Shown: positions 1-64,000 of the stretch, piece after piece
Numbering within the stretch: position 1 is the first letter of the stretch
How the letters are laid out: each line of letters opens with the position of its first letter
DNA from: a virus
Lineage: Duplodnaviria > Heunggongvirae > Uroviricota > Caudoviricetes
DNA length: 64,000 nt
Direction: 5' to 3' (one strand)
Virus record (IMG/VR): IMGVR_UViG_3300024270_000011
Notes under the pieces: generated by a model
The model's input: only the letters and a program-made list of their open reading frames with translations
Told to the model about the DNA's origin: nothing
Databases searched by the model: none
Translations under genes and position numbers: made by a program

Positions 1-58
1 TTAACTGAATTGTCATTCGTAAAGTGTCCAACATAGCTTCATCTTCTGGTTTCATCAT
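1..58 (-). CDS. Partial hypothetical protein running off the window start (MMKPEDEAMLDTLRMTIQL...)
   Basis: GGAGG RBS inside the 3' end of the transporter gene; ATG overlaps its stop. Confidence 0.55.
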   Translation of the reverse strand, partial: MMKPEDEAMLDTLRMTIQL

Positions 59-1461
59 ATAATACCTCCAAATATGAATCCAAAACCTACAACGAATACA
101 ATCGAAATAACCGTTGCAATACCACCATATATCAACATATCTTTGGAATCACAATATTCAGACCCTGCCGCAAGTGCTACATGAGCGATAGCTGGTGGAG
201 TTGCATAAGCCATTGATGCGCACATACCAATCAAGATAGTAGACAAAACAGGCGAAATAACTCCAGTTGCAATTACTATTGGTGTCAGTAAATTATATGA
301 AACGGTAGTCGTAACAATATTTGACATTAAATTAGTCATTACTACAGTGAAGCATACTATTGCAAAAATCAAACCTAACATTGAAGGTTGACCAATAATT
401 GCTCCAAGACCCTCGCCAATCGCCGCGGTAATGCCGAGGTCCGCAGAAGTTAACCATTTACCAACTGCAAGAGTTGATGCACACAAAATAATTGCTGTCC
501 AAGGCACGCCATTCTTCATTGCATCATTGAATTTCAAAATGCCAAACAAACAAAGAACAATGACGCCCAGCATAGGAGGAACAGTTGTGGTCCAAGTTTT
601 TAATATTGGAAGCCAATCTGGGAATAAACCAGAGACCATCCACATTGCCACAACAACCAAGAAAACAATTAAAGCAACAATCTCTTTTCGAGTAATCTTA
701 GTCGTATTTTCAGAAGCAGCGACTTGAACATGAGCCACTTGTTTCCTAAAACCTAACCATAAAGCGCCAAAGGTTGCCCCCGCCGCACACAATCCAGCTG
801 GAATACCAATCAGCATATAATCAATCCAGTTAATAACTTCCTCAGTCGCAGATTCATAAAAGCCAATCGCCATGAGCGGGAAGGTGTGAGCAATAGGAGT
901 CATCGCGCAAGATATTGAAGTCATAATAGCCGTACCAATCATTAACATCTTTGCATATGCGTTGCCCTTTTGGAATCCATTAATGTCGTAAATTTCCTTC
1001 GCCAAAGCAAAGAATAAAACGAATAAAACGGTCGGGGAAATGAAGCTTCCGATTACCAAAATGGATACGAAATACATTGCCGCAAATGCCCATTGGGATT
1101 TCTTTGCTATTGGTGTATTAACAAACCATAATGCGATTCGTCTCAAAAGTCCAGTCGTGGAGAGCGCATATGTCAGCGCGCAACTGAAAATGAGGAAGGC
1201 AATAGTATTATTACCCAATGAATTCGCCATTACTATCGATATGGTCACATCAGTCAACTGCGTCAATGAAAATAGCACCAGTAAGCTCGGCCAGCCTACA
1301 TCCACAAAAAGCCACATAATGATAGCACCAATGAATATGCCAATCATTGTAATTGCATCGCCACTTAACCCAGCGAACGCAATGTCCAAACTTGGGAACA
1401 ATGTCGTAAAGAACATGCATATGCACCCAAGCCAAAATGCAAACATCTTTTTACCAGACAT
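55..1461 (-). CDS. SLC13/DASS-family sodium:anion (dicarboxylate/sulfate) symporter
   Basis: 468 aa with many hydrophobic helices; TAIMTSISCAMTPIAH, MTNLMSN and AYATPPA hairpin motifs typical of DASS; AAGGAGG RBS before ATG 1461. Confidence 0.8.
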   Translation of the reverse strand: MSGKKMFAFWLGCICMFFTTLFPSLDIAFAGLSGDAITMIGIFIGAIIMWLFVDVGWPSLLVLFSLTQLTDVTISIVMANSLGNNTIAFLIFSCALTYALSTTGLLRRIALWFVNTPIAKKSQWAFAAMYFVSILVIGSFISPTVLFVLFFALAKEIYDINGFQKGNAYAKMLMIGTAIMTSISCAMTPIAHTFPLMAIGFYESATEEVINWIDYMLIGIPAGLCAAGATFGALWLGFRKQVAHVQVAASENTTKITRKEIVALIVFLVVVAMWMVSGLFPDWLPILKTWTTTVPPMLGVIVLCLFGILKFNDAMKNGVPWTAIILCASTLAVGKWLTSADLGITAAIGEGLGAIIGQPSMLGLIFAIVCFTVVMTNLMSNIVTTTVSYNLLTPIVIATGVISPVLSTILIGMCASMAYATPPAIAHVALAAGSEYCDSKDMLIYGGIATVISIVFVVGFGFIFGGII

Positions 1462-1483
1462 AATAACCTCCTTATTCAATTAA

Positions 1484-1513
1484 AAAAGAGGGAACAGGTT
1501 TCCCTGTCCCCTC
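1484..1513 (-). terminator. Intrinsic terminator between the wHTH gene and the transporter
   Basis: GAGGGGACAGG-GAAA-CCTGTTCCCTC followed by TTTTTT on the minus strand. Confidence 0.8.
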
Positions 1514-1525
1514 AAATCGCCAATC

Positions 1526-1939
1526 TTACTCAGCGTCAGCAACCTGTGCGATTCTGTAAGACTGAACCTTACGAGCCTTAACGCCCTCGCCGCCAGGGAT
1601 AGTCTTCTCAGCCTTTTCAGCCACACCAGCCTTAACGAGTGCGTTCAAGCGATATGCAACCTTAGCAGTAGTCACATCTTCGCCCTCGATGCAGGCAGTA
1701 ACCTCGGCGATAGTCTGATACTCATCAGTGAGAACATTCTCAACTGCGATAGTGAGCTCGTCAGCCTCAGCCTTCTTGTTAGCAGCGGCTTCCTTAGCCT
1801 TAGCAGCCTTCTTCTCGAGCAGAGCAATCTCGTTGCCCACGAACTCAGTGAGCATATCAGCATCTGCATGGTCGGAAGTGGCGAGAATGTCGAGAATCAT
1901 TGCGAACTTGTCTTTCTTAGTAATCTTAGCGTTAGTCAT
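1526..1939 (-). CDS. Coiled-coil plus winged-helix protein, distant paralog of the 119-aa wHTH triplet
   Basis: MTNAKITKKDKF...EIALLEKK...TIAEV...VAYRLNALVKAGVAEK aligns with the 15922/16783/20508 proteins. Confidence 0.7.
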   Translation of the reverse strand: MTNAKITKKDKFAMILDILATSDHADADMLTEFVGNEIALLEKKAAKAKEAAANKKAEADELTIAVENVLTDEYQTIAEVTACIEGEDVTTAKVAYRLNALVKAGVAEKAEKTIPGGEGVKARKVQSYRIAQVADAE

Positions 1940-2037
1940 AGTCTTTGTACCTCTTTCTATAATTTTTTTTGATTTTGAGTTAAGGTTTTTTCTTTACCTT
2001 ACATATATATTATAACATTTTTTTTTGAAAAAATCAA

Positions 2038-3639
2038 TTAGTTCTTATGATGCTTTAGGAACCATTCCATATCAGCCTCATCACAGAGGTCGAACAATTC
2101 TCGACCTCTCTCGGTCAGCTCCCCAAGTCGTACATAGTACAGCTCACGCCAGAAGCTACCATAACGATGGAACTCACGATTTTTAGGGTCAATGGTGAAG
2201 AACTTGCTGAACTGTTCATCACTCACATTAAAGTCGTCATAGATATCATCCAGACAAACTCGAACGGAGTAAGGACACTCACGGTCATTCAGCTTCTCTT
2301 CGGGGAAGTCGTCCGGAATTACATTCAGAGTCACGAAGTTGGAATCGTGATGTTCCCTGCCGGACACAGGGCACTCTGCGACGTGCTCGTCATAACAGTA
2401 GTCACAGTAGCAGCTACCATCAACTTCGACTGCATCGTCAGGGTTGATGCGGTTGTCACAGCAGCAGCAGTAGACATAGTCAGAGCAGCTGTTGCAAGTC
2501 AGAGGCTCTTCACCATCGAAGTCCACATCGGAACGGCCGCAGTACATACATACTTCCGGACCGGAGTAGTTGAACTGGTACTTGTGCTCATATACACTCT
2601 CCGGATTAGCAGTCACACGAATCTGGTGAGAGCAAGAGCCGAAGTCATTGTACATAGTGTCGCACCAGAACTGGAACTTCCAATTCTCGCCATCCACCTG
2701 GAACCAGTTTTCGTGTTCCATAGTGTAAACCTGCTCCTTGTATTCCCAACCGAGGTTCTTCTGAGCCAGAGCGCAGAGCCAGTTGATAACCTCGTTAGCC
2801 AGACCGTCGTGGCAGTAAGGGTAACCCTTAACACCAACAACGCACTCGGGCTGAACGATGAAGAGCTGACGCCACTTCTTGTTGTTCCAGTACTTGTCGT
2901 AGAAACGCATATCTTCCTTAGCACGGAGATAAGCAACCACGACACACTCGGAGTTCATCATCTCAACAGTACCACGGCGATAGCAACCCGTATTACGCCA
3001 AGACATACAAGAGTCCCAGTCGCAATCGTTGTCGCTCATGGTCATATAGTCCATAGGATGGATAGAGATGCAGAGTTCGCCTTTCAGCATCTTCTGGTTC
3101 AATACACGAGAGTGGCACAGACGGAACTCTTCAAAGCCGTCCACATTCCACGCCTGTGCAATCTTGCCGAGAATCTTAACTGGCTTGCAACCACGCTGAA
3201 CCTGAATAGGCTTGCCATCATTAGGCACATTGACAGTGAAGCTGTCGCCCTCATAACTGTTGCGAGCGAGGTAGTAAGAGCTGAACAGGTCCATGATGCA
3301 CCAACGATTGACGCCCATTTCACGCCAGTTGCGGTCAACGCAGTTGCTCAGATTCATATAGAAAGGACGCATGGAAGGACCGTCCTCACGGAAGCTGAGC
3401 AGTTCGCCAATCTCACGCTCCATATCGCCGGCTTCCTTGACAACGGTGATGTCCTTGGAGAGAATGAGATTTTCGCCCATCAGCTTGAACAGACGAGCCT
3501 TATTGGAGTTCCAATAACGAAGAATGTACTCAAGGGAGGCTTTGGAGCCGCCACAGTTTACTTCGTCGAGTGCGTAGTCAGAAATCCACGCTTCAATCAG
3601 TTCCTTATCGGCCGCAGCCAAAACTTCCTTAAATAACAT
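2038..3639 (-). CDS. Conserved phage protein with SIHPMDY...SCMSW motif and C-terminal CxxC zinc-ribbon repeats
   Basis: 533 aa ORF with own promoter and RBS; several CxxC pairs; function unknown. Confidence 0.75.
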   Translation of the reverse strand: MLFKEVLAAADKELIEAWISDYALDEVNCGGSKASLEYILRYWNSNKARLFKLMGENLILSKDITVVKEAGDMEREIGELLSFREDGPSMRPFYMNLSNCVDRNWREMGVNRWCIMDLFSSYYLARNSYEGDSFTVNVPNDGKPIQVQRGCKPVKILGKIAQAWNVDGFEEFRLCHSRVLNQKMLKGELCISIHPMDYMTMSDNDCDWDSCMSWRNTGCYRRGTVEMMNSECVVVAYLRAKEDMRFYDKYWNNKKWRQLFIVQPECVVGVKGYPYCHDGLANEVINWLCALAQKNLGWEYKEQVYTMEHENWFQVDGENWKFQFWCDTMYNDFGSCSHQIRVTANPESVYEHKYQFNYSGPEVCMYCGRSDVDFDGEEPLTCNSCSDYVYCCCCDNRINPDDAVEVDGSCYCDYCYDEHVAECPVSGREHHDSNFVTLNVIPDDFPEEKLNDRECPYSVRVCLDDIYDDFNVSDEQFSKFFTIDPKNREFHRYGSFWRELYYVRLGELTERGRELFDLCDEADMEWFLKHHKN

Positions 3640-3871
3640 AGTATCTACCTCGCTTTATTGTTCTTTCTTTATCTTACATATATATTATAACATATTTTTA
3701 TAAAAAAATCAAATAAGCTCTTTGGTGCCCAGTAGGCTTACCTTTTAACGCCTTGAGTACCGCTCGCACTCATTTTGATTTCTTTATCACTTTCTATAAA
3801 TATTATAACATATTTTTTATAAAAAATCAAAAAGGCTCTCTGAAGCGAGTCAGAGAGCCTTATGGAATTTA

Positions 3872-5086
3872 TTAGTCGTGATGGCCGCAGTGGCACTCGT
3901 GCTTACCAGTCTGCATATTCATCATCATCATAGGCAGCATCCAGTCGTTAGACTTGCCATCCTTACCCATCATGAAGTAGAGCATCATAGGATTGTTCAT
4001 ATCGAAGTTACCGTTGCCCTGATTCATCAGGAAGAACATCATCATAGGGTCGATATCCTTACCCTCGCCCATCATAATGAAAGGCAGCATATTACCGAAA
4101 GGCTGGTCGGCAGTAGGAGCGCCAGTGAAGGCGTCGAACATAGACACAATCTTGGTAACGAAGTTGAAACCGAACATATTGGTAGTAGGAATGATAGTCT
4201 TAGCCTCGCCAGCGCGCACATCCACAGCAGAGATGGAACCACCCTCAGTGGAAGTTACGAACATAGGCACACGGTTGTGGATGACGATATCGCCAACCTT
4301 AATGTCCTTGATAGCAACAGGCATCTTGAACATATACTGGCGACCATCGAAGTTGAACACATCAACATCGACAATCTGACCGTTGTTATAGGACACCCAG
4401 ATACCGGCGTTGTTCTGAACAGCCAGGCCGTAGATGCTCATTCGGATATTATCATTGCTGCAAGGACCGAAATCAAAATTGAAACCCTTCATATCAGTTT
4501 TCTCCTTTTCATTTTTCAGAATTTCGTCAATAGGTTTCTTTAGACTACAGCTCATATCGAGATTTGCATGGTCTAAATCAATCTTATAGTTTTTTACGGG
4601 ATAGCAGTTGCTTGAAGTGCATTGCACAGAAACATCTTCGGGACGGACTTCTATCCAATCCCCATCAGGAGCCTTAATACGCATCCCAATCGCATCAGGC
4701 ATAATTCTGCTCATATTTTTGTTTACTTCGCTTGAAGCGATATTGCACTTGACCTTAACTAAGTCTTGACCAAATGCGTGTTCTTTGTCAAATTCGGCGC
4801 TCATTCCATACTCTGAGTAGTCTTCGCAGAACTCGGACCAAAGGAATGTACCCAATGACTGGTCGCAAGGGTCAAGAGTCATACTCTTTCTGTCATTGGA
4901 ATGAATTTCGATTTCATAATCGTCACCCTCAATCTCAATGCACTTGCCCTTAAACTTGCTGACGAATTCCTTCCAGCGGTCATATGGGAATTTCTTGTAG
5001 GTTTTATCCTTGACCAGGTCCGCAAAGTCTGTCAAAGCGAAATCCAGCTCTCGAGAATCAATAGCCGTATACAAGTCGCTTTGCAA
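3872..5086 (-). CDS. Hypothetical protein with Met-rich C-terminal domain
   Basis: 404 aa; NMLPFIMM/DPMMMFFLM/NPMMLYFMM repeats. Confidence 0.7.
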   Translation of the reverse strand: MQSDLYTAIDSRELDFALTDFADLVKDKTYKKFPYDRWKEFVSKFKGKCIEIEGDDYEIEIHSNDRKSMTLDPCDQSLGTFLWSEFCEDYSEYGMSAEFDKEHAFGQDLVKVKCNIASSEVNKNMSRIMPDAIGMRIKAPDGDWIEVRPEDVSVQCTSSNCYPVKNYKIDLDHANLDMSCSLKKPIDEILKNEKEKTDMKGFNFDFGPCSNDNIRMSIYGLAVQNNAGIWVSYNNGQIVDVDVFNFDGRQYMFKMPVAIKDIKVGDIVIHNRVPMFVTSTEGGSISAVDVRAGEAKTIIPTTNMFGFNFVTKIVSMFDAFTGAPTADQPFGNMLPFIMMGEGKDIDPMMMFFLMNQGNGNFDMNNPMMLYFMMGKDGKSNDWMLPMMMMNMQTGKHECHCGHHD

Positions 5087-5345
5087 CCTCGCTTTCTATA
5101 TATTGTACCTCTTGGTCGGTAAAAGTATCACTATCGATGCCGACCTCATCGTATATATCACACTGAGTGGCGAAGTCGTTACACATAGGCCCGGCCGCAA
5201 CCATCAGATTGATAACTTGATTGATTTTACCCTGTCGAGTAGGAAGCATTCCCTCACACTCCATCGCATAAAGGTTGAATGCTTCTCTTTCTATTGGGCT
5301 TTCTCTATACCAAGGCGGGTCAACGCCAAATTTTCCATCAAACAT
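5058..5345 (-). CDS. Hypothetical protein
   Basis: 95 aa, AAGGAGG RBS, operon context. Confidence 0.7.
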   Translation of the reverse strand: MFDGKFGVDPPWYRESPIEREAFNLYAMECEGMLPTRQGKINQVINLMVAAGPMCNDFATQCDIYDEVGIDSDTFTDQEVQYIESEVAKRLVYGY

Positions 5346-5356
5346 GACACGCCTCC

Positions 5357-5644
5357 TTACTTACTAAACTTAGAAACGCTACCGTCGACCAGATAAGCCA
5401 GCACATCTACATCATGGTAGCCGCCGTCTTCATCTTCAACTTCAACATCGTAACTCACATAAGGGAACTCAGTTTTCAGAGCCTTGACTGCATCCAGCAC
5501 ACCAGACGCCAGCTCACGAAAACGGATATCCTTACGCTTTTTCAGTTCATGGCTGATATCCTCAGCCAGAATGGACAGTTCCTCAAGGGACATAGACTTA
5601 ATATCTACCATAAAAATACCAACCTCTTTCTTATAAATCTGCAA
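5357..5644 (-). CDS. Hypothetical protein (H-NS-like N-terminal helix possible)
   Basis: 95 aa; DIKSMSLEELSILAEDISHELKKR; true start may be the internal M. Confidence 0.6.
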   Translation of the reverse strand: MQIYKKEVGIFMVDIKSMSLEELSILAEDISHELKKRKDIRFRELASGVLDAVKALKTEFPYVSYDVEVEDEDGGYHDVDVLAYLVDGSVSKFSK

Positions 5645-5828
5645 GTACCTTGTTCAGTCTTGCGAGTTCATTTTCCATCAGCTCATTCAGAGCGTTTTTG
5701 AATTCTGGATTAAAAAGTGCGAAGTCTTCAGCATCCTTAACCGCCTTATCAACTTCGTCCATAAACGCCTGGAAGCCATCAATCGCATCCAGTGCACGGG
5801 AAGCCTCTAACGCCTTAGTTCTTGTCAT
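5631..5828 (-). CDS. Hypothetical protein
   Basis: 65 aa from ATG 5828 with AAGGAGG RBS. Confidence 0.7.
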   Translation of the reverse strand: MTRTKALEASRALDAIDGFQAFMDEVDKAVKDAEDFALFNPEFKNALNELMENELARLNKVLADL

Positions 5829-5838
5829 ATGAACCTCC

Positions 5839-6150
5839 TTACCACCAGTTACGATTTGCAGATTCCCAGAACAGATTGAAGACATCTTCAGGAACCATAT
5901 CTTCGCTATATCTGCAAGTGCCAGCAAGAGCGTCGAACATAGCATTGATTTCTTCTTCCTCATACTTTTCGAGTTCAGTAGACCATTCGTCTACGATAGC
6001 GAACATCTTAACTTCAACTTCAAACTGATGAGGACGGGACAGGAACTCAACCAGCTCCTTGAAAGTATTGTAGTGACCGTGACCACCTTCGCACACAAAC
6101 ATAGGAGAATGATTATCGTCGTCCAGACCAAGAATTCTATATTTAGACAT
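5839..6150 (-). CDS. Hypothetical acidic protein
   Basis: 103 aa directly after a class A promoter. Confidence 0.75.
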   Translation of the reverse strand: MSKYRILGLDDDNHSPMFVCEGGHGHYNTFKELVEFLSRPHQFEVEVKMFAIVDEWSTELEKYEEEEINAMFDALAGTCRYSEDMVPEDVFNLFWESANRNWW

Positions 6151-6260
6151 AGTATCGACCTCTTTCTTTTTTCTTTCTTTCTTTATCTTACATATATATT
6201 ATAACATATTTTTTATAAAAAATCAAAGAAGCCTACTGGTGACCAGCAGGCTTCCTTATA

Positions 6261-6338
6261 TTATCTATCATAAAATATGCCTACAACGAGGCAAACAATG
6301 TATATGCCTATGATTAGGCAACTGAAAAACGCTCTCAT
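6261..6338 (-). CDS. 25-aa hydrophobic peptide MRAFFSCLIIGIYIVCLVVGIFYDR
   Basis: AGGAG RBS 6 nt upstream; ends just before a terminator; not in the ORF track. Confidence 0.55.
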   Translation of the reverse strand: MRAFFSCLIIGIYIVCLVVGIFYDR

Positions 6339-6341
6339 ATG

Positions 6342-6614
6342 TTACTCCTGGTTGCAAAACGGGCAATTCTTACCATACTCAAACAGTGCATATGTGCCCT
6401 CGCTCAGATAAACATTGCCAAACTCTTCGGTATGCAGCTCGATGCCTCGCTCATTATCGTGCCAGCTCTTGATAGTGGCACAATAGCCATCAACGCCGTC
6501 GCTCACATGGACGTGGGTGAAGTTGTAGTTACCGAAACCCCAGTTCTCATTACCGCAGGCCGTCAAACCCAGAACCATCACCAGCACCAAAACAATCGCA
6601 AAAATTTTCTTCAT
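6342..6614 (-). CDS. Small lipoprotein
   Basis: MKK plus hydrophobic stretch plus LTAC lipobox. Confidence 0.75.
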   Translation of the reverse strand: MKKIFAIVLVLVMVLGLTACGNENWGFGNYNFTHVHVSDGVDGYCATIKSWHDNERGIELHTEEFGNVYLSEGTYALFEYGKNCPFCNQE

Positions 6615-6632
6615 ATTCCCTATCTCCTTTTC

Positions 6633-7349
6633 TTAGTTGAGGACCATGCAACGAGTAAGCACGGTCTGCTTTTCGTTTTTATAGACCTTGTGGTCTTTAA
6701 TCGTACCTCGCAGAGTATACTCGTTACCCTCTACGAGCTGCTTAGCAGAAGTGGTCCACATGATGACATTACCCTCGTAGTCATGCATCACATGCATCGT
6801 GGAACGACCATAGTAGCCATTCATTTCGATTGCTTTCTCAACCGTAACAACCACTTCGATTCGGTCGCCGATATTGCCAATGAACTCGGAATCAGAAGGC
6901 TCATACAGGAACTGAGCACACCATTCCTTAACCGCAGTTTCATTTTTCAGGCAAATCTGATCCTCGGCGCAGACATCAGACCAACGAATTTCGATAGGGT
7001 CAATGCCAATAGGAATATCCTTAGGCAGCTCTTCAGTAGAAGGGCAATACCAACCGAAAATCTTATTGTATTTGCAAACAGAGGCACGGAACCATTCCAG
7101 AGCCGCATAAGTATCGCCCTTGAAGATATGAATGAAGCCATTGGCAAAGCCGAGAGCTTCCTTTTCAGTCTTAGGCTTAGCACGCTCAGTAGGAGCTTCA
7201 CCATACATCTTGGCATATTCAGCATCGCTATACCAACGAACCTGGCGGGTGCCGCCCTTGACAGTTTCCACTTTTACATACATTTTTCCGTTTACCGCAT
7301 AAGGCTGACCCAGCTGTTTCAGACCCTGATAGCTCTTTGCTACTGCCAT
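6633..7349 (-). CDS. Protein with C-terminal OB-fold-like domain
   Basis: IGNIGDRIEVVVTV...LRGTIKDHKVYKNEKQTVLTRC pattern common in phage OB-fold proteins. Confidence 0.6.
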   Translation of the reverse strand: MAVAKSYQGLKQLGQPYAVNGKMYVKVETVKGGTRQVRWYSDAEYAKMYGEAPTERAKPKTEKEALGFANGFIHIFKGDTYAALEWFRASVCKYNKIFGWYCPSTEELPKDIPIGIDPIEIRWSDVCAEDQICLKNETAVKEWCAQFLYEPSDSEFIGNIGDRIEVVVTVEKAIEMNGYYGRSTMHVMHDYEGNVIMWTTSAKQLVEGNEYTLRGTIKDHKVYKNEKQTVLTRCMVLN

Positions 7350-7458
7350 AGTATCGACCTCTCTTTTCTTAATTTCTTTTCTTACTTTATATATATATTA
7401 TAACATATTTTTTTATAAAAATCAAAGAAGCCCTTGTGTCTCCACAGGGCTTCATATA

Positions 7459-7725
7459 TTAGTAGCCGCATTCCTCTCGGAAGGTCTCGTACGAAATCTC
7501 CTCGAAGCCATAGCCGCACTCTTCAAGGTATTCCTCTTCATCCATGCCGCAAGAAGTATCCCACCATTCAGCTGCATTATCTTCTGTCAGCTCCTGAGCG
7601 AACTTGTGCATATTAGCTTCACTTGTGCCGCTGTAATATGCGATTTTATCCTCACCGCAGAACGGCGTATAGGCAGTTATCCTCCAGTATCGCTTAACCG
7701 AGGATGCCGCAGTCGTGTCGGTCAT
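7459..7725 (-). CDS. Highly acidic small protein (paralog of 9237..9533)
   Basis: 88 aa; FCGED...DNA...EEYLE motif shared with 9237..9533. Confidence 0.7.
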   Translation of the reverse strand: MTDTTAASSVKRYWRITAYTPFCGEDKIAYYSGTSEANMHKFAQELTEDNAAEWWDTSCGMDEEEYLEECGYGFEEISYETFREECGY

Positions 7726-7933
7726 ATCCGAATACCTCCTTGAATGCTTCATCTACGCTGGCCCACATCTTATCATAATCCTCATCTTCATCACCGTGTT
7801 CAGGATACAGCTCGAAGAACAGAGTATCAGAAAAGTAATCCTTATCAATCGCAGTATTCACCGCGTCGGCGAAAGCCAATTTCCATTTTTCAATCGGAAT
7901 TCCTCCGACAACTTTACCATGCGACATTGACAA
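7694..7933 (-). CDS. Hypothetical acidic protein
   Basis: 79 aa, overlapping operon arrangement. Confidence 0.65.
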   Translation of the reverse strand: MSMSHGKVVGGIPIEKWKLAFADAVNTAIDKDYFSDTLFFELYPEHGDEDEDYDKMWASVDEAFKEVFGYDRHDCGILG

Positions 7934-8201
7934 TTACCTCCTTATATCTGGGGAAAGTATCAGCCAGAAAGCTGATGATGCAGTTTTCCAGACGAATGTG
8001 CTCTTCGTTCTGCCAAGAAGCGCCGGTGTATTCAACGGGACCATCTTCCCAACTGTAACGCTTATACACATCGTTCATATACTGGTCGCCAAACATAATC
8101 TGGCGCAAATCGCAGACACGGAAATCATTTCCATAATGAGAAACCATCGCGTCCTGCAGGTCATAAATATCAATTATCGGCAGAATCTCGTACTTCATCA
8201 T
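7914..8201 (-). CDS. Hypothetical protein
   Basis: 95 aa, GAAGGAG RBS. Confidence 0.7.
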   Translation of the reverse strand: MMKYEILPIIDIYDLQDAMVSHYGNDFRVCDLRQIMFGDQYMNDVYKRYSWEDGPVEYTGASWQNEEHIRLENCIISFLADTFPRYKEVIVNVAW

Positions 8202-8409
8202 TTTCCTTCTCCTTCAGTTCGTCGATAGCCTGTTGCAGGAAATAACCTGCGTATCTGCGACCCTCGGGGTCACTATTGCCGTCATATACCAGCTGAACCA
8301 ACTCAATGTGTTCGCAGGTATCATATGCGGGGTGGTCGCGCATGAACTTGCAAGCCTTGCGGAAGGCAAGCTCAATTACCTTATTTCTGTCCAATTTTCT
8401 TACCTCCAC
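8170..8409 (-). CDS. Hypothetical protein
   Basis: 79 aa from GTG 8409, overlapping the phosphoesterase end. Confidence 0.55.
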   Translation of the reverse strand: MEVRKLDRNKVIELAFRKACKFMRDHPAYDTCEHIELVQLVYDGNSDPEGRRYAGYFLQQAIDELKEKENDEVRDSADN

Positions 8410-8959
8410 GCTTTTTCTTTCTCTTGGTTGCTTGGTCGATAGTCTGGCGGTGGATAGACTCAGTCTTGCTGAGAATACCAGTCTTTGCAAGCAGGTTGTT
8501 CATATGAACAGGCTTGTAACCGATAACATCGGCACAGACATTGAGATGACCCTCTCTCTTGGTACCCTTGTGGTCGTGACCGTGAATGTTGAACGCCCAA
8601 GGAATTTCCACAGGCTCGTGAGAGAGCAACAGCTTCTCACCAATCATCAGAGGACCAGAGTAAACCTCATCGAATACTTCGTTGTAAACAGTATGACCTA
8701 CATCGTGGTTGCCGCAAATGAGAACCTTGTAGCCACGAATCTGACGAGCATATTCAATGTCGCCAATGTCACCGAGGAAGATGATGGTATCCTTACGACC
8801 AACGCAAGCGTTAATCATCTTTACCATTTCCTCGTCAGAAGGACGGTTAGGCATGCCTGCGCGCAGGTCTTCATCACCGAAGTGAGGGTCAGAATACAGC
8901 CACACGGTCTGCTTACACCATCTCTCGTTAAAAATTTCATAAACACCACTCAGAGCCAT
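8381..8959 (-). CDS. Calcineurin-like metallophosphoesterase
   Basis: SDPHFG, LGD, GNHD, SHEP and HGHDH metal-binding motifs. Confidence 0.9.
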   Translation of the reverse strand: MALSGVYEIFNERWCKQTVWLYSDPHFGDEDLRAGMPNRPSDEEMVKMINACVGRKDTIIFLGDIGDIEYARQIRGYKVLICGNHDVGHTVYNEVFDEVYSGPLMIGEKLLLSHEPVEIPWAFNIHGHDHKGTKREGHLNVCADVIGYKPVHMNNLLAKTGILSKTESIHRQTIDQATKRKKKRGGKKIGQK

Positions 8960-8976
8960 ATTCAGACCCTCCTTTC

Positions 8977-9237
8977 TTAAATCTTAATTCCGTCTCCCTC
9001 GTCCTCTCGCAGTTCATCGAGAACAGACTTAGAAATCTGAATGATACAGCCACTGCAATCCCACTCACTCAGACGAACATCAATTACTGCGTCCTTACCG
9101 TAGTAGTCAATGACCTTGGTGATGGCATCGGGATAGCTGTCGGCGCAGATAACGCCGCAATAAATCATTTTATCGAGCTGGTTCTCAACAACCATAGACT
9201 CTTCGTAAACACGAACTTCATACTCGAAATAACCCAT
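8977..9237 (-). CDS. Hypothetical protein
   Basis: 86 aa, coupled to the upstream gene. Confidence 0.7.
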   Translation of the reverse strand: MGYFEYEVRVYEESMVVENQLDKMIYCGVICADSYPDAITKVIDYYGKDAVIDVRLSEWDCSGCIIQISKSVLDELREDEGDGIKI

Positions 9238-9533
9238 TATTCAACCTCCTTAGGCTCATAACCCCAGTTCTCACACCATTCAACATACTCTTCATAGGTT
9301 GCATCGTACCAGTCGAAATCAACATAGTTCTCCAGATAGTCTTCATAGTCCTCATCAGAGTACTCTTCACCCCAACCGAAGTGAACATATGCATAGGATT
9401 CTGCGTTATCGCGAGCCCAGTCGCAAACAGTTTCGTTGATAATCGCTTCGGCGGTTCCATCTTCGAAGAAGAAAACCTCCTCAGAGTCACAGCCGCAGTA
9501 ACCATTTCCACAATGAGCTAAAATAATCATCAT
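9237..9533 (-). CDS. Highly acidic small protein
   Basis: 98 aa, D/E/Y-rich; own class A promoter. Confidence 0.75.
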   Translation of the reverse strand: MMIILAHCGNGYCGCDSEEVFFFEDGTAEAIINETVCDWARDNAESYAYVHFGWGEEYSDEDYEDYLENYVDFDWYDATYEEYVEWCENWGYEPKEVE

Positions 9534-9645
9534 ATTATCAACCTCGCTTTTATCTCTTTCTTTATCTTACATATATATTATAACATATTTTTATAAAAAA
9601 ATCAAAGAAGCTCTCTTGAATTCACCAAGAGAGCTTCCTATATCA

Positions 9646-10440
9646 TCACTTAGACTCTGAAGCCACGAGCTCGCTCGCCTTCTTCGTCATAAGGTAAACC
9701 ATCATATCAGTGCCTACGCCACTGCTTCGCAGACCAAGAGCATAATCGGCAACAACTTTTCCCTTGTGTTTATATTTGAAGTCATCCCAGATTACTCTTG
9801 CAAGTACTTCAGAGATTCCGGCTTGTTCCATCAGCACTTTGTAGCGCTGGAAGTACCACTCATTCATTTCTTTTTTGTCGGCCATCCACTTGATGAAATC
9901 CAAATACTCTTCATCAGTAGTGACATAGTCCACATCGTAGAAATACTCACGAGCCTCTGCGACAGGAACTTCCTCGATGAACTTTACCGCTTTTGCAGCC
10001 ATCTTCATATAGGTCGGGCCCATATGGTACAGACTGTAGCCCCATTCCGGTCCATAGGGGTGTTCGCGCACCCACTCTTCAGCTTTTATCCATTCGCTTT
10101 TACGAATCAAAACTTCAACTCGGAAAAGGCGTCCATAATGATAAAACTGTCGCACGTACTGGGGTTTAGGGCAGAAATGAAATCCTTTAGAGCAGACATC
10201 TGGTTCTTCACCATCGGCAAGCTCGTAGGTCTGTCCAATCTCGAACTGAAATTCTCCGTATCCACGCATATAATAGTCGGTGGCTTTCCATCCGGGAACC
10301 CAAATCCATTCGTCCCCTTCATCCTCGATAAGTTTATCAACTTGTTTCTCATAAATCTCCTGTTGGTTCATAGTGCATGCAGCGAGCGCACGTTCTGTGT
10401 CGATCGCGCCTTGTGCCGCCTTTTTTATAAATCCGAACAT
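9646..10440 (-). CDS. Phage protein with FQFEIGQTY...CSKGFHFC domain
   Basis: Widespread phage motif of unknown function; AAGGAGG RBS. Confidence 0.75.
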   Translation of the reverse strand: MFGFIKKAAQGAIDTERALAACTMNQQEIYEKQVDKLIEDEGDEWIWVPGWKATDYYMRGYGEFQFEIGQTYELADGEEPDVCSKGFHFCPKPQYVRQFYHYGRLFRVEVLIRKSEWIKAEEWVREHPYGPEWGYSLYHMGPTYMKMAAKAVKFIEEVPVAEAREYFYDVDYVTTDEEYLDFIKWMADKKEMNEWYFQRYKVLMEQAGISEVLARVIWDDFKYKHKGKVVADYALGLRSSGVGTDMMVYLMTKKASELVASESK

Positions 10441-10453
10441 CGTGCGCTCCTCC

Positions 10454-10482
10454 TTGACTTTTTGTCGAAATTTTGGTATAAT
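10454..10482 (+). promoter_or_regulatory. Plus-strand sigmaA promoter, antisense to the surrounding operon
   Basis: TTGACT-N17-TATAAT with TG at -15/-14; overlaps the RBS of the 9646..10440 gene. Confidence 0.7.
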
Positions 10483-10524
10483 ATATGTAGGAAACTTCAG
10501 AAAGGACTGAAAATCGTGACAATT

Positions 10525-11004
10525 TTACTTTGGTTTCTTTTGGTTATACTTGGCGCAAGTACCGAAATCGCGTCTCGCGCAACCTTCGCCATCCCAGCAT
10601 TTGCACTCTGCCTTGCAGATTGCATCAATGCGCTCCGGGTTAACAATCTGCGTGCGGGCTCTCATATTGCCCTGTTGGATAGTCTTGATGACCGTAACCG
10701 GAATCTGTGGTTTATAAGATTCATCTGTCAGTTTACACTTGGTGAAACCGGTGCACATCACGCAGGTTCCAAACTTTTCGTTACAGGAAGGACACAGTTC
10801 AATGAACGAACCGTCTTCCGTTTGCTCCAAAATTGCGGGTCCAAGATACATTTGGCCGCAGTACGCGCAAGTCCCAAGCTGGTCCTCAGTTGTGTGTCTT
10901 GAGCAAAAGTCTTTATCAAGGTCGATTCTCATTCGGAGAAGCTGACATACAAGATTCTCAGGGTCGGCCAGGGCGCAAGTTCTACAAAATTTTTGAGTAT
11001 TCAT
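10525..11004 (-). CDS. Cys-rich (multi zinc-finger-like) protein
   Basis: 159 aa; CRTC, CAYC, CPSC, CVMC. Confidence 0.7.
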   Translation of the reverse strand: MNTQKFCRTCALADPENLVCQLLRMRIDLDKDFCSRHTTEDQLGTCAYCGQMYLGPAILEQTEDGSFIELCPSCNEKFGTCVMCTGFTKCKLTDESYKPQIPVTVIKTIQQGNMRARTQIVNPERIDAICKAECKCWDGEGCARRDFGTCAKYNQKKPK

Positions 11005-11096
11005 AGACTTGTACTCTCCTTTTATTTCTGTTAAAATTTTTCGGCATTTTTAAAGTTTGTCAATTTTTCGTGACGGAACGAAAATTGACGGCACCG

Positions 11097-11408
11097 TTAG
11101 GAAACTCTGCAATATACATATAGTGACGGATTAGGATATTTTGCTATGATGTCGGGTATTGCAGCGAGGATTTTTGCAAAGTCTTCGAAAGGCAATGCGA
11201 TTTCATCGGTATTCATCTCGTCAGACTCGCCGCAATCACAACCATACTGCTTTACACCGACAAAGTAATCTCCGCCGTAACCATAACAGTCGGTCTGAAT
11301 GCCGTATTCATCTTTGATTTCGTCGGGGAGTTCATCATATCGTCCCTGCTTCAGTTTCCAACCGTAAACAACACCTGCTGAATAATCTACTGACATATTA
11401 TCTACCAT
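11097..11408 (-). CDS. Hypothetical protein
   Basis: 103 aa after a class A promoter. Confidence 0.7.
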   Translation of the reverse strand: MVDNMSVDYSAGVVYGWKLKQGRYDELPDEIKDEYGIQTDCYGYGGDYFVGVKQYGCDCGESDEMNTDEIALPFEDFAKILAAIPDIIAKYPNPSLYVYCRVS

Positions 11409-11469
11409 CCTTTTACTTTATATATATATTATAACATATTATTTTGTAAAAATCAACTGCGGAGATTTT

Positions 11470-11585
11470 TGTTAAAATTTTGTACATCTTATTGAGTTGT
11501 TAAAATTTTGTACATCTCTATAATTGTTAAAAAAATGTGTTAAATTTTTAGACACCTTGATATTTTGTTAAAATTTTGTACATCT
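11470..11585 (+). repeat. Iteron-like direct repeats upstream of the Rep-like gene
   Basis: TGTTAAAATTTTGTACATCT at 11470, 11498 and 11566; variant TGTTAAATTTTTAGACACCT at 11538; partial at 11525. Confidence 0.9.
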
Positions 11586-11661
11586 ATATAAATGGGTAGA
11601 TTCTGTTAACCCATTAACAACTTTGTTCATATATTATGTATGGCAAAGGAGGAATAGTTGC

Positions 11662-12276
11662 ATGCTTGAAATGAAAAGGGACTCTCGTCAGGTCCCGAAG
11701 GTAAAACAGATTTGTGCTGATAAGAGATATTATGACATTCTCTATGCTCACCTTCAGTGCATTTCTTCTTATGACGAAAAGACTGGTGAGAGAACTGTTG
11801 GGAAGAAAGAGATTAACTTCTCAAAGTTATCTGCCATGTTTAATATGAGCCGTCAGACAGTTTCTAAGAAGTTTAACAATCTCGTAGATTTAGGGCTCGT
11901 CACGAAGAAAGACGAGAATTCGTTTTTAATTCTACCTTTGGCGAATGATATCGCTTCACTCGTGCCATATAAGACTTTGAAACTGATTACTGATACATTA
12001 AGTGAGCACAGTATTAATACATATGTGTATCTATTTAATAGATACTATGCAACTGGTTGTAAAGCATTCCAGTTCACATTGGCTCAAGTGAAAGAGAATA
12101 TTGGAATTTGTTCTACAACAAGAAGTAACGATGATACTATTACGAATATTCTTTATGTATTGGAGAAATTGGGACTGATTAAATACCATATGACTACAAA
12201 GGAACAGGACGATACTTCATTTAAGAATATCAAGACAATCTATGAATTAGAATGGCTTACGAATGAGATTTGTTAA
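11662..12276 (+). CDS. Tandem winged-helix DNA-binding protein, putative replication initiator or regulator
   Basis: 204 aa; INFSKLSAMFNMSRQTVSKKFNNLVDLGLV and FTLAQVKENIG...ILYVLEKLGLI wHTH pair; AAAGGAGG RBS. Confidence 0.65.
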   Translation: MLEMKRDSRQVPKVKQICADKRYYDILYAHLQCISSYDEKTGERTVGKKEINFSKLSAMFNMSRQTVSKKFNNLVDLGLVTKKDENSFLILPLANDIASLVPYKTLKLITDTLSEHSINTYVYLFNRYYATGCKAFQFTLAQVKENIGICSTTRSNDDTITNILYVLEKLGLIKYHMTTKEQDDTSFKNIKTIYELEWLTNEIC

Positions 12277-12395
12277 AAATTTAGACACCTATATAAAAGT
12301 GTTAAAATTTTGTACATCTAAGCAATGTGTTAAAAATTTTCGGCAATAGTTGTTAAAAATTTTCGGCAAAATCGGCATTTTTGTTAAAAAAATAG
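12271..12395 (+). repeat. Iteron-like direct repeats downstream of the Rep-like gene
   Basis: TGTTAAAAATTTAGACACCT at 12271 (overlaps the stop), TGTTAAAATTTTGTACATCT at 12300, TGTTAAAAATTTTCGGCA at 12328 and 12351; a related copy also at 11029. Confidence 0.9.
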
Positions 12396-12521
12396 TATCC
12401 TATTAAATAATAATAGAGAGTGGCTCAATAGTGGGGAAGGATTAAAAATCCTTCGGACCTTCGGTCCTCAGGCTTTTATAATCCTTCCTTAGCGAGCTCG
12501 TTTCGCGTGGGAGGATCGGCG

Positions 12522-12737
12522 ATGCAAGTTAAGTTTAAATGGGGAACAAAGGAACAGATTTTAGACCTTATGAAAGTAAGACCAAGTATTACTGAAGCCG
12601 AGGTATACTTTGATAAGGAAGATGGTAGCCTTTATGTTGTATCTTTCAAAAGGAAAAATGAAAATCCTGTCGGATTTTCTACAAAAACTTCGTTTGAAGA
12701 TTATATATATCAACAGTTAAATGAAATTGAAAACTGA
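12522..12737 (+). CDS. Hypothetical protein
   Basis: 71 aa, GGGAGG RBS. Confidence 0.6.
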   Translation: MQVKFKWGTKEQILDLMKVRPSITEAEVYFDKEDGSLYVVSFKRKNENPVGFSTKTSFEDYIYQQLNEIEN

Positions 12738-12751
12738 ATTGAAAAATCGGT

Positions 12752-12780
12752 TTGATTTTCAAATGAAAATATGATATAAT
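12752..12780 (+). promoter_or_regulatory. sigmaA promoter (class A-like)
   Basis: TTGATT-N17-TATAAT embedded in TGAAAA repeats. Confidence 0.75.
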
Positions 12781-12862
12781 ATAAGTAAAGAAATAGAAAA
12801 ATGAATTGAAAATTCATTCCCATTTCGAAAAATGAAATGAAAAAAACGAAAGGAAAAATGAG

Positions 12863-13285
12863 ATGGAACATATTGGTAAGTATAAAGGATATAATGTATA
12901 TAAGACTCCAAAGAGTGAGATGAAGAAAGACCAGGAAAAAGGAGTGCTTTACGCAGTTGCTGAGACTGGTGAACTGATTCTTAATGGAGAAGTTGTTGGT
13001 AAGGTGGCGTTTGCGTCTGGCTCTGTTACTGAGTATGATGACCATCGTTGTTATGCTTATAAATATCCAGTTGAACGCGAAGCGGTCAAGACTTATAAAT
13101 ATGAAGATAATGTACCAGTAAGTAAGCCTGGTAGGGGTAAGCGCAGAGAAGTTGCAGTTGATGATGTGTTGAAGAGCACGGTTGTTGACCCTACAGATTT
13201 AGATAAGATGATTAATGATTTCATCATTGCCGCACGTAATATGGAGATTACCGATTTAGTTGGTGAGTTTAAGGCCGAGGTTTAA
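12863..13285 (+). CDS. Hypothetical protein
   Basis: 140 aa; followed by AACCCTCGGC-TTTTT terminator. Confidence 0.75.
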   Translation: MEHIGKYKGYNVYKTPKSEMKKDQEKGVLYAVAETGELILNGEVVGKVAFASGSVTEYDDHRCYAYKYPVEREAVKTYKYEDNVPVSKPGRGKRREVAVDDVLKSTVVDPTDLDKMINDFIIAARNMEITDLVGEFKAEV

Positions 13286-13552
13286 CCCTCGGCTTTTTCT
13301 TTTGCTCTTGGTTATGAATGGTGAAAATCCAGTAAAATCCAGTGGAAGTGGTGGCCGATCGGCCCGCGACATGCTGATCAAAATTCCATCGTCACCGTCT
13401 TCGTTACCCTGTGCGTTTAAATTCTTAAACGCACATATAATATAAAAAGGCCCTCTCCATTTCTGGAGAGAGCCTCTTCTTTTTTGCCTCTTGGGCTATG
13501 TTCTTGTTCAGTCTACGGAGCAAATTTTTAGTCCAGTGAGGACGACTTCACC

Positions 13553-13996
13553 TTAAGCCAAACCGTTGGCTTTTAGAAATGCTCCAAGCGCATCTACATT
13601 AGGCTCAATCTTGCCGCCTACAGGTGCCTTAGGAGCGTGATCTGCATGGTCCATGATACCTTTCAGCATCTTCTCAAACTCTTTGAGCTTGCGCACCTCG
13701 GCATCAAGCTGCTCGAAAGCGGCGTCAATCATTTCAACAATCTCAGCTGCATCGATCTCCTGATCAGCGATTGCCTCGGCGACAGCAGAACCAGCGTGGA
13801 ACTCGAGGATGTAATCTTTAATGAGCGCGCCAATTTCCTCAATGTACTCGGCCTTAGCCTTTGCAGTGCTTGCCTTTTCCTGCTCAGCGGCGAACTCGGC
13901 ATTAGCTGCGTTGAGTGCGTCTACCAGCTCCTGGGCAATAACATCTGCGCTCTCACCAGCCTGCAGTCTGGCAAGAATATCTTTCTGATTTACCAT
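13553..13996 (-). CDS. Ala/Glu-rich helical hypothetical protein
   Basis: 147 aa behind three stacked promoters. Confidence 0.75.
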   Translation of the reverse strand: MVNQKDILARLQAGESADVIAQELVDALNAANAEFAAEQEKASTAKAKAEYIEEIGALIKDYILEFHAGSAVAEAIADQEIDAAEIVEMIDAAFEQLDAEVRKLKEFEKMLKGIMDHADHAPKAPVGGKIEPNVDALGAFLKANGLA

Positions 13997-14134
13997 AGGT
14001 AATTACCTCTCTTTCATATCTTATGTATATATTATACCATATTTTTTTATAAAAATCAAATGCGGTCGGTGCGCGTCCCGATCGGCAATGACTCCTTTTT
14101 TTATATTATATCAAATTTAATTCAAAATGTCAAA

Positions 14135-14395
14135 TTTTTCTCGGGCTGAACACAAACTCGTGAGAAGATGTAAACGCGGCGATATGAGCCCGAAACCAGG
14201 CATTTTGAATTAAGATTTTGCGGCCAGGATGGTCATATGGTGCGAACCGATCGGGAAAACAAGAACCGATCGGCGGCCGGGTTTTACGGGAAATTGAACG
14301 CATATGGAAGGGCCGCACTTTCCACCGAAAAAATCGCATATGGGGGTACCGATCGGAAATTCGGTACCTGGCCTCCGTCCAGGGCCCGCTCTACC
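14135..14395 (-). ncRNA. Candidate structured ncRNA or structured DNA element with CCGATCGG and CATATGG repeats
   Basis: Lies between two promoters, no RBS-led ORF, GC-rich, multiple hairpins (TCGGGCT/AGCCCGA, GGTACCGA/TCGGTACC). Confidence 0.45.
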
Positions 14396-14467
14396 TACTA
14401 TTATTATACCATACCCGGGCGCACTTGTCAAGTGTTTTTTGAAACAAAAATAAAAAATCCGAGGTTT

Positions 14468-14734
14468 TTACACCTCGGACGCAGGGGAATAAAAGGAATG
14501 GTTTTCACAGCAGTTACAGCAAGCCACCTTGTCGGTCGTATCTTGGTCGGCATTGTGGCAAGTAGAACAACCTCGGCACTCATCGTGACAGATGTAATCA
14601 TCATCGGGGTCCCAGAAGACAGCGAAGTCGTCGCACTCATTCATAGGGTCATCCAGTGTACACTGGCAGGGGATGGGACTGTCGCTGTAGTAAGGACAGT
14701 CCCAACCATTCATAGGGCAGTGGATGTGAGCCAT
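14468..14734 (-). CDS. Small Cys/Asp-rich protein
   Basis: 88 aa, Cys-rich. Confidence 0.7.
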   Translation of the reverse strand: MAHIHCPMNGWDCPYYSDSPIPCQCTLDDPMNECDDFAVFWDPDDDYICHDECRGCSTCHNADQDTTDKVACCNCCENHSFYSPASEV

Positions 14735-14982
14735 TACTGCTTACCCCCACAAATCGCCATGATGTTCGCCATCACTTCCATCATAGCCAGACCTGCTTCG
14801 ATTTCCTGCTTTTCACCATAGGAAATGTGGTCGATAGTGACAGTACCCTCAACGAGGTCAACAGTCATGCCAGACGCATAGCGAATTTCACCAGTCGCAT
14901 CATTCACAAGGATAACTTCCTTGTCACCATGGTCAGCCATAACCTCAGACAGCATTGCAATCATCTCAGAAATCTTCATCAT
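14734..14982 (-). CDS. Hypothetical protein
   Basis: 82 aa, own promoter and RBS. Confidence 0.75.
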   Translation of the reverse strand: MMKISEMIAMLSEVMADHGDKEVILVNDATGEIRYASGMTVDLVEGTVTIDHISYGEKQEIEAGLAMMEVMANIMAICGGKQ

Positions 14983-15040
14983 AGTATCTACCTCTTTCTT
15001 TGTTTTGTTGTATTTATTATAGCATACTTTGTGGGGTTTG

Positions 15041-15241
15041 TCAAGGGGTTTCAGAAATTATTTTCCAAAATGTTTGTTGCCATTCTTCCCACATCGGAAT
15101 GAGCATTTCTTCATCTTGGGGGTTCAACTCACAATGGTAAACCAGTGCCCCATAGGCTTGTGCTTCAAACACGCTCGCAGAAACAGGGCGCTGTTCAGCA
15201 AGTTGTAATCGTGATAGTACAAACTTCGTAACTTGTTCCAT
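15041..15241 (-). CDS. Hypothetical protein
   Basis: 66 aa from ATG 15241, GAGGG RBS. Confidence 0.7.
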   Translation of the reverse strand: MEQVTKFVLSRLQLAEQRPVSASVFEAQAYGALVYHCELNPQDEEMLIPMWEEWQQTFWKIISETP

Positions 15242-15266
15242 TTTGTTTCCCTCACTTTCTATACAT

Positions 15267-15395
15267 AGTATACACCATTTCGGGAGAAATGTCAACAGGT
15301 AATTTTGCACAATTTTCGCTCCAAAACTTTGTGGAATCTGCTAATTGACGAAATTCCGGCCCGCCGCAGGCGAAAACGGCCGGTTTTTGTGCAAA
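15267..15395. repeat. TGCACAA/TTTGTGCA back-to-back promoter cassette, copy 1 (plus-strand -10 missing)
   Basis: Minus TATACT promoter, boxes, TTGACG, GC hairpin. Confidence 0.75.
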
Positions 15396-15429
15396 ATGAC
15401 GAAAAAATCGCCCTTTTGGGGCGATTTTT

Positions 15430-15807
15430 CTACTTTTTCGGCTTTCTTTTCTGCACAAGGGTCAATTCATAGTCATTTTCACCAACTTTGAAGGCGATTT
15501 GGCGCTCTTTATTGGTGATTTCGACCATTTCGTAGCCTTTTTCGCTCAAAAATGCCGAAATTTCTGCAATTATCTGCGATTTTGTCGCATTTTCCTTGCG
15601 AACTGGCGCTTTTCGTGGGGTTTTCACAGTTTTTTCGCCCACATTTGCGTACTTCTTGGCGGCTTTCTCTTCTTCTTTGGAAAGGTCGAAGGACATTCGC
15701 TCGCCCCTGTCGATTGCCTTATCGTCTGCGATGACTTGCAGAGCCTCTTCTTCGCTGATACCCAAATTTTTCATCAGCTTTGCAACCTGTTCTGTCATAG
15801 TTATCAA
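15430..15807 (-). CDS. Hypothetical protein, paralog of 20039..20425
   Basis: LGISEEEALQVIADDKAIDRG vs LGISREEAEQLVADDEAIDKG. Confidence 0.8.
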   Translation of the reverse strand: MITMTEQVAKLMKNLGISEEEALQVIADDKAIDRGERMSFDLSKEEEKAAKKYANVGEKTVKTPRKAPVRKENATKSQIIAEISAFLSEKGYEMVEITNKERQIAFKVGENDYELTLVQKRKPKK

Positions 15808-15921
15808 CTCCTTTACTGTACCCTTATTATAGCACAGTTAAGGCTATCTGTCAAGGGGTTTTGCAAAATTTTTTTCTACCGCCCTTTTAGGGGAGGGGGC
15901 ATTTCTGCCCCCTTGGGGGAG

Positions 15922-16281
15922 TTAGGCTACTTTGGAGAAGTAAGCCTTTCTCTTTTCCTCTGTTCTCTCAACAGAGCCATCAGTTACCAACTGTCTGACA
16001 AGGGCAGACACTCTCTGATTGGACAACTCTGCACACGCAGGCACAGACTTCATCAAATCTGTGATAGTGTACTTCTTGCCGACTTCCATACCTTCAAGGA
16101 TTTCAGCCTTGATGCCTTCGTTGGCAACCTGTACAGCAGTAGGTTTCTTTTCAGCAGAGTTTTTCTTTGCGAGCAATTCCAACTCGTGGTCGATGAACGC
16201 AATCTCGTCTGCGTTCAAGGCATAGTTTGCCTTAATCTGTTCAAACATTTCTCTCTTAGTCATCTTCTTAGTATTAGCCAT
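15922..16281 (-). CDS. 119-aa winged-helix protein, copy 1
   Basis: YTITDLMK...LSNQRVSALVRQLVTDGSVERTEEKRKAYF wHTH. Confidence 0.85.
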   Translation of the reverse strand: MANTKKMTKREMFEQIKANYALNADEIAFIDHELELLAKKNSAEKKPTAVQVANEGIKAEILEGMEVGKKYTITDLMKSVPACAELSNQRVSALVRQLVTDGSVERTEEKRKAYFSKVA

Positions 16282-16531
16282 AGTATCAATTCCTTTCTGG
16301 TTTGTTGGGTTTTCCTTCCCTTTGATGATTTAATTATATCATAGGTTGAGCGATTTGTCAAGAGGTTTTTTGAAGTTTTTTTATTTTTTTTCTCAACTCT
16401 CTGTTGACTTCTCTCTCCCTTTGATGTATTCATTATAGCACATCTTGGGGGATTTGTCAAGAGGTTTTTTGAAATTTCTTAAAAACTTTTTTTGACCTCT
16501 ATCAATTCGGCTCTCCCTTACTGACAATAAT

Positions 16532-16702
16532 AGTATACCACAGACCAAGAGAAAATACAAGTGTCAAAATGCACAAATTTTAGGAAAATTATTTTTTATT
16601 TTTTGTGCAACTTTTCTCTTGACAAAATTTGCGGCCGGTGGTATAATGGAAAATTCCGGTCACGCTGGCCGTGACCGGGCCGGCGCTTTGTGCAAAATGC
16701 AC
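16532..16702. repeat. Back-to-back promoter cassette, copy 2 (both promoters intact)
   Basis: Plus TTGACA 16619, N17, TATAAT 16642; boxes 9 nt from each -35; hairpin CCGGTCACG/CGTGACCGG. Confidence 0.9.
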
Positions 16703-16782
16703 AAAACCCCCAGGGGAGCGAATCACCCCAGGGGTCAAGTGAAAATTGAGAGAGGGGAGGGAGGGGCTTGCGCCCCTTGCCC

Positions 16783-17142
16783 TTAGTCCACCTTGGAGAA
16801 GTAAGCCTTGCGCTTCTCCTCAGTGCGCTCCACAGAACCCTCAGTAACCAGCTGGCGCACCAGTGCGCTCACTCGCTGATTGGAGAGGTCAGCGCACGCA
16901 TCGACACTCTTCATGAGGTCAGTAATGGTGTACTTCTTGCCACTCTCCATGGCTTCGAGGATGTCAGCCTTGATACCCTCATTTGCGACCTGAACCGCAG
17001 TCGGCTTCTTCTCTGCGGAGTTCTTCTTTGCCAGAAGCTCCAGCTCATGCTCAACGAAAGCCTTTTCGTCAGCAGTGAGGTTGTAGTTTGCCATAATCTG
17101 GCGGAAGTAGTCAGCCTTAGTCATCTTCTTAACATTTGCCAT
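16783..17142 (-). CDS. 119-aa winged-helix protein, copy 2
   Basis: Near-identical C-terminal two thirds to copies 1 and 3. Confidence 0.85.
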   Translation of the reverse strand: MANVKKMTKADYFRQIMANYNLTADEKAFVEHELELLAKKNSAEKKPTAVQVANEGIKADILEAMESGKKYTITDLMKSVDACADLSNQRVSALVRQLVTEGSVERTEEKRKAYFSKVD

Positions 17143-17282
17143 AGTATCGTCTCCATTTCTCGCTATTGGTTGCGACCCTTTTTGAAGTTTCGTTCCTCTC
17201 TTGGAACATCTTAATTATACCACATGGGGTTTGATTTGTCAAGAGGTTTTCGAAAAAAATTCGCGACTTTTTTTCTTATCTT

Positions 17283-17466
17283 CGCTACTCGCCCACTTCT
17301 CAGCCTTGTTGCTGGCCCAGCCCTAAGTCTACCCTCACCACGCAATCGCTTTGCCACGCTCTGTGGGGGCTACTGGGATTCGTGTATCCTTTGGGTTTCA
17401 GTTCGCTTCGTGTCTGTTTCCACTGTCCTTGGTGGCTTTCGCTGTCAAGGTTCCCCTCTTGACTGT
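17283..17466 (-). ncRNA. Candidate ~185-nt multi-hairpin ncRNA
   Basis: Starts right after promoter 17494/17471; stems GTCAAG/CTTGAC, CCAC/GTGG, ACTG/CAGT enclosing GGAT/ATCC, AGCCC/GGGCT, GCAA/TTGC, CAGC/GCTG; no RBS-led ORF. Confidence 0.6.
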
Positions 17467-17524
17467 AATCATTATACCACACTTTGCGGTATTTGTCAAG
17501 ACCTTTTTTCAAGATTCTTGACTT

Positions 17525-17706
17525 TTTTGTGTGAGGTATTGTATCGCGCATAATCCCCTATTACTTCAACCTCTGGGGCACTGGTTCACACTTGTATACC
17601 GCAAACGCGAACACCTTGCGGTCAGAAGCAAGAGCCTTGGCTCAAGGGGGAAGTCTTACATCGCTCTCGTGGGCTTCCCTCTTCGGGTCGCTTCCCTTAA
17701 CTTCTG
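17525..17706 (-). ncRNA. Candidate ~180-nt structured ncRNA
   Basis: Starts after promoter 17735/17712; GGGAAG/CTTCCC, CCC-GAAGA-GGG, GAGC-CAAG-GCTC, ACC-GCAA-GGT (GNRA), CCCC/GGGG; no RBS-led ORF. Confidence 0.55.
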
Positions 17707-17808
17707 TATTTATTATAGCACACTCGGCGCTATTTGTCAAGAGGTTTTTTAACTTTTTTCAAAGTTTTTTTGAGCTCCTCTTGGGTGCTCCCCTCACCTG
17801 ACATAGAT

Positions 17809-17960
17809 AGTATACCACATCCAGAAGCAGATTGCAATAGACAGAATGCACAAATTACAGGATTTTTATTTCTCGATCTTTGTGCACATTTTCTCTTGAC
17901 AAAAATGCCGGGGTATGGTATAATGGTAAATTCCGCGCGCTACGTTCGTGCGCGCGGCGC
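17809..17960. repeat. Back-to-back promoter cassette, copy 3 (both promoters intact)
   Basis: Plus TTGACA 17896, TATAAT 17919; hairpin CCGCGCGC/GTGCGCGG-like. Confidence 0.9.
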
Positions 17961-17987
17961 TGAAATCTCAAACAAAAAAGCGAGGGA

Positions 17988-18146
17988 TTAACCCTCGCAT
18001 TCCTCGTTGCGGTCTTCAATTCGTTCCTTGATTGCCTGGATGGTAGTACCAATCAACAGACCAAGCATCTGCACACACAGACAGCCAACAACACCAACGA
18101 GCACCCAACCGATGTGGTCAGGAATTTGACAAATAAGTTCTAACAT
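17988..18146 (-). CDS. 52-aa single-pass membrane peptide
   Basis: MLELICQIPDHIGWVLVGVVGCLCVQMLGLLIG...; own promoter and GAGG RBS; stop lies in the terminator loop. Confidence 0.65.
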   Translation of the reverse strand: MLELICQIPDHIGWVLVGVVGCLCVQMLGLLIGTTIQAIKERIEDRNEECEG

Positions 18147-18203
18147 AGTATCAACCTCTTTCCTTAATTTCTGTATTCATTATACCATGGGGGAGGGCTT
18201 TTG

Positions 18204-18941
18204 TCAAGCCCTTTCCCCACTATTTTTGAAAACTTTTTTCAAGTCCATTTCCTTGCGTGTTCTCTGGGGGATTCTCCAACACGCAGGGGAAATTTTAGTT
18301 TCAAGTTTTCTGTGCATTGCGTAACACTTTGCGAGAATTTCAACTTCAATTCTCACATCCTCAAGTCCTGTGTGGCTTTCCACAAAATCAACTTGCTTTT
18401 TCAGAAACTTGTAACAAGCCTCAGCACTTGTCTGAATGTTGTCGCTTTCGCTAATTAAACCATTCTGTAAAGCAAATTTTACATAGGAAACTTGATTGAG
18501 AACCACTTGACAAGCCATGTTCCAAATGCAAATGTAATCAGTTCCCCAAGGGAAGAACCAACGCCAGCGAGATTGAGAACAATAGCGAATTGTATTATTC
18601 AATGCTCTCTTGTCAAAACCCATGTTGTAAGCACCCACCTTGCGAATGGAATACTTTTTCATGTCCTCATGGATTTGCTTGCGAATGTTGAAAATGCTTT
18701 TCAAAGTGCGAGTGCCATTTTTAATGTCATCCCAATACTGGGGAATCTTTTCAGCAAAGTAGGCACTTTGCATCAAGTCTTTGTGGTCGAGGAACATTTC
18801 AGAAACCACAAAACTTCTTTCAAGGTAAATCTTGCCTTGTCTGTCACAGATTGCATAGCCAATGTCATAGCACAAAGGCTGTTCAATGGTGTTTGCTGTT
18901 TCAGTGTCGATGATTAAAAATAATTCTTTCTTGCGAGCCAT
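18204..18941 (-). CDS. DEDDh (DnaQ-like) 3'-5' exonuclease
   Basis: IIDTET (ExoI), AYNMGFD (ExoII), HTGLED (ExoIII). Confidence 0.9.
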   Translation of the reverse strand: MARKKELFLIIDTETANTIEQPLCYDIGYAICDRQGKIYLERSFVVSEMFLDHKDLMQSAYFAEKIPQYWDDIKNGTRTLKSIFNIRKQIHEDMKKYSIRKVGAYNMGFDKRALNNTIRYCSQSRWRWFFPWGTDYICIWNMACQVVLNQVSYVKFALQNGLISESDNIQTSAEACYKFLKKQVDFVESHTGLEDVRIEVEILAKCYAMHRKLETKISPACWRIPQRTRKEMDLKKVFKNSGERA

Positions 18942-19047
18942 GGGTATCAAATCCTTTCGTATCAACTGTAATTATTATAGCACTTTCATTTTGATTTGTC
19001 AATAGGTTTTTGAAAAATATTTTGCGCCCGGGCGAAAAGCTGACCCA

Positions 19048-19521
19048 TTAAAGGGTCTTGCTTTCGCTCACAAAATACTTCACTTCATACTGTGCGAGAA
19101 TGTCACGCACCTTTGCACTCTCTTTCTGTGTTGCACAGTAGAAATTGAAAAGGGTATATTTTCCAACATTTTCCACATAGTTGTGGGGAATGTCTTTCAA
19201 ATCAAAATGTACTGCGTCAGTCCATTCGTGGGGAACAGTTGCTTCAACTTTCCAAAGTTTGTCCTTGCGTGCCTTTTCTTCGCACCACTTAACAACATAC
19301 ACACCAACAAGGTTGCACAGAGCCACAATGCCAGCCTTTAAGTAAAGGTCAAGTTCACACATTAAGTAAACAGTGACAATTGTGTAAAGACCAAAAGCAA
19401 CAGCATTTACGATTGCGGCGACCCCTTTACCGCACTTCACAGTGGCGATACTTTTCACTGTCTGAATGATAACATTCAGAATGTTAAGAATGATAAATGT
19501 AATAAGTAACTGTGTATTCAT
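19048..19521 (-). CDS. Membrane protein, UPF0316/DUF2179-like
   Basis: Three N-terminal TM helices (NILNVIIQTVKSIATVK...) plus a small cytoplasmic ferredoxin/PII-like domain. Confidence 0.6.
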   Translation of the reverse strand: MNTQLLITFIILNILNVIIQTVKSIATVKCGKGVAAIVNAVAFGLYTIVTVYLMCELDLYLKAGIVALCNLVGVYVVKWCEEKARKDKLWKVEATVPHEWTDAVHFDLKDIPHNYVENVGKYTLFNFYCATQKESAKVRDILAQYEVKYFVSESKTL

Positions 19522-19564
19522 AGCGTTTACCTCTTTCGTTTCTTTCTGTAATTATTATAGCACA

Positions 19565-19810
19565 TCAATGCTCGTTTGTCAATACCTTTTTTTCACTTTT
19601 TATCATATTTTTTGTAAAAGCATCGGAGAACTCATCCCCATACTCATCGCTGACAAGATAGGCGAGGTATTCCATTACAGTGCTCACCCCATACATGAAA
19701 TGCTCATTGCCATTCTTTGCATCGTACCGACCGCAGAACAGACCGCATTCTGTCATTCCGTCAACTACCTTTTCGATTACTTTCTTTTCCTCTTGGTTCA
19801 GTTCTAACAT
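19565..19810 (-). CDS. Hypothetical protein
   Basis: 81 aa from ATG 19810, GGAGG RBS. Confidence 0.7.
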   Translation of the reverse strand: MLELNQEEKKVIEKVVDGMTECGLFCGRYDAKNGNEHFMYGVSTVMEYLAYLVSDEYGDEFSDAFTKNMIKSEKKVLTNEH

Positions 19811-19834
19811 CGTTCTATCCCTCCTGACATTATT

Positions 19835-20035
19835 AGTATACCACGTTTCGGGAGATTTTGCAATAGGCAATTTGCACAAATTTTCGCCCGCATTTTTGTT
19901 GAAATTAACTATTGACAGGAATACCGGCCCGCGCACTTGTGCACGGGCGGCCATTATACCACAGCCGGCCCGATTTGTCAAGTGGTAAAAATGCACAAAA
20001 ATTAGGGCGAAAGTTTGTGACTTTCGCCCATTGAC
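19835..20035. repeat. Back-to-back promoter cassettes, copies 4a and 4b (degenerate plus promoters)
   Basis: Two minus promoters, each with TGCACAAA 9-10 nt from -35; plus TTGACA without -10; GC hairpin between them. Confidence 0.75.
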
Positions 20036-20038
20036 AAG

Positions 20039-20425
20039 TTAGGAACGAGGGGCAGACAGTACCACCTTAAACTTTCGCCCATTGCAGTGGAAAAGCATTT
20101 CCCTCTCGGCGTTCGTAACCTCAATTCCCTCAATGCTTTCCAATCCCTCAAGGGCTTGCTTGATTTCGTCAATCAGCATTGCCTTGTCGTTGTCGGCTTT
20201 GCGTTCTCTCTTGGTTGTGGTCTTGGTTGTGGTGGTGGTCTTTGTTCCAATGGCTCTTGCCTTTTTGCTTGCCTTTTCTTGCTCGGCACTCAACTCAAAG
20301 AGTTTTGCTCCCTTGTCGATTGCTTCATCATCAGCGACCAACTGTTCGGCTTCCTCTCGGCTGATACCTAACAGACCCATGTGCTTGGCAATCAGTTTTT
20401 CTCTCTCGGATGCTGTCATAGGCAA
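20039..20425 (-). CDS. Hypothetical protein, paralog of 15430..15807
   Basis: Same position downstream of a wHTH copy. Confidence 0.8.
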   Translation of the reverse strand: MPMTASEREKLIAKHMGLLGISREEAEQLVADDEAIDKGAKLFELSAEQEKASKKARAIGTKTTTTTKTTTKRERKADNDKAMLIDEIKQALEGLESIEGIEVTNAEREMLFHCNGRKFKVVLSAPRS

Positions 20426-20507
20426 TCCCCCTTTCTGTAATTACATTATACCACACATCAAAGGGGTTGTCAAGGGGAAATTTGCATTTCCCCTTGACTT
20501 TTTTCCC

Positions 20508-20867
20508 TTAGTCAGCGAGGGAGAAATAAGCCTTACGCTTTTCCTCAGTTCGCACAACCACGCCATCAGTGACGAGCTGACGAACAAGAGCAGACACACG
20601 CTGGTTGCTCAGTTCGGCACAGGCAGGAATGGTCTTCATCAGGTCAGTGATGGTGTAGGACTTACCCTGCTCCATACCTGCGACAATGTCGCCCTTAATG
20701 CCCTCATTAGCCACCTGCACAGCGGTAGGCTTCTTCTCGGCACTGTTCTTCTTTGCGAGCAGTTCGAGTTCGTGGTCAATGAACTCAACCTCAGCCTCAG
20801 TCAGAGGGTAGGAAGCCTTAATCTGCTCGAACATCTCACGCTTAGTCATCTTCTTAGTGTTTGCCAT
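20508..20867 (-). CDS. 119-aa winged-helix protein, copy 3
   Basis: MANTKKMTKREMFEQIK start identical to copy 1. Confidence 0.85.
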   Translation of the reverse strand: MANTKKMTKREMFEQIKASYPLTEAEVEFIDHELELLAKKNSAEKKPTAVQVANEGIKGDIVAGMEQGKSYTITDLMKTIPACAELSNQRVSALVRQLVTDGVVVRTEEKRKAYFSLAD

Positions 20868-21220
20868 AGTATCAATCTCCAATCTCGTGGTAGGTCACGA
20901 CCCAAGTTTTTATTCTGTAAGAGGTGTCCCTCTTTACATTCTTATTATAGCACATTGGGAGTTGTTTGTCAAGAGGTTTTTTCAACTTTTTTTTTATTTT
21001 TTTTGTTGACCTCTCAGTAGGTTTTCCCTTACCTTGTATAACTATTATAGCATACTCTTTAGGATTTGTCAATACCTTTTTCAAAACTTTTTTAGAAATT
21101 TTTTGGTAATGGCTTTTTCCTTTTTTCTATAATAATTATAACATAATTTTTTTATTTTGTCAATAGGTTTTTTCAAAATCTTTTTGATGGGATTTTGTTC
21201 TCTCCCTTACTGACAATAAT

Positions 21221-21372
21221 AGTATACCACATCAGCCACCAAAATACAAGTGGCAAATTGCACAAAATTACAGGAAAATCTTTGTGCATTTTGCCTATTG
21301 ACAAATTGCTCGAAAAATGTTATAATGGAAGGTTAGGCCAAAACACCGGTCCGCGCGCACGTGGACCGGCCG
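21221..21372. repeat. Back-to-back promoter cassette, copy 5 (both promoters intact)
   Basis: Plus TTGACA 21298, TATAAT 21321; hairpin CCGGTCC/GGACCGG. Confidence 0.9.
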
Positions 21373-21424
21373 ATGCATTTTGGATTTTGAAATGGAAAAA
21401 GCGAGGGTTTCCCCTCGCTCTTCC

Positions 21425-21577
21425 TTATCGCGTTCTCTGCTTCGTTGTCAGCGAATAGGCAACCCCATTCTCAAAAATGACTTCGTCCTTTGTGATGGAC
21501 GCAACCACCATACCTTCGGGGTTGCTCATGTTTGCGCGAATCTCATTCAGTGCATTTGCTACTTCTCGAATACTCAT
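21425..21577 (-). CDS. 50-aa hypothetical protein
   Basis: MSIREVANALNEIRANMS...; own promoter and AGGAG RBS. Confidence 0.65.
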   Translation of the reverse strand: MSIREVANALNEIRANMSNPEGMVVASITKDEVIFENGVAYSLTTKQRTR

Positions 21578-21651
21578 AGTATCATTCTCCTTTTCTTTTG
21601 GTTTGTACTTGTATTATAGCATAGGTTTGGGGGTTTGTCAACCCCCATTTT

Positions 21652-21897
21652 TTACTTTTTTGCGCTTACGCTCTTGGGACTGTCATTGGTCAAGGGCATC
21701 TGCGGAGTGGGAGCTTGTGCTTTGGTGATGATTGCATCAACCTGCTCATAGAGTTTGTAAGCCTTGCTCGCCTTGCGATAGACTTTCTTCAACTCGGAGT
21801 AGGTAAGAGCATTGAACTGCTCGTCACTCATTGTGACCCCAACCTTTGCCAACTTGTTGCGGATAGATTTCAAACTCATTTCGGAAAACATTTTCAT
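21652..21897 (-). CDS. Basic hypothetical protein
   Basis: 81 aa, own promoter and RBS. Confidence 0.7.
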   Translation of the reverse strand: MKMFSEMSLKSIRNKLAKVGVTMSDEQFNALTYSELKKVYRKASKAYKLYEQVDAIITKAQAPTPQMPLTNDSPKSVSAKK

Positions 21898-21955
21898 AGT
21901 AACAACCTCTTTTCTTTATTTTCTATAATTATTATACCACATTTTTATTTAATTG

Positions 21956-22117
21956 TCAATAGTCTTTTTCAATTTTCTTGAACTTTTTTCTATTGTACGA
22001 GCCTTTGCCCTTTTTGTTCTCGACTACCGACCCACGCTTGCGAAAGTGCAAATACTGTTGCAGTTCTTCGCCCTCTTTCTTAAAAATGCGATTGTCAATG
22101 GTTTTCTTCTTTTTCAT
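21956..22117 (-). CDS. arfA: ArfA-like alternative ribosome-rescue factor (53 aa)
   Basis: Hand translation MKKKKTIDNRIFKKEGEELQQYLHFRKRGSVVENKKGKGSYNRKKFKKIEKDY carries the ArfA signature FRxR..NKKGKGSYxRK; own promoter (22161/22138) and GAGGTG RBS. Confidence 0.75.
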   Translation of the reverse strand: MKKKKTIDNRIFKKEGEELQQYLHFRKRGSVVENKKGKGSYNRKKFKKIEKDY

Positions 22118-22171
22118 TTATCTCACCTCTTGGTATTATTATAGCATACCTTTGGGGGTTTGTCAACCCCC

Positions 22172-22660
22172 TTAGGCAACTTTTTTCTTTCTGCCACGCT
22201 TAGGCACATAGTTTTTGTAGTCCTTGCCACACTTCTGCAAATTGTGGAGAGTGTCGAAAGTGACAATCTGTGCGCCGTTGAATTTGATTTGATACTCAAT
22301 GCCGTTCACATTGACATCACCACCAACCCAAAAGCCGTCATTATCCCAATCTCTTGCGACCTGACCGAAGTATCTCTGTACCCACATTTCAAAGTTTCTG
22401 CCGTTGTTGCCGTTGGTTACTTCGTAGTCGATTTCGATTGCGCCCTTGCGAATGAGCTGTTCCATGTGCTGATTAGTCAGTCGAAGCTGAAGCTTTTCCT
22501 TGCCACCCTTTTTGCTTGCTTCTTTTTCTACTCGAATGAAGCGAGGCATGATTTCATCAACGATTGCCATGTAGTTCTTCTTCTTGTAAGTGAAACCGAG
22601 GATGTAACCCTGTGCGCCACTAAACTTTCTGTAGTATCTGATTGCGTTTCCCTTAGTCAT
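22172..22660 (-). CDS. Putative PD-(D/E)xK-fold protein
   Basis: 162 aa from ATG 22660; NGRNFE...GGDV...YQIK pattern. Confidence 0.5.
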   Translation of the reverse strand: MTKGNAIRYYRKFSGAQGYILGFTYKKKNYMAIVDEIMPRFIRVEKEASKKGGKEKLQLRLTNQHMEQLIRKGAIEIDYEVTNGNNGRNFEMWVQRYFGQVARDWDNDGFWVGGDVNVNGIEYQIKFNGAQIVTFDTLHNLQKCGKDYKNYVPKRGRKKKVA

Positions 22661-22749
22661 TGTTCCTGTCTCCTTTTCTGTTCCGTTCTTTGTATCTTTA
22701 TTATAGCACCGCATTGACCGTTTGTCAAGCACTTTTTTTATTTTTTTTG

Positions 22750-22840
22750 AAAAAGATGAGGGGCTTTTAGGGGCGTCCCCCAAGGGGTTTGAACCCTTTC
22801 TGCTTGAGCGGCTCAGCATTAAACCTCACCCCTCATCTGT
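22750..22840 (-). ncRNA. tRNA-like small RNA with a T-arm
   Basis: AGATGAGGGG/CCCCTCATCT 10-bp terminal stem, TGCTGAG-CCG-CTCAAGCA arm, AAGGG-TTCAAAC-CCCTT T-arm, GGGG-ACG-CCCC arm, 3' T-tract; begins about 6 nt after a -10 box. Confidence 0.65.
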
Positions 22841-22846
22841 AAGTAC

Positions 22847-22998
22847 AGTATAACACACTCCCCAATAGAAGTCAATAGTCAAAATGCACAAATTTCAGGA
22901 ATTTGACCTCTCGCAACTTTGTGCAAATTGCCTATTGACAAAATGCTGAGGAAGTGTTATAATGGAAATTCGTGCCGCCTGGGTCGTGGGCGGCGCGC
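22847..22998. repeat. Back-to-back promoter cassette, copy 6 (both promoters intact)
   Basis: Plus TTGACA 22935, TATAAT 22958; hairpin GCCGCC/GGCGGC. Confidence 0.9.
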
Positions 22999-23014
22999 CA
23001 AAAAGGCGAGAGCG

Positions 23015-23233
23015 TCAAATTGCTCTCGCCCTGATTTGGGTGGGCTTGATGTCTGCGTGACCCTTGTAGGCGTAATACTCAACCCATTCATAGGTGTTGC
23101 CACAGTGGTCACAGCCACCGACCACGCTCATTGCGATTGTGCCTGTGTCGAGGTCTTCAACATCGTAGTGTGAGATAGAAATGAGGGAGCCGCCGCAAGT
23201 GGGGCAAGTGGGTTCATTCGTGTTAATCATCAT
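23015..23233 (-). CDS. Small zinc-ribbon protein
   Basis: CPTCGG...GCDHCG. Confidence 0.7.
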   Translation of the reverse strand: MMINTNEPTCPTCGGSLISISHYDVEDLDTGTIAMSVVGGCDHCGNTYEWVEYYAYKGHADIKPTQIRARAI

Positions 23234-23306
23234 GGGGTATCAGTTCCTTTCCTCTTGGTGTAATTAAATTATAGCACAACGGTTTGAAAATGTCAAGGGG
23301 AAATTC

Positions 23307-23756
23307 TCACATTTCTGCGAGAATTTCCAAGATGTTCTGCACATCATAAGCCTTGCCAGTCCAGTTTGTTCTGTTGCGTTCTTCATCATCGAAAAGCACA
23401 TCGAGAGGAGTTTTGCAGAAGTTCTGCTTTGGTGTGCCGTAAGGTACAATGTGGATTTCGTTCCAGTTGACACTTGGCAGATGTTTCTTGAGCCAATCCA
23501 TTTTGACTTCGGTAACTGCTCTGTTGTATTCTTCTGTGCCACTCTTGCTCAGCCAAGAGATAACTGCGATGTTGTAGCCATTTCTCTGGAGAGTGTTAAG
23601 TCTGCGAGCGAGAGTTGCAAGTCTAAGCAGAGGCTTTGCGTTTGCGTAAGGGAATGTGTCGCCTGCGATGAGGTATTCGAGCCAGTTTTCTACTCCATAG
23701 AGGTCAGCGATTGTGCCGTCCATGTCAAAGTTGATTGTGATGTTCATAGTCTTCAT
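23307..23756 (-). CDS. HAD-family phosphatase (5'(3')-deoxyribonucleotidase-like)
   Basis: FDMDGTIAD motif I, K, and LFDD motif IV. Confidence 0.85.
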   Translation of the reverse strand: MKTMNITINFDMDGTIADLYGVENWLEYLIAGDTFPYANAKPLLRLATLARRLNTLQRNGYNIAVISWLSKSGTEEYNRAVTEVKMDWLKKHLPSVNWNEIHIVPYGTPKQNFCKTPLDVLFDDEERNRTNWTGKAYDVQNILEILAEM

Positions 23757-23867
23757 TGTGTTTACTTCCTTTCCTTTTTTGTATCTTAATTATAGCATGG
23801 ATTTTCGTGTTTGTCAATAGGTTTTTGAAAAGTTTTTTATTTTTTTTGACCGGGGAAAGTGGGGGAC

Positions 23868-24542
23868 TTAGTCCACCCACTTCGGAAAGCACTTGTTGTA
23901 CTCTCTGCCCTTTGCGTCCCACTGGTGAATGTTCTTGTTGAATTTCTTGTGCATTTTCAGACAAGCCACAAAGATTTCCATTTCGATGAGTGCGTCAGCC
24001 AGTGCAGTGTGTTCTTCGATGTAGTCAGCATTTCCAGTGATGAAGCCATAGACAGTCTGTGCAGTAGTAGAGCAAGACTTCTTGGAAGAGGACTGGAAGC
24101 CATTCTCGTGGCAGAAGTTCGCAAAGCCTTTCTTGTGGCAGATGGTCTGCAAAGCCATCAAGTAAATGTCGATGAACTCAAACTCGTCGAGCAGTTCTCT
24201 GCAAATAGTCTTGGTAAAGTCGAAAGCAGAGTTGTAAGCCATTACATAGCGAACACCATAGAACTTGCAAAGGTTGCGAACGATGGAAAGTGCTTCGGCT
24301 TCGGTAGCCACCGCAGACATTTCGCCAGTCATCAGTCTTTCGCGATAGATAGGGAAGTTCTTCTTTGCGTAATCGTCCTGTGCGATTTCGTCATAGTGTT
24401 CCATTACAAGCAGAGAAGCGGTTGCGAAAATGTTGCCCTCTCTGTCGTGGATAGTGCAACCGAGGTTGTACATTCCAGTAGGATTAGAAGCTCCGCCAAC
24501 AGTTTCAGTATCAAGTGTGCAGTAAATAATTTTCTTGTTCAT
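23868..24542 (-). CDS. Second DEDDh 3'-5' exonuclease
   Basis: LDTET, AYNSAFD, HTALAD; paralog of 18204..18941. Confidence 0.9.
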   Translation of the reverse strand: MNKKIIYCTLDTETVGGASNPTGMYNLGCTIHDREGNIFATASLLVMEHYDEIAQDDYAKKNFPIYRERLMTGEMSAVATEAEALSIVRNLCKFYGVRYVMAYNSAFDFTKTICRELLDEFEFIDIYLMALQTICHKKGFANFCHENGFQSSSKKSCSTTAQTVYGFITGNADYIEEHTALADALIEMEIFVACLKMHKKFNKNIHQWDAKGREYNKCFPKWVD

Positions 24543-24649
24543 TGTTATCAATTCCTCTCTCAATTTCTGTATTTATTATAACATAGGTTCGTGGGTTTGT
24601 CAATAGGTTTTTCAAAACTTTTTTAATTTATTTTGTACGGGCGGTTGGC

Positions 24650-25063
24650 TCACATCGAGCCAACCATTGTAATCCCTCTGTCTTTCAACCATTCGCAGAA
24701 CTGTTCAGCAGGGAGCAAGTCCGCAAGGTCTTTCATTGTGTACATTCTTGTAACCTCTTCCCATTCCCACCTGACACGAATGGGCTTGAAAGTCTTTTCT
24801 GTCATTTTGCTTTTGTTTCTGTAGAAGTCGCCCCAACCAATTTCGATGGTCGGACGATTGCGAAATAGAGTGCAACCAGTTTCTGCATTTCTGATTCTGT
24901 GGTCACGAACTGCCGCAAATGCTTCTTCAAAGGTTTCGAGTGTGTATTCTGTCGTGTTACACTCGCCAACTTCCACATAGCGAATGTGATTCCAAATGGA
25001 AGTGTCGCAGTAGTCATCATTGCCGATTGCCGCATAGCATCTAAGGTTTACTAATTTCTTCAT
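24650..25063 (-). CDS. Hypothetical protein
   Basis: 137 aa, own promoter. Confidence 0.75.
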   Translation of the reverse strand: MKKLVNLRCYAAIGNDDYCDTSIWNHIRYVEVGECNTTEYTLETFEEAFAAVRDHRIRNAETGCTLFRNRPTIEIGWGDFYRNKSKMTEKTFKPIRVRWEWEEVTRMYTMKDLADLLPAEQFCEWLKDRGITMVGSM

Positions 25064-25121
25064 AGTATCAATTCCTCTCTCTTGGTTTCTGTAATTATTA
25101 TACCACGGCTTAGGGGTTTTG

Positions 25122-25445
25122 TCAACCCCTAATCGTAAATAATTCTGGATGTCTTTGACAATTTTTCATTACTCGCTTTTCCATTTTAGGTGACATCTGC
25201 CCCTTGCCCGCCATTCTGTAAAGACGATAGCACTGATTGACATTTGCCATAAATGCAGTTATCACAATGTCACGATACAAATTCTTAACAATGATAATTC
25301 CACTACTGGTTAGCAAGTACCTCTTTTCTTCTTCAATTACTTCAACTTCAAGCACAGGGTTTGTGAAGCCGAGAACTTCTTCCAATGCTTGCAGTCGGTT
25401 TGCTCGTTCCACTCCTGCGTGGAATGTAGTATTCATAGGTTTCAT
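25122..25445 (-). CDS. Hypothetical protein
   Basis: 107 aa from ATG 25445. Confidence 0.7.
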   Translation of the reverse strand: MKPMNTTFHAGVERANRLQALEEVLGFTNPVLEVEVIEEEKRYLLTSSGIIIVKNLYRDIVITAFMANVNQCYRLYRMAGKGQMSPKMEKRVMKNCQRHPELFTIRG

Positions 25446-25461
25446 CTTTAGTATCCCCCTT

Positions 25462-25644
25462 TCATGCTCTAAGTATACCATACTTTGAGATGTTTGTCAA
25501 TACCTTTTCGTACCATTTTTTGCGACTTACCAACTTAATGCCGAGAACCTCAGCAACCTTGTTGTAAGTCTGTTCGTCGATTGCGTTGCGTACTTCCTCA
25601 GGCTGTTCGCTCCAAGGTCTGTCAATAGTAATGTTCATCATCAT
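25462..25644 (-). CDS. Hypothetical protein
   Basis: 60 aa, GAGGGGG RBS. Confidence 0.65.
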   Translation of the reverse strand: MMMNITIDRPWSEQPEEVRNAIDEQTYNKVAEVLGIKLVSRKKWYEKVLTNISKYGILRA

Positions 25645-25674
25645 AGTTATTACCCCCTCATCTTTTGTACCTTA

Positions 25675-25795
25675 AGTATACACCATTTCGGGATGTTTGT
25701 CAAGCACAAAATTGCACAAATTTTCCACGAGATTTTTGTGCAGATTACCTCTTGGCAGAAACACCGCGCGCCACAGCCGACAGCGCGCGGCCGAA
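25675..25795. repeat. Back-to-back promoter cassette, copy 7 (plus TTGGCA, no -10)
   Basis: Boxes 9 nt from both -35-like hexamers; hairpin CCGCGCGC/GCGCGCGG. Confidence 0.8.
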
Positions 25796-25824
25796 AAAAT
25801 AAAAAGAGAGGGTTTCCCCTCTCC

Positions 25825-26034
25825 TTAATTGCTCTTGGAACTCGATTTGAAAAAGCCACCTACAAAACTGAGCAGAGCGCAGATGCCGAAAGCCTGCCAA
25901 AATGTTAGAGCAAACGCACAGCCGAACAGGCTCATCACCCAGTTAAACAGAAGCATCCCAATCCATGCCTCGAAACACACAACGCCGAACACCAGTGCCA
26001 GCGCGAGAATTACCATCAAACAACCTTCACCCAT
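25825..26034 (-). CDS. Small two-TM membrane protein
   Basis: 69 aa, hydrophobic with basic tail. Confidence 0.75.
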   Translation of the reverse strand: MGEGCLMVILALALVFGVVCFEAWIGMLLFNWVMSLFGCAFALTFWQAFGICALLSFVGGFFKSSSKSN

Positions 26035-26106
26035 TGTATCTATCTCCTTTTCTTTTCTTTGTATTATTATTATACCATAATTTTAATTGATTGTCAAGGG
26101 GAATTT

Positions 26107-26439
26107 TTACATTCCCCTCATTGTTGTTATTGCTTCCATTACCCACTCTTGAAAGTGAGATTTAATAAATTCTACTGTATCAAGATCAGCGCAATTAAAA
26201 TAATCTTTGCGAATGCGCCGAGCCTTTTGTGTTTTTAGAATTTTCATTCGCAAAAAACTTTCTACAAATAGCCTTTCGCATTCTCCGCCGCCAATGTCTA
26301 ATGATTGAAGAATTAAATAATCTTCTTGGAGCAACTGATTACTTCTACGCCTTGCATTAGTCGTTTCCCCAATTTTGATTGCCGTTCTAATTTCTAAATG
26401 TTCTGCGTAATACACTTCTGAATAACATCCGTAAGCCAT
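26107..26439 (-). CDS. GIY-YIG/T5orf172-like protein
   Basis: IKIGETTNARRRSNQL motif; more AT-rich than its neighbours. Confidence 0.55.
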   Translation of the reverse strand: MAYGCYSEVYYAEHLEIRTAIKIGETTNARRRSNQLLQEDYLILQSLDIGGGECERLFVESFLRMKILKTQKARRIRKDYFNCADLDTVEFIKSHFQEWVMEAITTMRGM

Positions 26440-26518
26440 TTTTACCACTTCTTTCTGTTTCTTTCTGTAATTATTATAGCACAAGGGGTTGAGTTTGTCA
26501 ACCCCTTTTTGCATTTTT

Positions 26519-26944
26519 TTACTTTACTTCAACAATCAGTTTGTAAGCTCGGCAAGAGCCAAAACCATAGCGATTGTAAGTAGTTTCTTCCCACCTTACA
26601 GACAGACAATGCTGAGCAAGATACTCTTCAATGAAAGTCTTGTGATAGTTCTTGTCAGTGCAAGGAGAATAACTCCAATCTCCATTTGCATACTTCTTGC
26701 CATCGAAACGAATAGGACGCAGTACCTCGTTGCCGTAAGCATCGGAAGCCATAGCGAGGTCAATAGAAGTTGAAATCAGTCCACCCTTAGGGTTGAGAGC
26801 CTGCTTCTCAAGGGCAGGTCCAATCTCAGTTTCACAGAATTCAACACTCGCACCCAACAGACGAGCAAGACTTTCTGCCTTTTCTTTTTCCCACTTCATT
26901 ACGCTTGCATTTCTCACAATTGCCAGTTCACTTGCACACATCAT
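26519..26944 (-). CDS. Hypothetical protein
   Basis: 141 aa from ATG 26944, AAGGAG RBS. Confidence 0.7.
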   Translation of the reverse strand: MMCASELAIVRNASVMKWEKEKAESLARLLGASVEFCETEIGPALEKQALNPKGGLISTSIDLAMASDAYGNEVLRPIRFDGKKYANGDWSYSPCTDKNYHKTFIEEYLAQHCLSVRWEETTYNRYGFGSCRAYKLIVEVK

Positions 26945-27032
26945 AGTTATCAGTCTCCTTTTGTTTTCCTTTTTTGTATCTTTATTATAACATGGAGGGG
27001 GCTTTTTGTCAAGCCCCTTTTTTAATTTTTTT

Positions 27033-27287
27033 TTAGCAATCATAAGTGTAACATCCTTCGTAAGGGTCAAAGCCAAAATCGTCATCAATGTCAGCAGGCT
27101 CTTCGTAGTCCTCTTCCTCAGGGTCGTAGAAGGCTACTACTTCGCCAGTTTCATCCCACACAAGGGAAGCAGTCTGGCAAGTCATCTCTGCGATGGTCTT
27201 AGCTGCTTCGTAGCAAGCATAGCAAGCTTCAGTACCACTAATAGTAGCGATAGCGTTGTTGTTAATGTAGATAGTATAAGTGTTCAT
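27033..27287 (-). CDS. Small protein with acidic C-terminus ending GFDPYEGCYTYDC
   Basis: 84 aa from ATG 27287; own promoter. Confidence 0.7.
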   Translation of the reverse strand: MNTYTIYINNNAIATISGTEACYACYEAAKTIAEMTCQTASLVWDETGEVVAFYDPEEEDYEEPADIDDDFGFDPYEGCYTYDC

Positions 27288-27320
27288 AGGTTGTACCTCT
27301 CTCTCTTTCTTTGTATCTAT

Positions 27321-27458
27321 AGTATACCATGCGCGCAGGTATTTTGTCAAGGGTTTTGGGAGATTTATTTTACACAAATTTACGCCGATTTTGCAAGCCT
27401 TTTTTGTGCAGGTTTTACAATAGCACCAATCAGGCGCGCCAGGACCGTGCGCGCGCCT
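27321..27458. repeat. Back-to-back promoter cassette, copy 8 (degenerate)
   Basis: TATACT promoter, TACACAAA/TTTGTGCA, GGCGCGC/GCGCGCC hairpin. Confidence 0.6.
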
Positions 27459-27517
27459 ATGGCGGTCTTTCTGTATTAGTGTAGTATTAGTAGTAGTGTG
27501 TAGTAGCACACACTGCA

Positions 27518-27808
27518 TTAGTGTGTGCTTACTCCTACTACCTCATCATCATAGATGTATCCATCAGTGTGTGCTGTGTACATGTGTACATCTACCACTG
27601 TGCCTACGCTTGGTGCTGTGCCCTCTACCTCATAGCACCACACATGTCCTTGCTTGTCCTCTACCTCTGCAAGCTGTCCTTCTGTGTGTACTACTACGCA
27701 GTCCTTGCGTGTGTAGTGTGTCTCTACGTAGCCGCACAGCCCCAGCATGCCCATGAACACTACTACTACCAACAGTATAGTCATCATCTCTGTTACTCTC
27801 TTACTCAT
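27518..27808 (-). CDS. N-terminally membrane-anchored small protein
   Basis: 96 aa, TILLVVVVFMGMLGLC segment. Confidence 0.7.
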   Translation of the reverse strand: MSKRVTEMMTILLVVVVFMGMLGLCGYVETHYTRKDCVVVHTEGQLAEVEDKQGHVWCYEVEGTAPSVGTVVDVHMYTAHTDGYIYDDEVVGVSTH

Positions 27809-27965
27809 TGTATCTACCTCTTTCTTTACTTCTTTCTTTGTATCTTTATTATACCATTACAGGAGGTTTGTGTCAAGCTTTTTTTACACGTTTGTGCAGA
27901 CTTTTTTCTGTGCCTCCTGGCTCTGTGGCAGTTAGGGATAGCAGGGCCGCACACGGTAGCTACCC

Positions 27966-28301
27966 TTACAGAGTAGCTATTACCTTAGCCAGTGCCTCAG
28001 TATCCATTGCCTCATAGTGTGTCATGATAGTAGCAAGCATAGCCTTTCTCTCTGCTTCTCTCTGTCTCTTAGCTGCTTGTGCTTCTTTGTACTGTGCTAC
28101 CTCTGTTGCGTCGTAGCTGTAGCTCTTCTCTCCGTACATGTATGCTGTGCGCACTGTGCCATCCTCTTGGTGTACGTTGATAGTCTTGCTTGTGTGGTAA
28201 AGCATAGGTCTTGCTTCAGCAGGTGCGCATTCCTTAGTATAGTAGGTGTGTCTGTGTGTCTCATTGTTTCTTACTACGTAGATTGTGCTGATGTGTTTCA
28301 T
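27966..28301 (-). CDS. Hypothetical protein; first gene of the minus-strand array
   Basis: 111 aa from ATG 28301, GAGG RBS, own promoter; contains no Phe. Confidence 0.7.
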   Translation of the reverse strand: MKHISTIYVVRNNETHRHTYYTKECAPAEARPMLYHTSKTINVHQEDGTVRTAYMYGEKSYSYDATEVAQYKEAQAAKRQREAERKAMLATIMTHYEAMDTEALAKVIATL

Positions 28302-28335
28302 TGTGTGTACCTCTCTCTTCCTTTGTTGTACCCTT

Positions 28336-28452
28336 AGTATAACACGTTTCGGGAGGTTTGTCAATAGGTAGATTTGCACAATTGTTGCGCCCTTTATTTG
28401 TGCAAGATGTATACCATGCCAACCAGGGCCGCGCCATCCATGCACGGCCCAG
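28336..28452. repeat. Back-to-back promoter cassette, copy 9
   Basis: TATACT promoter, TGCACAA/TTTGTGCA, GGGCCG/CGGCCC hairpin. Confidence 0.75.
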
Positions 28453-28654
28453 CGTATGTATTAGTATGTACATCATTGTGTTGTTTATTATTTATTATTA
28501 TTATCTATTGTTGTATGTATAGATAGATGTGTATGTGTTATGTACTCATTACCTCTTGGTCATTGTGTATGTATCTCTTTGTATGTACATGTGCGTAGCT
28601 CTGTAGGGCGTAGAGAGGGGCGTACCTCTCTGTCTGTGTGTGTGCCTGTGCTGT

Positions 28655-28705
28655 GTATGCCAACATACCCGGGGGGGTGTATTTCGGGAAAATTTTTTTT
28701 TATTG
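28655..28705. other. Putative genome terminus / packaging (cos- or repeat-junction-like) site
   Basis: CATACCCGGGGGGGTGTATTTCGGGAAAATTTTTTTT at an abrupt compositional boundary, immediately upstream of the early promoter array. Confidence 0.4.
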
Positions 28706-28817
28706 TTGATGAAATGTTATTTCCTGGACAAACCTCCCACTAAATCAATTTCAGATTTCGGTTTACGGGAAAAATAAGAAATGGGTCCCATACCGAATGG
28801 TACGGAACCCAATCTTT

Positions 28818-29156
28818 CTAAACTCTTTCTACGGCGACTCCAAAAATATTGTTTCGCCCAATAGTGCCATTAATGTGTCCATGGTTGTTTCCAATCGTAT
28901 ACCGATTTCCATTCTTAATAGCTACTATCTTGTGCAGGTAGTAATGCCCACCCACTCTACATAGAACAATATCATTCTTATGCAATTTCGTATCCTCGGT
29001 TACAGGAATACAAATAACACTATCTCCACTCTCCAAAATGGGAGTCATGCTTTGTCCATACCCAGTTACCAAACAACTGCGACCCTCACGCAATTTCTGC
29101 GCGGTAATCGCATTTTCTTTTCCATGAAATAGTTCTGCTAAATTGCGCCCTGCCAT
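28818..29156 (-). CDS. S24/S26-family peptidase-like protein
   Basis: GQSMTPILESGD (catalytic Ser) and YLHKI (Lys). Confidence 0.8.
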   Translation of the reverse strand: MAGRNLAELFHGKENAITAQKLREGRSCLVTGYGQSMTPILESGDSVICIPVTEDTKLHKNDIVLCRVGGHYYLHKIVAIKNGNRYTIGNNHGHINGTIGRNNIFGVAVERV

Positions 29157-29158
29157 AA

Positions 29159-29422
29159 TTAGTCCTCCAACCCAACCTTGATTGCGAGTTCAGCTGGAAC
29201 AGCAATATTCAATTCTTGGAGCAATTCTGCGGCAAGGCGATATTTATCAGCTTCAATGCGGGCTGAGCGCAAACAAATGTACTCGCATCCGCCGCTTTCC
29301 ATTGTGAACAATTCCATGTCATCATTTTCATGGAGTCCCATTCGGTCACGCAAGCCCTTAGGAATCGTGACACGTCCGAGCGCATCAATTTTTCTTGTTG
29401 TGTTTTCTGGTCTAATTCTCAT
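29159..29422 (-). CDS. abrB: AbrB/SpoVT-family transcription regulator
   Basis: TTRKIDALGRVTIPKGLRDRMGL swapped-hairpin signature. Confidence 0.85.
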   Translation of the reverse strand: MRIRPENTTRKIDALGRVTIPKGLRDRMGLHENDDMELFTMESGGCEYICLRSARIEADKYRLAAELLQELNIAVPAELAIKVGLED

Positions 29423-29424
29423 TT

Positions 29425-30282
29425 TTATTCTCCTAATTTAATTGGAATTTGCGCCTCGTCAAGCCGAGGATTTTCAAACAACAGCTTGGCTACCGCCATA
29501 TTTTCCAAGAGTGCGCATCTGGTTAAAAGACCAACTCCACCCGGAACTGGGGTTACCAGTCTATTCTCGGTATTAATACAGTCTCCAACCATTTTACCTT
29601 CTTCATTAAAATTAATACCTACATCAATAACCGGTACGTAGATCGGATAGCAGTTCAGGAATCCGGCCTTACCCACCGCGCAAATTATCAAGTCTGCGCT
29701 ATCAATAAAGGTATGCAAATTCTTTGTTTTACTATGGCACAATGTAACTGTGCAATTCAAATCTACCAACATTTCTGCGACGGGTTTCCCTACAATCTCA
29801 GAACGTCCAATTACTACCGCATTTGCCCCCTCAAAATTGAAATTGCATGCTTTCAGATATGTGATAATACCAAGAGGAGTGCAAGGGAAATAAGGACTAT
29901 CATTCTTAAATCCATCTACATCCATGCGGCTTGGGATAAGTCTTGTAATTCTATTTTTATCCAAATGAATTGGTAATGGCAACTGCACAATAATGCCAGC
30001 TGGATTTTCAGCATTAGTCTGAACAATTTGAATAATGGATTGTTCGACAGTCTCTTGGGTTACTGATTCTGGAAAATGAATAACCTGCGCTTCGATGCCC
30101 ACTTCCTGTGCGTCCTTCACTTTATTGCGAACATAGCGTGTTGATGCGGGATTGTCACCAACTTGAATAATATGAAGGATTGCGCGCTGCCCGCTCAGCC
30201 GATCTTTAAGACTGGCTTTCCAATCGGCACAAAACTCTTTAATATTTTTTAGTTCAAAATTAGTATTTGTTGAAGAAATCAT
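29425..30282 (-). CDS. folD: Bifunctional methylenetetrahydrofolate dehydrogenase/cyclohydrolase
   Basis: YVRNK, DVDG, PCTP, GRSEIVGKP, IDVGIN, TPVPGGVG. Confidence 0.95.
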   Translation of the reverse strand: MISSTNTNFELKNIKEFCADWKASLKDRLSGQRAILHIIQVGDNPASTRYVRNKVKDAQEVGIEAQVIHFPESVTQETVEQSIIQIVQTNAENPAGIIVQLPLPIHLDKNRITRLIPSRMDVDGFKNDSPYFPCTPLGIITYLKACNFNFEGANAVVIGRSEIVGKPVAEMLVDLNCTVTLCHSKTKNLHTFIDSADLIICAVGKAGFLNCYPIYVPVIDVGINFNEEGKMVGDCINTENRLVTPVPGGVGLLTRCALLENMAVAKLLFENPRLDEAQIPIKLGE

Positions 30283-30493
30283 CGTCGTCTCCTCCCCAAC
30301 CAGGTGGCATAATGCAATTTAATAATTCTTCAAGAATATTAGATATTGCAAAAAATGGCCCTCCGATTAAAAATATGACCATAACTGTAAATTTATCTGC
30401 GCTGCTAAGCTCTTTGCATGCAGGCATATGTGGAATAAATGTAATTGTGGAAATAACTCCCCACAAGATTATTGCAATCCAAGTTCCCGCCAA
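30260..30493 (-). CDS. Small membrane protein
   Basis: 77 aa, two hydrophobic segments. Confidence 0.65.
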   Translation of the reverse strand: MAGTWIAIILWGVISTITFIPHMPACKELSSADKFTVMVIFLIGGPFFAISNILEELLNCIMPPGWGGDDDDFFNKY

Positions 30494-30816
30494 AAGTATC
30501 TCCCCTCCAACTCAATAACTTGTGCTTTATGTATTTCCCTTGGGACTCCGTCCCAAGGAGATTCTTCTGCGCTCGGCGCCCTCTTGTGGCAAATAACCAA
30601 TTGCATTTTTGCATTTAAATGCTCATAGTGATTTTCACAATAAAATAATTCACTATGTTCTGTTTGATTAAAATGTTCAACAAGGGTTAAAGAACCAATC
30701 CACTTGTCATCGTAAAACTCTTGACCTTTATTTTTACTTACCGCAATACAACAATATATAATTCCAACCAAGAGTGAAAGAAGGAAGAATGCGAGGATAT
30801 AAAGTAATACTTTCAT
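30469..30816 (-). CDS. Membrane-anchored hypothetical protein
   Basis: 115 aa, N-terminal TM helix. Confidence 0.65.
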   Translation of the reverse strand: MKVLLYILAFFLLSLLVGIIYCCIAVSKNKGQEFYDDKWIGSLTLVEHFNQTEHSELFYCENHYEHLNAKMQLVICHKRAPSAEESPWDGVPREIHKAQVIELEGRYFWRELGLQ

Positions 30817-30848
30817 ATCTCCAATATCCTTTCCTCATATTTACTAAT

Positions 30849-30926
30849 ATTATACCAAAAAATTTTTAATTTGTCAACATTCGGTTTCCAGTGCGGGTTG
30901 ACTTTTCGAAAATTTTCTGGTATAAT
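30849..30926. promoter_or_regulatory. Divergent sigmaA promoter pair at the strand switch
   Basis: Minus TTGACA 30872-77 with TATAAT 30849-54; plus TTGACT 30898 with TATAAT 30921. Confidence 0.85.
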
Positions 30927-30951
30927 TATAGTATAAGACTGGAGGTTAAAG

Positions 30952-32004
30952 ATGATTAAATTAGATTACAGTTTAACAACTCCAGAAGAGCGAAAGGCAT
31001 TGGTTGAGAAGATTCTCGCAGAGAATCCAGACCCAGGTGATAAATACCTGGAAATTCTCGCTGATTACCTAATCCTCTGCATGGAGAAACAAGAGAAAAA
31101 GGAGCGCAAGATTTTAACTGAAAACCGTATGGCTACAGTTACAAAGCGCGAAACGTCTTTTGAAGGTCTTGTTTCCCAATTTGAAAATGGCGAAGATGGT
31201 ATTTATGGATTAATAACAGAAGACAAGAATCAAATTTTTAGACCTAAAGTTTCAATCACAAAGAAAGATTTAGAAGAAATCCCAGAGTTACAGCAAATTA
31301 GAGAGGCCATTCAGGTTTGGGAAAATATCTTGAAGAAAGCGACAGGTCGAGACGCTTTCATTGCCAAAAAGGCTATTATTGAATTGCGTAAGGACCAGTA
31401 CTTGGTTAAAGATGCTTTCCGCAAACCAATTGTTTTAAATAAAGTAATGCATGGCAGAAATCCAATTCAATTGGATGGCGAAATTACTTTAGATGAAAAT
31501 GGGTATTGCGTTTCTAAAGGAGTTACTTTGGTGGACCCAAAAGTATGCGAAGCCATCCTATGTAACTATTCAAGATTAAAACAAGACAGTTGGGGAGTCT
31601 TTGATTCGAACACTTGGTATTTAATGGAGGACTTTGACAATATTGCTACAAAAGCATTAGCAGATTATCCACTTTATGAGCGAATTGTTGAATGTAAAAT
31701 TGATGGACTCCAAAATGTTCAGATTCAAGAGATTCTGAAAGATGAATTTGGTATTACTCATTCTCTTGAGTATATTAGTAGCCTCTGGCGCAAGAAGATT
31801 CCAAGTTTGATAGCTTCTGCGGCCGAGGATGAATATTTAGATTGGTATTTCCTCAATGAGGAAAAAGGTAAGTACAAGAGATGCTCTCGATGCGGGCAAA
31901 TTAAACTTGCTCATAATAAATACTTCTCTAAGAATAAGACCAGCAAAGATGGTTTTTACTCTATTTGCAAATGTTGCAGAAATTCAAAGGGCAAAAAGTC
32001 ATAA
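30952..32004 (+). CDS. Putative late transcription regulator (HTH plus C-terminal zinc finger)
   Basis: GLQNVQIQEIL...SLEYISSLW HTH-like segment; CSRC...CKCC. Confidence 0.5.
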   Translation: MIKLDYSLTTPEERKALVEKILAENPDPGDKYLEILADYLILCMEKQEKKERKILTENRMATVTKRETSFEGLVSQFENGEDGIYGLITEDKNQIFRPKVSITKKDLEEIPELQQIREAIQVWENILKKATGRDAFIAKKAIIELRKDQYLVKDAFRKPIVLNKVMHGRNPIQLDGEITLDENGYCVSKGVTLVDPKVCEAILCNYSRLKQDSWGVFDSNTWYLMEDFDNIATKALADYPLYERIVECKIDGLQNVQIQEILKDEFGITHSLEYISSLWRKKIPSLIASAAEDEYLDWYFLNEEKGKYKRCSRCGQIKLAHNKYFSKNKTSKDGFYSICKCCRNSKGKKS

Positions 32005-32050
32005 TTGCGGCCAGGTATTTTTATAATAAATTAGAGAGGAGGTAACGAGC

Positions 32051-33280
32051 ATGGCAGATAACCGTACGTTCTACTGCGAAAAATGTAATAGAACGATGAG
32101 TGCAGAACAATTTTATGGTTCAAATAATTTAGAAAAATATCCAGAAGGAAAATTGAAACAATGCAAGAAATGTATTTCAATGCATGTTGACAATTTTAAC
32201 CCTGATACATATTTATGGATTCTGCAGGAATGCGATGTACCTTATGTTCAAGATGAATGGAATAAGCTACTTGCGTCCTACGGAAAAGACAAATCTAAAT
32301 TAACTGGCATGACAATTCTTGGTAGATACTTATCTAAGATGAAGTTAAAACAGTGGCGAGATTATCGTTGGGAACACACTGATTATCTACAAGAAGTCGC
32401 TAACAAAAAAATTGAAGAAACTATGAAGCGTCAAGGCTATGACGCAATACAAATTAATGAAGCTGTTACGAAGGCGACTTTTACAATCCCGGATGAGATT
32501 TTAAAAGAACCTGAGTACACTCCTTATACTGGACCGACTGGTTATTTTGAAGAAGATGATTACTTCGCACAGCAGTCCGGAGAGGATACTTCTTTTGATG
32601 ATGATTTAACAGAAGAAGATAGAACATACTTGCGATTAAAGTGGGGCAAAACCTATAAACCAGAAGAATGGATTAAGTTGGAACAGTTGTATGAAGAAAT
32701 GATGAGTTCTTACGATATTCAAACTGCGGGACATATTGATACATTGAAATTAGTTTGTAAAACATCTTTGAAAGCTAATCAGCTCTTGGATATTGGTGAT
32801 GTTGATGGTGCTCAGAAGATGATTAAAATGTATGACGGACTTATGAAGTCTGGTAAGTTTACTGCGGCTCAGAATAAAGCAGAATCTGGTGAGTATGTAG
32901 ACTCCATTTCCGAACTTGTGGCAATTTGCGAAAAGGATGGGTTCATCCCTCGTTATTATACAGACGGGCCACAGGATAAGGTTGATAGAACATTACAAGA
33001 TTTACAAAGTTACACTTATAATCTGGTAACTGAGGAAATGAACCTTGGTAACTTGATTGAAAGTGCTATTAAACAGATTGAAGAAGAAAAACAAAGAGAG
33101 GCCGATGGCGCATCTGAGGCAGCTGATGAGGAAGAACTCATGGAAGCCGCACTATTTGAGGATGGTGCTACTAAGGTTCTCACAGATAGTGATTTCGAAG
33201 AATTTAGAGAATTTGAAGAGGATGTCGAAGAATACGACACCGCTTACATTGAAAAACTCTTGAATGGAGAGGAAGACTAA
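32051..33280 (+). CDS. Probable terminase small subunit with N-terminal zinc finger
   Basis: CEKC...CKKC; stop overlaps the large terminase start; SPbeta-like position. Confidence 0.6.
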   Translation: MADNRTFYCEKCNRTMSAEQFYGSNNLEKYPEGKLKQCKKCISMHVDNFNPDTYLWILQECDVPYVQDEWNKLLASYGKDKSKLTGMTILGRYLSKMKLKQWRDYRWEHTDYLQEVANKKIEETMKRQGYDAIQINEAVTKATFTIPDEILKEPEYTPYTGPTGYFEEDDYFAQQSGEDTSFDDDLTEEDRTYLRLKWGKTYKPEEWIKLEQLYEEMMSSYDIQTAGHIDTLKLVCKTSLKANQLLDIGDVDGAQKMIKMYDGLMKSGKFTAAQNKAESGEYVDSISELVAICEKDGFIPRYYTDGPQDKVDRTLQDLQSYTYNLVTEEMNLGNLIESAIKQIEEEKQREADGASEAADEEELMEAALFEDGATKVLTDSDFEEFREFEEDVEEYDTAYIEKLLNGEED

Positions 33281-35019
33281 TGGCTCTTCAAGACCTATTA
33301 GACCTCTCTACCAAGAGAAAGAAAATTGGACTATCTGAAGAGCGTATCGAAGCTATTAAGCCTGCGGTGCGCCAATATATTGCCTATTGGCGCGAATATC
33401 CAGACATGTTCATTGATTTTCTCCAAGATGGCGGAGACCCTACAAAGGAAAGGAAATTAAAGTTTTTCTTCTATCAACGAGTATTTTTGCGTGCGGCTAT
33501 GCGTTACAAATATGTATACATGGTGTTCCCTCGTGCGTATTCAAAATCATTCTTATCTGTTATGGTACTGATGTGCCGTTGTATCTTATATCCACGTAGT
33601 AAATTATTCGTTACTTCTGGTGGTAAAGAGCAGGCTGCAGGTATCGTAAAAGAAAAAGTTACAGAAATTTGCACGCTGGTTCCGGCCTTTGACCGAGAAC
33701 TTGACCGCCGACCGGGTAAGACGCGTGAAGGTAAGGACTATGTTTGTTATGTATTCAAAAATGGCTCTTATTTCGATAATATTGCGGCGTCCGAGAAGTC
33801 GAGAGGTAAGCGTCGACATGGCGGTCTCGTAGAGGAGTGCGTTGGTGTTGACGGCGATATTCTTTCTCAGGTTATTATTCCTACCATGAACGTTTCTCGT
33901 TTGTGTATGGATGGCACAACTCAACCTGATGAGACTTTGAATAAGTCGCAGATTTATGTAACTACTGCCGGATTTAAAAACACATTTGCATATGATAAAT
34001 TGATACAGCTCTTGGTTTGGATGATTACTGAGCCTCACAAGGCAATGGTAATGGGCGGAACTTGGAGAATTCCTGTTTTAATGAAGTTGCTGGATAAAAA
34101 CTTCCTGCAAGACCTGAAAAAGGACGGAACCTTCAATGAAGCTTCTTTCGACCGTGAGTATGAATCAAAATGGACTGGTACTGTAGCTGACGCTTTCTTC
34201 AATGGAGAAATCTTTGATAGAAACCGCAACTTACAGAAACCTGAATTGGAACATTCTGGACGCTCAAGTGCGCAGGCTTTCTATGTATTGTCTGTTGACG
34301 TTGGTCGTAAGGGATGTGATTCTGTAGTATGTGTATTTAAAGTAACCCCACAATCAATGGGTGCGGCATACAAATCATTGGTAAATATTTATACATTCTC
34401 TGATGAACACTTTGAAGACCAAGCGATTCGTATCAAGAAACTGTTCTACAAGTATAAAGCTCGTAGAGTCGTAATCGACGCCAATGGTCTTGGTATTGGT
34501 TTGGTCGACTATATGATTAAATCTCAGATTGACCCAAATACAGGAGATACGTATCCTGACTTTGGTGTTTATAATGATGATGAGTTATACTATAAAAAGT
34601 ATAAGACCAACATTACCGAACAAGATGCTATGTATTTGATTAAAGCAAATGCGCCAATCAATACAGAAGCACATGCAAATGCGCAAGCTCAGTTATCTTC
34701 TGGTAAAGTTAAACTTCTTATTGACGAGCGTGTTGCTAAGACTAAGTTGCTTGGCACCAAGGTTGGTCAGAATATGAAACCTGAGGAAAGGGCAGAATAT
34801 TTAAAACCATTTACCCTAACTTCCATATTAAAAGAGGAAATGATGAACTTACGAGAAGAAAATGAAGGCGTAAACATTATTTTGAAACAAGCGAACAAAG
34901 GTATCCGCAAGGATAAATTCTCCGCTTTTGAATATGGATTATACTATATTAAACAAGTAGAAGAAAATAAGAAACGTAAAAAGAAATTCAATGCTAAAGA
35001 CTGGTGCTTTATGAATTAA
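33280..35019 (+). CDS. terL: Terminase large subunit
   Basis: FPRAYSKS Walker A variant, RGKRRHGGLVEE Walker B, LSVDVGR nuclease motif. Confidence 0.92.
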   Translation: MALQDLLDLSTKRKKIGLSEERIEAIKPAVRQYIAYWREYPDMFIDFLQDGGDPTKERKLKFFFYQRVFLRAAMRYKYVYMVFPRAYSKSFLSVMVLMCRCILYPRSKLFVTSGGKEQAAGIVKEKVTEICTLVPAFDRELDRRPGKTREGKDYVCYVFKNGSYFDNIAASEKSRGKRRHGGLVEECVGVDGDILSQVIIPTMNVSRLCMDGTTQPDETLNKSQIYVTTAGFKNTFAYDKLIQLLVWMITEPHKAMVMGGTWRIPVLMKLLDKNFLQDLKKDGTFNEASFDREYESKWTGTVADAFFNGEIFDRNRNLQKPELEHSGRSSAQAFYVLSVDVGRKGCDSVVCVFKVTPQSMGAAYKSLVNIYTFSDEHFEDQAIRIKKLFYKYKARRVVIDANGLGIGLVDYMIKSQIDPNTGDTYPDFGVYNDDELYYKKYKTNITEQDAMYLIKANAPINTEAHANAQAQLSSGKVKLLIDERVAKTKLLGTKVGQNMKPEERAEYLKPFTLTSILKEEMMNLREENEGVNIILKQANKGIRKDKFSAFEYGLYYIKQVEENKKRKKKFNAKDWCFMN

Positions 35020-35034
35020 GAAAGGAGGGAGCCT

Positions 35035-35391
35035 ATGCGAGCTTCAAGAGGAGAAATCAAGATTGAAGAAGTTTTGACAGAAGCTGGATTACCATTTAGA
35101 ATGGAATATAGCTTTCAAGACTTGAGAAGTCCCAATGGCAGACCTCTGCGTTTTGATTTCGTTGTTTTTGATGATGATGGCAAAATTGATTTTATTATTG
35201 AGTATCAAGGTAGACAACATTATGAACCAAGTCAAAAGTTTGGTGGTAAAAGAGGTTTCTACCAACAGCAGTATAATGATAATAACAAGAGAAGATTTTG
35301 CGCCTTGCATGACTTTAAGTTAATAGAAATTCCATATACTGATGAAAATCTGATTTCTTATGATTATATCATGGAGAAAGCGGGTTATTAA
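35035..35391 (+). CDS. Vsr/DUF559-like endonuclease
   Basis: LRFDF...IIEYQGRQHY...DNNKRRFC. Confidence 0.8.
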   Translation: MRASRGEIKIEEVLTEAGLPFRMEYSFQDLRSPNGRPLRFDFVVFDDDGKIDFIIEYQGRQHYEPSQKFGGKRGFYQQQYNDNNKRRFCALHDFKLIEIPYTDENLISYDYIMEKAGY

Positions 35392-35403
35392 GGAGGTAAG
35401 GTT

Positions 35404-37074
35404 TTGGAAGAGATTAGAGAAAATCCTCTCTACGAGCCAAGTAGACAGGACGCTATTCACTCCAAAGGCTTTGATATGGGAGGAACTACTCGTTACGGTA
35501 AGATGAAGGTCGGAGTAAAATCGCTCGATGATGCCGTATTGAATCTGGGCAGTTTGAAACATGCAACCCGCTTCAGAATTGATAAGGCTGCGATTTATCG
35601 TGCCTTGTACGATAATGACACCGAGCAATTAAGAGAAATCTCAAATTACTTTTATAAAACAAGTGGTATCTATAAACGCGTTTGTGAATATTTCGCAAAT
35701 ATGTACAGATGGGACTGGTATATTGTTCCAGAGATTTTTGATGATGCTGTCAAGGAAGATAAGATTATTAAGGATTTCCAAAAGATGCTTGACTTCCTTG
35801 ACTCCACTCACATCAAGTTGATGTGTGACAATATTGCACTTAGTGTAATCAAAAATGGTTGCTATTATGGTTATATTGTTCCAAGTGGAAATGGTATCAT
35901 TCTCCAGGAACTTCCTATTAAGTACTGTCGAGTAAGATACTTTATTGGTAATAAGCCGGCAATTGAATTCAATATGAAATTTTTCGATAATGAATTCCCC
36001 GACACTGTTTACCGTATGAAAGTTCTAAAAATGTTCCCAGAAGAGTTTGCTAAGGGTTATATGGCTTACAAACAGGGAAGATTAAAGCCTGATTATAGTG
36101 AAACAAGAACCATTGACAGTAGATTGCGCACCGATCTTCTCGGCGACACTGGCTGGTATCTTCTTGACCCAGACAGCACTGTCAAATTTAGTTTTGGAAA
36201 TGGTGGAAGTGGTAACGGAAATGATATTCCTTTGTTTATCAATGCTATTCCAGCCATCCTTGACTTAGACGCGGCGCAGGATTTAGACCGCCGCAAGCAG
36301 ATGCAAAAGTTGTTGAAAATTATTGTTCAGAAACTTCCTATGGATAAAAATGGCGATTTGATTTTCGACGTGGATGAAGCAAGAGATATCCATAATAATG
36401 CAGTACAAATGTTACGTAATGCTATTGGTGTTGACGTTTTGACAACATTTGCGGACATCGACTCCGTGGATACTTCAGACAAGACTACAAGCACTTCTAC
36501 CGATGAACTTGAGCGTGTAGAGCGTGCGGTATATAACTCTTTCGGTGTTTCAAATAACTTATTTAATACTGATGGTAACTTAAGTCTTGAGAAATCAATT
36601 TTGTCAGACGAAGCAAGTATGAGAACATTACTTTTGCAATTCCATATATTTTTCAATGATGTTGTGCAACAGCTCAACACTCAAAGGAAGAAATATAAAT
36701 TTAAATTCTATATGTTAGAAACTACTCAATACAACTATAAGGAACTTTCCAAGTTGTATAAAGAGCAAGTTCAAATGGGCTATTCTAAGATGTTGCCTCA
36801 GATTGCTCTTGGTCATACCCAGAGTGCGATTTTGGCTACTGCTAAGTTTGAGAATGAGATTTTGAAGTTGAGTGAAGTTATGATTCCTCCACTTATGTCT
36901 TCTACTATGAAAATGGAAGATTTAAAAGGCGGGGGCGAAAATAATAAATCAGTCTCAAACAATTCTCAAAAAGTATCAGAAGGGAATTCTTCAGAAAAGC
37001 AAGCCGGTCGACCAGAAAAGGCAGACGACCAGAAAAGTGAAAAAACCATTCAAAATAAAGAATCTATGAGTTAA
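35404..37074 (+). CDS. Portal protein
   Basis: 556 aa, TTG start with RBS; position between terminase and protease. Confidence 0.8.
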   Translation: MEEIRENPLYEPSRQDAIHSKGFDMGGTTRYGKMKVGVKSLDDAVLNLGSLKHATRFRIDKAAIYRALYDNDTEQLREISNYFYKTSGIYKRVCEYFANMYRWDWYIVPEIFDDAVKEDKIIKDFQKMLDFLDSTHIKLMCDNIALSVIKNGCYYGYIVPSGNGIILQELPIKYCRVRYFIGNKPAIEFNMKFFDNEFPDTVYRMKVLKMFPEEFAKGYMAYKQGRLKPDYSETRTIDSRLRTDLLGDTGWYLLDPDSTVKFSFGNGGSGNGNDIPLFINAIPAILDLDAAQDLDRRKQMQKLLKIIVQKLPMDKNGDLIFDVDEARDIHNNAVQMLRNAIGVDVLTTFADIDSVDTSDKTTSTSTDELERVERAVYNSFGVSNNLFNTDGNLSLEKSILSDEASMRTLLLQFHIFFNDVVQQLNTQRKKYKFKFYMLETTQYNYKELSKLYKEQVQMGYSKMLPQIALGHTQSAILATAKFENEILKLSEVMIPPLMSSTMKMEDLKGGGENNKSVSNNSQKVSEGNSSEKQAGRPEKADDQKSEKTIQNKESMS

Positions 37075-37084
37075 GGAGGATACT

Positions 37085-38806
37085 ATGGCTCAACATACAA
37101 GTATTAAGTTGGAAACTCCTTGTGAGTTTATTAATGTCACTCCTCTTAACCCACTGATTTCTAAATGTCAAATTAAGGTTTGCTATGTAAGTGACGAGCC
37201 TAATCGCAACAAAAGTATTATTACTAAAGATGTTGCGCGCGACATGGCTAACTCACTTCCAGGCAGTCCGATTGTTGGTTATTTCAATGAGGCAAAAGGT
37301 GACTTTGAAGAGCACAATCGAGTTATTGATATTTCCAATGGAAAATTTACTATTAAAGATAAAACACGACCATATGGCTTTGTCGATTTAGGTGCAAAGG
37401 TTTGGTTCCAGAAGTTTTTAGACGATGGACAGATTGAGCGTGAATATCTAATGACCGAAGGCTATATTTGGACAGGTCAGTATCCTGAAGCGCAAAGAAT
37501 CATTGACGAGGGTAATAACCAGTCAATGGAATTAGATGAAGATTTAATTGATGCGTTTTGGACAAAAGATAGTAAAGGAAAGCCTCAGTTTTTCATTATA
37601 AATGAGGCAATTATTTCAAAACTTTGTGTTTTAGGTGAAGATTGCGAACCTTGTTTCGAGGGGGCCAATATCACTTCGCCACAAATCACATTCTCATTTG
37701 AGGATGGCTTCAAGGAGCAGCTCTTCTCAATGATGAATGAAATCAAGAAAGTTCTAAATGAAGGAGGAGCGCCTACAGTGTTTACAAGATATGCTGTTGA
37801 AATTGGCGATTCCTTATGGAGTGCTATCTATTCTTATTTAGAGCATACATATCCACGTGCTAATGACGAGGGTTATGTGTATGATTCTATTTATAGAATT
37901 GAAGGCATTTATGAGGAAGGTAGTCAAAAGTTCGCTATTCTTCAGAATCGTTCTAATAGCAAGTACTTTAGAATGAATTTCTCTTTGGATGACAATACAG
38001 GTTTTGCTGCTTCTGCCGAATTGGTTGAAGTAACTAAGACTTATGTTCCTGCGGCTCAGCCACAGTTCGCTCTTGAGGATGTTGAAGCTTTCGAGCTTGA
38101 ATATGCTAAGAAGAAGAAAAAGGCTGAAGAGGATGAGGACGATGATGAGTCCAAGAAGCCTGGCGAGGAAGGTAAGGAAGACCCAGAAGACAAGAAGAAG
38201 TCAGGCGAAGAGGATGATGAAGATGATTCTGATGACGACGACGCCGATGATGACGAAGATAAGAAGAAGAAAAAGAAGACTAAGTTTGCTAAGTCCGAGG
38301 ATGATGACGAGGACGAAGAGAAGTGTCCTAAGTGCGGCAAGCCTATTTCCGAGTGTGAGTGCGAGGATGAAGAGGATGATGACGAAAACAAGGGCAAGAA
38401 AGGCAAATACAACTTGGATGAAATTGAAGAGTATGTAGAGCTTAGTCAGAAATATTCTGCTCTTGAAACCGACTATAACAACATGAAAGCTGAAATGGCT
38501 AAGTTGGTCGAGTTCAAGAAATCTATTGAAAAGAAAGATAAAGAAGCTATGATTGCAAGTTTCTATATGCTTTCTGATGAAGAGAAGAAAGATGTTATTG
38601 ACAACATTGATACTTATTCTCTTGATGAAATTGAAGCAAAGCTTTCAATTATTTGTGTTCGCAACAAGGTCAATTTCAACCTTGATGAAGATAAAGATGA
38701 TAAAAACAACAAGCCTACCACATATAGCTTAGATGGTGGTATGGGGGACGAAAACGTTCCTGCTTGGGTTAAGTCACTTCGCAATGTTGCGAAATCTATG
38801 AACTAA
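37085..38806 (+). CDS. Prohead protease-scaffold fusion
   Basis: N-terminal protease-like domain (QSMEL...LCVLG..EPCFEGA); acidic/Lys-rich linker; coiled-coil C-terminus. Confidence 0.75.
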   Translation: MAQHTSIKLETPCEFINVTPLNPLISKCQIKVCYVSDEPNRNKSIITKDVARDMANSLPGSPIVGYFNEAKGDFEEHNRVIDISNGKFTIKDKTRPYGFVDLGAKVWFQKFLDDGQIEREYLMTEGYIWTGQYPEAQRIIDEGNNQSMELDEDLIDAFWTKDSKGKPQFFIINEAIISKLCVLGEDCEPCFEGANITSPQITFSFEDGFKEQLFSMMNEIKKVLNEGGAPTVFTRYAVEIGDSLWSAIYSYLEHTYPRANDEGYVYDSIYRIEGIYEEGSQKFAILQNRSNSKYFRMNFSLDDNTGFAASAELVEVTKTYVPAAQPQFALEDVEAFELEYAKKKKKAEEDEDDDESKKPGEEGKEDPEDKKKSGEEDDEDDSDDDDADDDEDKKKKKKTKFAKSEDDDEDEEKCPKCGKPISECECEDEEDDDENKGKKGKYNLDEIEEYVELSQKYSALETDYNNMKAEMAKLVEFKKSIEKKDKEAMIASFYMLSDEEKKDVIDNIDTYSLDEIEAKLSIICVRNKVNFNLDEDKDDKNNKPTTYSLDGGMGDENVPAWVKSLRNVAKSMN

Positions 38807-38836
38807 GTGAAAAAATTTTAAGGAGGAAATATAGAA

Positions 38837-39679
38837 ATGCTTAGAGAATTGCTTAAAAAGAGCATTAAGTCTCAGGCTTCCTACGTTGAAGTAGGCTATG
38901 GTCAGGTTGAGCCTAACCACTTGTCTGCACAGCGTACAGCTCAGATTTACGCTCAGCTTCCTGCAGCTTCCGATATTGAAGTTCTCGAGCAGGGACAGTT
39001 TGTTAAGTATGACTATGCAAACGGCCTTGTTAACTTTACCGGTAAGGGCGAATGGATGCTCGTTTATAATGAGACAAAACTTTATCGTGAAGAGCAGTTA
39101 GATTGCGAGTTCGCACTCGTTAAGGAGCATTATGGTGCTCGTGTATACAGCCCACTTGATGGCGAGAAGGCTCAGGAGATGTACGGTCCTACTCGTTTCT
39201 TGCAGGGTGTAAGAGAAGTTTATGACCCAGTAACCAAGACTTTTAAAGACCTTGGCGATGCTTTCCCTGTTTATGGTAAAGATGGTAAGCCAGTTCTTGA
39301 TGCTGACGGTAATCAGGTAGTTGCTGACTTCTCTGTTGCTGCTAAGTATCATGATTATTATGAGCTCTCTGATATTAACAACCCAGATATCGCTGAGGAA
39401 GATAGAAAGAGATTGTTTATGAAGCTTCGTGAATACGAAGAGAAAATGATGCCTACTGGCACAACTATGGTTCCACGTGTCTTCAAGACTAACGTTGGTG
39501 ACATTATGACTACTAACACAATCAACGCAACTGAATTGGCAGTTGGTGACATTCTTACTCCAGGTGCTAAGGGTATCCTTGAGCCAACTGAGGCTGAAAC
39601 TGGTATGCTCTGGCAGGTAGTTAAGGTATATACTATGCCTGACCATCAGCGTGGCGTTAAGATTATGAGAATTCAGTAA
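38837..39679 (+). CDS. Head decoration/cement protein
   Basis: 280 aa between scaffold and capsid; optimised codon usage. Confidence 0.55.
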   Translation: MLRELLKKSIKSQASYVEVGYGQVEPNHLSAQRTAQIYAQLPAASDIEVLEQGQFVKYDYANGLVNFTGKGEWMLVYNETKLYREEQLDCEFALVKEHYGARVYSPLDGEKAQEMYGPTRFLQGVREVYDPVTKTFKDLGDAFPVYGKDGKPVLDADGNQVVADFSVAAKYHDYYELSDINNPDIAEEDRKRLFMKLREYEEKMMPTGTTMVPRVFKTNVGDIMTTNTINATELAVGDILTPGAKGILEPTEAETGMLWQVVKVYTMPDHQRGVKIMRIQ

Positions 39680-39698
39680 GAAAGGAGAGTATTGAGTA

Positions 39699-40808
39699 AT
39701 GGCTTTAGATAGAAATAACTTAGTACAGTTGATGAAAACTGTAGCAAAAGCTGACCCTTCCGCTCCTGTTTCTTACAGCTTTAATGGCGAGAATTTCAGC
39801 TATGATGCCCTGAACGAATGCCTTCGTCAGGAGCTTAATGAATATGCTGGTACATATTCACTTTATAGAGAGAACAAGAATTTAATCTTCTCTATTATCG
39901 AAGAGACTTTGGATGAAGTCCTTCCTAAGAAGGTTGAGCAGGCTTATATGCAGTTTGCTGAAACCAAGACCTTTGCACAGGGCGACAAGCCTATGTTCAA
40001 GCGCAAGAGAGATGCACGTCAGCGTGCTAAGCAGTTCGTAACTCGTGTTGGTCTTACTGGTATTTACGAAGTATTCAAGCTTGGTAAGTCCGAAGACGAG
40101 AGCTTCGAAGTTCGTACATCTGCTATCGGTGGAGCAGCTCAGATTGGATTTGAGGAGTTCCTTGATGGTCGTGTAGACTTCGCTGAAGTTACTGCTATTA
40201 TCATGGAGGGTATGGACGAACTCGTATTCAAAGAGGTTGGTCATGCTCTTAAGGCTTCCGTTAACCAGTTGCCACCTGCAAATATTGTAGTTGCTAATGG
40301 TTTCGACGAGAAGGAATTCGATAGACTCCTTGTTATTGCTTCCGCTTATGGTGAGCCTTCTATTTACTGTACTTACGAGTTCGCAGTTAAGATGGTTCCT
40401 ACTGAGGGTTGGAGATATACTGAGGCTATGAAGCAACAGTTGTGGGATACTGGTCACCTTGCAACTTACAAGGGACGTAAGGTTATTATCCTTCCTCAGG
40501 GTCTTGAAGATGAGACCAATACTCGCAAGGTAATCGATCCTGGTTACTGCTACATCATCCCAGCTGGTGCTGATAGCAAGCCTGTTAAGATTGCATTCGA
40601 GGGCGGCACAATCGTTGATGAATATGTTAACGCTGATAGAAGCCGTGAGATCCAGGTATACAAGAAGGTTGGCGTAACTGCTATGTTGGCTAACAACATC
40701 TGCGCTTATGCTGATACAAGCTTGATGGGTCAGATGAATATTAAGGGTTCTACTTGGGATAGCTCTTTCTTCGTAAATGAAGTTGCTGCTTATCACAAGG
40801 GTGAATAA
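39699..40808 (+). CDS. Major capsid protein
   Basis: 369 aa of HK97-like size; strong codon bias; followed by a terminator. Confidence 0.8.
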   Translation: MALDRNNLVQLMKTVAKADPSAPVSYSFNGENFSYDALNECLRQELNEYAGTYSLYRENKNLIFSIIEETLDEVLPKKVEQAYMQFAETKTFAQGDKPMFKRKRDARQRAKQFVTRVGLTGIYEVFKLGKSEDESFEVRTSAIGGAAQIGFEEFLDGRVDFAEVTAIIMEGMDELVFKEVGHALKASVNQLPPANIVVANGFDEKEFDRLLVIASAYGEPSIYCTYEFAVKMVPTEGWRYTEAMKQQLWDTGHLATYKGRKVIILPQGLEDETNTRKVIDPGYCYIIPAGADSKPVKIAFEGGTIVDEYVNADRSREIQVYKKVGVTAMLANNICAYADTSLMGQMNIKGSTWDSSFFVNEVAAYHKGE

Positions 40809-40845
40809 TTCTTGGTTTAACCTAATATAATATAGAAATAGATTA

Positions 40846-40884
40846 GAGGGGGAAATGGGGAAATCCCCACTTCCCCCTTTTTTC
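40846..40884 (+). terminator. Intrinsic terminator after the capsid gene
   Basis: AGGGGGAA..TGGGG/CCCCA..TTCCCCCT then T-tract. Confidence 0.8.
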
Positions 40885-40913
40885 ACTTTATGAGAAAAAG
40901 GAGATTAAATTTT

Positions 40914-41495
40914 ATGGAAAAGACTATTACTATTAAGAATAGAAGTGCCGGTCAGGTAACTTATATGATTCCTGAAGATGGCATTCGTCGTTCTTTTGCA
41001 CCAGGTGAAGCAAAGAAAATTACTCAGGAAGAACTTGAGCATTTGACTTTCCAACCAGGTGGAAAAGAAATTCTTGCAGGTTTCTTGCAGATTATTGAAG
41101 AAGAAGGTAGACAGATTGCAGGCCTTCAAGTAGAGCCTGAATATAACATGAGCGAAGCTGATGTTGTTAGATTGATTCAGACAGGTTCTCTTGATGAATT
41201 TCTTGATTGTTTGGATTTTGCGCCAGTTGGTGTTATCGATTTAATTAAGAAGCTTTCTATTAGCGTTCCTCTTTATGATATGCAGAAGAGAGTAGCTTTG
41301 AAGAAAAAGACTGGCTTCGATGTTGATGCCGCTTTGAAAAACATTGCTGCTGAGAAAGAAGACGAAGATGGAACAATCTTAAAGCAGGCTGCTCCTGAGC
41401 GTCGTGTGAAGAAAGATGAGGTTCCAGCAGGTCGCAGAACTACTCCAAAGTACAATGTGGTAACACCTAAGGTTGAGGAGAAGTCTGCTGAGTAA
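40914..41495 (+). CDS. Head-associated hypothetical protein
   Basis: 193 aa from ATG 40914, AAGGAG RBS. Confidence 0.6.
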   Translation: MEKTITIKNRSAGQVTYMIPEDGIRRSFAPGEAKKITQEELEHLTFQPGGKEILAGFLQIIEEEGRQIAGLQVEPEYNMSEADVVRLIQTGSLDEFLDCLDFAPVGVIDLIKKLSISVPLYDMQKRVALKKKTGFDVDAALKNIAAEKEDEDGTILKQAAPERRVKKDEVPAGRRTTPKYNVVTPKVEEKSAE

Positions 41496-41516
41496 TTGTA
41501 GATAGGAGGATTTAGT

Positions 41517-42113
41517 ATGGCTGAAACAAATCAGACACAATTCTCAGCTATCTATAATCGCTTTCTTGGAAAAATTACTGATGATATGTACATGGAACTG
41601 ACACCAGAAGACACCTTGAAAGATTTGCAAAGTCTTTTGTTAGATGCGATTCCTGGCTTTGAGTTTCCACGAGTTGTGCTTGATGGAAACTACACTATCG
41701 AAACCGTTGTCCTCCCTGAGAACGAAGTATTGCCAGGTGATTTCATTATTGGTGTTATTTGGAATGAACTTCCAGAAGATGCTGGTATTCAGACTCCAGA
41801 TGTAATTGTTGAAAAATCCCATTTCAACACTGAATTAACTTCCGAAGAAATCAACATTCTTGCGCTCTTGATGAAACAAGGTTGGGTTCAACGTCAAGTA
41901 GCATCCATTGAGAACACTCGTATGAAATACAGTGGCTCAGACTTTAAGTTTACTTCACAGGCTAATCATTTGGCGAAGTTGTTAAACTTATTGGAAGAAG
42001 CTCGTAGAGATTCTTTCCATATGCAACGCTTATATAAGCGTAGAAAGGTCGACGCAGATGGTCGAATTAGTTCGAACTGGTCTGTGTTAATGGAAACAAG
42101 TGCTCTTAAATAA
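41517..42113 (+). CDS. Putative head-tail adaptor
   Basis: Position and helical character. Confidence 0.5.
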   Translation: MAETNQTQFSAIYNRFLGKITDDMYMELTPEDTLKDLQSLLLDAIPGFEFPRVVLDGNYTIETVVLPENEVLPGDFIIGVIWNELPEDAGIQTPDVIVEKSHFNTELTSEEINILALLMKQGWVQRQVASIENTRMKYSGSDFKFTSQANHLAKLLNLLEEARRDSFHMQRLYKRRKVDADGRISSNWSVLMETSALK

Positions 42114-42405
42114 ATATAATATTGATTTCAGTCAGGAAGATTTAGTTAAAAATGTTCAACGTTTAACCAACCAATTATGGAAATTAATTCCGATGCGTGA
42201 ACATGAAGAGGATTGGCAAAAACAATTGGATACTGTAATATTAGAAGTAGTAGGACTTAATGAGATTTTCATTGGTCCTATTTTTCTACAAATGCTTAGT
42301 AAATTAGAAGGATTGCGTGTACAAGAAACCACTTTTGAACTATACCGCAAAACTATTTTTGAATGCATTAGTATTTTGCAGGAGTTAAGCCATGTCAAGT
42401 TATGA
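42100..42405 (+). CDS. Hypothetical virion/morphogenesis protein
   Basis: 101 aa, overlapping both neighbours. Confidence 0.55.
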   Translation: MLLNKYNIDFSQEDLVKNVQRLTNQLWKLIPMREHEEDWQKQLDTVILEVVGLNEIFIGPIFLQMLSKLEGLRVQETTFELYRKTIFECISILQELSHVKL

Positions 42406-43525
42406 CGATAAGAAACGCAATACTTCTTTAAATTTGATGGCTGGCCGCCTTGGCGTTTTTAACCTGGGTGACAAAAAACCAATTCCCGTTGAGGGAGACG
42501 GTAAGGCTGAGGAAACTTCTCTTGAAGGCTTCCAACATCAATCTACACTATTGAGATACAATGGTGGTCATGCGCAACATGACAGAATGGTCTTTGATAA
42601 AAGACGTTCTTTAGATAGAGCATTACTGTATTCATATCAAGCCGCAACAGTTAAAAAAGTTAGTGGAAAAGAAAGCGAAGATGGATTCGTAGAGAATTCA
42701 GCAAGCAAAAGAAAAGTTCGAGCTTTGATTAACCCAAATAAATTAAAGCAAGACTATGATGATAAAATTATTTCCATTCCATACGAAGAGGGCTTCGGAT
42801 GTGGAGACGTTTTTGAGTGGGAAGGAACACAAACACATTGGTTAATTTATCTACAAGACCTTACTGAACTTGCCTATTTCAGAGGGGATATTAGAAAATG
42901 TACGTTGAGTATTCAATGGTTAGACGATGGCGTTGTTCACAACACCTTTGCCGCAATCCGAGGTCCAGTAGAAACAAAAGTTAACTATATTCAGAAACAT
43001 GGTATTAGTGTAGACGAACCTAACCACAGTCTGAATATTTTAATGCCTAAGACACCAGAATCTTTGAAATATTTTCAGAGATATTCTAAATTCTATTTAT
43101 CAAGAAGTATGGAAGAAGAGCCTAATATTTGTTGGCGAGTTGAAGCCACAGACTGGATTTCTACTCCTGGTATTTTAGAAATTACAGCTGTTGAGTATTA
43201 TGCCAACGATGATGAAGATGACTTAGAGAAAGGAATTGCGGGCGGCCTCGTTGTTGTACCGGAGAGTCCAAACCCTGAGCACATTGACACATTGATTAAA
43301 GGTGACGTATTTATTAAGCCAAGAATTGCTTATGAGTATAGATGGATTGGTCCTAATAATGGCAACCTTTGGAAAGTTGATTCTAAATATCCTGTAACCA
43401 TTGAGGTTGATAGAAATAGCACAGGTGTTTGTCTTGTTAAGTGGAATAGCTCTTATAGTGGTGAATTTGAGCTGTCTTATGGTAATTATTATACAAAGAA
43501 GATTGTTGTTCAGTCTTTGTTTTAA
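42392..43525 (+). CDS. Putative head-closure/neck protein
   Basis: 377 aa, beta-rich; position. Confidence 0.45.
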   Translation: MSSYDDKKRNTSLNLMAGRLGVFNLGDKKPIPVEGDGKAEETSLEGFQHQSTLLRYNGGHAQHDRMVFDKRRSLDRALLYSYQAATVKKVSGKESEDGFVENSASKRKVRALINPNKLKQDYDDKIISIPYEEGFGCGDVFEWEGTQTHWLIYLQDLTELAYFRGDIRKCTLSIQWLDDGVVHNTFAAIRGPVETKVNYIQKHGISVDEPNHSLNILMPKTPESLKYFQRYSKFYLSRSMEEEPNICWRVEATDWISTPGILEITAVEYYANDDEDDLEKGIAGGLVVVPESPNPEHIDTLIKGDVFIKPRIAYEYRWIGPNNGNLWKVDSKYPVTIEVDRNSTGVCLVKWNSSYSGEFELSYGNYYTKKIVVQSLF

Positions 43526-43552
43526 ATAGAGAGTTAAAGGAGTTTAAGAGAT

Positions 43553-44152
43553 ATGAAAGTTGAAAGATATAAAGCCCCAAAATCAAGTTTCTTATCTGTT
43601 GAAAAAGACCTTAGCATTATCGTAAAAGAAATGTTTAAGTCCCCTCGCCTTCAGAAGCTTCTGCATTATGAAGTTTCAGATGCTTTAAAAAGAGATAATT
43701 TAAGCGAGGAAGATAAGTTAGCTTTATTTGGTAAGAACATTAAAATCGTTCCGAAATTAAGTGTTGATGGAAAATGTCTTAATTATGTAATTATTAGTTT
43801 TGATAATTTTACACCAAATGACTCTAATCCGGAATTCAGAGATAATATTATTGAATTTGATGTTATTTGTCACTTTGACCAGTGGCCAATGCGTGATTTC
43901 CAGTTGCGTCCATATCGTATTGCAGCTGAATTAGATTCTTTGTTTGATGGAACTCATCTTACTGGAATCGGCACTTTGCAGTTTGTAGGAGCTAATCAAA
44001 TTATTCTAACAGATGAATTTGCTGGTTTATGTTTAATGTATCAGGCAGTTCATGGTGAAGAGGATAAGAATAGTTATACTCCAGTAGAAGAGGACCAAAT
44101 CCACTTTAAACAACTGTTAGAAGAAATTGCGGCCGAGGCTATTGAGGAGTAA
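43553..44152 (+). CDS. Putative tail terminator/completion protein
   Basis: IEFDVICH...LRPYRIAAELDSLF pattern; position. Confidence 0.5.
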   Translation: MKVERYKAPKSSFLSVEKDLSIIVKEMFKSPRLQKLLHYEVSDALKRDNLSEEDKLALFGKNIKIVPKLSVDGKCLNYVIISFDNFTPNDSNPEFRDNIIEFDVICHFDQWPMRDFQLRPYRIAAELDSLFDGTHLTGIGTLQFVGANQIILTDEFAGLCLMYQAVHGEEDKNSYTPVEEDQIHFKQLLEEIAAEAIEE

Positions 44153-44877
44153 TGGATGTAAGACTTGCTTTAATGGCGGGTTCTGATATTCCTATTCCAG
44201 AGTGTCAACTTACTCTTCACCAACCCTCCATTAAAGAGATTTCCTTCTTGGGGGAAGATGATTTTTTCATTGGGGTCCAATGCTTATGCTTACATAAGAG
44301 TATGTTCGTAGAGGACAAAGATGCTCTATCTGATATAAATAATTTTCAAATATTTATGACGATGATGATGGATAAAAGTACGGCAGATAAAAAAGTCTGC
44401 GTTCAACAGTTGTTAACTTTACTTTTTCCTAAATATAAAGTTCTAATGACTCCACGTTCCATACTTTTTCAAAGCGAAGGCGGCTCTCAAATGGTAGACG
44501 ATTCCAATTTTGAAGCACTTCAAAATGTTTTGAGAATGGTCTTTTGCGCCAACACTGGCCCTATGGACCAGCAAGCATTCAATCCGGCAAATGATAAGGC
44601 TCGAGAGATAGCGCAAAAGCTTATGAGAGGTCGTCAAAGGGTTGCCGCACAAAAAGATGGTGGCAATCAAAGCTCGTTTAGTAGATATCTTTCAGTTTTG
44701 ACTATTGGTTTAAACTCCATGTCATTGCAAGATTTAACGAATTGTACAATGTTCCAGTTGTATGATTTATTAGAAAGATATATGCTATATATCAATTGGG
44801 ATATCAACATCCGCACTCGTCTTGCGGGTGGTAAGCCAGATTCCCAACCTGAAGATTGGATGAAAAATATCCATTAA
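44152..44877 (+). CDS. Hypothetical tail-module protein
   Basis: 241 aa, coupled start/stop. Confidence 0.5.
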   Translation: MDVRLALMAGSDIPIPECQLTLHQPSIKEISFLGEDDFFIGVQCLCLHKSMFVEDKDALSDINNFQIFMTMMMDKSTADKKVCVQQLLTLLFPKYKVLMTPRSILFQSEGGSQMVDDSNFEALQNVLRMVFCANTGPMDQQAFNPANDKAREIAQKLMRGRQRVAAQKDGGNQSSFSRYLSVLTIGLNSMSLQDLTNCTMFQLYDLLERYMLYINWDINIRTRLAGGKPDSQPEDWMKNIH

Positions 44878-44900
44878 ATAAATAAGGAGGAATATGCACT

Positions 44901-45860
44901 ATGAAATTTGGTGTTCGTGAGATTTGCGACGTTGTTTTAAAGGCTAAAGCAGCGCAGAAGATTGGTAATAAAATGTTCTATGCTAACGAACCTGTAATTT
45001 ATTTCGATACCCTTAAGACTTCAAGCATGGAAGGTGCAGCAACAACTGTTTATGCACAGGGTGGTCGTGGTAACTCCCGTTTGGTAGCATGGGAAGGTGA
45101 AAGAACTGTTACTTTCACTATGGAAGACGCTTTAATTTCTCCAGAAGGCTTTATGATTCTTTCTGGTGCCGGATTGGTTGAAGCTTCTACTGATAAGCCT
45201 ATTTATCAGCATATGACTGAGACTATCGATGCTAAGGATGTTACTTTGGCAGAAGATGGTGGCAATATTGTTGTTAAGTTGTCTGAGATTCCTTACTTAC
45301 CAGCAGACAATGCTGATAACTTTGCATATGTAATGTTCATGAAAGATGGCGAAATCATCTCTGAGCCTTACATTCCTGTTCATGATGGCAATACCAACAA
45401 TGTTAAGCAGTTGACTGTTCAGACTGTGGATGACCTTCACGGCGAGGCTGGTGACCATGCTTATACTTTAGGTACTGTTCCTAACAAGAACCAGTTCGAT
45501 AGCGTATTGGTTGACTACTATGTAGCTCGTACCGGTGGCGCACAGCAGATTGAAATTACAGCTGATAAGTTCGGTGGTAACTACTACCTCGAAGCTGCTA
45601 CATTGTTCCGTGACCAGAGCGGTGTTGACATGCCTGCAGAATTTATCATTCCTAACTGCAAGATTCAGTCTAACTTCACATTCACTATGGCTTCAAGCGG
45701 AGACCCAAGTACATTTACTTTCACTATGGATGCGTTCCCTGATTATACCAGATTCGACCGTTCCAAGAAAGTTCTTGCTGCTATCCAGGTAATCCGTGAC
45801 CTCGGAGAGGTTTCTGATGACCATCGTCTTGAGACTCAGTTTGCCGCTATTAACGGCTAA
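44901..45860 (+). CDS. Major tail (tube) protein
   Basis: 319 aa; strong codon bias; FTFTMASSGDPSTFTFTMDA; terminator follows. Confidence 0.75.
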   Translation: MKFGVREICDVVLKAKAAQKIGNKMFYANEPVIYFDTLKTSSMEGAATTVYAQGGRGNSRLVAWEGERTVTFTMEDALISPEGFMILSGAGLVEASTDKPIYQHMTETIDAKDVTLAEDGGNIVVKLSEIPYLPADNADNFAYVMFMKDGEIISEPYIPVHDGNTNNVKQLTVQTVDDLHGEAGDHAYTLGTVPNKNQFDSVLVDYYVARTGGAQQIEITADKFGGNYYLEAATLFRDQSGVDMPAEFIIPNCKIQSNFTFTMASSGDPSTFTFTMDAFPDYTRFDRSKKVLAAIQVIRDLGEVSDDHRLETQFAAING

Positions 45861-45879
45861 TTGATACATAAGAATTTTT

Positions 45880-45909
45880 AGGGAGAGGTAGAAATACCTC
45901 TCCCTTTTT
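45880..45909 (+). terminator. Intrinsic terminator after the tail tube gene
   Basis: GGGAGAGGTA-GAAA-TACCTCTCCC-TTTTT. Confidence 0.9.
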
Positions 45910-45935
45910 GTTATTTGTGAAAAAGGAGGAGTGTA

Positions 45936-47216
45936 ATGTCTTTATTTAGAAATATTATGTATGCAAATGCTCCAATCTTAAAAAAACAGACTGAATTTTT
46001 TGGAGAATATTCCTATTTAAATCGTTTTAGTGATATCCCAGATGCAAATGCAATACATGATTATCAATTAAAGAAGTTGATGGATTTCCAAGCTTCTGCT
46101 ATTAAAGAAGAAAGTAAAACCAGACAATTAAATTGGTTTTTAATGTATAATGGAAATCTTAGTACCAGTTCGGAACCTTATGACCAAATTGTTTATAATA
46201 GTGTTAACGAACTTTTTCAGCGAGTTAATATTTTAATTGGGTCTGGTGTAATGAGTCAAGAATCTCGTGGTAATATTGCTCAAAATGAACAATTAGCAGC
46301 AAAAATTGTAACTCAACTTCAAGGACTTGGTAAAGAATTAAATAAATTGCGCAAACAAGCTAATATGACTATTAGTAGTACGTATATTGACCAATTAGAT
46401 GCTCTTATCAAGCAATTGCCACAAGGAAATTTGGATACTGTATTAAGAACTTTGTACCATCTTAAAGGCGATATTTTAGAAGAAGTTGGTGTAGAATGGT
46501 TAAATAAAAGAATGCCAACTAATATGAGAGTAAATACCAGAGCCTATTCTACTGGCGCAATTAGAGGTCGTGGTGGCCAGATGATTCAAGATATTTTAGT
46601 TATGGACATGGATAAAGTGAATATTAAATCAGATGTGGAAATTGATTTTACATTAGATGGGAAACCTTATTCCATGCCAATTAAAGATTTTCTCCACATG
46701 ATTGAAAAATATAGCGGGCATAAACAAATATCTATTAGTAGTGAAGCAGAAGACATTTTAACAGAAGTTAGTGTCATGGGCATCCAGGCAAAGTCTGGTT
46801 ATAATCAGCTCCCTTGGAATGTCAGCTCAAAGAACACTCATGTTTCTATCGGAGAAGCTCAAAGTGCAGGAGATTCCAGAGTAAGTCGATATATTGATTT
46901 TTTAAATGGTGTACAAGGACTTTATAGGTCCTGGGACGCTGCAGAAAAAAATATTAAAAAACAAACCCAAGAGTACACTGCAATGGCAAATTATTGCTTG
47001 GCAACTCAATTAAGTAAAGTATTACATTTGTCTCAATTGGGGAATCAATATGTTTTAACTCCAAATGGTTTTATGCCTTTTGTGACTCGTATTATTGAAT
47101 TATATGAAAAAGCGGGAAGTGGCAAATATTTTTTCTCATTTAAAGGTAGAATCCAAATGGAAAAACAGGGCGATATTGTTACAAAGTCGCGCCCAGTTAC
47201 GATATCAGGATATTAA
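45936..47216 (+). CDS. Hypothetical protein, possible PD-(D/E)xK/Mrr-like fold
   Basis: KGDILEE...IQDIL...GIQAKS. Confidence 0.45.
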   Translation: MSLFRNIMYANAPILKKQTEFFGEYSYLNRFSDIPDANAIHDYQLKKLMDFQASAIKEESKTRQLNWFLMYNGNLSTSSEPYDQIVYNSVNELFQRVNILIGSGVMSQESRGNIAQNEQLAAKIVTQLQGLGKELNKLRKQANMTISSTYIDQLDALIKQLPQGNLDTVLRTLYHLKGDILEEVGVEWLNKRMPTNMRVNTRAYSTGAIRGRGGQMIQDILVMDMDKVNIKSDVEIDFTLDGKPYSMPIKDFLHMIEKYSGHKQISISSEAEDILTEVSVMGIQAKSGYNQLPWNVSSKNTHVSIGEAQSAGDSRVSRYIDFLNGVQGLYRSWDAAEKNIKKQTQEYTAMANYCLATQLSKVLHLSQLGNQYVLTPNGFMPFVTRIIELYEKAGSGKYFFSFKGRIQMEKQGDIVTKSRPVTISGY

Positions 47217-47218
47217 AC

Positions 47219-47247
47219 TTGACAAAAGAAAAATTTTCTGGTATAAT
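47219..47247 (+). promoter_or_regulatory. sigmaA promoter inside the tail module
   Basis: TTGACA-N17-TATAAT with TG. Confidence 0.8.
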
Positions 47248-47278
47248 ATTTATAAAGAGAGTTAAGGGAGGCTATATT

Positions 47279-47803
47279 ATGGCGAAAGTTAGTTTTAATA
47301 AAATGGCTTTAAAAGTAAATACTGAAACTTGCAATTTTGCTTTTAAAGATATGGAAATTGAAGTTAAACAGTATCTTCCAGTTAATGAAAAATTAGAGTT
47401 AATTAGTTCTGTTATTAATAATAGTACTGATGATATGAATTTTTATAATGTTGGCAAGCTTGAAATTTTCTTAACTTTGGAGATAATGTATCATTATACA
47501 AATATTAATTTTACAGACACTCAAAAGAAAGACGTTTGTAAATTATACGATACAATCGTATCTTCTGGTTTATATCAAGAAGTGATTGAAAGACTTCCTA
47601 AAGGAGAATATGATTATTTAAAGAATACTTTGATGGATACTGTGCAAAGTATTTATACATATCATAATTCTATTATGGGTATCTTGGAAAGAGTTTCTGC
47701 AGATTATTCTAATTTGAGTTTGGAAGCTTCTGAAATTCAAAAGAATTTAGCAGACCCTGATAATATGACCTTATTAAAGGATGTTTTAACCAAATTAGGC
47801 TAA
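47279..47803 (+). CDS. Putative tail assembly chaperone
   Basis: 174 aa from ATG 47279, directly before the tape measure gene. Confidence 0.5.
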   Translation: MAKVSFNKMALKVNTETCNFAFKDMEIEVKQYLPVNEKLELISSVINNSTDDMNFYNVGKLEIFLTLEIMYHYTNINFTDTQKKDVCKLYDTIVSSGLYQEVIERLPKGEYDYLKNTLMDTVQSIYTYHNSIMGILERVSADYSNLSLEASEIQKNLADPDNMTLLKDVLTKLG

Positions 47804-47838
47804 TCCTATTATTATGAGTTTTAAAGATAAATAGGAGT

Positions 47839-47885
47839 AATGGTGGTGGAGTATATTTCCTAATACTCCACCACCATTTTTTTTA
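47839..47885 (+). terminator. Intrinsic terminator before the tape measure gene
   Basis: AATGGTGGTGGAGTA/TACTCCACCACCATT then T-tract. Confidence 0.85.
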
Positions 47886-47929
47886 TTTGCAAATAAAAAA
47901 AATAAGGAGAGAAAGGAGCAAATAAAGAC

Positions 47930-50900
47930 ATGGCTAAACAATTAAATGTAAGTCTTGCGTTTACTGCTGATACTGGTAAAGCAAAGGCGCAATTACAAGA
48001 TTTACAAAATCAGCTTGATAAGTTGATTAGTGGTGGCGGTTTAGGTGGAAAAAGAACTGATTTTATTTTAACCAGAGAGCTTCAACAAGCTACAACTGCC
48101 GCAGCAACTTTAAAGACTAATTTACAGGCGGCTATAGATGTAAATACTGGTAAGTTAGATTTATCTAAATTCCAAGCTCAAATGAATAAGAGTAAAATGT
48201 CTTTAGAGGAATATAGAAATCAGCTGGTAGCTCTTGGTCCTGATGGAGCAAAAGCATTTGCTTCTTTGGCTGATTCCATATACAATGCGGACGTTGTTTT
48301 AAAGCGTTCCAACAGGTTGTTAACAGAAATGAAAACAACCTTGATGAATACTGCTCGTTGGCAATTATCATCCAGCATGTTGCATGGTTTTATGGGAGCG
48401 GTTCAAGGTGCTTTTGGTTATGCAAAAGATTTAAATGAGTCATTAAATAATATCCGTATTGTTACGGGTCAAAATATTGACCAAATGGCAAAATTTGCAG
48501 AAGAAGCAAATAAAGCAGCTAAGGCTTTAAGTACTACAACCACTAATTATACTAATGCTTCTTTAATTTACTATCAACAGGGTTTGGATGGTCAAGCAGT
48601 AAAAGACCGTGCTGATATTACAATTAAACTTGCAAATGTTGCTAAAATTAGTGCAGAGACAGCTTCCGACCAATTAACAGCTATTTGGAATAACTTTGCT
48701 AAAGGGTCTGAAAATCTTGAACATTTTGCTGATGTTCTTGTAAAATTAGGTGCAGAAACTGCATCAAGTTCAGATGAAATTTCTGCAGGTTTAGAGAAAT
48801 TTGCTGCTATTGGAGATACTGTTGGATTAAGTTTTAATAATGCAGCAGCTGCACTGGCCACTGTTACAGCAACAACTCGTCAAAGTGCAGATGTTGTTGG
48901 TACTGCATTTAAAACCATTTTTGCACGTATCCAAGGCTTAAATCTTGGAGAAACTTTAGAGGATGGCACAACTTTAAATAAATATTCTGAAGCTTTAAGT
49001 AGAGTTGGCATTAATATTAAAGACCAAAGTGGCGAATTAAAAACTATGGATGCTCTGTTAGAGGAAATGGGTACTAAATGGCAGACATTAAATAGAGACC
49101 AACAGACTGCTTTGGCGCAAACAGTTGCTGGTGTCCGTCAATATACTCAATTGATGGCATTAATGAATAACTGGGATTTTTATAAACAAAATTTAAATAC
49201 TGCGGCTAATGCAGATGGCGCTCTTGATGAACAGCAGAAGATTTATGAAGAATCTTGGGAAGCCGCTCATAAAAGAGTCCAAGCAGCAGCTCAAACTATT
49301 TATTCAGAGTTAATTGATGATGAATTTTTTATTACTCTTTTAGATGGTTTTAAAGAAATTCTTGAATATGTAGACCATTTTATTGATGCTCTTGGTGGAT
49401 TAAAGGGTGTTTTATCAGTAGTTGGTACTTTATTGATTAAATCTTTTAGTAATGAAATTGCTTCAAAGATTGATAATATTGGAATGGCTATTCGTCGTAC
49501 TGCAGGTGGAGAGTCTGCGAGTGCAATTGCTATGAAGAAAAAGGCTGTTGGATTAACTGCCAATATGGGTTCTGATTCTGATACCAACGAAGGTATGGCC
49601 ATGAATGAGGCTTATAATGCTCGCCAACAAGCTCAGACTTTAATGCTTAATAATGCTAATCGTTTAAGCGAAGCTGAAAAAAGTACTTTACAAATCCTCA
49701 TGGATGGTAATAAAGCACTTGGTGAACAAGTTATTCTTCAGGGAAAATTAGCTGATGAAGCTGCTCGAGAAGCAGATAATCAAGAGCGTTCTTTGAAATT
49801 AAAACATAAAACTTTAAATGGTAAAACCAATAGCAAAAAAGTAACCTCTTATAAAGAGGGTATGCAAGATGTTGGTAAAGCTGAAAGTATTAGTGGGGCT
49901 ATTTCAAACGCAACGAAATCTCTTTCTACAGGAAAAACAAAAGGCTCTGGACTTGATGGATTGCTTGAAAATGCAAAAAATTTACAAACTACATTAGGAA
50001 CCATTTCAAGTAATCCTATTTTTAAGGGTAATAGTAATGTAGAAAAAACTTCTAAGTCTGTTGAAACTTTACATAGAAAACTTACTGAAATTGCAGGAAA
50101 AGATATTATAAGTCAGCAAGATGTAGATGATTTAACCAGAATGGCACAACAAGCAGACCAAATGGTTGCCGATCTTTCTATGGATATGCAAGAAAATGGT
50201 GCTGAAGATATTATAAAATCAGCAGGTTTAAAAGCTGGCGGAAAACAATCTCAAGATTTACAAAATCTTGGAGAAACTGCTCGCGATGCAGGTTTGAAAG
50301 CAGGTCAAGCTTCTGTTGGTATGACTACCCTTGGTCAAAGTGTTAAGACTATGGGCGATTATGTTGATGGAGCTCAGGGAAAAGTAATGACTTTAGGTCA
50401 AAAAATCACTGCAGCGGCGCAGACAGTTACTACCACCATTATGGTATTTAATATGCTCAAAGGAGCTATTGATACTATTAAAGACCCAGAAATGACTGGA
50501 TGGGAAAAATTCTTATCTATTATGGGAACTGTAGCAATGGCTATCCCAATGGTTGTTTCTACTGTTACCGCTTTAGCTCCGGCGTTTATGGGAGCTGGTG
50601 CTGCTGGTATGACTGGTGGTACAATGATGGGTGCTGGCATGACTGCAGCAATGGGTCCAATTGGTTGGATTATTGCCGCTGTTACTGCTTTGATTGCTTT
50701 GTTTGTTGGATTAGCAATTGCAGCAGAACAAAACAGTCCAGAAGCACAGTTAGCTAAAACTGCTAAGACAGCAGAAGAATTATCTGAGAATCTTGAAGAA
50801 GTTCGCAAAGAAGCCCAAGAAATTAAAGATACTTTTGATAAGTATGATAGTTTAATTGATAAATTAAACAATTGTGCGAAGGGTACTAAAGAGTGGTATG

Positions 50901-53900
50901 AAGCTCTTGAAGAAGTCAATAATTGTGCTTTAGATTTATTAGAAAAATATCCAGATTTAGCAAAATATGAAGGTCTTTTCACAAGAAAAGACGGAATGTT
51001 AACAATTGACCCCAATGTAGTTGAAAATATAATTAAAGATTTAGACAATCAAGTAAATAGTGCGACCGCAGCGGCTTTGTTATCAAGCGCTGATGTAGCG
51101 CAGAAGAAAGCTGATAATTTAACAGCTGAAACTCGCTCAAGTATTGGCTCTTTCATTGGTACTGATTATACAATGGTTGGACAGGGTAGAGAAGCACATC
51201 GTCAATACGAAACTGTAAAAGCAGGGGAAATTTTAGTAGAACATGCTGAAGAATTAGCAAATTTAACTGAAAAAGAATACGAAACTAAAATTAAAGCTCT
51301 CGTAGATCAAGCAGCCAAAGATGTTTCAATGACTGAAGAGCAATATCAAAATATGATTAAAGCTTTAATGGAAGACCAAGAAGCTATTAATCAACTTGTA
51401 AGAGCTACTCAGAATGCCGCAACTCAAATGGATAATGCCACTTTAGCTTTAGCAAATCAAACTTTAGCGAATAAAGGTTATGAAAATGCAGAAGTTATGA
51501 TGGCATCTATGGGTCTTGAGTCTCAATATCAAACCATTTATGATGAAATTATCACAAAAGGTAGAGCGGATTGGCAATCTGAGGGCACTACAACTAATTC
51601 TAAGGATATTTGGAAACGTTTTGAAGAAGCTACCGGAAAAGATTATCAAGAAATTGATAATACTGTACAAGGTAGCGCGGCTAATCGTGTATATGCTTAT
51701 AAAGATGACGCTGGTAAAGAACAAACCTTTTCATTAGAATATATGGCAAAAACAATTGCTGCACATGAAGCTTTGCAAGACTTAGAAATGAGTGCAAAAG
51801 AAGCTGGTGAAGCGCTTGTAAATGTTGAGCAAGTTAATAGACAATATGCTGAAACCATGGAAGGCCTTGATGCTGATGCTATAACAGCTGGAGTAAAAGA
51901 TTGGGTTACTACTGGTAGTTTTGGTGATATGACAGAGGCTGATTTCGCAGGTCTCCAAGATGTTGTCGAGGGTGCAGGCGGAGTTGATGCTTATTTACAG
52001 CAAGCTTTTGGTATGTCTGCAGATGAACTTGCAGTTGCTTTTGGTGATGATTATGTAGATAGATTTACCAATAGCATGACAAATTATACTGATGATTTAA
52101 GTGAAGTTGGCAAAGATTTATTAGAGAAGGCTCAAGTTGAATTAACTGCATTAGATACTTCTAAATTAACTCTTAATCAGAAAAATGCTGTAGGAGAAAT
52201 GATTAATGCAGCTATTGTTAATACAGGAAGTGCTGACGCTTTTACTAATTTATTTAATCAAATTCCAGTAGAACAAACTGATGAATTTGCAGAAGTTTTA
52301 AGTAATGTTGATTGGCAAACCACCGATATTAATCAATTAAAAGATTCTTTATATGAAGCAGGAATTAGTACAGTAGGTTTTGATGATGAATTACAAAATC
52401 TTATTGATACTATGGATAATTCTGGTATTCAAGCTGCAGCATCTCTTGGCGCGAGTTATAAAAATTTAACTGATATTACTGAAGGATTACAAACTGGAGA
52501 TACAATTTCTGCTGAAGATTATGGTAAATTGGACGAAGGAATGCAACGTTATTTTACCATGATGATGGATGGCACTTATGCGCTTACTGGTTCTGCTCAA
52601 GAATTCCAAGAATTAGTACATAAACAAGGAATTGCATCTTATCAAGAAAATATTCAAAAACTTGGAGAACAAGCAGCAGGCTATAATAGAATTAAAGGTT
52701 ATGATATTGATGCTTTAAAAGATGCTCAATATGAAAAAGGTGAAGGGTATAGTAGTTCTGGAGTAAAACAGCAGTTAGATATTCTTGACGTATTGGGCTA
52801 TGACCCAGAGCAGCTTGCAAAATGGCGCGAAGATGCATCAGATTTTAATATGAGCCATGAAAATCTTGATGCAATTACTGCGGCTGTCCAAGGGTATAGT
52901 CATGAATTAGAAAATCTTGATGTACTTATTGAAGAAAATAAACAAGCGGTATTTGGACAGGAAATGGCAATTGCTATGTCTTATCAGTCATTATCAGATT
53001 TGACTAAGGCATATGAAGAAGGCGTTGTTTCAGTCCAAGCTTATAATACTGCGGCGATTGCTCTTAATGAAAAAGAAGATTTAGAAGGTCTTGATACAGA
53101 AGAACTTGAAGAATACGCTGAGTATTTACAGGAAATTTGTGATGAATCTGAAGAATTAAGCAGTGAGTTAGATGATAATGATGAAGCAGCTCGAGATGTG
53201 GCAAAAACTATTCTGAAAATGAATAAAGGAATAGAGGCTCTTGCTGAAGGATATGATGATTGGGCTGATGTTATTAAAAATAGCTCAAAAGAAAGTGAAG
53301 AATATTGTGATGCTGTAAATGGTATGCGCGATGCACTTTCTGACGTATTGGACGTAAGTGAAGATTATATTTCCAGTGATTTTATGGCAGGTCATTTGGA
53401 AGATATTAAACTTGCCGCAGAAGGTAATGCAGATGCTATTGATAGATTAAAAGCTGCTTTAGCAGACCAAATTATTCTTGATATTGTCGGCGTTGATAAA
53501 TTTGCAGATTTACCAAGTGGATTGCAGACTGCAATTAATGAAATGCAATCAATTATCAGTTCTACTTCTTTAAAAGTTGGCGACACTTTAGATATGAGTG
53601 TTGATGATACTGGTTTCATTGAAGCTTGTAACGAAATTATTAAAAATGCAAATATGACCGCTGACCAAGCCAACGCTTATTTTGATGCTCTTGGCTTTGA
53701 AACTAATTTTGTAACTGAACCTCAATTACAGACTCAGCGAGTTCCAGAGTATGTAACTGAAACAATTGATGAAGGTAGTACAACAGTTACTTTAGCTGAT
53801 GGAACGGAAGTTCCAATGGTTAGAACTCGAACCAGAACTTATCAGGATGGATATTATGAAGCTGAAGGCATGGTTGATGCTATTGCAATGGCAACCAGTA

Positions 53901-56900
53901 CTGATGGTTCTACTCAAGTACCTCAAATTCAATCTATTACAAAGAAGCCAAGTGGTTCTTCTAATAATTATTCGTCTAAAAACTCTGGTGGCGCTAAGAG
54001 TCCTGGTAGTAAAGGTGGAGGCGGCGGAGATAAAAAAGCGAAGAAAGAAAGCAAAAAATCCGCAAAAACTGAAACTGAAAGATATCATGTTATTGAAAAT
54101 CAATTAGAAAATTTAAAAAGTCAATATGATGAAATTTCTAAGGCTAAAGACAGAGCATTTGGTAAAGCTAAACTTGCTTTAATGGATAAAGAAATTGCGA
54201 AGCAAAAAGAAATTATTGCGAAGCAAAAAGAATATCTTAGTCAAGCAGAAAAGAATTTAAGTACAGATGCAGCAGCTCTTGGCAAATATAATGCTACCAT
54301 AGTTGATGGCGTAGTTACAAATTATGACTCAATGGTAGCAGCTCAAGTGCAGAAATATAATGATGCCGTTGAGAAATATAACGCTTTAAGTGCTGAGGCT
54401 CAAGAAAAATTAGATGAAGAATGGTCTAATAAGAAAGATGAAAATGGTCAATATTATAATAGCTATTTAGATTATTACGAGCGCGAATATGAAAATTTCA
54501 CTGAAGCATTATCACAATATGAAGAAACTCAAGATTTAGTTCGAGATAAGCAACAAGAAATTATTGATGCGCAGAATGAATTATATGATTTGCAATTAGA
54601 GAAAATTGACTATAAAGTTCAAGTACAAATTGATATTGAGGATGACGAATTACAATATTTAGAGTATATGCTTGAAAGAATTGAAAATAAGGCATTTAGC
54701 GCAGCCGAAGCTATTGCAAATCTTGGTCAGCAAACTCAAAGCTACATGACTAAAAATCAGGTTTATGAACAGGGCGTTAAAGACATTTTTGCTAATCATG
54801 GTTTAACAAATGAAGATTTTAATAAGTTTAAAGCCGGTGACGAAGCTACTTTGGCAAAACTTGGTCAAATGGAGTTTACTGATGATGAAGTTCAAACTCT
54901 TCGTGATTATACTTCAAGTTTAATTGACACTAATCAATCTTTAATTGAAACTCGTCAAGCGGTTCATGATAAACTCCTTTCTGCTTTTGAGGAAATGAAC
55001 GAAGAACTTGATAAGGGTATTGATAAGTTAGAAGCTTTATCAGAAATGACTGAATCTTATCGAACAATTGTTGACTTGGTTGGTAAAGCTAATTTTGCAG
55101 GTGGAAATGAAACTATTGCAGAAATTAATAAGGCAACTGTTGCTCAAGCAAAAAATATCGCTCAAGCAAAAATCGCTAAGAGAGATGCGCTTGCCGCAGA
55201 TATTGAATATGCAGAAAAGCAATACGCCCTTCAGAAAGATAATATTTCTGAAGAAGAGCGTAAGATGTGGGAAGATTCTATTGCTGAAATGAAAGTTCAA
55301 TTAACTGAAGCTAAGCAAGAGGCAAGAGATTCCATTACCGATTGGATGGAAGAGATTAATAAAGACTTCCAAGATTCCATTACTGCGGCCCTTGATAAAT
55401 TTTCTGAAACGGTAGCAGGTCGTTTCAGTAGTATTGCTGAACTTTCTGATGCTTTTGGTAGAGCACAAACTAAGAATGATAGATACCTGGAAGATTATCA
55501 GAAGATTTATGAGTTTAGTAAATTAACTCGTGATATTGAAAAATCCATAGATGATACTGATAATATAAGAGCAAAGAAAGAGCTAAGAAAACTTCTTGAA
55601 GAAATTAATGAAATTGAAGAGTCTGGTGCTCAAGTAAGTGAATATCAAGTTGAAAATCTCCGTAAGCAATTTGAACTTAAACAAGCTGAATTGGCTTTGG
55701 AAGAAGTTAAAGATGCTAAGAGTCAAGTTCGTATGACTCGCGACAACAATGGTAACTGGGGATACGTTTATACTGCTAATGACCAGGATGTAGCAGCAGC
55801 TGAGCAGTCTTATGAAGATAAGCTTTATGAACTTCAAGAGCATAACGCTGAATATATCAATCAGCTCCAAGAAAGTATTATTACAATGCAACAAGAGATG
55901 GCTGATAAGTTAGCTGAAATTGCGGCTGACGAGGCGTTAAGTATTGAAGAACGTCAAGCTAAGATGGATGAAGTTCGCAGATTCTATCAAGAGCAAATGG
56001 GTTATTATAATTCTGAGTTAAATTTAGCTTTGAATAATAATAAAACACTGTACGAAGACGATTGGATGGCATATTCTGAAAGAACTGGATATAAAATTTC
56101 TGCTGATGAAGATTATGTTGATAGCTTTGAAGAGACTGATTATGCAATTTTAACTGGTTTCCAGAATATGGAGCAGTCTCAGTTGGCATTTAACCAAGCA
56201 TCTCAAACCATGTTGGACGAGTCTAATATAGCTTTTATCACCTGGAAAGACCAGATGAAAGATGCTTTGGATGAGGCCGATTTAAATTTTGATACTTTGA
56301 AAGAAGATATTAAAGAAGACCTTGGTGAAATTGTTGAAGAGTCTAATACAACTACTGAAGAGATTAAAGAGGATGCAAAAGAAATGGTTGAGGATTACCA
56401 AACAGTTGTAGATGCAATTGTTGAATGGGAAACTCAATATAGCACTTCTGTTGAGCAAATGATTATTGAAAGCGATAAAATTATTACTAAATTCAATGAA
56501 GTACTTAGGCTTTGGGGAGAAGTGAAAAGCGCTGCTGAACAAGGTGTACCTGAACCTCCAAGCAGTAGTGAAACTCCAAGTAGCACCCCTTCTGGAAGCC
56601 CTGATAGTGGTGACGATGGGATGCCACCTGATAACTCAAGTAAAGCTGAGGGTGTTGCGGCAGCCATCTGGATGGACGGCGGTGCGGCGTCTGGTTGGTA
56701 TAATGGTAGCGACAGACGTTCTCGTTTGGCTGAAAAGGGTGTTACTGCAGCACAGGCTTACATCAATGCACATGGTCCAAATGGTGACATTTATAGAACA
56801 TGGGCAAGTAAGCGTGGTCAGTTAAGAAACTTCTACTATGGCTCATTTGATACTGGTGGTTACACTGGTGAGTGGGGTTCAGAAGGACGTTTCGCAATGC

Positions 56901-57187
56901 TCCATGAAAAAGAACTCGTTCTTAATCCAGCGGACACTGAAAACTTACTTTCTGCTGTTAACTTAATCCGTGAGATTAGCTCAATCATTGATTTGAATGC
57001 AATGAGTGCAAGCCTCGGATTGACCAGCTTGTTAGGTATCGGTAAGATCGGAACCTCAAGAGAATCTCTTGAGCAAACCGTTACTATTCATGCTGAGTTC
57101 CCAGGAGTTACAGATAGAAATGAGATTGAAGAAGCATTTAGTAATCTTATTAACACAGCTTCTCAATACGCAAACCGTAAATCTTAA
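47930..57187 (+). CDS. Tail tape measure protein
   Basis: 3085 aa, Ala/Gln-rich coiled coils, TP901-like core (SSDEISAGLEKFAA...QSADVVGTAFKTIFAR), TM-like segment, C-terminal FDTGGYTG...LHEKELVLN. Confidence 0.93.
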   Translation: MAKQLNVSLAFTADTGKAKAQLQDLQNQLDKLISGGGLGGKRTDFILTRELQQATTAAATLKTNLQAAIDVNTGKLDLSKFQAQMNKSKMSLEEYRNQLVALGPDGAKAFASLADSIYNADVVLKRSNRLLTEMKTTLMNTARWQLSSSMLHGFMGAVQGAFGYAKDLNESLNNIRIVTGQNIDQMAKFAEEANKAAKALSTTTTNYTNASLIYYQQGLDGQAVKDRADITIKLANVAKISAETASDQLTAIWNNFAKGSENLEHFADVLVKLGAETASSSDEISAGLEKFAAIGDTVGLSFNNAAAALATVTATTRQSADVVGTAFKTIFARIQGLNLGETLEDGTTLNKYSEALSRVGINIKDQSGELKTMDALLEEMGTKWQTLNRDQQTALAQTVAGVRQYTQLMALMNNWDFYKQNLNTAANADGALDEQQKIYEESWEAAHKRVQAAAQTIYSELIDDEFFITLLDGFKEILEYVDHFIDALGGLKGVLSVVGTLLIKSFSNEIASKIDNIGMAIRRTAGGESASAIAMKKKAVGLTANMGSDSDTNEGMAMNEAYNARQQAQTLMLNNANRLSEAEKSTLQILMDGNKALGEQVILQGKLADEAAREADNQERSLKLKHKTLNGKTNSKKVTSYKEGMQDVGKAESISGAISNATKSLSTGKTKGSGLDGLLENAKNLQTTLGTISSNPIFKGNSNVEKTSKSVETLHRKLTEIAGKDIISQQDVDDLTRMAQQADQMVADLSMDMQENGAEDIIKSAGLKAGGKQSQDLQNLGETARDAGLKAGQASVGMTTLGQSVKTMGDYVDGAQGKVMTLGQKITAAAQTVTTTIMVFNMLKGAIDTIKDPEMTGWEKFLSIMGTVAMAIPMVVSTVTALAPAFMGAGAAGMTGGTMMGAGMTAAMGPIGWIIAAVTALIALFVGLAIAAEQNSPEAQLAKTAKTAEELSENLEEVRKEAQEIKDTFDKYDSLIDKLNNCAKGTKEWYEALEEVNNCALDLLEKYPDLAKYEGLFTRKDGMLTIDPNVVENIIKDLDNQVNSATAAALLSSADVAQKKADNLTAETRSSIGSFIGTDYTMVGQGREAHRQYETVKAGEILVEHAEELANLTEKEYETKIKALVDQAAKDVSMTEEQYQNMIKALMEDQEAINQLVRATQNAATQMDNATLALANQTLANKGYENAEVMMASMGLESQYQTIYDEIITKGRADWQSEGTTTNSKDIWKRFEEATGKDYQEIDNTVQGSAANRVYAYKDDAGKEQTFSLEYMAKTIAAHEALQDLEMSAKEAGEALVNVEQVNRQYAETMEGLDADAITAGVKDWVTTGSFGDMTEADFAGLQDVVEGAGGVDAYLQQAFGMSADELAVAFGDDYVDRFTNSMTNYTDDLSEVGKDLLEKAQVELTALDTSKLTLNQKNAVGEMINAAIVNTGSADAFTNLFNQIPVEQTDEFAEVLSNVDWQTTDINQLKDSLYEAGISTVGFDDELQNLIDTMDNSGIQAAASLGASYKNLTDITEGLQTGDTISAEDYGKLDEGMQRYFTMMMDGTYALTGSAQEFQELVHKQGIASYQENIQKLGEQAAGYNRIKGYDIDALKDAQYEKGEGYSSSGVKQQLDILDVLGYDPEQLAKWREDASDFNMSHENLDAITAAVQGYSHELENLDVLIEENKQAVFGQEMAIAMSYQSLSDLTKAYEEGVVSVQAYNTAAIALNEKEDLEGLDTEELEEYAEYLQEICDESEELSSELDDNDEAARDVAKTILKMNKGIEALAEGYDDWADVIKNSSKESEEYCDAVNGMRDALSDVLDVSEDYISSDFMAGHLEDIKLAAEGNADAIDRLKAALADQIILDIVGVDKFADLPSGLQTAINEMQSIISSTSLKVGDTLDMSVDDTGFIEACNEIIKNANMTADQANAYFDALGFETNFVTEPQLQTQRVPEYVTETIDEGSTTVTLADGTEVPMVRTRTRTYQDGYYEAEGMVDAIAMATSTDGSTQVPQIQSITKKPSGSSNNYSSKNSGGAKSPGSKGGGGGDKKAKKESKKSAKTETERYHVIENQLENLKSQYDEISKAKDRAFGKAKLALMDKEIAKQKEIIAKQKEYLSQAEKNLSTDAAALGKYNATIVDGVVTNYDSMVAAQVQKYNDAVEKYNALSAEAQEKLDEEWSNKKDENGQYYNSYLDYYEREYENFTEALSQYEETQDLVRDKQQEIIDAQNELYDLQLEKIDYKVQVQIDIEDDELQYLEYMLERIENKAFSAAEAIANLGQQTQSYMTKNQVYEQGVKDIFANHGLTNEDFNKFKAGDEATLAKLGQMEFTDDEVQTLRDYTSSLIDTNQSLIETRQAVHDKLLSAFEEMNEELDKGIDKLEALSEMTESYRTIVDLVGKANFAGGNETIAEINKATVAQAKNIAQAKIAKRDALAADIEYAEKQYALQKDNISEEERKMWEDSIAEMKVQLTEAKQEARDSITDWMEEINKDFQDSITAALDKFSETVAGRFSSIAELSDAFGRAQTKNDRYLEDYQKIYEFSKLTRDIEKSIDDTDNIRAKKELRKLLEEINEIEESGAQVSEYQVENLRKQFELKQAELALEEVKDAKSQVRMTRDNNGNWGYVYTANDQDVAAAEQSYEDKLYELQEHNAEYINQLQESIITMQQEMADKLAEIAADEALSIEERQAKMDEVRRFYQEQMGYYNSELNLALNNNKTLYEDDWMAYSERTGYKISADEDYVDSFEETDYAILTGFQNMEQSQLAFNQASQTMLDESNIAFITWKDQMKDALDEADLNFDTLKEDIKEDLGEIVEESNTTTEEIKEDAKEMVEDYQTVVDAIVEWETQYSTSVEQMIIESDKIITKFNEVLRLWGEVKSAAEQGVPEPPSSSETPSSTPSGSPDSGDDGMPPDNSSKAEGVAAAIWMDGGAASGWYNGSDRRSRLAEKGVTAAQAYINAHGPNGDIYRTWASKRGQLRNFYYGSFDTGGYTGEWGSEGRFAMLHEKELVLNPADTENLLSAVNLIREISSIIDLNAMSASLGLTSLLGIGKIGTSRESLEQTVTIHAEFPGVTDRNEIEEAFSNLINTASQYANRKS

Positions 57188-57194
57188 TTATAGA

Positions 57195-57226
57195 TGGGGG
57201 ATAGACTTCGGTCTATCCCCTTTTTC
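57195..57226 (+). terminator. Intrinsic terminator after the tape measure gene
   Basis: GGGGATAGAC-TTCG-GTCTATCCCC-TTTTT (cUUCGg loop). Confidence 0.9.
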
Positions 57227-57304
57227 TTATTTGGACAATTTGAACTAATAATTAAGATACAATTTTCAAAAATAATTAGAATGGAGAGAAAGGAGGCCAA
57301 ATAT

Positions 57305-60300
57305 ATGAAAGACATTTCAGAAAGTCTGTTTCAAGCGGTAGACATTATTATGTCAGCTAAATTACATGACTTGAAATATGATAAAACAATCATTTGTACG
57401 ATTGAAGATGATACCAATAAAGAAAAAGGCGAATACATTTGTTCAGATGGTTCATCTAAATTTATTGCGTACTCTGATGTCACTACATATAAAAATGGCA
57501 TATCAGTCTATGTGACTGTTCCTGATGGAGATTATAATAATAGGAAAATTATTATTGGTCGATATGTCGAAGATAATGGTGAGTACTATACATATAGGGC
57601 TCCTTTCGAGGACTACATAGATATTACAGAGAATTTGATTGAAGACGATTTGCCTGCGACGGGATTGTTGGCAAATGGGTCTCTTAAAGAAAAAGTTCTT
57701 TGGATGCGAGATTTTGAAAAAGAGCGCGATGCCAGTGGTGATGAAAATTATGTTGGCATCGGTAAGGGTTATAAAGTTCTTGGATTAAATGCAAAATTTA
57801 AGTCTTGGCTTGCGGCTTTGGCTCCAGTGGTCGGTTCATACGGGCTTCGTATTGACTTAGTAGGAAGACAGACTAATACAGCTAAGACAGAAGCAACTGA
57901 AAAGTACTATTCCTTCTACTTAACAACAGATGATATGTTTGGTAATGTTTATAACTTTGAAACATATTATTCTCAAGAGAAGATTTTTGATATTAGTATG
58001 ATTGATGAAATTGCGCGCATGCAGCTTGTATTCTACCAGGATGCAAACTTCGCAACTGCCGCAGGCATACCAATTCCTACAACCCAAGGCAATATTCCTT
58101 TAACAGACAATATTTTTGTTAAAGAACCATTTGTTTCTCTTGGTTATTCATTGAGTGACTTTGCAGAAGATGCTTTGTTGCTTTATTCATTTGATTCTTT
58201 AACTTATACCCCTCAGGCATCCTCAGAGCAAAATACAAAAAGACTTAAAGCTCGTTGGATTCATTTTGATGAGGAAGGTCAAGTTATTGCGATTGATAAG
58301 GAAAATGAAATTCCCGCAGACGCAAAACTACATTGGTATAAATTCAATTTAACAGAGGGTGTAACTGATACTTTAGCTGGAAACTTTTGGGAGGAATTAC
58401 CAGACCAGTTAAATAAGTTGAGTTACAAATTTGTTCCAGATATTTCAAAACAAAACGAAAAATATAAAATCATTGTTGAAACTCCTAATTTAGAGTTAAT
58501 TCAAACTGAGATTGATGATGGTTTCACCGAATTAGAAGCTAAAAGAGATGAGTATAAAACAGAGGAAGATTTTGAGAAAGCAAAGACTGAATTTGAACTA
58601 CAGCAGTTAGCCAGAGTGAACTATTACTATAGTGAAGTGTTTACTTTTGAAAATGAGGTCGCTTGTGTAAATGATGCAACAGTAGATTTAATTCAAGCTT
58701 TACAAATTGTTTGTGACCCTAAAGAAGATGGTGGTCTTCAAGGTAATTATTGTATCTATGATATGACAAACGAACTTTTAAACCCAACCGAAGGTAAGAA
58801 AGTGAGAAAACTTGAAGCAACCTATAAGTCTTTGGTTACTGGTGAACCTTCTTTAGACAAGGCCGCATCTATTACTTGGAAAATTCCAATTTCAAATACA
58901 ATGATTTATCCTCCAGAAGAAGGCGTGGAATATTTTACTGAGGTTGATGAAGAGTCTGGCGCAGTTCCTGATGAGATTAGTGGAGATGGAAACTTCTTCT
59001 ATATTACTCGTATGGGTACTGAAAACTATGATTTGACCCCAGAAGAAGAAGCTGAAGGATTGCAAATTGAAGTATTACAGAACTTTAGAATTAAAAGTTA
59101 TTATACTCAAAGCGCAACCAATAATACGATTTATTGTTCTGTTGTAAAAAATAATAGAACATATGAAGCGTCAGTTTCTTTAGCTTTTGGTCCTATGGGA
59201 ACCAATGGTACAGATTCTACTTTAATTCTTTCTTTAGATAAGAATGCCGCAGCTATTAAGCCAGGTGAAACTTTGAATGTAAATGCTAATTTGTATGACT
59301 ATGAAAACAATGAATTAGAAATTACTGATATCACTTGGTCTTGGTGGAGTTATGATAATAATATTGGATTGACTAATACAAGAAGCAATCCTTGTACAAT
59401 TAAAGCTTCTGCGATAGAAGGAATTAAGATTTATCATAATATCTTAAAGGCAGTTGTTAAGCATAATGATGTTATGCTTGAAGCTTATTTACCAATTCCA
59501 GTAAAAAGCTCTGATAATGTTAAGTATGCTGAACTTCCAAATCGTGTTGTTTATGATGCGGGCGGTAGTAATGCAGCCTATTATAAAAATCCTTTAAGAG
59601 TAATTAAAACTGAAGATGATAGTCAGTTTGATGGCTTTTGGGATGTGGTTCTTACAGACTACACTGAAGCTAATAGAAAATATTATCCAGTTGTAAAAGA
59701 AACAGAAGATGGAGTTAAATTTATTCCTACTTCTATGTTCTTTAATGATTTGGATAAAGGTGTTACTTTAATTTTTGAAACAGCTGATATGAAAGAATGG
59801 TGGTACCAGCCAATTCTTATCATTCAAAACAGATGGCCGAGCGCTATGCTGAATTCTTGGGACGGCAGCTTGACAATTGACGAAGAAAATGGTACAATAT
59901 TATCAACGATGGTTGGTGCTGGTAAAAAGGAAAGTGATAATACTTTTACTGGCGTACTTATGGGTGATGTAGAGACAGGCTCAGGAGACAAAACCATTAA
60001 GAAAACTGGTGTATATGGTTATAACCATGGTATGCAAAGTTTTGGTTTTATGGATGATGGCAAAGCCTTCATTGGTAAAACTGGTAAGGGTCGAATTGAA
60101 TTTGATGGTAACCATGGTTGGATTCAATCTATGTCTTATTCTTTGAATAAGACTGGTATGCGAATTGATTTGGATGATGGTATTATTGACATTCGAGGAG
60201 CAAAAAAGCTTACTGAAAATAATACCAATACATCTAATAGTACATACAAAGAAACCAACAGTCAGATTACAATTCAAGCACTTGACCCATATTTAATTAT

Positions 60301-61972
60301 TAAAACCGAAAACGCAAAAGAAATTATGCGTATCGGCTCTGAAAAATATTATTTACAATCTGAGGATTTCACTGATAAAGTCGGTGCGAAATTAGATATT
60401 GCAAAAGGTATTTTCCAGGCATATGACGTAGATGGTTCAGGAAACTATATTAAATTAAGTGGTAATGGCAGCCCATTCTTCCAAATTCATGATGCCGCAA
60501 AAAGTATAAATATCATGTACGCGGGAGAAAGTCAATTTTACTTGCAATCTTCTAATTATAAAGACAAGCAAGGTATGAAGATTGATTTAAATAATGGTAC
60601 TTTAACTACTTATGATAATGAAGGTTCTGGCTCATATGTTAAGATTGATGGTGGCGGCGCACCATTCTTAGCTATTTATGATGCTGAGGCGACAACTACA
60701 TCTAAATATATTTTATATGCTTCTAAAAGTTCTTATTATATGCAGTCTTCTGATTATGTAGCAGACACAGCTGGAGTTTATATTAACTTTAAAACTGGAT
60801 ATATTAACTCTTATAAAGGAAGCATTGGTGGTTGGGATATTTATCCTAATTATTTAAAGGGTGGTACTGTAACCCTTAATAAAGATGGCACTATTAGTGG
60901 TGGTACCACTTATAAATGGTCTATTACATCAGACGGTGAAGCTAATTTTGATTATCTTCATGCAGAGTCCGGTGGGCAGATTGGACCATTCAAAGTTAAT
61001 GCTACTTGTTTATATACTGGAAGTCCAACATTAGGCTCTTCTGGTGTTTATCTTGGAAATGACGGTTTAAGTGTTGGTACTTCTTTTTCTGCCGTAGCTT
61101 CTTCTGGTACGGTTACTTGTACTAAGCTTATTGCGAAAAAGGAAGGCCAGATTGGACCATTTAATATTTCTGCATCCGGACTTTCTACTGCGGCGACTTC
61201 AACATATAGCTTGCGTGCACGAGCAGCAGGAGGAACAGTAGATTTAACTTCTACTGGTATTAGTGTTAATGGAGATAGCTTTAGTGCTGATACTGCTGGT
61301 AATGTTAATCTTAAAGGAGTTATTGCCGGCAATCTTTGGTCTATTGATGCTGATGGATTAGCACAATTTGAAAATTTACAAGTTACTAAAAAAGGTAAAT
61401 TTGGACCTTTATTAGTTGATGGAACTAAAATTAGTGCAGATACAGGATTAATTTTAGAATTAGATCAAGGTTCATCTTCTTTGTATCTAAGTAATACCAT
61501 GGCAAAGTTAGCAGGACCTACTGGATATGTTGCTTTTTTAAGTGATACTGCTTTTATTTATGCTGATAGATTACTATTAAAACAAAATGCAATATTTGAA
61601 GCTAATGGTAATTTTACAATTGAATGTTCAGGTACTATTAATTTTGATGCTGGTAAAGTAGATTTTAAAGAGGGTGGTTTAACAATCGCTGGTGAATCAG
61701 GTATTTCTGCCACTCAATTGATTAGAACTTCTGTGTTAGGCCCTCGTGCGAAGTTCCGATTTGTAAATGGTATTTTAGTTGAAGTTGATAAAAATGCAGA
61801 AACAGCCGACGGTGATGAAAGTGTAGGAAGCTTAGCTACACAAACGTGGGTTACAGAAAATTTTGCAGCAAAAAGTCATAGTCATAGCGGTTATGCTTCA
61901 TCAAGTCATAGTCATTCTCAGTATTGTACAGCAGACGAAGTTGAAGATATGATTAACGCCGCTTTGAAATAA
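57305..61972 (+). CDS. Large tail tip/fibre protein
   Basis: About 1555 aa from ATG 57305; ~65-70 aa tandem repeats (Y(L/M)QS..Y...G..I), G(Q/K)(I/F)GP beta-repeats, C-terminal HSH motifs. Confidence 0.7.
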   Translation: MKDISESLFQAVDIIMSAKLHDLKYDKTIICTIEDDTNKEKGEYICSDGSSKFIAYSDVTTYKNGISVYVTVPDGDYNNRKIIIGRYVEDNGEYYTYRAPFEDYIDITENLIEDDLPATGLLANGSLKEKVLWMRDFEKERDASGDENYVGIGKGYKVLGLNAKFKSWLAALAPVVGSYGLRIDLVGRQTNTAKTEATEKYYSFYLTTDDMFGNVYNFETYYSQEKIFDISMIDEIARMQLVFYQDANFATAAGIPIPTTQGNIPLTDNIFVKEPFVSLGYSLSDFAEDALLLYSFDSLTYTPQASSEQNTKRLKARWIHFDEEGQVIAIDKENEIPADAKLHWYKFNLTEGVTDTLAGNFWEELPDQLNKLSYKFVPDISKQNEKYKIIVETPNLELIQTEIDDGFTELEAKRDEYKTEEDFEKAKTEFELQQLARVNYYYSEVFTFENEVACVNDATVDLIQALQIVCDPKEDGGLQGNYCIYDMTNELLNPTEGKKVRKLEATYKSLVTGEPSLDKAASITWKIPISNTMIYPPEEGVEYFTEVDEESGAVPDEISGDGNFFYITRMGTENYDLTPEEEAEGLQIEVLQNFRIKSYYTQSATNNTIYCSVVKNNRTYEASVSLAFGPMGTNGTDSTLILSLDKNAAAIKPGETLNVNANLYDYENNELEITDITWSWWSYDNNIGLTNTRSNPCTIKASAIEGIKIYHNILKAVVKHNDVMLEAYLPIPVKSSDNVKYAELPNRVVYDAGGSNAAYYKNPLRVIKTEDDSQFDGFWDVVLTDYTEANRKYYPVVKETEDGVKFIPTSMFFNDLDKGVTLIFETADMKEWWYQPILIIQNRWPSAMLNSWDGSLTIDEENGTILSTMVGAGKKESDNTFTGVLMGDVETGSGDKTIKKTGVYGYNHGMQSFGFMDDGKAFIGKTGKGRIEFDGNHGWIQSMSYSLNKTGMRIDLDDGIIDIRGAKKLTENNTNTSNSTYKETNSQITIQALDPYLIIKTENAKEIMRIGSEKYYLQSEDFTDKVGAKLDIAKGIFQAYDVDGSGNYIKLSGNGSPFFQIHDAAKSINIMYAGESQFYLQSSNYKDKQGMKIDLNNGTLTTYDNEGSGSYVKIDGGGAPFLAIYDAEATTTSKYILYASKSSYYMQSSDYVADTAGVYINFKTGYINSYKGSIGGWDIYPNYLKGGTVTLNKDGTISGGTTYKWSITSDGEANFDYLHAESGGQIGPFKVNATCLYTGSPTLGSSGVYLGNDGLSVGTSFSAVASSGTVTCTKLIAKKEGQIGPFNISASGLSTAATSTYSLRARAAGGTVDLTSTGISVNGDSFSADTAGNVNLKGVIAGNLWSIDADGLAQFENLQVTKKGKFGPLLVDGTKISADTGLILELDQGSSSLYLSNTMAKLAGPTGYVAFLSDTAFIYADRLLLKQNAIFEANGNFTIECSGTINFDAGKVDFKEGGLTIAGESGISATQLIRTSVLGPRAKFRFVNGILVEVDKNAETADGDESVGSLATQTWVTENFAAKSHSHSGYASSSHSHSQYCTADEVEDMINAALK

Positions 61973-61998
61973 ATATATTATAAAGGAGATAAAGGATT

Positions 61999-62397
61999 AT
62001 GTTAATTCGTAAAGAAATGGCAAATATTGAAATTTACAATATTGCAAACGCTCTTTTAGAGGTTTTCAATGAAGATGTACATCTCCCTGTTAAAGTAAAT
62101 TTCTATTTACAGAAAAACATCGGCCGCATGGTCGAAATGGCAAAAGATATTGACAAAGCTCGTATGGAGATTGTTAGAAAATATGGTGAGCCTCTTGAAG
62201 AAGACCCAAATCAGTTCAAGATTGACCCTGAGAAGGTTGATGATGCAAACAAGGAGATTCAGGACCTATTCTCTTTGAAACAAGAGGTTAAGATTAATAC
62301 CATTTTACTTGAAGCGTTTGACGATGTTGATTTAACAAGTCAGCAGGTTGGCGCAATCATGTTTATGATTCAGGACGACGAAGAAGATAAGGAGTAA
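61999..62397 (+). CDS. Small helical protein, probable tail fibre chaperone
   Basis: 132 aa directly after the fibre gene. Confidence 0.5.
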   Translation: MLIRKEMANIEIYNIANALLEVFNEDVHLPVKVNFYLQKNIGRMVEMAKDIDKARMEIVRKYGEPLEEDPNQFKIDPEKVDDANKEIQDLFSLKQEVKINTILLEAFDDVDLTSQQVGAIMFMIQDDEEDKE

Positions 62398-62402
62398 AGG
62401 CT

Positions 62403-64000
62403 ATGGCAGTAAAGTTGTATCCCCCTGTAATAGAGGGAGCACTTCCAGCCTTCTATGGGACTGAGACTCTCTCAGTCCCATTTTCTATGAATCGAGCTGT
62501 TGGAGTTAGTGAAGTAGCTGGATTTGCTTTAAAAATCAAAACAGTTGGTGGTGTTTATGTCACAACTCTCAAGACAGTTGATACCTCTGATTTTGACCTA
62601 CTTGATAGTACGATAGTTTCATTTGATATTTCAGGATTGGATAAACCTTTTACTGTTGGTCAATATTACAAAGTTCAGCTCGCTTATATTGACAAGGATA
62701 ATCAAGTCGGTTTTTACTCAACTGTTGGTGTAATTAAATATACAACTAAACCAACTGTAACTCTTCAGAATTTTAAATTCGGACAAATTAACCAGCATAA
62801 TTATTCTTATGTTGGACTATATAGCCAAGAGGGTGCTACTACTCTTGAAGATGGTCGTGTTGTAAAGCGTGATTCTACTGAGAAAATGTATTCCTGTAGA
62901 TTTACAATTCAAGATGACCAAGGTAATTATGTGTATGATAGTGGAGAGATTATCCATAAGACTATTGAAGATGATGTATCTTATGAATCACATGAGTCTT
63001 GTTTGATTTCTCAAGATTTGGATATTAACCGCTCTTATTATGCACGCTTCTGGGTTAAGACTATTAATGGTCTCGAAGAAGCTTCTCAGAAATATCGTGT
63101 AATGCAGAGACGTTCTATTAGTCCTGAGATTACAGTAGAACTTAAGGCTGAATTAGATTATGACAATGGTTTCATCAATATTAGAATTATTGATGTTCCA
63201 CCAAAAGACCCAGTTATTTCTGGTACTTTCTTAATCTCTCGTGCGGCAAGTAATACAGGATATGTATGGGAAGAATTTAGACGTTTTGACTTACAATCTA
63301 TGATTCCAGATAAATGGAGTGCGGTAGATTGTACAATTGAACAAGGCGTTACTTATAAGTATTCTTTGCAGCAATATAATGCTAATAAGATTTACTCTGA
63401 TAGAATCATTTCTAATGCAGTATATGCGGATTTCGAAGATGCGTTCCTTTATGATGGGAGCAAGCAACTCAAGATTCGATTTAATCCTAAAGTGTCAAGC
63501 TTTAAGAATACAGTATTAGAAACCAAGGTGGATACTATTGGTAGTCAACATCCATTCATTCTTAGAAATGGAAACGTAAACTATCGAGAATTTCCAATCT
63601 CTGGGCTAATTTCTTATCAAATGGACGACAGTCATATGTTCATGTCCAAGGAAGACCTTGCCCTTACTGAAAAATCGTTTGATTTAACAAGTGATAATAT
63701 TAAAACAGAAAGAATATTTAAGTTGAAAGCATTAGAATGGCTTACGAACGGAAAAGCCAAACTCTTCCGCTCTCCGACCGAAGGTAATTATATTGTTCGC
63801 TTGATGAATAGCTCATTGACTCCGAACGATACGGTCGGCCGCATGCTTCATACATTTAACTGTACTGCATACGAAATTGCGAAATGCACAACTGAAAACT
63901 TAGAATATTATGGACTTATTGATGCGACAGAGAACCTTACAGCACAGACTCGTTGGGTTACTGTTGACATTCAGAAGTTTGCACAAACTGCAATTGGTGA
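62403..64000 (+). CDS. Tail/baseplate protein (partial, runs off the window)
   Basis: ATG 62403 with AAGGAG RBS (MAVKLYPPVIEGALPAF...); frame checked open at both ends; absent from the ORF track because there is no stop. Confidence 0.75.
   Translation, partial: MAVKLYPPVIEGALPAFYGTETLSVPFSMNRAVGVSEVAGFALKIKTVGGVYVTTLKTVDTSDFDLLDSTIVSFDISGLDKPFTVGQYYKVQLAYIDKDNQVGFYSTVGVIKYTTKPTVTLQNFKFGQINQHNYSYVGLYSQEGATTLEDGRVVKRDSTEKMYSCRFTIQDDQGNYVYDSGEIIHKTIEDDVSYESHESCLISQDLDINRSYYARFWVKTINGLEEASQKYRVMQRRSISPEITVELKAELDYDNGFINIRIIDVPPKDPVISGTFLISRAASNTGYVWEEFRRFDLQSMIPDKWSAVDCTIEQGVTYKYSLQQYNANKIYSDRIISNAVYADFEDAFLYDGSKQLKIRFNPKVSSFKNTVLETKVDTIGSQHPFILRNGNVNYREFPISGLISYQMDDSHMFMSKEDLALTEKSFDLTSDNIKTERIFKLKALEWLTNGKAKLFRSPTEGNYIVRLMNSSLTPNDTVGRMLHTFNCTAYEIAKCTTENLEYYGLIDATENLTAQTRWVTVDIQKFAQTAIG

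Follow-up and report, generated by a model that had tools for sequence, protein, structure and literature searches.

Divergent promoters, TTGTGCA half-sites and a covarying GC hairpin form a conserved cassette that apparently starts some early operons in a 192-kb gut phage and its relatives

The window analysed here, a stretch of 64,000 nt from the 192-kb genome of a gut phage, contains ten copies of a back-to-back promoter cassette between positions 15267 and 28450 (Table 1), and such cassettes are conserved in more than 100 uncultivated relatives. Their dispersed occurrence had been predicted from the window and was confirmed, although the number was ten rather than about nine. Four are complete, with perfect backward promoters (TTGACA-N17-TGnTATAAT) exactly at 16619, 17896, 21298 and 22935 as claimed, each followed by GG(A/T)AA(A)TTC and a GC hairpin. 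The expected decay of the other copies was also seen, six cassettes lacking the -10 and retaining, beside the box, a hexamer resembling a -35 with a hairpin 5-6 nt past it, the weakest of them at 27848-27960. In cassette 4 the hairpin is driven from the opposite side by a minus-strand promoter, P2. A canonical minus-strand terminator precedes each cassette in the window, with the hairpin always just past it, and the GC-rich islands of the genome are almost restricted to the cassettes (8 of 12 lie inside them). The cassette is a subclass, a minority among approximately 40 near-perfect early promoters at 14-31 kb.

The gene-ward promoter, P1, is sub-consensus, with a weak -35 and a -10 of TGnTATACT, and carries the TCCCGAAAT motif twice, in the spacer and immediately upstream of the box. 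The minus promoters adjoining the box had been said nearly always to use TATACT as -10, which holds in nine of the ten cassettes, and this association of TATACT with the box (Fisher p = 6e-5) sets P1 apart from the constitutive promoter class. Back to back with P1 stands the perfect backward promoter, Prev, which reads TTGACA-17-TGnTATAAT followed by GG. Each promoter is preceded by a TTGTGCA half-site in the promoter's own orientation and in helical register.

Table 1. Positions in the window of the ten cassettes, part by part, and of the neighbouring winged-helix genes
Feature	Span	Strand (P1 or gene)	P1	Half-sites (spacing)	Prev or backward arm	Hairpin	Terminator and other parts
Cassette 1, short form	15267-15393	minus	-10 TATACT 15267-15272; -35 15290-15295	TGCACAA 15306-15312, TTGTGGA 15329-15335 (16 nt)	-35-like TTGACG 15345-15350	GC, 15356-15383	additional TTGTGCA 15387-15393, then bidirectional terminator 15402-15430
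Cassette 2, complete	16532-16704	minus	-10 16532-16537; -35 TTGTAT 16555-16560	16570-16576, 16603-16609 (26 nt)	-35 16619-16624; -10 16642-16647, then GGAAAATT	16656-16678	stand-alone palindrome TTGTGCA-AAA-TGCACAA 16688-16704
Cassette 3, complete	17809-17998	minus	-10 17809-17814; -35 TTGCAA ending at 17837	17847-17853, 17880-17886 (26 nt)	-35 17896-17901; -10 17919-17924	17933-17957	terminator of upstream minus-strand operon 17980-17998
Cassette 4, forward (P2) form	19835-20029		-10 19835-19840; -35 TTGCAA ending at 19863	19873-19879, variant TTGTTGA 19896-19902 (16 nt)	dead; sole remnant -35 19912-19917	19924-19952	P2 (minus): -10 TATAAT+GG 19953-19958, -35 19976-19981, own box 19992-19998; upstream terminator 20005-20029
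Cassette 5, complete	21221-21419	minus	-10 21221-21226; -35 TTGTAT 21244-21249	21259-21265, 21282-21288 (16 nt)	-35 21298-21303; -10 21321-21326	21346-21369, 17 nt farther from GG than in other copies	terminator 21400-21419
Cassette 6, complete	22847-23030		-10 22847-22852; -35 TTGACT 22870-22875	22885-22891, 22919-22925 (27 nt)	-35 22935-22940; -10 22958-22963	22972-22996	terminator of upstream operon 23005-23030
Cassette 7, short form	25675-25823		-10 25675-25680; -35 25698-25703	25713-25719, 25736-25742 (16 nt)	-35-like TTGGCA 25752-25757	25764-25790; no promoter reading into stem from either side	terminator 25806-25823
Cassette 8, short form	27321-27458		-10 27321-27326; -35 27345-27350; spacer 18 nt	TACACAA 27371-27377, TTGTGCA 27404-27410 (26 nt)		27432-27458	
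Cassette 9, most decayed	27848-27960	minus	-10 TATAAT 27848-27853; -35 27871-27876	one box copy, 27892-27898		downstream GC-rich fold weak, irregular	
Cassette 10, short form	28336-28450		-10 28336-28341; -35 28359-28364	28375-28381, 28398-28404 (16 nt)		28426-28450	
Winged-helix paralogue 1, 119 aa	15922-16281	minus					behind cassette 2 P1 and stacked perfect promoters 16460, 16361
Winged-helix paralogue 2, 119 aa	16783-17142	minus					behind cassette 3 P1 and stacked perfect promoters 17740, 17499, 17242
Winged-helix paralogue 3, 119 aa	20508-20867	minus					behind cassette 5 P1 and stacked perfect promoters 21163, 21072, 20972

The window has 19 copies of the TTTGTGCA box where 4.65 would be expected, a count reached in none of 100 shuffles, with 18 of the 19 within 15386-28404, and in the whole 192-kb genome there are 26 copies compared with one of the reversed control. 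The box-to--35 distance, predicted to be fixed, is 9-10 nt in the window and the same on both arms. At phage loci selected by their winged-helix protein and not by the box, it was 9 (n=58), 10 (21), 19 (9) or 20 (4) nt, no other spacing being found between 3 and 24 nt. The box-to-box distance had been thought variable, but in the window cassettes the 7-mers lie 16 or 26-27 nt apart (16, 26, 26, 16, 16, 27, 16, 26 and 16 nt), and the separations of tail-to-tail pairs have two maxima, 26 nt (67 contexts) and 16 nt (55), differing by one helical turn. Head-to-head TTGTGCA/TGCACAA pairs are spaced by 3 nt in 24 distinct contexts, with other close spacings absent, and such palindromes are also located away from promoters. 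The proposal of one operator per promoter near -50, rather than a palindrome, thus stands insofar as each promoter has its half-site, but not with respect to the strict 3-nt palindromes and the phase-locking of the cassette boxes at 16/26 nt. Because of these two spacing rules, TTGTGCA fits a putative operator half-site for a dimeric DNA-binding protein. Among 151 Oscillospirales genomes the 9-nt arrangement of box and -35 was not enriched (25 hits, compared with a mean of 19.4 per spacing over 3-16 nt), so the arrangement looks phage-specific.

It is unlikely, in our judgement, that TTTGTGCA is instead an add-on of host-type promoters (a UP-like element, or a site bound by a global regulator of the host) that the host's RNA polymerase or some host factor recognises, in which case the cassette would be two strong promoters with a common host signal and not the target of a phage protein. 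The alpha-CTD subsites of UP elements lie at a similar position, and the box is found at -52 to -45 in the promoter's own orientation, 9 nt or one helical turn farther from the -35. In four Clostridia MAGs TTTGTGCAWWT outnumbered its reversed control 4- to 10-fold, with copies on many non-phage contigs. MAGs also contained 3-nt-spaced palindromes, 2-8 in each genome where the control gave 0, and the box stands 9 nt before TTGAC with a plausible -10 at some Oscillospirales genes (NrdD, a HisS-like gene, an aminotransferase, an ABC ATPase and a MarR). However, the 151 Oscillospirales genomes show no spacing preference (9 nt: 25 vs 19.4 per spacing), and the excess over the reversed control reflects composition, whereas spacing at the phage loci is exclusively 9-10 or 19-20 nt. 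Matches to box-N9-TTGAC in the four MAGs were nearly all on phage contigs, and in one long-read Oscillospiraceae genome the box had no promoter after it, several copies being merely the ends of terminator U-tracts. The invariant GTGC core, in contrast to UP elements, is not A/T-rich, and the strict 3-nt palindromes distant from promoters point to a dimeric protein.

Conservation of the cassette in related phages, suspected originally, is borne out by an exact 22-base core found in 96 IMG/VR stretches (approximately 90 distinct instances) and 24 MAG contigs and by a covariance model with 130 matches, 101 of them distinct; the -35, -10, TG and GG of Prev are all kept in well over 100 distinct instances from diverged phages. 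The backward promoters had been said to face no gene. Of 97 in relatives, 85 lack any ORF with a ribosome-binding site over the next 300 nt, and most of the other 12 are P2 units of the forward type that are stacked on a second promoter. Prev faced a convergent gene 67 times and a co-oriented one 12 times, and in about a third of the Prev units of relatives (44/143) a convergent promoter lies across the hairpin. A second hairpin with a U-rich tail was reached by just 16-26 of 143 units, and consequently a discrete short RNA from Prev is not predicted.

The hairpin folds at -10 kcal/mol or stronger in 85 of 88 instances, starting 0-1 or approximately 6 nt past TATAATGG. Among 984 distinct perfect promoters of relatives, the 158 with GG had a mean fold of -18.3 kcal/mol, 95.6% being at -10 or below, compared with -4.3 kcal/mol and 13% for the 826 without GG. 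Stem cells were paired in 86.8% of cases, against 68.2% when shuffled and 30-44% with a slid partner, and two-sided pair changes affected 147 cells where 52.8 were expected, none of 500 shuffles being as high. The persistence of the hairpin with different sequence, as first noticed in the window, therefore reflects a structure under selection whose stem is kept by covariation. Because G:U pairs (12) were not commoner than A:C (18), pairing being almost purely Watson-Crick, the stems do not identify a transcribed strand, and a function at the DNA level or on both strands would fit equally well. Cassettes 1, 7, 8 and 10 retain a perfect hairpin although neither side has a promoter reading it, which argues for a Prev-independent role or for recent promoter losses. 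On the Prev strand a U-tract after the hairpin is absent in most instances, and the apex carries a partly conserved CG-NN-CG / CGT motif.

These features bear on two further readings. That Prev yields an abundant, tiny and very stable hairpin RNA acting in trans, whether by titrating a host RNase or RNA-binding protein (decoy or sponge) or by blocking a sensor, with the position of neighbouring genes incidental, seems quite improbable. The perfect Prev with its optimal GG discriminator, a hairpin 1-5 nt from the predicted 5' end, the covarying stem with its partly conserved apex and the several copies per genome would suit such an RNA, but most copies lack a terminator after the hairpin, the stem pairing is no evidence for either strand as RNA, promoterless orphan hairpins persist, and the location beside terminators, like the opposition to genes, departs strongly from random; moreover, hairpin sequences differ among the copies of one genome, and there is therefore no single trans target or mimic. 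Very doubtful, too, is a mainly structural barrier between operons, a back-up two-way terminator or protector of RNA ends, with the backward promoters being inverted duplicates of forward P2-type promoter-hairpin units, tolerated rather than selected. The hairpin does invariably lie just past a canonical terminator, outlives loss of the Prev -10 and shows the near-pure Watson-Crick pairing expected of a structure used on both strands; cassette 4 and 12 relatives have the promoter-hairpin unit facing forward, and, from inspection of the sequence, the short form could arise by deletion between AAAATT repeats flanking the spacer and the -10. Against this, neither strand has a proper U-tract past the stem, and retention of a perfect Prev (-35, -10, TG, GG) in more than 100 distinct instances is not a relic-like pattern.

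The other arm most often drives a gene of a MarR/ArsR-like winged-helix family (fold and profile MarR/ArsR/BlaI-like), which lies behind three to four stacked perfect promoters. The nearest divergent gene was of this family in 47 of 72 cases, 33 of 60 distinct winged-helix upstream regions held a backward perfect promoter and hairpin, and the family is encoded in all five further whole records tested, a co-occurrence that is not phylogenetically independent. The original nomination of the winged-helix proteins as readers gains from this association, by which the family would be the best candidate; as counter-evidence, the recognition helix varies (NQR, NQK, SQK, TSK) across phages with an identical box.

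Least probable, and highly unlikely, is that the cassettes are PeSL-like recombination modules whose promoter and hairpin repeats mainly shuffle early genes between phages, as described for T4-type phage PeSLs (PMC2839356, PMC4122927). Genes beside cassettes do vary between relatives. In comparison with a relative approximately 70-78% identical, the 7-8 kb separating conserved blocks are replaced, one cassette lies at a different gene junction, and the window has an extra module of cassette plus winged-helix gene. The mobility system once suggested is nevertheless not supported, as only module-level gain and loss was seen, with no mechanism, and no indel with breakpoints inside cassettes was resolved among relatives either too diverged or too similar. 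Selection for a regulatory function is shown by the rules of spacing and the covarying stem, and recombination would be a side effect.

The interpretation we prefer, with about an even chance of being right, is that of a node under operator control, in which the backward arm makes a counter-transcript, non-coding and capped by the hairpin, that opposes transcription from the upstream operon. The cassette would control early transcription at operon boundaries, directly past the terminator of the upstream operon. We infer that regulation would come from a dimeric DNA-binding protein, possibly of the neighbouring winged-helix family expressed from its stacked constitutive promoters, which on the half-sites and 3-nt palindromes would set the balance of P1 against Prev. 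Prev would fire against the upstream operon or, in approximately one third of relatives, against a convergent P2 with a common hairpin, and its presumed product is a non-coding counter-transcript capped at the 5' end by the hairpin a few bases past the predicted start. Such a transcript may keep constitutive upstream transcription out of the regulated operon by occupancy, head-on collision and antisense pairing. The node is conserved, apparently has no prior description and apparently starts some early operons in this phage and its relatives.

Several known systems share parts of this design. UP elements are alpha-CTD sites at -40 to -60, and the box resembles them in its position (-52 to -45), its promoter-tied orientation and its tolerance of a one-turn shift; its core, however, is invariant with G/C, the heptamer makes 3-nt palindromes away from promoters, and the box stands in place of the A-tract element of the phage's box-less promoters. 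The Rex operator of Gram-positive bacteria, TTGTGAA-W4-TTCACAA (PMC2883068), is also an inverted repeat, has outer pentamers (TTGTG ... CACAA) identical to those of the phage palindrome, and is read by a winged-helix dimer, as proposed here. The phage palindrome TTGTGCA-N3-TGCACAA is, however, one base pair shorter with different inner bases, and the 119-aa phage proteins lack a Rex-like Rossmann domain. OOP RNA of phage lambda, from promoter pO, is a discrete transcript of 77 nt that ends at a terminator of its own and has one target. Prev is similar as a strong ORF-less promoter directed towards the 3' end of a convergent early gene, but most copies of the cassette lack a terminator for its transcript, different phages have different facing genes, and it is the divergent gene that is conserved as a partner.

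In B. subtilis, helD and pps are under dual convergent-promoter control (Sudzinova et al., NAR 2026, PMC12802891, with a search motif that has a -10 to -10 distance of 45-55 bp). There, as in the convergent-promoter interference of phage 186 pR/pL, a strong antisense promoter without a product of its own faces a sense promoter or incoming transcription upstream of a gene. Two promoters similarly converge on the hairpin in 44 of 143 relatives and in cassette 4; the -10 to -10 distance is approximately 38 bp in the phage cassette, with the gap filled by the covarying GC hairpin, operator half-sites are present, and most window copies oppose a terminated operon rather than a promoter. The PeSL (promoter-early stem-loop) cassettes of T4-type phages place a stem-loop upstream of a forward promoter driving an ORF (Arbiol et al. 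2010, PMC2839356; Comeau et al. 2014, PMC4122927). A PeSL and the present cassette are alike as repeated composite units in which a stem-loop accompanies an early promoter of near-perfect sigma-70 type, and in both cases the copies are scattered through the small and variable early genes of a large phage of virulent type. The closest counterparts here are the box-less promoters of the window, several of which have the -35 inside a hairpin loop. In the present cassette, by contrast, the perfect promoter points backwards with the hairpin within the transcript and no ORF after it, and phase-locked TTGTGCA half-sites and a second, divergent promoter are added.

The box, a TTGTGCA half-site upstream of each promoter's -35, was both enriched and clustered in the window: TTTGTGCA was present in 19 copies against 4.65 expected, with 18 of these within 15386-28404. 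The dispersed back-to-back promoter cassettes were also found, although they numbered ten rather than about nine. Four are complete, with the perfect plus-strand promoters exactly where they had been predicted; in these a backward promoter (Prev) reads the GC hairpin and a gene-ward promoter (P1) points the other way. A fifth cassette has a minus-strand promoter (P2) that reads its hairpin from the far end. Of the remaining five, four are short forms and one is badly decayed. The short forms retain a -35-like hexamer followed after 5-6 nt by the hairpin, with loss of the -10, and may have arisen by deletion between two AAAATT copies, one at the start of the spacer and the other behind TATAATGG. 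Every cassette in the window lies directly past a canonical minus-strand terminator, and GC-rich islands of the 192-kb genome are nearly restricted to cassettes. In cassettes 8 and 10 the hairpin gives way to odd low-complexity tracts (TAGTA, TGTG and TATT-rich).

Positions of cassette components and neighbouring features in the window
Feature	Position	Strand	Remark
Cassette 2, Prev	16619	plus	complete
Cassette 3, Prev	17896	plus	complete
Cassette 5, Prev	21298	plus	complete
Cassette 6, Prev	22935	plus	complete
Cassette 4	19835-20029		P2-driven hairpin
Stand-alone palindrome	16688-16704		
TCCCGAAAT copies (examples)	15276-15284, 25684-25692		
P1 transcript starts	16501-16530, 21190-21219		predicted
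Promoter stacks	16333-16460, 17214-17740, 20944-21163		before winged-helix paralogues
Hairpins with -35 in loop	18189-18217, 20469-20498, 21628-21647, 26097-26118, 26483-26507, 26994-27021		T-run on plus strand
Winged-helix paralogues 1-3	15922-16281, 16783-17142, 20508-20867	minus	119 aa each
Paralogous 122- and 126-aa proteins	15430-15798, 20039-20419	minus	no known family; immediately follow winged-helix paralogues 1 and 3
Exonuclease-like paralogues	18204-18941, 23868-24551	minus	phrog_20187; weak match to DNA polymerase exonuclease subunit
Small hydrophobic proteins	17988-18146, 25825-26034	minus	52 and 69 aa
Low-complexity tracts	27460-27560, 28450-28560		cassettes 8 and 10
Promoter-distal end of early block	28818-30282	minus	peptidase S24-like protein, AbrB/MazE-fold protein, FolD homologue (methylene-tetrahydrofolate dehydrogenase/cyclohydrolase)
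Sigma factor	30952-32004	plus	opens late block

The architecture proposed from this single sequence proved to be present in relatives. The pattern TTTGTGCA-N9-TTGACA-N17-TATAATGG was observed in 96 IMG/VR stretches (approximately 90 distinct instances) and in 24 MAG contigs; the IMG/VR contigs with the exact pattern range from 4.7 to 402 kb and are mostly >80 kb, and as the pattern has 22 fixed bases essentially zero chance matches are expected. Upstream of the box the consensus reads TGCACAAATTTCGGGA-N16. A hairpin of -10 kcal/mol or below, starting 0-1 or approximately 6 nt past the GG, was present in 85 of 88 instances. The correspondence between TATAAT+GG and the hairpin is almost one to one: 95.6% of 158 such promoters fold at -10 or below (mean -18.3), compared with 13% of 826 other perfect promoters from the same loci (mean -4.3). 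A covariance model built from 36 copies gave 130 matches, 101 of them distinct, from 93 sources. Stem cells in the resulting alignment were paired in 86.8% of cases, compared with 68.2% when shuffled and 30-44% with the partner slid, and 147 cells carried a double change against 52.8 expected (0 of 500 shuffles reached 147), these statistics being derived from related sequences in an alignment fitted to the model. Middle stem positions swap C:G and G:C freely, the outer C:G and inner CGC/GCG hardly vary, and the apex is partly conserved as CG-NN-CG. G:U pairs (12) were not above A:C (18), so the pairing does not indicate which strand, if any, functions as RNA.

When tested as an intrinsic terminator the hairpin had the GC stem but no direct U-tract on either strand; on the Prev strand the stem leads into CC and then an A-run or CCAUUAUAC, and its gene-strand tail is GAAAUUUCC. 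Searches of Rfam 15 gave no match at the gathering score and chance-level matches only at E up to 1, and no tRNA or tmRNA was detected. A Z-DNA or Z-alpha reading of the CG-rich stems was rejected since many stems are non-alternating and no Z-alpha signature was found in Pfam, N4-type hairpin promoters on account of the excessive length and variability of stems and loops and the presence of a sigma-A promoter, and a CRISPR-repeat mimic or anti-CRISPR RNA since hairpin sequences are unlike between copies of one genome.

The cassettes form a subclass within a larger array: between 14 and 31 kb the gene strand bears approximately 40 near-perfect promoters of the sigma-A type. The box-less class from 14000 to 31000 on the minus strand comprises approximately 30 perfect promoters of the form TTGACAAA-N-TGnTATAAT (TTGACA-N17-TGnTATAAT), roughly one per small gene, all with an A-rich tract (AAAAAGTTTTGAAAAAACCTM) upstream and a start region conserved as AATTACAGAAA. 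As a repeat family these are far larger than the cassettes. The box-linked P1 class has a TATACT -10, a -35 that is often weaker (TTGCAA, TTGTAT or TTGACT) and TCCCGAAAT in the spacer, and TATACT is associated with the box (Fisher p = 6e-5). The -35 of both cassette arms begins 9-10 nt past the box. Gene-ward box promoters carry TCCCGAAAT twice, once between the -35 and the -10 and once adjoining the upstream side of the box, where the opposite strand reads AAATTTCGGGA; the motif is also kept in relatives. Predicted P1 transcripts have a start conserved across relatives over the first 20 nt or so (ATTATTGTCAGnAAGGGAGAG), which may act as a 5' stabiliser; it contains a purine run resembling a Shine-Dalgarno sequence, which no ORF follows in leaders from stacked promoters. 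Each of the three winged-helix paralogues lies behind P1 and a stack of 2-3 further perfect promoters. These are spaced by 90-260 nt, the intervals hold no convincing ORF, and transcripts arising there could be small RNAs or leaders. Several box-less promoters, unlike the cassettes, have their -35 inside the loop of a GC hairpin, and with a T-run on the opposite strand these hairpins would double as terminators for antisense transcription.

The distance between boxes had been thought to be free. This was wrong, as pairs are phase-locked at 16 or 26 nt: tail-to-tail pairs had sharp peaks at 16 nt, with 55 contexts, and at 26 nt, with 67, and the nine pairs in the window are spaced by 16, 26, 26, 16, 16, 27, 16, 26 and 16 nt. 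Every closely spaced head-to-head TTGTGCA...TGCACAA pair in the phage loci (24 distinct contexts) had a gap of exactly 3 nt, and the window contains a stand-alone TTGTGCA-N3-TGCACAA palindrome between hairpin and terminator, away from promoters. In loci fetched via the winged-helix protein, and hence unselected for the box, TTGAC followed TTTGTGCA after 9 (58), 10 (21), 19 (9) or 20 (4) nt and at none of the other spacings from 3 to 24 nt. Given this quantisation by one turn and the strict stand-alone palindrome, the box, a fixed-spacing repeat in register with promoters, looks like the half-site of a dimeric DNA-binding protein. The Rex operator, TTGTGAA-N4-TTCACAA (PMC2883068), differs from the phage palindrome, which has a 3-nt spacing and CA/TG as inner bases. 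An UP element (A/T-rich, -40 to -60, alpha-CTD) agrees with the box in position, but the GTGC core of the box is invariant. Likeness of the inter-box region to Spo0A (TGNCGAA) or CodY boxes was rejected, there being partial matches only, and a literature search for the box motif returned only primer-sequence noise.

In four phage-containing MAGs nearly all box-N9-TTGAC matches were on phage contigs. The 151 genomes from the order of one Oscillospiraceae MAG gave 25 matches compared with 1 for the reversed control, and several of these precede ordinary genes with a plausible -10. However, the same genomes gave 271 matches at any spacing of 3-16 nt, equivalent to 19.4 per spacing, indicating that 9 nt is not preferred in host genomes; the excess over the reversed control is due to the general abundance of TTTGTGCA, partly as the tails of terminator U-tracts. 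In the Oscillospiraceae MAG G001, TTTGTGCAWWT is often located directly after a terminator hairpin as the end of the U-tract (…TTTTTTGTGCAAAT; for example C3:451794, C3:784366, C3:1077647 and C3:1105307), which accounts in part for the large excess of the octamer over its reverse. For the 151 genomes sampled, the box was therefore rejected as a general host promoter element. Among the genomes searched, which came from a putative host group, and with an exact TTGAC demanded, the phase-locked arrangement is phage-specific.

The gene most often transcribed away from a complete cassette encodes a member of a winged-helix family of 113-139 aa. In 47 of 72 cases no divergent gene lay closer, the usual distance to the box being 220-700 nt, and all five whole records whose stretch was without the gene encode the family elsewhere. 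When loci were chosen by the protein, a backward perfect promoter with hairpin was present in 33 of 60 distinct upstream regions, and the seeming absence of the box from some regions reflected a shift one turn outward. An AlphaFold model (mean pLDDT 86) has two N-terminal helices followed by a winged helix, with weak but consistent profile and fold matches to MarR, ArsR/SmtB, BlaI/MecI, TubR and the Hop2/Mnd1 winged helix. The recognition helix reads x-Q-[RK] in most members, not all, and the box is identical throughout. The association and the suitable fold suggest that this neighbouring family is probably the reader of the half-site, and we treat it as the candidate. Of the 96 stretches from relatives, 29-38 encode homologues of the 122- and 126-aa proteins, in most cases beside a winged-helix gene, and these proteins are likely functional partners of the winged-helix protein.

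The prediction that the plus promoters face no gene held for 85 of 97 Prev-like units, behind which there was no RBS-bearing ORF; the remaining 12 were mostly forward-type (P2) and stacked on P1. In relatives the gene facing Prev was convergent in 67 cases and co-oriented in 12, its identity varying, and was convergent in all four complete window cassettes. In 44 of 143 distinct Prev units a convergent promoter lies opposite, its -10 directly adjoining the hairpin at the far end, an arrangement seen in one of the ten window cassettes; 55 run into the reverse complement of a terminator without a U-rich tail, 16 are without a second hairpin and 2 have one only farther off. Like the promoter of an OOP-type cis-antisense sRNA, Prev is directed against a gene's 3' end, but such an sRNA has its own terminator and a defined short length, whereas only 16 of the 143 units (plus 10 weaker) reach a second hairpin with a U-rich tail. 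Assuming standard -10 to +1 distances, the AAATTTC spacer of 6-7 nt would put the Prev RNA start 1-5 nt before the stem, and in the P2 orientation the predicted start falls inside the stem. Hairpins with a -35 in their loop would end the plus-strand RNAs from Prev 17896 and 21298 after approximately 300 nt, spanning genes of 52 and 50 aa; these stops fit real antisense transcription at these two promoters and are not general. The last genes of the operons faced by cassettes 3 and 7 encode small, strongly hydrophobic proteins, and the other two genes opposite complete cassettes encode soluble ones. A type I toxin logic for Prev-facing genes was rejected, since two are small and hydrophobic but two are soluble and the facing gene varies among relatives.

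We hold with moderate confidence that the cassette is an operator-controlled junction between early operons, at which the Prev counter-transcript opposes upstream transcription. P1 would be the regulated, sub-consensus promoter, and Prev, a perfect promoter from which no protein would be made, would fire against whatever comes from upstream. The half-site protein, probably of the neighbouring winged-helix family, would set the balance between P1 and Prev, and the hairpin would cap and stabilise the counter-transcript, aid release of head-on polymerases, or both. Against this stand four orphan hairpins in the genome that no promoter reads, the hairpin's want of a U-tract and pairing without strand asymmetry. 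A second reading, which we consider rather unlikely, is that of a protein-operated insulator or toggle, in which a winged-helix dimer on the phase-locked half-sites would pick the backward or the gene-ward arm and the hairpin would release colliding polymerases without a U-tract. Loading of the backward arm would then block and antisense-silence the output of the upstream operon, and a row of constitutive early operons would become separately timed units. If the operator-controlled junction is correct, a protein-less backward promoter would split stacked, extremely strong host-type promoters into regulated units, a design useful for synthetic biology in Gram-positive hosts.

The window comes from a 191,974-bp IMG/VR virus record, 98% complete by CheckV, in which it occupies bases 61196-125195 on the minus strand. 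Near-identical sequence is located approximately 1.2 kb from one end of the record and 0.5 kb from the other, suggesting a terminal repeat or a circularly permuted assembly; the IMG/VR class is linear ends. GC skew and an ORF map placed genes from 1 to 30.8 kb on the minus strand and a late block on the plus strand from 30.9 kb, beginning with a phage sigma factor followed by portal and head genes. The sigma factor faces the promoter-distal end of the early block. Near and distant nucleotide searches of INPHARED gave zero matches for cultured relatives, and the winged-helix protein search a single match, to one unannotated faecal contig. By portal identity the nearest deposited phages are distant kin (phAss-1, 38%; Enterococcus phages, 30%). 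Most cassette-bearing MAG contigs fell into bins of Oscillospiraceae, Acutalibacteraceae, Lachnospiraceae or other Clostridia, which hints at a host group and nothing beyond. For these large uncultivated phages of gut Clostridia there is no genetic system.

Comparison with the complete relative G160, approximately 70-78% identical, revealed differences at the level of modules. The two genomes are collinear in the blocks surrounding the winged-helix and exonuclease-like genes, a region of 7-8 kb with cassettes 6-10 is replaced, and one cassette is at another gene junction. The window has one extra module of cassette plus winged-helix gene, also seen as a 300-nt repeat 861 nt apart. These differences are compatible with recombination at repeated control sequences, of the kind that PeSL-type indels would involve. 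The exonuclease-like pair is conserved in more than 50 relatives' stretches.

Whatever its function, the signature TTGTGCA-N9-TTGACA-N17-TATAATGG with its hairpin specifically marks early regions in this group of phages. Genomes carry several copies of this short and sharply delimited unit, which occurs on well over a hundred phage contigs, and its rules are a 7-bp half-site, spacings of 3, 16/26 and 9/19 nt, TATAAT+GG and a covarying hairpin. The closest published concepts, PeSL cassettes (PMC2839356, PMC4122927) and convergent-promoter interference (PMC12802891), do not describe this architecture. In a helD-type switch the -10s are 45-55 bp apart, whereas the gap in the cassette is approximately 38 bp. 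PeSL cassettes carry a stem-loop immediately upstream of a forward early promoter driving a small ORF, whereas the hairpin described here lies downstream of a backward promoter.

Follow-up and report, generated by a model that had tools for sequence, protein, structure and literature searches.

The closest known system to the gene described here is ArfA (YhdL) of Escherichia coli and other beta/gamma-proteobacteria (PF03889; PDB 5U4I, 5MDV, 5H5U, 5MGP, 7OJ0). In this small factor, residues 1-14 order the switch loop of RF2, residues 15-24 form a short helix at the decoding centre, F25 together with Q27-E30 binds the RF2 domain II/IV sheet, and the basic tail, with a KH motif common to BrfA, lies in the mRNA entry channel (PMC8012679). 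Exchange of ArfA A18 for threonine already blocks RF2 activation, ArfA and BrfA are each specific to the RF2 of their own species, and the active truncated form of ArfA is ~54-55 residues long while a 40-residue truncation is inactive (PMC8012679). In cells, arfA and brfA are translated from mRNAs that have no stop codon, and their products therefore build up only when tmRNA is saturated (PMC8012679). Surveys of ribosome rescue describe ArfA as a reserve called on only once tmRNA is overwhelmed, place it only in some beta-/gamma-proteobacteria, and report that Firmicutes depend on tmRNA and RqcH (PMC8874680; PMC11633108).

An ArfA-like rescue factor, already in the truncated form, had been predicted from sequence in the window, by which we mean the whole stretch of 64,000 nucleotides that was analyzed, itself a part of a 191,974-bp IMG/VR virus record (IMGVR_UViG_3300024270_000011) rated 98% complete. 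The 53-codon open reading frame on which the original prediction was built is present on the minus strand at 21956-22117, with its ATG at 22117-22115 and its TGA at 21958-21956, and we assign it as a coding sequence from the reading frame, its family, selection and similarity to ArfA. The residues that had been quoted for it, IDNRI and HFRKRGSVVENKKGKGSYNRKK, occur as written, and the stretch of E. coli ArfA that had been quoted for comparison is correct when set against the annotated arfA of strain MG1655 (L008:8432-8650:-). The encoded peptide is strongly basic, with 19 lysines and arginines among 53 residues and a pI of 10.2.

The gene has its own promoter at 22138-22166 on the minus strand, as had been predicted, consisting of a -35 box TTGACA at 22166-22161, a 17-nt spacer, a TG at 22146-22145 and a -10 box TATAAT at 22143-22138, which amounts to 12/12 matches to the sigma-70-type consensus with an extended -10. 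The predicted ribosome binding site was also found, a Shine-Dalgarno core GAGGTG read from the sequence at 22124-22129 (minus), 6 nt 5' of the ATG. A promoter matching the consensus likewise lies upstream of the gene in most close relatives, with a GAGG- or GGAGG-type ribosome binding site in the same place. The promoter of the next downstream gene, at 21931-21959 on the minus strand, is also a perfect match in the promoter scan, and its -35 box TTGACA (21959-21954) contains the TGA of the ArfA-like gene. In a near-identical relative of 61 residues (P0001), a Cys codon stands in place of this TGA and the reading frame runs 8 codons longer; a base change of that type at the stop would also weaken the -35 box of the next promoter.

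Across the 3.5 kb around the ArfA-like gene the scan returned 16 promoter-like sites, compared with 4.4 expected, and window positions 20400-23900 hold 12 perfect TTGACA-17-TATAAT promoters with the TG extension, 10 on the minus strand and 2 on the plus strand. This interval is an early region in which nearly each small gene has its own host-type promoter; the two plus-strand perfect promoters (21298, 22935) are antisense. Upstream of the ArfA-like gene, the TAA of the preceding gene (22174-22172) runs directly into a G5/C5-based hairpin (22171-22154), the two together occupying 22154-22174 of the minus strand, as read from sequence and folding. The -35 box that serves the ArfA-like gene lies within the hairpin, which folds at -19.6 kcal/mol (z -3.2; 0/200 shuffles as stable), and this single short stretch may combine a stop, an RNA 3' hairpin and a promoter. 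A similar GGGGG-TTGACAAA-CCCCC unit is seen again at 21628-21647.

The ArfA-like reading frame is a real gene and not a chance frame. Its relatives number 533 at E<=0.01 when counted as proteins in 90%-identity clusters, and an exhaustive scan of 50%-identity representatives identified 171 clusters at E<=0.001. When a 31-codon core is compared, dN/dS for the window gene against its relatives is 0.014-0.11 with dS >1.8, the median dN/dS over 69 pairs is 0.165, and differences fall mainly in the third codon position (1841, 1392 and 4074 at positions 1, 2 and 3, respectively). Because dN/dS is low and synonymous sites are saturated, the protein has stayed nearly constant while its DNA diverged to saturation.

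PF03889 (ArfA) is the sole Pfam match of the window protein (E 7.8e-5), spanning residues 25-45 against positions 23-41 of the 44 in the profile; NCBIfam returned no match for the protein, and PHROGs returned a single weak and functionally uninformative one. A PF03889 profile search had been put forward as a check on the original prediction, and it gave a divided answer: the window protein alone falls below the curated gathering cut-off, at 22.5 vs 25.5 bits, whereas 57 of 65 diverse relatives (alignment A1) match the profile at E<=0.01, the best at 5e-8, and some relatives bear a precomputed PF03889 match. When the single protein was compared with the PDB by phmmer, three ArfA chains came out on top at E ~0.2, and BLASTP against E. 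coli ArfA recovered 16/30 identities (E 2e-5). Using the family profile from A1 against the PDB, the best six matches are all ArfA, with E from 2e-5 to 9e-5. Moreover, hhalign comparison of the family with an ArfA alignment made of enterobacterial sequences only (A3) gives a probability of 94.8% and E 5.5e-8, with phage residues 24-51 aligned to ArfA 24-49 and one two-residue insertion in the strand region.

The similarity is unevenly distributed along the peptide. With both alignments split at residue 25, the C-terminal halves align at P 1e-10, while the N-terminal halves show no profile similarity to ArfA (hhalign P 0.52 over 6 columns). The designation ArfA-like therefore holds for the C-terminal half, where the Pfam matches, the six PDB chains and hhalign agree, and not for the N-terminal half. 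At the family level the resemblance is significant and ArfA-specific, and is more than a lysine-rich coincidence; the strand-plus-tail module (residues ~24-51) can safely be called homologous to that of ArfA, and the RF2-activating head has either diverged beyond recognition or been replaced.

Within the C-terminal half, the tail motif KKGKGSYxRK occupies residues 35-44 and is near-invariant across the family, specifically at K35, K36, G37, K38, G39, S40, Y41 and R43. Ahead of the tail, F25-R26-K27-R28 of the phage protein matches ArfA F25-R26-Q27-R28 in the gapped alignment; the two-residue insertion in the strand region follows F-R-x-R, and an ungapped alignment shifts the register. The KH found at K44-H45 of E. 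coli ArfA is absent in the window protein, which has F46-K47, and is present at the equivalent spacing in 18/63 relatives, with the following RKxKH stretch matching ArfA position by position in many relatives. The N-terminal half carries a family-specific conserved helix, EELQxYLxF, that matches the tail in conservation (E17 88%, L19 95%, an aromatic at position 22 91%, L23 83%, F25 78%), and a glutamate falls at the position of ArfA A18 if the alignment is taken ungapped from F25. An AlphaFold2 model (mean pLDDT 78) has a helix at 17-27, an extended basic segment at 28-42 that holds NKKGKGSYxR, and a further helix at 43-52 forming the basic C-terminal end. A predicted complex of the peptide with residues 105-373 of RF2 from an Acutalibacteraceae MAG (L064:1039-2160:-) scored 0.00, with a partner pLDDT of ~35, and so speaks neither for nor against binding.

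Variation among the relatives touches both the motif and its context. A large subgroup (L017, L020-L022, L024-L029, L031, L033, L039-L044) is without three of the KGKGS residues (VES-KKK-YNRQK/SGKKYNR) and keeps the rest, which indicates that the glycine-lysine motif is dispensable in some lineages. Peptides on three viral contigs (L057:2192-2356, L058:3980-4105, L056:3923-4069) have the same NKKGKGSYxRKK tail on other N-terminal halves, and one of them (INPIAKALMF, then IKKQVV) looks nearer to canonical ArfA. The NKKGKGSYxRKK tail acts as a module on different heads. Additionally, several longer proteins (P0263, 257 aa; P0135, 150 aa; P0195; P0197) have an ArfA-like segment fused at their start or end, and in P0263 a hydrophobic segment and a larger C-terminal domain follow. 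Genuine fusion is one possible source of these proteins, an artefact of gene calling the other.

The gene ends at a genuine in-frame stop, as had been anticipated, and its product is about as long as active ArfA. Once the two-residue insertion is allowed for, residue 53 falls at approximately ArfA residue 51, which is near the active 54-55 residues and well past the inactive 40. Between 21900 and 22120 no terminator-like site was found on the minus strand. The reading frame is free of internal hairpins and terminators, and its 3' end forms no stable hairpin, the segment 21925-21975 having a folding energy of -1.1 kcal/mol (z +0.68). A hidden non-stop design was considered and rejected; one fold pairs codons 29-32 with the stop region (10 bp, long-range, z -2.6), and this pairing requires a C-terminal sequence that the relatives do not conserve. 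In about 50 related loci read from DNA the frame always closes with a real stop, 41-55 residues after the likely start. The description of the gene as already truncated, constitutive and outside tmRNA control is consistent with what its anatomy suggests across the whole family.

The carrier had been described as a Firmicute-type phage, and its large terminase (33280-35019) agrees with this. The terminase has 146 matches among cultured phages, and by name the tallied organisms are without exception Bacillota or their phages; Enterococcus and Geobacillus phages come closest, at ~49-50% identity, followed by SPbeta-like Bacillus phages. From this grouping, the carrier, a large gut phage, is of Bacillota type. 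It encodes 37 tRNA genes, no tmRNA was found in it, and neither was a release factor of its own, so that any RF2 step would use the host factor. Similarly, four of five other carrier phages have 20-82 tRNA genes. The 8-kb neighbourhood had no megablast match among cultured phages, and tblastn with the peptide and relative P0186 against 50,697 cultured-phage records gave nothing meaningful.

To place the family among genomes, contigs were scanned with a profile from alignment A2, and relatives were also located by exact-sequence look-up. The look-up placed them on contigs of 23-175 kb with arrays of small genes (the longest for one such protein being 197 kb, and none >200 kb), and relatives were also found on 20 contigs from IMG/VR, up to 402 kb in length. 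In species-representative genomes there were 26 matches, all on MAG contigs, and in 4/5 of the MAGs checked the ArfA-like gene shares one contig with a terminase 39-81% identical to that of the window phage; only one further match came from 400 genomes sampled across the Clostridia class. A host chromosomal origin was therefore ruled out, the contigs with such a terminase being phage DNA binned with bacteria, and the family is phage-borne and not a host gene. Its usual place is on phage contigs of 100-400 kb with many tRNA genes, and it is nearly absent from the bacterial genomes searched.

The neighbours of the ArfA-like gene are unrelated small reading frames, among which only an NT5C-like nucleotidase and a winged-helix-like protein have informative Pfam or PHROG matches, and gene order around the gene is not conserved with relatives. 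Uninformative neighbours and unconserved order give no indication of an operon partner. The NT5C-like 5'-deoxyribonucleotidase (149 residues; 23307-23756, minus strand; Pfam E 2.3e-6; phrog_2643 E 8e-11) is encoded a few genes away, and is near the ArfA-like gene in relatives too, in another order.

An alternative genetic code was examined as well and was ruled out for the window phage, where reading frames of >=100 codons cover 81% of the genome under table 11 and TAG ends 9/148 of them; its terminase is open under the standard code. The terminases of sister phages carry 2-11 in-frame TAG codons each (G001:C48:164637-166370, G003:C114:129204-130943, G004:C8:9636-11369, G005:C1:10863-13297), with 2 in-frame TAA codons in addition in the last of these. 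This suggests TAG recoding in the late genes of sister phages that carry the ArfA-like gene. ArfA acts with RF2, and RF2 does not read TAG; RF2-centred termination and the ArfA-like peptides may be linked in the TAG-recoded sister phages.

On balance, we lean toward the view that the peptide is a constitutive detector of empty-channel ribosomes that is free of tmRNA control and would recruit host RF2. Once the phage DNA enters the cell, the gene would be transcribed by host RNA polymerase from its perfect sigma-A-type promoter, and, its mRNA having a normal stop, the peptide would not be tagged and destroyed through tmRNA, unlike cellular ArfA and BrfA. The basic tail (NKKGKGSYxRK) would then bind only ribosomes with a vacant mRNA channel, stranded at the 3' ends of cut or truncated mRNAs, and the strand and N-terminal helix (EELQxYLxF) would recruit and activate host RF2, so that the chain is released and the ribosome rejoins the pool with no tagging by tmRNA. 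The phage would benefit by having ribosomes available while host or defence nucleases, or host shut-off by the phage, cut mRNAs, and this proposed benefit fits the 37 tRNA genes of the phage.

Docking at the ribosome is the better supported half of this reading, and we consider it likely. The claim of a rescue factor that recruits RF2 stands in so far as the F-R-x-R and strand region seem to be kept, F25 and the basic residues 26-28 apparently answering to ArfA F25-R26-x-R28; the RF2-activating N-terminal half is without ArfA similarity, so that RF2-dependent rescue, together with ribosome binding and the benefit to the phage, is what we infer. RF2 activation is weakened as a proposal by the absence of ArfA similarity in the N-terminal 24 residues and by the glutamate at the A18 position of the ungapped alignment. 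Moreover, since ArfA and BrfA are specific to the RF2 of their own species, function with a Bacillota RF2 cannot be assumed, and the score below the Pfam cut-off, the strand-region insertion and the missing KH would also count against this reading. That the N-terminal helix is conserved to the same degree as the tail, on the other hand, points to a further binding partner in addition to the channel.

The peptide could instead be a channel plug or competitor whose tail docks while its N-terminal half does not activate RF2, giving no release; it would then either compete with tmRNA-SmpB, sparing truncated and phage proteins from tagging and proteolysis, or damp initiation on free 30S/70S ribosomes as a form of host shut-off. 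The restriction of ArfA homology to the tail and strand half, with a differing N-terminal half, is what such a plug would look like, and the unrelated basic tails of SmpB, ArfB, Stm1 and SARS-CoV-2 Nsp1 occupy the channel, some of them with inhibitory effect (PMC8874680). Constitutive early expression from a very strong promoter would also suit a takeover factor. A plain plug, however, would not need the conserved acidic and hydrophobic helix at 17-25, a blocked channel would harm phage translation too, and F25 with basic residues at 26-28, the signature of the RF2-contacting part, seems to be kept; we regard this explanation as rather unlikely. The same conserved helix could serve an adaptor, in which the tail detects non-stop ribosomes and the helix recruits something other than RF2, such as RF1, a peptidyl-tRNA hydrolase, a Gram-positive RQC-type factor or a phage protein. 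An N-terminal half that is conserved yet unlike ArfA would be expected of such an adaptor; the small rescue factor ArfT can use RF1 as well (PMC8874680), and Bacillota depend on RqcH/RqcP and are without ArfA and ArfB (PMC11633108). The search for a partner candidate turned up none, the neighbours being unrelated small reading frames in an order that is not conserved, and the RF2-contact signature F-R-x-R seems to be kept; an adaptor to another factor is improbable in our view.

If the resemblance of KKGKGSY to ArfA were convergent, the protein would be an unrelated small basic nucleic-acid-binding peptide with no ribosome role, as its shortness and lysine-rich composition (19 K/R in 53, pI 10.2) and the weak single-sequence scores (PDB E 0.2; Pfam below cut-off) might suggest. 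The family-level statistics are significant and specific to ArfA, however, and the motif, its spacing to F-R-x-R and the RKxKH of many relatives match ArfA position by position, so that we give convergence very little credence. Returning to the favored reading of a tmRNA-independent detector that recruits host RF2, a broader version can be offered tentatively, though we would not expect it to hold in full: phages, and not beta/gamma-proteobacteria, would be a main reservoir of ArfA-type ribosome-docking peptides, and the clade in Bacillota-type phages would combine the ArfA tail with a different, equally conserved helix that recruits a Gram-positive RF2 or another factor.

What the observations describe is a large and tightly constrained group of peptides with an ArfA tail, carried by big phages that have many tRNA genes and Gram-positive-type hosts, with signals for constitutive early expression. 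If the peptide works as favored here, these phages override the host hierarchy of ribosome rescue; the peptide would then be a compact and new case of a virus taking over translation quality control, and might counter defences that cleave mRNA or produce messages lacking a stop. If the broader version is true, hosts that are without ArfA and ArfB receive from the phage a new, always-on rescue route, which would keep ribosomes free when host shut-off or defence RNases cut mRNAs, possibly including in the RF2-centred, TAG-recoded sister phages. The peptide is small enough to be made synthetically, and its distinct N-terminal helix is a natural experiment on RF2 activation by small proteins.

Among Gram-positive systems, the expected analogue is BrfA (YqkK) of Bacillus subtilis (PDB 6SZS), which is small, RF2-dependent and has a basic C-terminus in the mRNA channel. 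Unlike the phage gene, BrfA is made from a non-stop mRNA, and no sequence similarity between the two came to light, BrfA not being among the PDB matches, either of the family profile to E 1 or of the single protein to E 10. The C-terminal tails of SmpB and ArfB, as well as ArfT, are alike in being basic and in detecting the vacant mRNA entry channel, and ArfT resembles the phage gene additionally in that it is not controlled through a non-stop mRNA (PMC8874680). All three differ in being unrelated in sequence, and SmpB and ArfB have a tRNA-like partner or a GGQ hydrolase domain of their own.

Compared with ArfA itself, the phage product is likewise a small basic peptide whose NKKGKGSYxRK tail and, apparently, F-R-x-R and strand region stand where they do in ArfA, with a length near the active truncated form of ~54-55 residues, and a short helix predicted before the strand at about the place of ArfA residues 15-24. 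It differs from ArfA in that its N-terminal 24 residues are not detectably related, its strand has the two-residue insertion and the window member is without KH. The phage gene also has a genuine stop and is without an RNase III or terminator hairpin, so that its expression is not gated by tmRNA, and it is carried by phages of Bacillota-type hosts and not by proteobacterial chromosomes.

Phage ArfA is not new at the annotation level, which bears on the doubt in the original prediction as to whether phage homologs had been reported. IMG labels several members of the window family 'stalled ribosome alternative rescue factor ArfA', and cultured phages of other groups carry annotated or recognizable copies. 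Pseudoalteromonas phage J2-1 has an annotated ArfA of 51 residues (ATN93434.1). Salmonella phage Arash encodes an ArfA homologue with a real stop beside its tRNA genes (gp99c; L059:1417-1641) that is labelled 'ribosomal protein L2', and Pseudomonas phage pf16 has an unannotated 47-codon homologue with a real stop (L060:1495-1638), overlapped by an annotated 'hypothetical protein' on the opposite strand; both look like annotation errors. In the literature, g10 of Citromicrobium phage RXM has been called ArfA (PMC8953757), and gp30 of pelagiphage HTVC027P has a PF03889 domain and is reported to be highly expressed early in infection (PMC12753301). We found no paper testing any phage ArfA, and none on the clade of Bacillota-type phages or the N-terminal half peculiar to it.

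These phage ArfAs (J2-1, Arash, pf16, RXM, HTVC027P) resemble the window family in being borne by large phages, in having real stops and in their length of 47-51 residues from the likely start. They differ in having a canonical ArfA-like N-terminal half, in which for example an element of DPLF or SPLF type precedes the strand, and in their proteobacterial hosts, whereas the window family has its own N-terminal helix and belongs to Bacillota-type phages. What is new here is the form of the peptide, an ArfA tail behind a conserved head of its own, encoded with a real stop and signals for constitutive early expression and found across large tRNA-rich phages of hosts that lack ArfA.

Follow-up and report, generated by a model that had tools for sequence, protein, structure and literature searches.

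Structured RNAs of phages have been catalogued from IMG/VR, and the catalogue reports tRNA-like candidates as well as many candidates that contain terminators (PMC10690425). The unit described here, at 22750..22840 on the minus strand, resembles those RNAs in being short and free of ORFs, in having a stable predicted fold and a terminator-like end, and in lying between genes, but unlike them it shows no covariation. With tRNA (RF00005), and with the tRNA-like genes that related phages carry at the same position, it shares a 5-pair stem, a UUCAAAC loop, a G-C closing pair, a four-way junction and a helix that follows the T-arm-like hairpin without a linker. Unlike tRNA, it lacks a D-arm, a 7-nt anticodon loop and CCA, its T-arm-like hairpin is followed by a closed hairpin rather than by an acceptor stem, and the two ends of the RNA lie in a different helix.

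The YrlA and Y RNA mimics (RF02553, Ro60/Rsr) are similar to the unit as small non-coding RNAs, which the unit is predicted to be, with a T-arm-like module and paired ends, but the RF02553 model misses the unit and the genome has no gene with a TROVE domain. Branched intrinsic terminators and attenuator leaders share with it a G+C-rich helix followed by a U-tract, with a promoter upstream and a gene downstream. It differs from these in that its 'loop' is 63 nt long and carries three hairpins, in that the whole unit is conserved and not the helix alone, and in that the gene downstream has its own promoter.

The phage genome and its early promoter cassettes

The window, which is the whole stretch of 64,000 nt that was analysed, corresponds to the reverse strand of an IMG/VR virus record of 192 kb, which is 98% complete. 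The large terminase is closest to those of large Enterococcus, Geobacillus, and Bacillus phages, and the sequencing runs that hold this DNA, as assembled contigs, are animal faecal and bovine gut metagenomes. The non-coding parts of the dense early regions in large phages of gut Bacillota are almost unstudied. Here, a consensus scan finds some 30 perfect TTGACA-N17-TATAAT promoters on the minus strand between about 15 and 31 kb, which is roughly one for each small gene.

Dispersed among the minus-strand promoters of the early region are eight copies of a promoter cassette, each made up of a minus promoter with a TATACT -10 element, inverted TGCACAAA/TTTGTGCA boxes, and a G+C-rich hairpin, with a perfect plus-strand promoter in four of the eight. 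The unit sits directly downstream of the minus promoter of cassette 6 (22847..22875, minus strand), which by consensus scan consists of TTGACT, a 17-nt spacer ending in TGT, and TATACT, matching the consensus at 10 of 12 positions and having the TG extension in addition. The rest of the cassette (22876..22967, no strand assigned), with its inverted boxes, forms the regulatory context of the promoter of the RNA and includes a plus-strand promoter of perfect consensus at 22935-22963. Transcription from the plus-strand cassette promoters at 22935-22963, 16619, 17896, and 21298 would enter the G+C hairpin and then the upstream minus-strand gene at its 3' end, and would yield short antisense RNAs.

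Promoter, ends and fold of the predicted RNA

Reading along the minus strand, the TATACT element, which ends at 22847, is followed by GTACTT and then by ACAGATGAGGGG. The sequence ACAGAUGAGGGG begins 7 nt after the -10 element, and transcription is predicted to start at A22840, which is numbered A1 of the RNA, the last U being at 22750. The predicted RNA (22750..22840, minus strand) is about 91 nt long and is the block that is kept between the two phage lineages compared below. A sequence-only reading of this locus had described an 88-nt RNA running from promoter to terminator; the unit is indeed discrete, with conservation that matches the predicted transcript ends, although its predicted length is now about 91 nt. 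The start site, the perfect pairing of the ends (10 bp in that reading, 11 pairs here), the U-tract, and the three arms are all present in the sequence.

The closing helix, P1, is formed by AGAUGAGGGG(U) with (G)CCCCUCAUCU and has 11 pairs, with probabilities of 0.87-1.00 in the folding ensemble, and UUUU directly after it. The 5' strand of P1 (RNA positions 3-13, 22828..22838), which is also an SD-like leader, pairs with the 3' strand (RNA positions 77-87, 22754..22764). Within the helix, and like it on the minus strand, a single-stranded joiner, GAGGUUUAAUG (22817..22827), exposes an SD-like GAGG and an AUG at 22819-22817. This is followed by the first inner hairpin, P2, GCUGAG-CCG-CUC(A)AGC (22802..22817), by the T-arm-like hairpin, AAGGG-UUCAAAC-CCCUU (22782..22798), and by P4, GGGGG-ACG-CCCCU (22769..22781), which abuts the T-arm-like hairpin with no linker. 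The U-tract (22750..22754) lies directly after P1 and with it makes an intrinsic-terminator-like end. Outside the RNA, still on the minus strand, an A-rich upstream element and a perfect TTGACA-N17-TATAAT promoter occupy 22700..22749; this is the promoter of the next gene, P0004 (22660-22172, minus strand).

The 103-nt stretch that includes the unit folds at -38.6 kcal/mol, against -26.5 ± 3.4 kcal/mol for shuffled sequences (z = -3.5), and none of the 200 shuffles folds as well. The end of the unit has the form of an intrinsic terminator, a G+C-rich 11-pair helix and then UUUU on the transcribed strand, at which termination is predicted; with its 63-nt 'loop', it is passed over by a simple terminator scan. 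In the sequence, the unit has what would be expected of a small-RNA gene, in that there is a promoter and a terminator of its own, no complete ORF, and conservation bounded by the predicted transcript ends.

Assembled contigs of DNA runs contain the unit. A relative at 94-97% is present in two RNA libraries, in which the assembled contigs end at 22779 and resume at 22832, missing 22780-22831. Joints that seem to skip part of the unit in run X14 were considered and set aside; their short sides match poorly, and other cassettes or phages are the probable source.

Conservation between two phage lineages

The unit was compared between lineage A, the phages of the window, and lineage B, contigs L185-L192, which were reached through contig L183, found in a metagenome scan for the T-arm string. 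The collection has 55 blocks with the zinc-ribbon protein that lineage B encodes upstream of the unit, and their contigs are as long as 179 kb. Over 4 kb the two lineages are 70-72% identical. At the amino acid level the zinc-ribbon gene is 39% and the downstream gene 23% identical, and four-fold sites differ at 27% in the NT5C gene and at 36% in a gene of 81 residues.

Within the unit, 89 of the 91 bases are identical. Indeed, the best 91-nt segment in the whole 4-kb comparison is 22841-22751, which is the predicted transcript, while the runner-up, at 94.5% identity, is inside a coding gene. Just outside the unit, identity is 69% in the promoter (22847-22875), 49% in the rest of the cassette, which in lineage B is a different version of the L139 type, and 70% in the region of the next promoter. 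The lineage B promoter, TTGACA-N17-TATACT, is placed at the same distance from the same start.

The eight copies from lineage B come from different samples and have variable flanks, yet not one base differs among them from the start to the end of the closing helix. The sequence-only reading had held that conservation of the terminal stem without the T-loop would reduce the unit to a simple terminator or UTR; in the event, the inner hairpins, the T-arm-like one among them, are unchanged in each of the 11 other copies that were read. Lineage B differs from the window by A36->G (22805) in P2, which converts a U-A pair to U-G, and by C80->U (22761) in P1, which converts a G-C pair to G-U. At strain level, C31->G (22810) in the loop of P2 is found in the relatives L146 and L184 (98-99% identical), which keep the unit, and the same change is seen in run X14. 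The three variable sites therefore all fit the fold, two being G-U conversions and one lying in a loop, but two structure-preserving transitions would arise by chance with a probability that we estimate at about one in four, and are weak evidence. The covariation that the earlier reading had named as a check is not seen, as no pair has changed on both sides in the copies compared.

The near-identity of the unit across the lineages could reflect either purifying selection or recent exchange. In either case, the block that has been exchanged or retained extends exactly from the predicted start to the terminator, as would be expected if it were a functional module, given the mosaic make-up of phage genomes. 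The unit is also independent of its neighbours, being absent from L136, in which the next gene is 96% identical, and present in lineage B, in which the next gene is 23% and the upstream gene 39% identical. The connection that had been drawn to an ArfA-like gene 0.6 kb downstream is thus one of proximity only, given that the unit is missing from L136 with the same neighbours and is found beside a different gene in lineage B.

In L183, the segment L183:169-668 contains a T-box leader (67 bits; the Rfam gathering threshold is 93) and a threonyl-tRNA synthetase fragment comprising the first 57 residues (TGS domain), both convergent to the unit and approximately 150 nt from it. This adjacency was considered as a link to tRNA sensing and was rejected. 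Eight other lineage B contigs have a normal phage gene there, so L183 is either a chimeric assembly or a rare rearrangement that captured host DNA.

A BLAST search with the unit and its flanks found no match among 50,697 phage records, and against 32 related IMG/VR records the A-tract and the promoter were matched, but not the unit. Exact-pattern scans of IMG/VR with four parts of the unit gave no homologous copy; the P2 pattern had one site, in a 50-kb record.

The same position in sister cassettes and related phages

The stretch between a cassette promoter and the next strong promoter, referred to here as the slot, differs in content between cassettes. The 5' strand of P1 is homologous to the leader of cassette 7, GATGAGGGGG, which precedes a real gene (at 25662); the sequence in front of this gene is ACAAAAGATGAGGGGGTAATAACTATG, and that of the unit is ACAGATGAGGGGTGAGGTTTAATG, with the same spacing. 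Given that the 5' strand of P1 is an ordinary SD-type leader, the closing helix could stem from an inverted copy of the leader. Cassettes 2, 3, and 5 have SD-like leaders of approximately 40-55 nt, without an ORF or a terminator, which run into the next strong promoter. The absence of such an RNA from these three cassettes means that the slot need not hold a functional product.

Across relatives, compared by tracing the homologues of P0004 into related phages, the slot is hypervariable. In L136, with the same gene order, there is an unrelated leader of 45 nt, and L139-L145 have yet another, about 55 nt long. The slot of L152, L119, and L121-L126 contains structured units of other kinds, 100-170 nt in length. 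In the case of L149:1340-1413 and L151:41-114, the slot holds a tRNA-like gene, which scores 45.3 and 43.2 bits with the Rfam tRNA model but is not called by ARAGORN. In this gene the anticodon loop is CCGACAG, with C at position 33, the T-stem is bulged, and CCA is lacking; three acceptor and two anticodon-stem pairs show compensatory changes between the two copies. The next-gene homologue at L149:1501-2037 yields its stored protein only if TAG is decoded as Q, which hints at a recoded stop codon in some phages of the group.

The leaders of the cassette promoters start with (U)UGUCAAGAGG-like words, the complement of CCUCUUGACA, which is the -35 region of the next strong promoter. The theme is seen in the window at 16511-16545, 17788-17820, and 21200-21235, as well as in L149, L139, and L197:1501-1612. 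Because the leader is complementary to the next -35 region, an RNA reading through the slot would close it with a helix of about 10-11 pairs. The closing helix of the unit is a variant of this pairing between leader and -35 region, placed before a U-tract.

An RNA model of the unit, R2, was used to search 33 records, and the only strong match was to the unit itself, the others being short terminator-like hairpins and a site in the relative G021. The latter is matched over its full length, at 19.8 bits by default and at 10.4 bits with the filters off. At this site a promoter is followed by a leader whose 11-pair closing helix has the -35 region of the following promoter as its partner; the leader also contains a hairpin and then CGGG-UUCGAAU-CCCG, a second hairpin, and after it come a promoter and five tRNA genes. 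BLAST with the G021 unit found no relatives. The layout resembles that of the unit, but as the match is marginal, it is used as context only.

Likeness to tRNA

The unit is not a tRNA, being missed by ARAGORN, by Rfam, and by two models built here; the sequence-only reading had likewise not taken it for a standard tRNA and had correctly described it as having neither an anticodon arm nor a CCA. ARAGORN finds no tRNA in the window and none at this site when the whole genome is searched, even with relaxed thresholds; the 37 tRNAs that it does find are elsewhere in the genome, at 136.6-152 kb. Rfam gives nothing at its gathering thresholds and, in a 401-nt search, nothing related to tRNA at E <= 10, and the unit is absent from Rfam 15. 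The tmRNA models of ARAGORN and Rfam do not match it. When the T-arm and tail alone (38 nt) were searched in truncated mode, the Rfam tRNA model gave 9.7 bits (E = 7.4), against a cut-off of 29. Model R1, built from the tRNA-like genes in the slot of the relatives, matches the ordinary tRNAs of the phage and misses the unit.

The arm that had been called a canonical T-arm is present, and its UUCAAAC loop with a G-C closing pair agrees with the T-loop consensus (U54 U55 C56 R57 A58, G53-C61). It is, nevertheless, one of two registers, with an ensemble probability of about 0.3 versus 0.66 for the tetraloop register GGGU-UCAA-ACCC, although forcing the T-arm register costs only 0.5 kcal/mol. The motif, a stem of five Watson-Crick pairs with a TTCRANY loop, has two occurrences in the 192-kb genome outside the tRNA array; in shuffled sequences the mean is 0.73, with at least one copy in 52%, which makes this a chance frequency. 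Three arms are enclosed by the closing helix, but the topology is not that of a tRNA, as the additional P4 hairpin intervenes between the T-arm-like hairpin and the closing helix. The order of the hairpins also departs from that of tmRNA and YrlA, to which the unit had been compared.

The tail of the unit is identical to that of E. coli tRNA-Glu (gltU, NC_000913.3) at 20 of 25 positions, with seven of the eight positions of the acceptor strand and discriminator being the same, whereas against the phage's own tRNAs it reaches at most 16 of 25. As a string, P4 resembles the 3' acceptor strand and discriminator of this tRNA. The likeness is not counted as evidence, since thousands of tRNA tails are available for comparison and the string forms a hairpin of its own. 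There is no GUCCCCC 5' strand with which to make an open acceptor stem, and the sequence is CCC rather than CCA. Overall, the tRNA likeness of the unit is no stronger than chance.

No exact match to the 22-mer GGGTTCAAACCCCTTGGGGGAC, which spans the T-arm and tail, turned up when a single genome was searched for each of 185,579 species, so the reading of this stretch as a host tRNA or an attachment site fails. That there is no Ro60 gene, as had been noted for the sequence at hand, holds for the entire genome, where no TROVE/Ro60 gene is found by searches whose controls responded. The YrlA model RF02553 does not match the unit and has matches only inside the tRNA array, below its cut-off. The possibility that the unit mimics a CRISPR repeat, as an RNA anti-CRISPR, was also tried and rejected, as the P2-region pattern gave 15 single scattered matches and no arrays, and the CRISPR-DR39 match scores 13 bits against a cut-off of 39.

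Reading frame through the unit

The AUG at 22819-22817 opens a frame that meets no stop before the terminator and continues through the next promoter into the next gene, giving 215 codons (22819-22172, minus strand). A product of the same length is called in L136, from a TTG inside the promoter. Since the frame is open in L136 as well, from this promoter TTG, the 215-residue frame is an artefact of the A-rich promoter sequence, and the 215-residue product was rejected as an annotation trap. When the translation of the unit in this frame was used for a protein search, no called ORF was found to share the peptide. One of the three variable sites is synonymous in this frame, while two are non-synonymous (R to G, P to L). 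A leader peptide or a stop-less translated frame is unlikely.

Interpretation of the unit

The reading that is favoured here, with a probability of approximately 0.5, is that the unit is an autonomous gene for an early small RNA, in which the closing helix doubles as the terminator. Host RNA polymerase would start at A22840 and the three inner hairpins would fold first, after which the emerging 3' strand, CCCCUCAUCU, would pair with the 5' end, and the 11-pair helix with its U-tract would end transcription. The product would be an RNA of about 91 nt, with its two ends locked together and a four-way junction. Carrying its own start and stop, such a unit would be exchangeable as a cassette, and it may have been swapped between phages at the conserved -10 and A-tract sequences. 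From these features we infer that the RNA is produced, that its 3' end is at the U-tract, and that it acts in trans as a stable, structured, protein-binding RNA made early in infection. In cis, its terminator would stop the cassette promoter from reading into the next gene. The presence in the slot of relatives of other promoter-driven non-coding units, including the two tRNA-like genes, supports an RNA gene, while the fact that only two lineages are known to carry the unit counts against one.

The main rival is that the unit is only a cis-acting terminator or insulator, with a helix and U-tract that stop the cassette transcripts and an inner 63 nt that is a functionless passenger. This has a small but real likelihood, as the helix and U-tract lie exactly between two promoters, no trans target is known, and in relatives, too, leaders from this kind of promoter have a 5' end that pairs with sequence at the end of the slot, the partner in L149 and G021 being the -35 region of the next promoter. 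A passenger insert does not account well for the retention of all 91 nt at 98%, beyond the helix itself; a simple hairpin would suffice, as it does in the other terminators of the region, and cassettes 2, 3, and 5 and the relative L136 have no terminator here at all. That the unit is instead a functionless relic, a decayed tRNA or a cassette fragment caught between an inverted pair of leaders and recently spread by recombination, would be in keeping with a closing helix made of a common leader motif and its inverse, with the hypervariability of the slot, and with the restriction of the unit to two lineages. It is improbable for a sequence that is the most conserved segment in 4 kb, with boundaries matching the predicted transcript ends on both sides and eight of eight lineage B copies identical from start through closing helix despite their varying flanks.

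It has also been proposed, in the sequence-only reading, that the RNA may be a tRNA decoy for anticodon nucleases or uncharged-tRNA sensors (RelA, T-boxes). In the form considered here, the T-arm-like hairpin, stacked on P4, would imitate the acceptor/T-arm half of a tRNA and would occupy a host factor, such as a T-loop modification enzyme, a tRNA-targeting defence nuclease, or another tRNA sensor. The fit of the loop and its closing pair to the T-loop consensus, the linker-free junction with the next helix, as between T-arm and acceptor stem, the invariance of the hairpin in all copies, the resemblance of the tail to tRNA-Glu, the tRNA-like genes in the same slot of relatives, and the similar leader of G021, with its CGGG-UUCGAAU-CCCG hairpin just before five tRNA genes, all point this way. 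It is doubtful all the same, as every statistical test made here is neutral or negative. The motif is no commoner than chance, the tRNA model stays at 9.7 bits even in the 38-nt search, the R1 and YrlA models miss the unit and there is no Ro60 gene, a D-loop partner, an anticodon arm, and a CCA are all lacking, the tetraloop register is thermodynamically favoured, and the G021 match falls to 10.4 bits with the filters off. The more specific version, a permuted, anticodon-less mimic of the upper half of a tRNA, in which the T-arm is stacked on a loop-closed acceptor-like helix and the RNA ends are at the place of the D-arm, is quite unlikely. Least probable is a leader with a short frame, whose GAGG and AUG (22819) would recruit ribosomes, leading either to attenuation, with ribosome binding to the 5' strand of the helix blocking termination, or to translation to the end of a stop-less RNA. 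In its favour, the SD and the AUG are spaced as in the real gene of cassette 7, the frame stays open as far as the terminator and past it, and one of the three variable sites is synonymous. These points are offset by the lack of a stop codon before the terminator, the two non-synonymous changes, the open continuation from the promoter TTG in L136 that marks an effect of A-rich sequence, the absence of the peptide from called proteins, and the perfect promoter that the next gene has for itself.

If the unit is an RNA gene, as is preferred here, one position in the early region would work as a slot for interchangeable small RNA genes. One variant is nearly invariant across lineages that differ at about a third of the silent sites in neighbouring genes. 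The points of interest are the behaviour of the slot and conservation that is exact to the predicted transcript. Were the RNA made, the unit would offer a tractable entry point to the roles of early phage RNAs, including the possible imitation of tRNA parts, since the module lends itself to deletion, or to replacement by the short leader that occurs naturally in a close relative. Were the mimic to be true, phages of the gut would be swapping a cassette that occupies a host factor recognising the tRNA elbow or the acceptor/T-arm domain, for which a tRNA-directed defence nuclease or a T-loop modification enzyme would be the candidate targets. If the unit is only a terminator, it is an ordinary feature.

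Other tRNA-like sequences in the phage genome

Among the 37 tRNAs of the phage, Gly(tcc) at G000:136672-136744 and Asn(gtt) at G000:141308-141381 differ from the other 35 in that their acceptor stems are A+U-rich and CCA is not encoded. Within the tRNA array, the YrlA model gives scores below its cut-off in two gaps where ARAGORN makes no tRNA call, 30.6 bits in L215 (G000:137540-137657) and 29.8 bits in L216 (G000:146428-146534), and these may be further non-canonical tRNA-like RNAs.

What the first reader, a model, noticed from the sequence alone, without database searches (positions are those of the whole stretch)
27470..28680. 1.2-kb segment almost devoid of TT on the transcribed-sense strand
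On the plus strand I count only 13 AA dinucleotides in 27481-28680, against roughly 40-50 expected at about 20% A. There is no AAAA, and several of the 13 fall in obligatory promoter elements. The sequence is instead rich in TAG/GTG/TGT alternations. The bias covers genes and intergenic DNA alike (the two proteins contain one Phe in total) and ends abruptly at 28680. If this is the first DNA to enter, avoiding UU/TT could prevent RNA polymerase pausing and termination during transcription-driven uptake, or evade T-rich PAMs, U-specific RNases or thymidine-targeting defences.
Basis: partly seen in the sequence, partly recalled or inferred. Interest (0 to 1): 0.7.

Follow-up and report, generated by a model that had tools for sequence, protein, structure and literature searches.

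The report
One-strand AA/GA desert at phage end
The last 1.2 kb before one physical end of this gut phage's DNA has lost nearly all AA and GA pairs on one strand only; many relatives keep the pattern, with or without genes there, so some unidentified direction-sensitive process probably reads this stretch of DNA.

Summary
Confirmed: 13 AA versus 40 expected, the lowest window in a 192-kb SPbeta/Kirov-like siphophage; GA is as depleted. The stretch lies just inside the right physical end, placed at about 28724: a conserved G-run sits 52-53 nt from the mapped ends of four cultured relatives, and two independent contigs stop there. The same one-strand desert occurs in 30 of 69 relatives, in largely non-homologous DNA. 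SNPs and codon use show ongoing selection. In several lineages it is gene-free and outside any strong inward promoter, so an mRNA effect alone does not explain it. Its inner edge follows a conserved GGCGCGCC palindrome (27433-27457, unique in the genome) 0.85-1.6 kb from the end. Palindromic restriction sites are not depleted. Best guess (0.35): palindrome plus desert form an end-processing module in which one strand is briefly single-stranded, like T7's junction hairpin. Rivals: a defence-evading first-entering leader (0.25), pause-free RNA polymerase passage (0.25). No mechanism is shown. The scan noted this stretch in a near-identical phage (read as Rho/pause avoidance, only partly supported here) and other dinucleotide deserts at unrelated phage ends.

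The parts
27430..28661 (+). AA/GA (also CG, GG) desert on the + strand, i.e. TT/TC-poor on the minus strand, whose 5' end is at the genome end
26870..27429 (+). Inner flank where GA, but not AA, is still low; holds the third early gene (27033-27286, normal TT) and its promoter 27350-27321
27433..27457 (.). Conserved GC palindrome (GGCGCGCC arms) at the inner edge of the desert; unique in the genome
27518..27808 (-). Gene B, 96 aa: N-terminal hydrophobic helix plus small beta-barrel (weak OB-fold-like matches only); clade-wide family near the end; codons purged of TT/TC
27848..27876 (-). Consensus sigma-A promoter (12/12, extended -10) of gene B, pointing inward
27966..28301 (-). Gene A, 111 aa, no family match; codons purged of TT/TC
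28336..28364 (-). Outermost consensus sigma-A promoter (11/12), with a TTTCGGGA box (28347-28354, + strand) in its spacer
28427..28449 (.). Second GC hairpin upstream of the outermost promoter
28422..28661 (+). 240-nt non-coding stretch outside the first promoter with 0 AA (8.1 expected); by analogy largely inside a 280-400 bp terminal repeat
28671..28701 (+). Conserved end motif: G-run, TTTCGGGA box, A/T tract
28724..28724 (.). Predicted right physical end of virion DNA
   Evidence: two independent contigs end here; the G-run lies 52-53 nt from the mapped ends of Kirov, phiCD211, Sundance and the record end of PJN02
28782..28811 (-). Intrinsic terminator of the FolD-AbrB-S24 operon on the other side of the junction
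33280..35019 (+). Large terminase of the SPbeta YonF/Kirov/phiCD211 type, used to place the phage and find relatives

Best explanation
The palindrome at 27433-27457 and the one-strand desert running from it towards the terminal repeat form one DNA-level module at the right genome end. Shown: position at the end, fixed strand polarity, anchoring on the palindrome, ongoing selection, independence from coding. Inferred: during genome-end processing (terminal-repeat duplication or a replication restart at the concatemer junction, as at T7's hairpin site) the palindrome is nicked or extruded. Unwinding or strand-displacement synthesis then runs from it to the end and leaves one strand briefly single-stranded. 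TT/TC on the minus strand (AA/GA on the plus) is the short word that a strand-reading enzyme (terminase, nuclease or primase) would act on wrongly. Genes that land in the tract adapt their codons and residues to the rule.
For: Abuts the inferred end. AA against TT asymmetry (13 vs 106) needs a directional or single-strand process. Gene-free versions of 570-960 nt exist in L109, L140, L146 and L031. In 20 lineages that have both, AA+GA fall from 8-16 to 2-6 per 100 nt across the palindrome, whose distance from the end varies from about 760 to 1580 nt; other promoter boundaries show about 13. In weak lineages (L120, L136, L112) only the 200-300 nt next to the palindrome are purged, so the tract is anchored on it, not on the end. 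The stem covaries (5 of 8 pairs) and folds on either strand. The depleted steps AA/TT, GA/TC, CG and GG/CC are exactly those of the end box TTTCGGGAAA (noticed after the fact, about 1 in 210). Cultured kin Kirov and PMBT24 carry TT/TC-poor tracts in the same position. T7's palindrome left of its repeat is from memory; the need for repeat duplication is stated in PMC5923468.
Against: The trait is patchy: at least 8-10 gains or losses on the sigma-factor tree, and sister lineages with the same end motif lack it, which is odd for core packaging. The palindrome pattern is missing in 7 of 23 desert and present in 9 of 29 desert-free lineages. Polarity is reversed in Kirov and PMBT24; phiCD211, Sundance, E3 and c-st show no such tract. 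The 20 lineages were chosen for having both features, and GC-rich hairpins themselves lack AA/GA. No enzyme is identified.
Confidence: 0.35

Rival explanations
1. First-entering leader that evades a host defence. DNA from the end to the palindrome (acting as an injection pause, like T5's stop region) is exposed alone and is purged of words read in one orientation: asymmetric m6A-type restriction sites (type III, ISP, IIG, BREX) or TT/TC-type PAMs of clostridial CRISPR systems.
For: Patchy distribution fits host-dependent pressure. The phage has no detectable methyltransferase and avoids CTAG (0 sites) and GATC (43 sites) genome-wide. Non-palindromic REBASE sites are low only in the + orientation (116 vs 196 +/- 28 in GC-matched windows; minus 207 vs 213). 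Motifs in the leading region decide type I restriction (PMC12455610); T5 FST precedent (PMC10644984).
Against: Palindromic sites are not depleted (53 kinds, 164 hits vs genome 57, 142). GTAC, CATG and ACGT are 3-4 times the genome average although avoided elsewhere. In many lineages the outermost 200-800 nt are not purged. Gene-free leaders would deliver no anti-defence product. Early-region windows reach 106 + orientation hits, so the asymmetric-site signal is modest.
Confidence: 0.25
2. Pause-free, termination-free passage of host RNA polymerase along the minus strand from the end to the palindrome (as terminator), possibly pulling DNA in.
For: The TT/TC-poor strand is the local sense strand here and in Kirov/PJN02. 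C. difficile RNA polymerase pauses at T-rich sequence (PMC13174505). B. subtilis Rho needs high T and C excess (10.1101/2025.08.25.672197); maximum %T is the lowest of the early region (0.24). A weak U-tract follows the palindrome on the minus strand in many lineages.
Against: Deserts lie upstream of every strong inward promoter in L109 (first at 1288 nt from the end, with an outward promoter beside the palindrome) and L140 (1152); so does the 240-nt AA-free stretch here. The other 33 promoter units keep 3-13 TT per 100 nt. Purine share (0.61), T and C are within their range and C excess is not reduced. CT is enriched.
Confidence: 0.25
3. No selection: a local mutational bias or simple-repeat expansion near the end.
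For: Gene-free deserts are made of short repeats. The stretch has the fewest distinct 6-mers in the genome (643, other windows 688 or more).
Against: SNPs between close relatives that change AA/GA status: 16 vs 34.8 expected inside, 99 vs 102.8 outside; TT/TC on the + strand are not purged (SNPs not fully independent). Gene B homologues have 0.4-1.5 TT per 100 nt in most deserts (up to 4.4 in a few) and 4-16 elsewhere, even at the same distance from the end.
Confidence: 0.05

Closest known systems
T7/T3 concatemer junction (outward promoter, hairpin 'M' palindrome, short-repeat tract, short terminal repeat); details from memory, need for duplication in PMC5923468
   Same: Short terminal repeat; palindrome and low-complexity tract on the same side of the repeat; an outward promoter just before the palindrome in several relatives (L016, L135, L152, L150, L155, L109).
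   Different: Siphophage with host-type promoters; palindrome 0.85-1.6 kb from the end instead of about 0.35 kb; a dinucleotide rule that reshapes proteins is not described for T7; no outward promoter in this genome.
Phage T5 first-step-transfer region and motif-free leading regions (PMC10644984, PMC12455610)
   Same: End-proximal early DNA with inward host promoters, under special sequence constraint, bounded by inverted repeats.
   Different: About 1 kb, not 10 kb; one strand only; palindromic restriction sites not reduced; can be gene-free; two-step entry not shown.
Sense-strand purine bias from Rho avoidance in Bacillota (PMC13323073)
   Same: The sense strand lacks TT/TC and codon choice follows.
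   Different: Confined to one end module, present in apparently untranscribed DNA, dinucleotide-level with ordinary purine content.
Short-DTR SPbeta-like siphophages (Kirov, PMC10454425; phiCD211; Sundance; PMBT24, PMC11035940)
   Same: Terminase family, genome layout, G-run 52-53 nt from the right end; skewed tracts beside the repeat in Kirov and PMBT24.
   Different: Their tracts have the opposite polarity or are absent; I found no paper describing them.

Membership tests
Short-DTR SPbeta/Kirov/phiCD211-like phage end | YonF-type large terminase and portal | tested here: met
Short-DTR SPbeta/Kirov/phiCD211-like phage end | G-run 52-53 nt from the right end | tested here: met
Short-DTR SPbeta/Kirov/phiCD211-like phage end | Direct terminal repeat of 280-400 bp | not testable with these tools
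   only assembled contigs were available; left edge of the repeat not mapped
T7-type junction processing module | Palindrome on the inner side of the terminal repeat | tested here: met
   distance larger than in T7
T7-type junction processing module | Outward promoter upstream of the palindrome | tested here: inconclusive
   present in about 7 relatives, absent in this genome
T7-type junction processing module | Hairpin-ended intermediate and repeat duplication in vivo | not testable with these tools
   needs infected-cell DNA
T5-type first-step-transfer region | Depletion of host restriction sites | tested here: not met
   palindromic sites at genome level; only asymmetric sites in one orientation are low
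T5-type first-step-transfer region | Carries genes needed before the rest enters | tested here: not met
   gene-free in L109, L140, L146, L031
T5-type first-step-transfer region | Two-step injection with a stop signal | not testable with these tools
   no cultured member
Rho/pause-avoidance purine bias | Raised purine content, low C excess and low T on the transcript | tested here: inconclusive
   purine 0.61 ordinary, C excess 1.3 not low, maximum T 0.24 lowest
Rho/pause-avoidance purine bias | Restricted to transcribed DNA | tested here: not met
   outside strong sigma-A promoters in L109, L140 and window 28422-28661; other promoter types not excluded
Agate clade of recoded gut phages (10.1101/2021.08.26.457843) | Relatives with standard, TAG and TGA codes | tested here: met
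Agate clade of recoded gut phages (10.1101/2021.08.26.457843) | Phylogenetic placement with Agate genomes | not tested
   no Agate reference sequences at hand

The most novel reading that the evidence does not exclude
A large family of gut phages carries an undescribed, exchangeable genome-end module: a GC palindrome plus a 0.3-1.2 kb tract from which one strand's TT/TC words are purged. An unidentified strand-reading enzyme (phage end-processing or host defence) acts at dinucleotide resolution. Together with the CA/TG- and GG/CC-free ends seen in unrelated phages, this would define a general class of 'word deserts' at phage DNA ends.
Probability: 0.35. Interest if true: 0.8.

Novelty: new variant of a known kind. 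Interest (0 to 1): 0.6.

Why it matters
Selection strong enough to strip Phe, Ile and Leu codons from proteins, yet acting equally on gene-free DNA and on one strand only, points to an unknown reader of phage DNA ends. If it is phage machinery, it gives a handle on how short terminal repeats are duplicated outside T7, which is poorly understood. If it is a host system, it is a clostridial defence with a very short oriented target. Natural pairs with and without the tract, and gene-free versions, make it directly testable. The G-run rule also predicts the physical ends of hundreds of uncultured genomes.

Tried and rejected
Composition or codon artefact: rejected. Assembly artefact: deep runs span the stretch with no differences, though they may be its source. 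Duplex bending or stiffness: cannot be strand-specific, and T-tracts remain on the + strand. Unfoldable single strand: both strands fold as well as or better than shuffles; stacking energy shifts only about 1%. Type II palindrome avoidance: rejected, although residual RA-N-TY words are extra rare. Dodging the phage's own methylation: no N6/N4, C5 or D12 methyltransferase here, and one C5 hit in 24 relatives; other modifiers not searched. DarT-type TYTN/TNTC motif: no more depleted than plain TT/TC. UV dimers: the purged strand is not the template strand. Tract length equals tail length: no correlation with tape-measure length in 7 genomes. Replication origin: GC-skew minimum is at 30882, the gene-strand switch, and DnaA boxes show no clear enrichment. 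Known RNA: no Rfam match. Gene A fold unreliable; gene B has no significant PDB match. No RNA run covers the stretch usefully. Ten literature searches found no description of such a tract. T7 hairpin details, PAM lists and the type III orientation rule are from memory.

Full report
Observation. On the + strand of 27481-28680 there are 13 AA against 40 expected; none of 2000 shuffles goes below 19. It is the lowest window of the 192-kb genome (z -6.3, next lowest 0.70). GA is equally rare (17 vs 48). CG (0.43), GG (0.59) and TT (0.65) are low, TA and GT high. AA density drops at 27430 and returns at 28662. The two genes avoid TT and TC beyond what their proteins require (z -4.4 and -4.9), the next gene does not, and the 240 non-coding bases outside the first promoter have no AA at all. 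Of 35 near-consensus promoter units only the two outermost are purged.

Context. The window belongs to a 98% complete virus record with a YonF-type terminase, portal and 3085-residue tape measure, related to Kirov, phiCD211, Enterococcus and Lactococcus 949-like phages. It occurs in animal faeces. Relatives use standard, TAG and TGA codes, as reported for the Agate clade; membership was not tested. About 35 sigma-A promoters drive small minus-strand genes leftwards from the segment.

The end. A motif of G-run, TTTCGGGA and A/T tract lies 2.6-7 kb upstream of the terminase in nearly all relatives. A G-run followed by a T-rich stretch lies 52-53 nt from the right end of Kirov (ends mapped by RAGE), phiCD211, Sundance and PJN02. 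In the window the run is at 28671-28677, and contigs from two low-depth runs both stop at 28724. The right physical end is therefore placed at about 28724. The repeat is 284-404 bp in cultured kin; its left edge here is not mapped. Which end enters first is not shown.

Relatives. The DNA left of the motif is largely non-homologous between lineages, yet 30 of 69 rows carry a strong AA/GA desert on the same strand, 12 a weak one and 27 none, with at least 8-10 changes on the tree. SNPs that change AA/GA status are 16 against 34.8 expected inside deserts and 99 against 102.8 outside; TT/TC on the + strand are not purged. The gene B family has 0.4-1.5 TT per 100 nt in most deserts (3.5-4.4 in L007, L130, L133, L174) and 4-16 outside them or in desert-free lineages at the same distance. 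This is ongoing, strand-specific selection tied to place.

DNA rather than message. In L109 and L140 the desert is 800-950 nt of gene-free simple repeats upstream of every strong inward promoter; L146 and L031 are also gene-free. Purine, T and C content of the window's desert are within the range of other early units, and C excess is not low. The Rho rule therefore does not single it out. A weak U-tract after the palindrome on the minus strand and T-dependent pausing of clostridial polymerase keep a transcript model possible if an unrecognised promoter exists.

The anchor. A GGCGCGCC palindrome, unique in this genome (27433-27457), sits at the inner edge. It is found in 16 of 23 desert and 9 of 29 desert-free lineages (p 0.011). 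Its distance from the end ranges from about 760 to 1580 nt and the desert edge moves with it. AA+GA per 100 nt fall from 8-16 to 2-6 across it, against about 13 at other cassette borders; weak lineages are purged only next to it (lineages chosen for having both features). The stem covaries (structure taken from these sequences) and folds on either strand. Several relatives have an outward promoter just before it.

What is avoided. Depleted steps are AA/TT, GA/TC, CG and GG/CC, most strongly AAA and GAA on the + strand. These are the steps of the end box TTTCGGGAAA, a match noticed after the fact. Palindromic restriction sites are not reduced, and GTAC, CATG and ACGT are enriched although avoided genome-wide. 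Asymmetric sites are low in one orientation only. The clade almost lacks methyltransferases. Kirov and PMBT24 have TT/TC-poor tracts in the same place with the opposite polarity; phiCD211, Sundance, E3 and c-st have none.

Mechanism. The asymmetry demands a directional or single-strand process. I rank end processing started at the palindrome first (0.35) because the tract is anchored on the palindrome, is independent of genes and has the geometry of T7's junction (from memory). A defence-evading leader (0.25) fits the patchy distribution but not the retained restriction sites or the unpurged outermost DNA. Pause-free transcription (0.25) fits the polarity in all cases with genes but lacks a promoter in gene-free lineages. 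Mutation alone is unlikely (0.05). All three leading models are inference; none is shown.

Verdict. Real, selected and family-wide; a new variant of special sequence at phage ends that I could not find described. The scan had noted the same stretch in a near-identical phage; new here, as far as its short note shows, are the mapped end, the gene-free versions, the SNP evidence and the palindrome anchor. Interest 0.6.

Noticed in passing
whole genome G000: No CTAG in 192 kb and only 43 GATC sites, with no methyltransferase found.
   Followed up: partly
window 15278, 19846, 25686, 28347, 28682: The TTTCGGGA box of the end motif also sits in the -35/-10 spacer of four early promoters, often with TTGCACA-type inverted boxes upstream; possible shared operator or terminase-binding site.
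   Followed up: no
window 14105-30849: About 35 near-consensus sigma-A promoters, roughly one per small minus-strand gene, resembling a host-takeover array.
   Followed up: partly
window 28818-30282: Operon pointing at the left end: FolD, AbrB/MazE-type regulator and a stand-alone S24 peptidase.
   Followed up: no
relatives G001-G024: Standard-code genomes mostly carry a strong desert (6 of 7, the seventh weak); TAG/TGA-recoded ones mostly do not (4 of 18); confounded by kinship.
   Followed up: partly
L109 about 5010-5240; L120 about 1780-2600; L022 about 4780: Repeated TTGTGAA-N4-TTCACAA and TTGTTAA-N4-TTAACAA palindromes near the end look like Rex (NADH sensor) boxes, from memory.
   Followed up: no
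L092:252-305 (PMBT24): PMBT24 is published as pac-type, but it has the same G-run 252 nt from its mapped start, predicting a terminal repeat of about 305 bp; a G-rich, C-poor tract ends exactly at that start.
   Followed up: partly
L005:5220-5800: About 580-nt degenerate TATAC microsatellite lacking both AA and TT beside the palindrome.
   Followed up: partly
window 27518-27808: Gene B family stays within about 1.4 kb of the end across the clade; membrane anchor plus small barrel, weak structural match to a Kirov lipoprotein.
   Followed up: partly
G000:C1 about 129500-136600 (outside the window): Cluster of ORFs, one with a CxxxCxxC radical-SAM-like motif, and a TC-poor, strongly alternating window; a similar composition occurs near C1 33000-38000.
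   Followed up: no
window 26107-26439: T5orf172-like (GIY-YIG-related) small gene among the early cassettes, below the Pfam cut-off.
   Followed up: no
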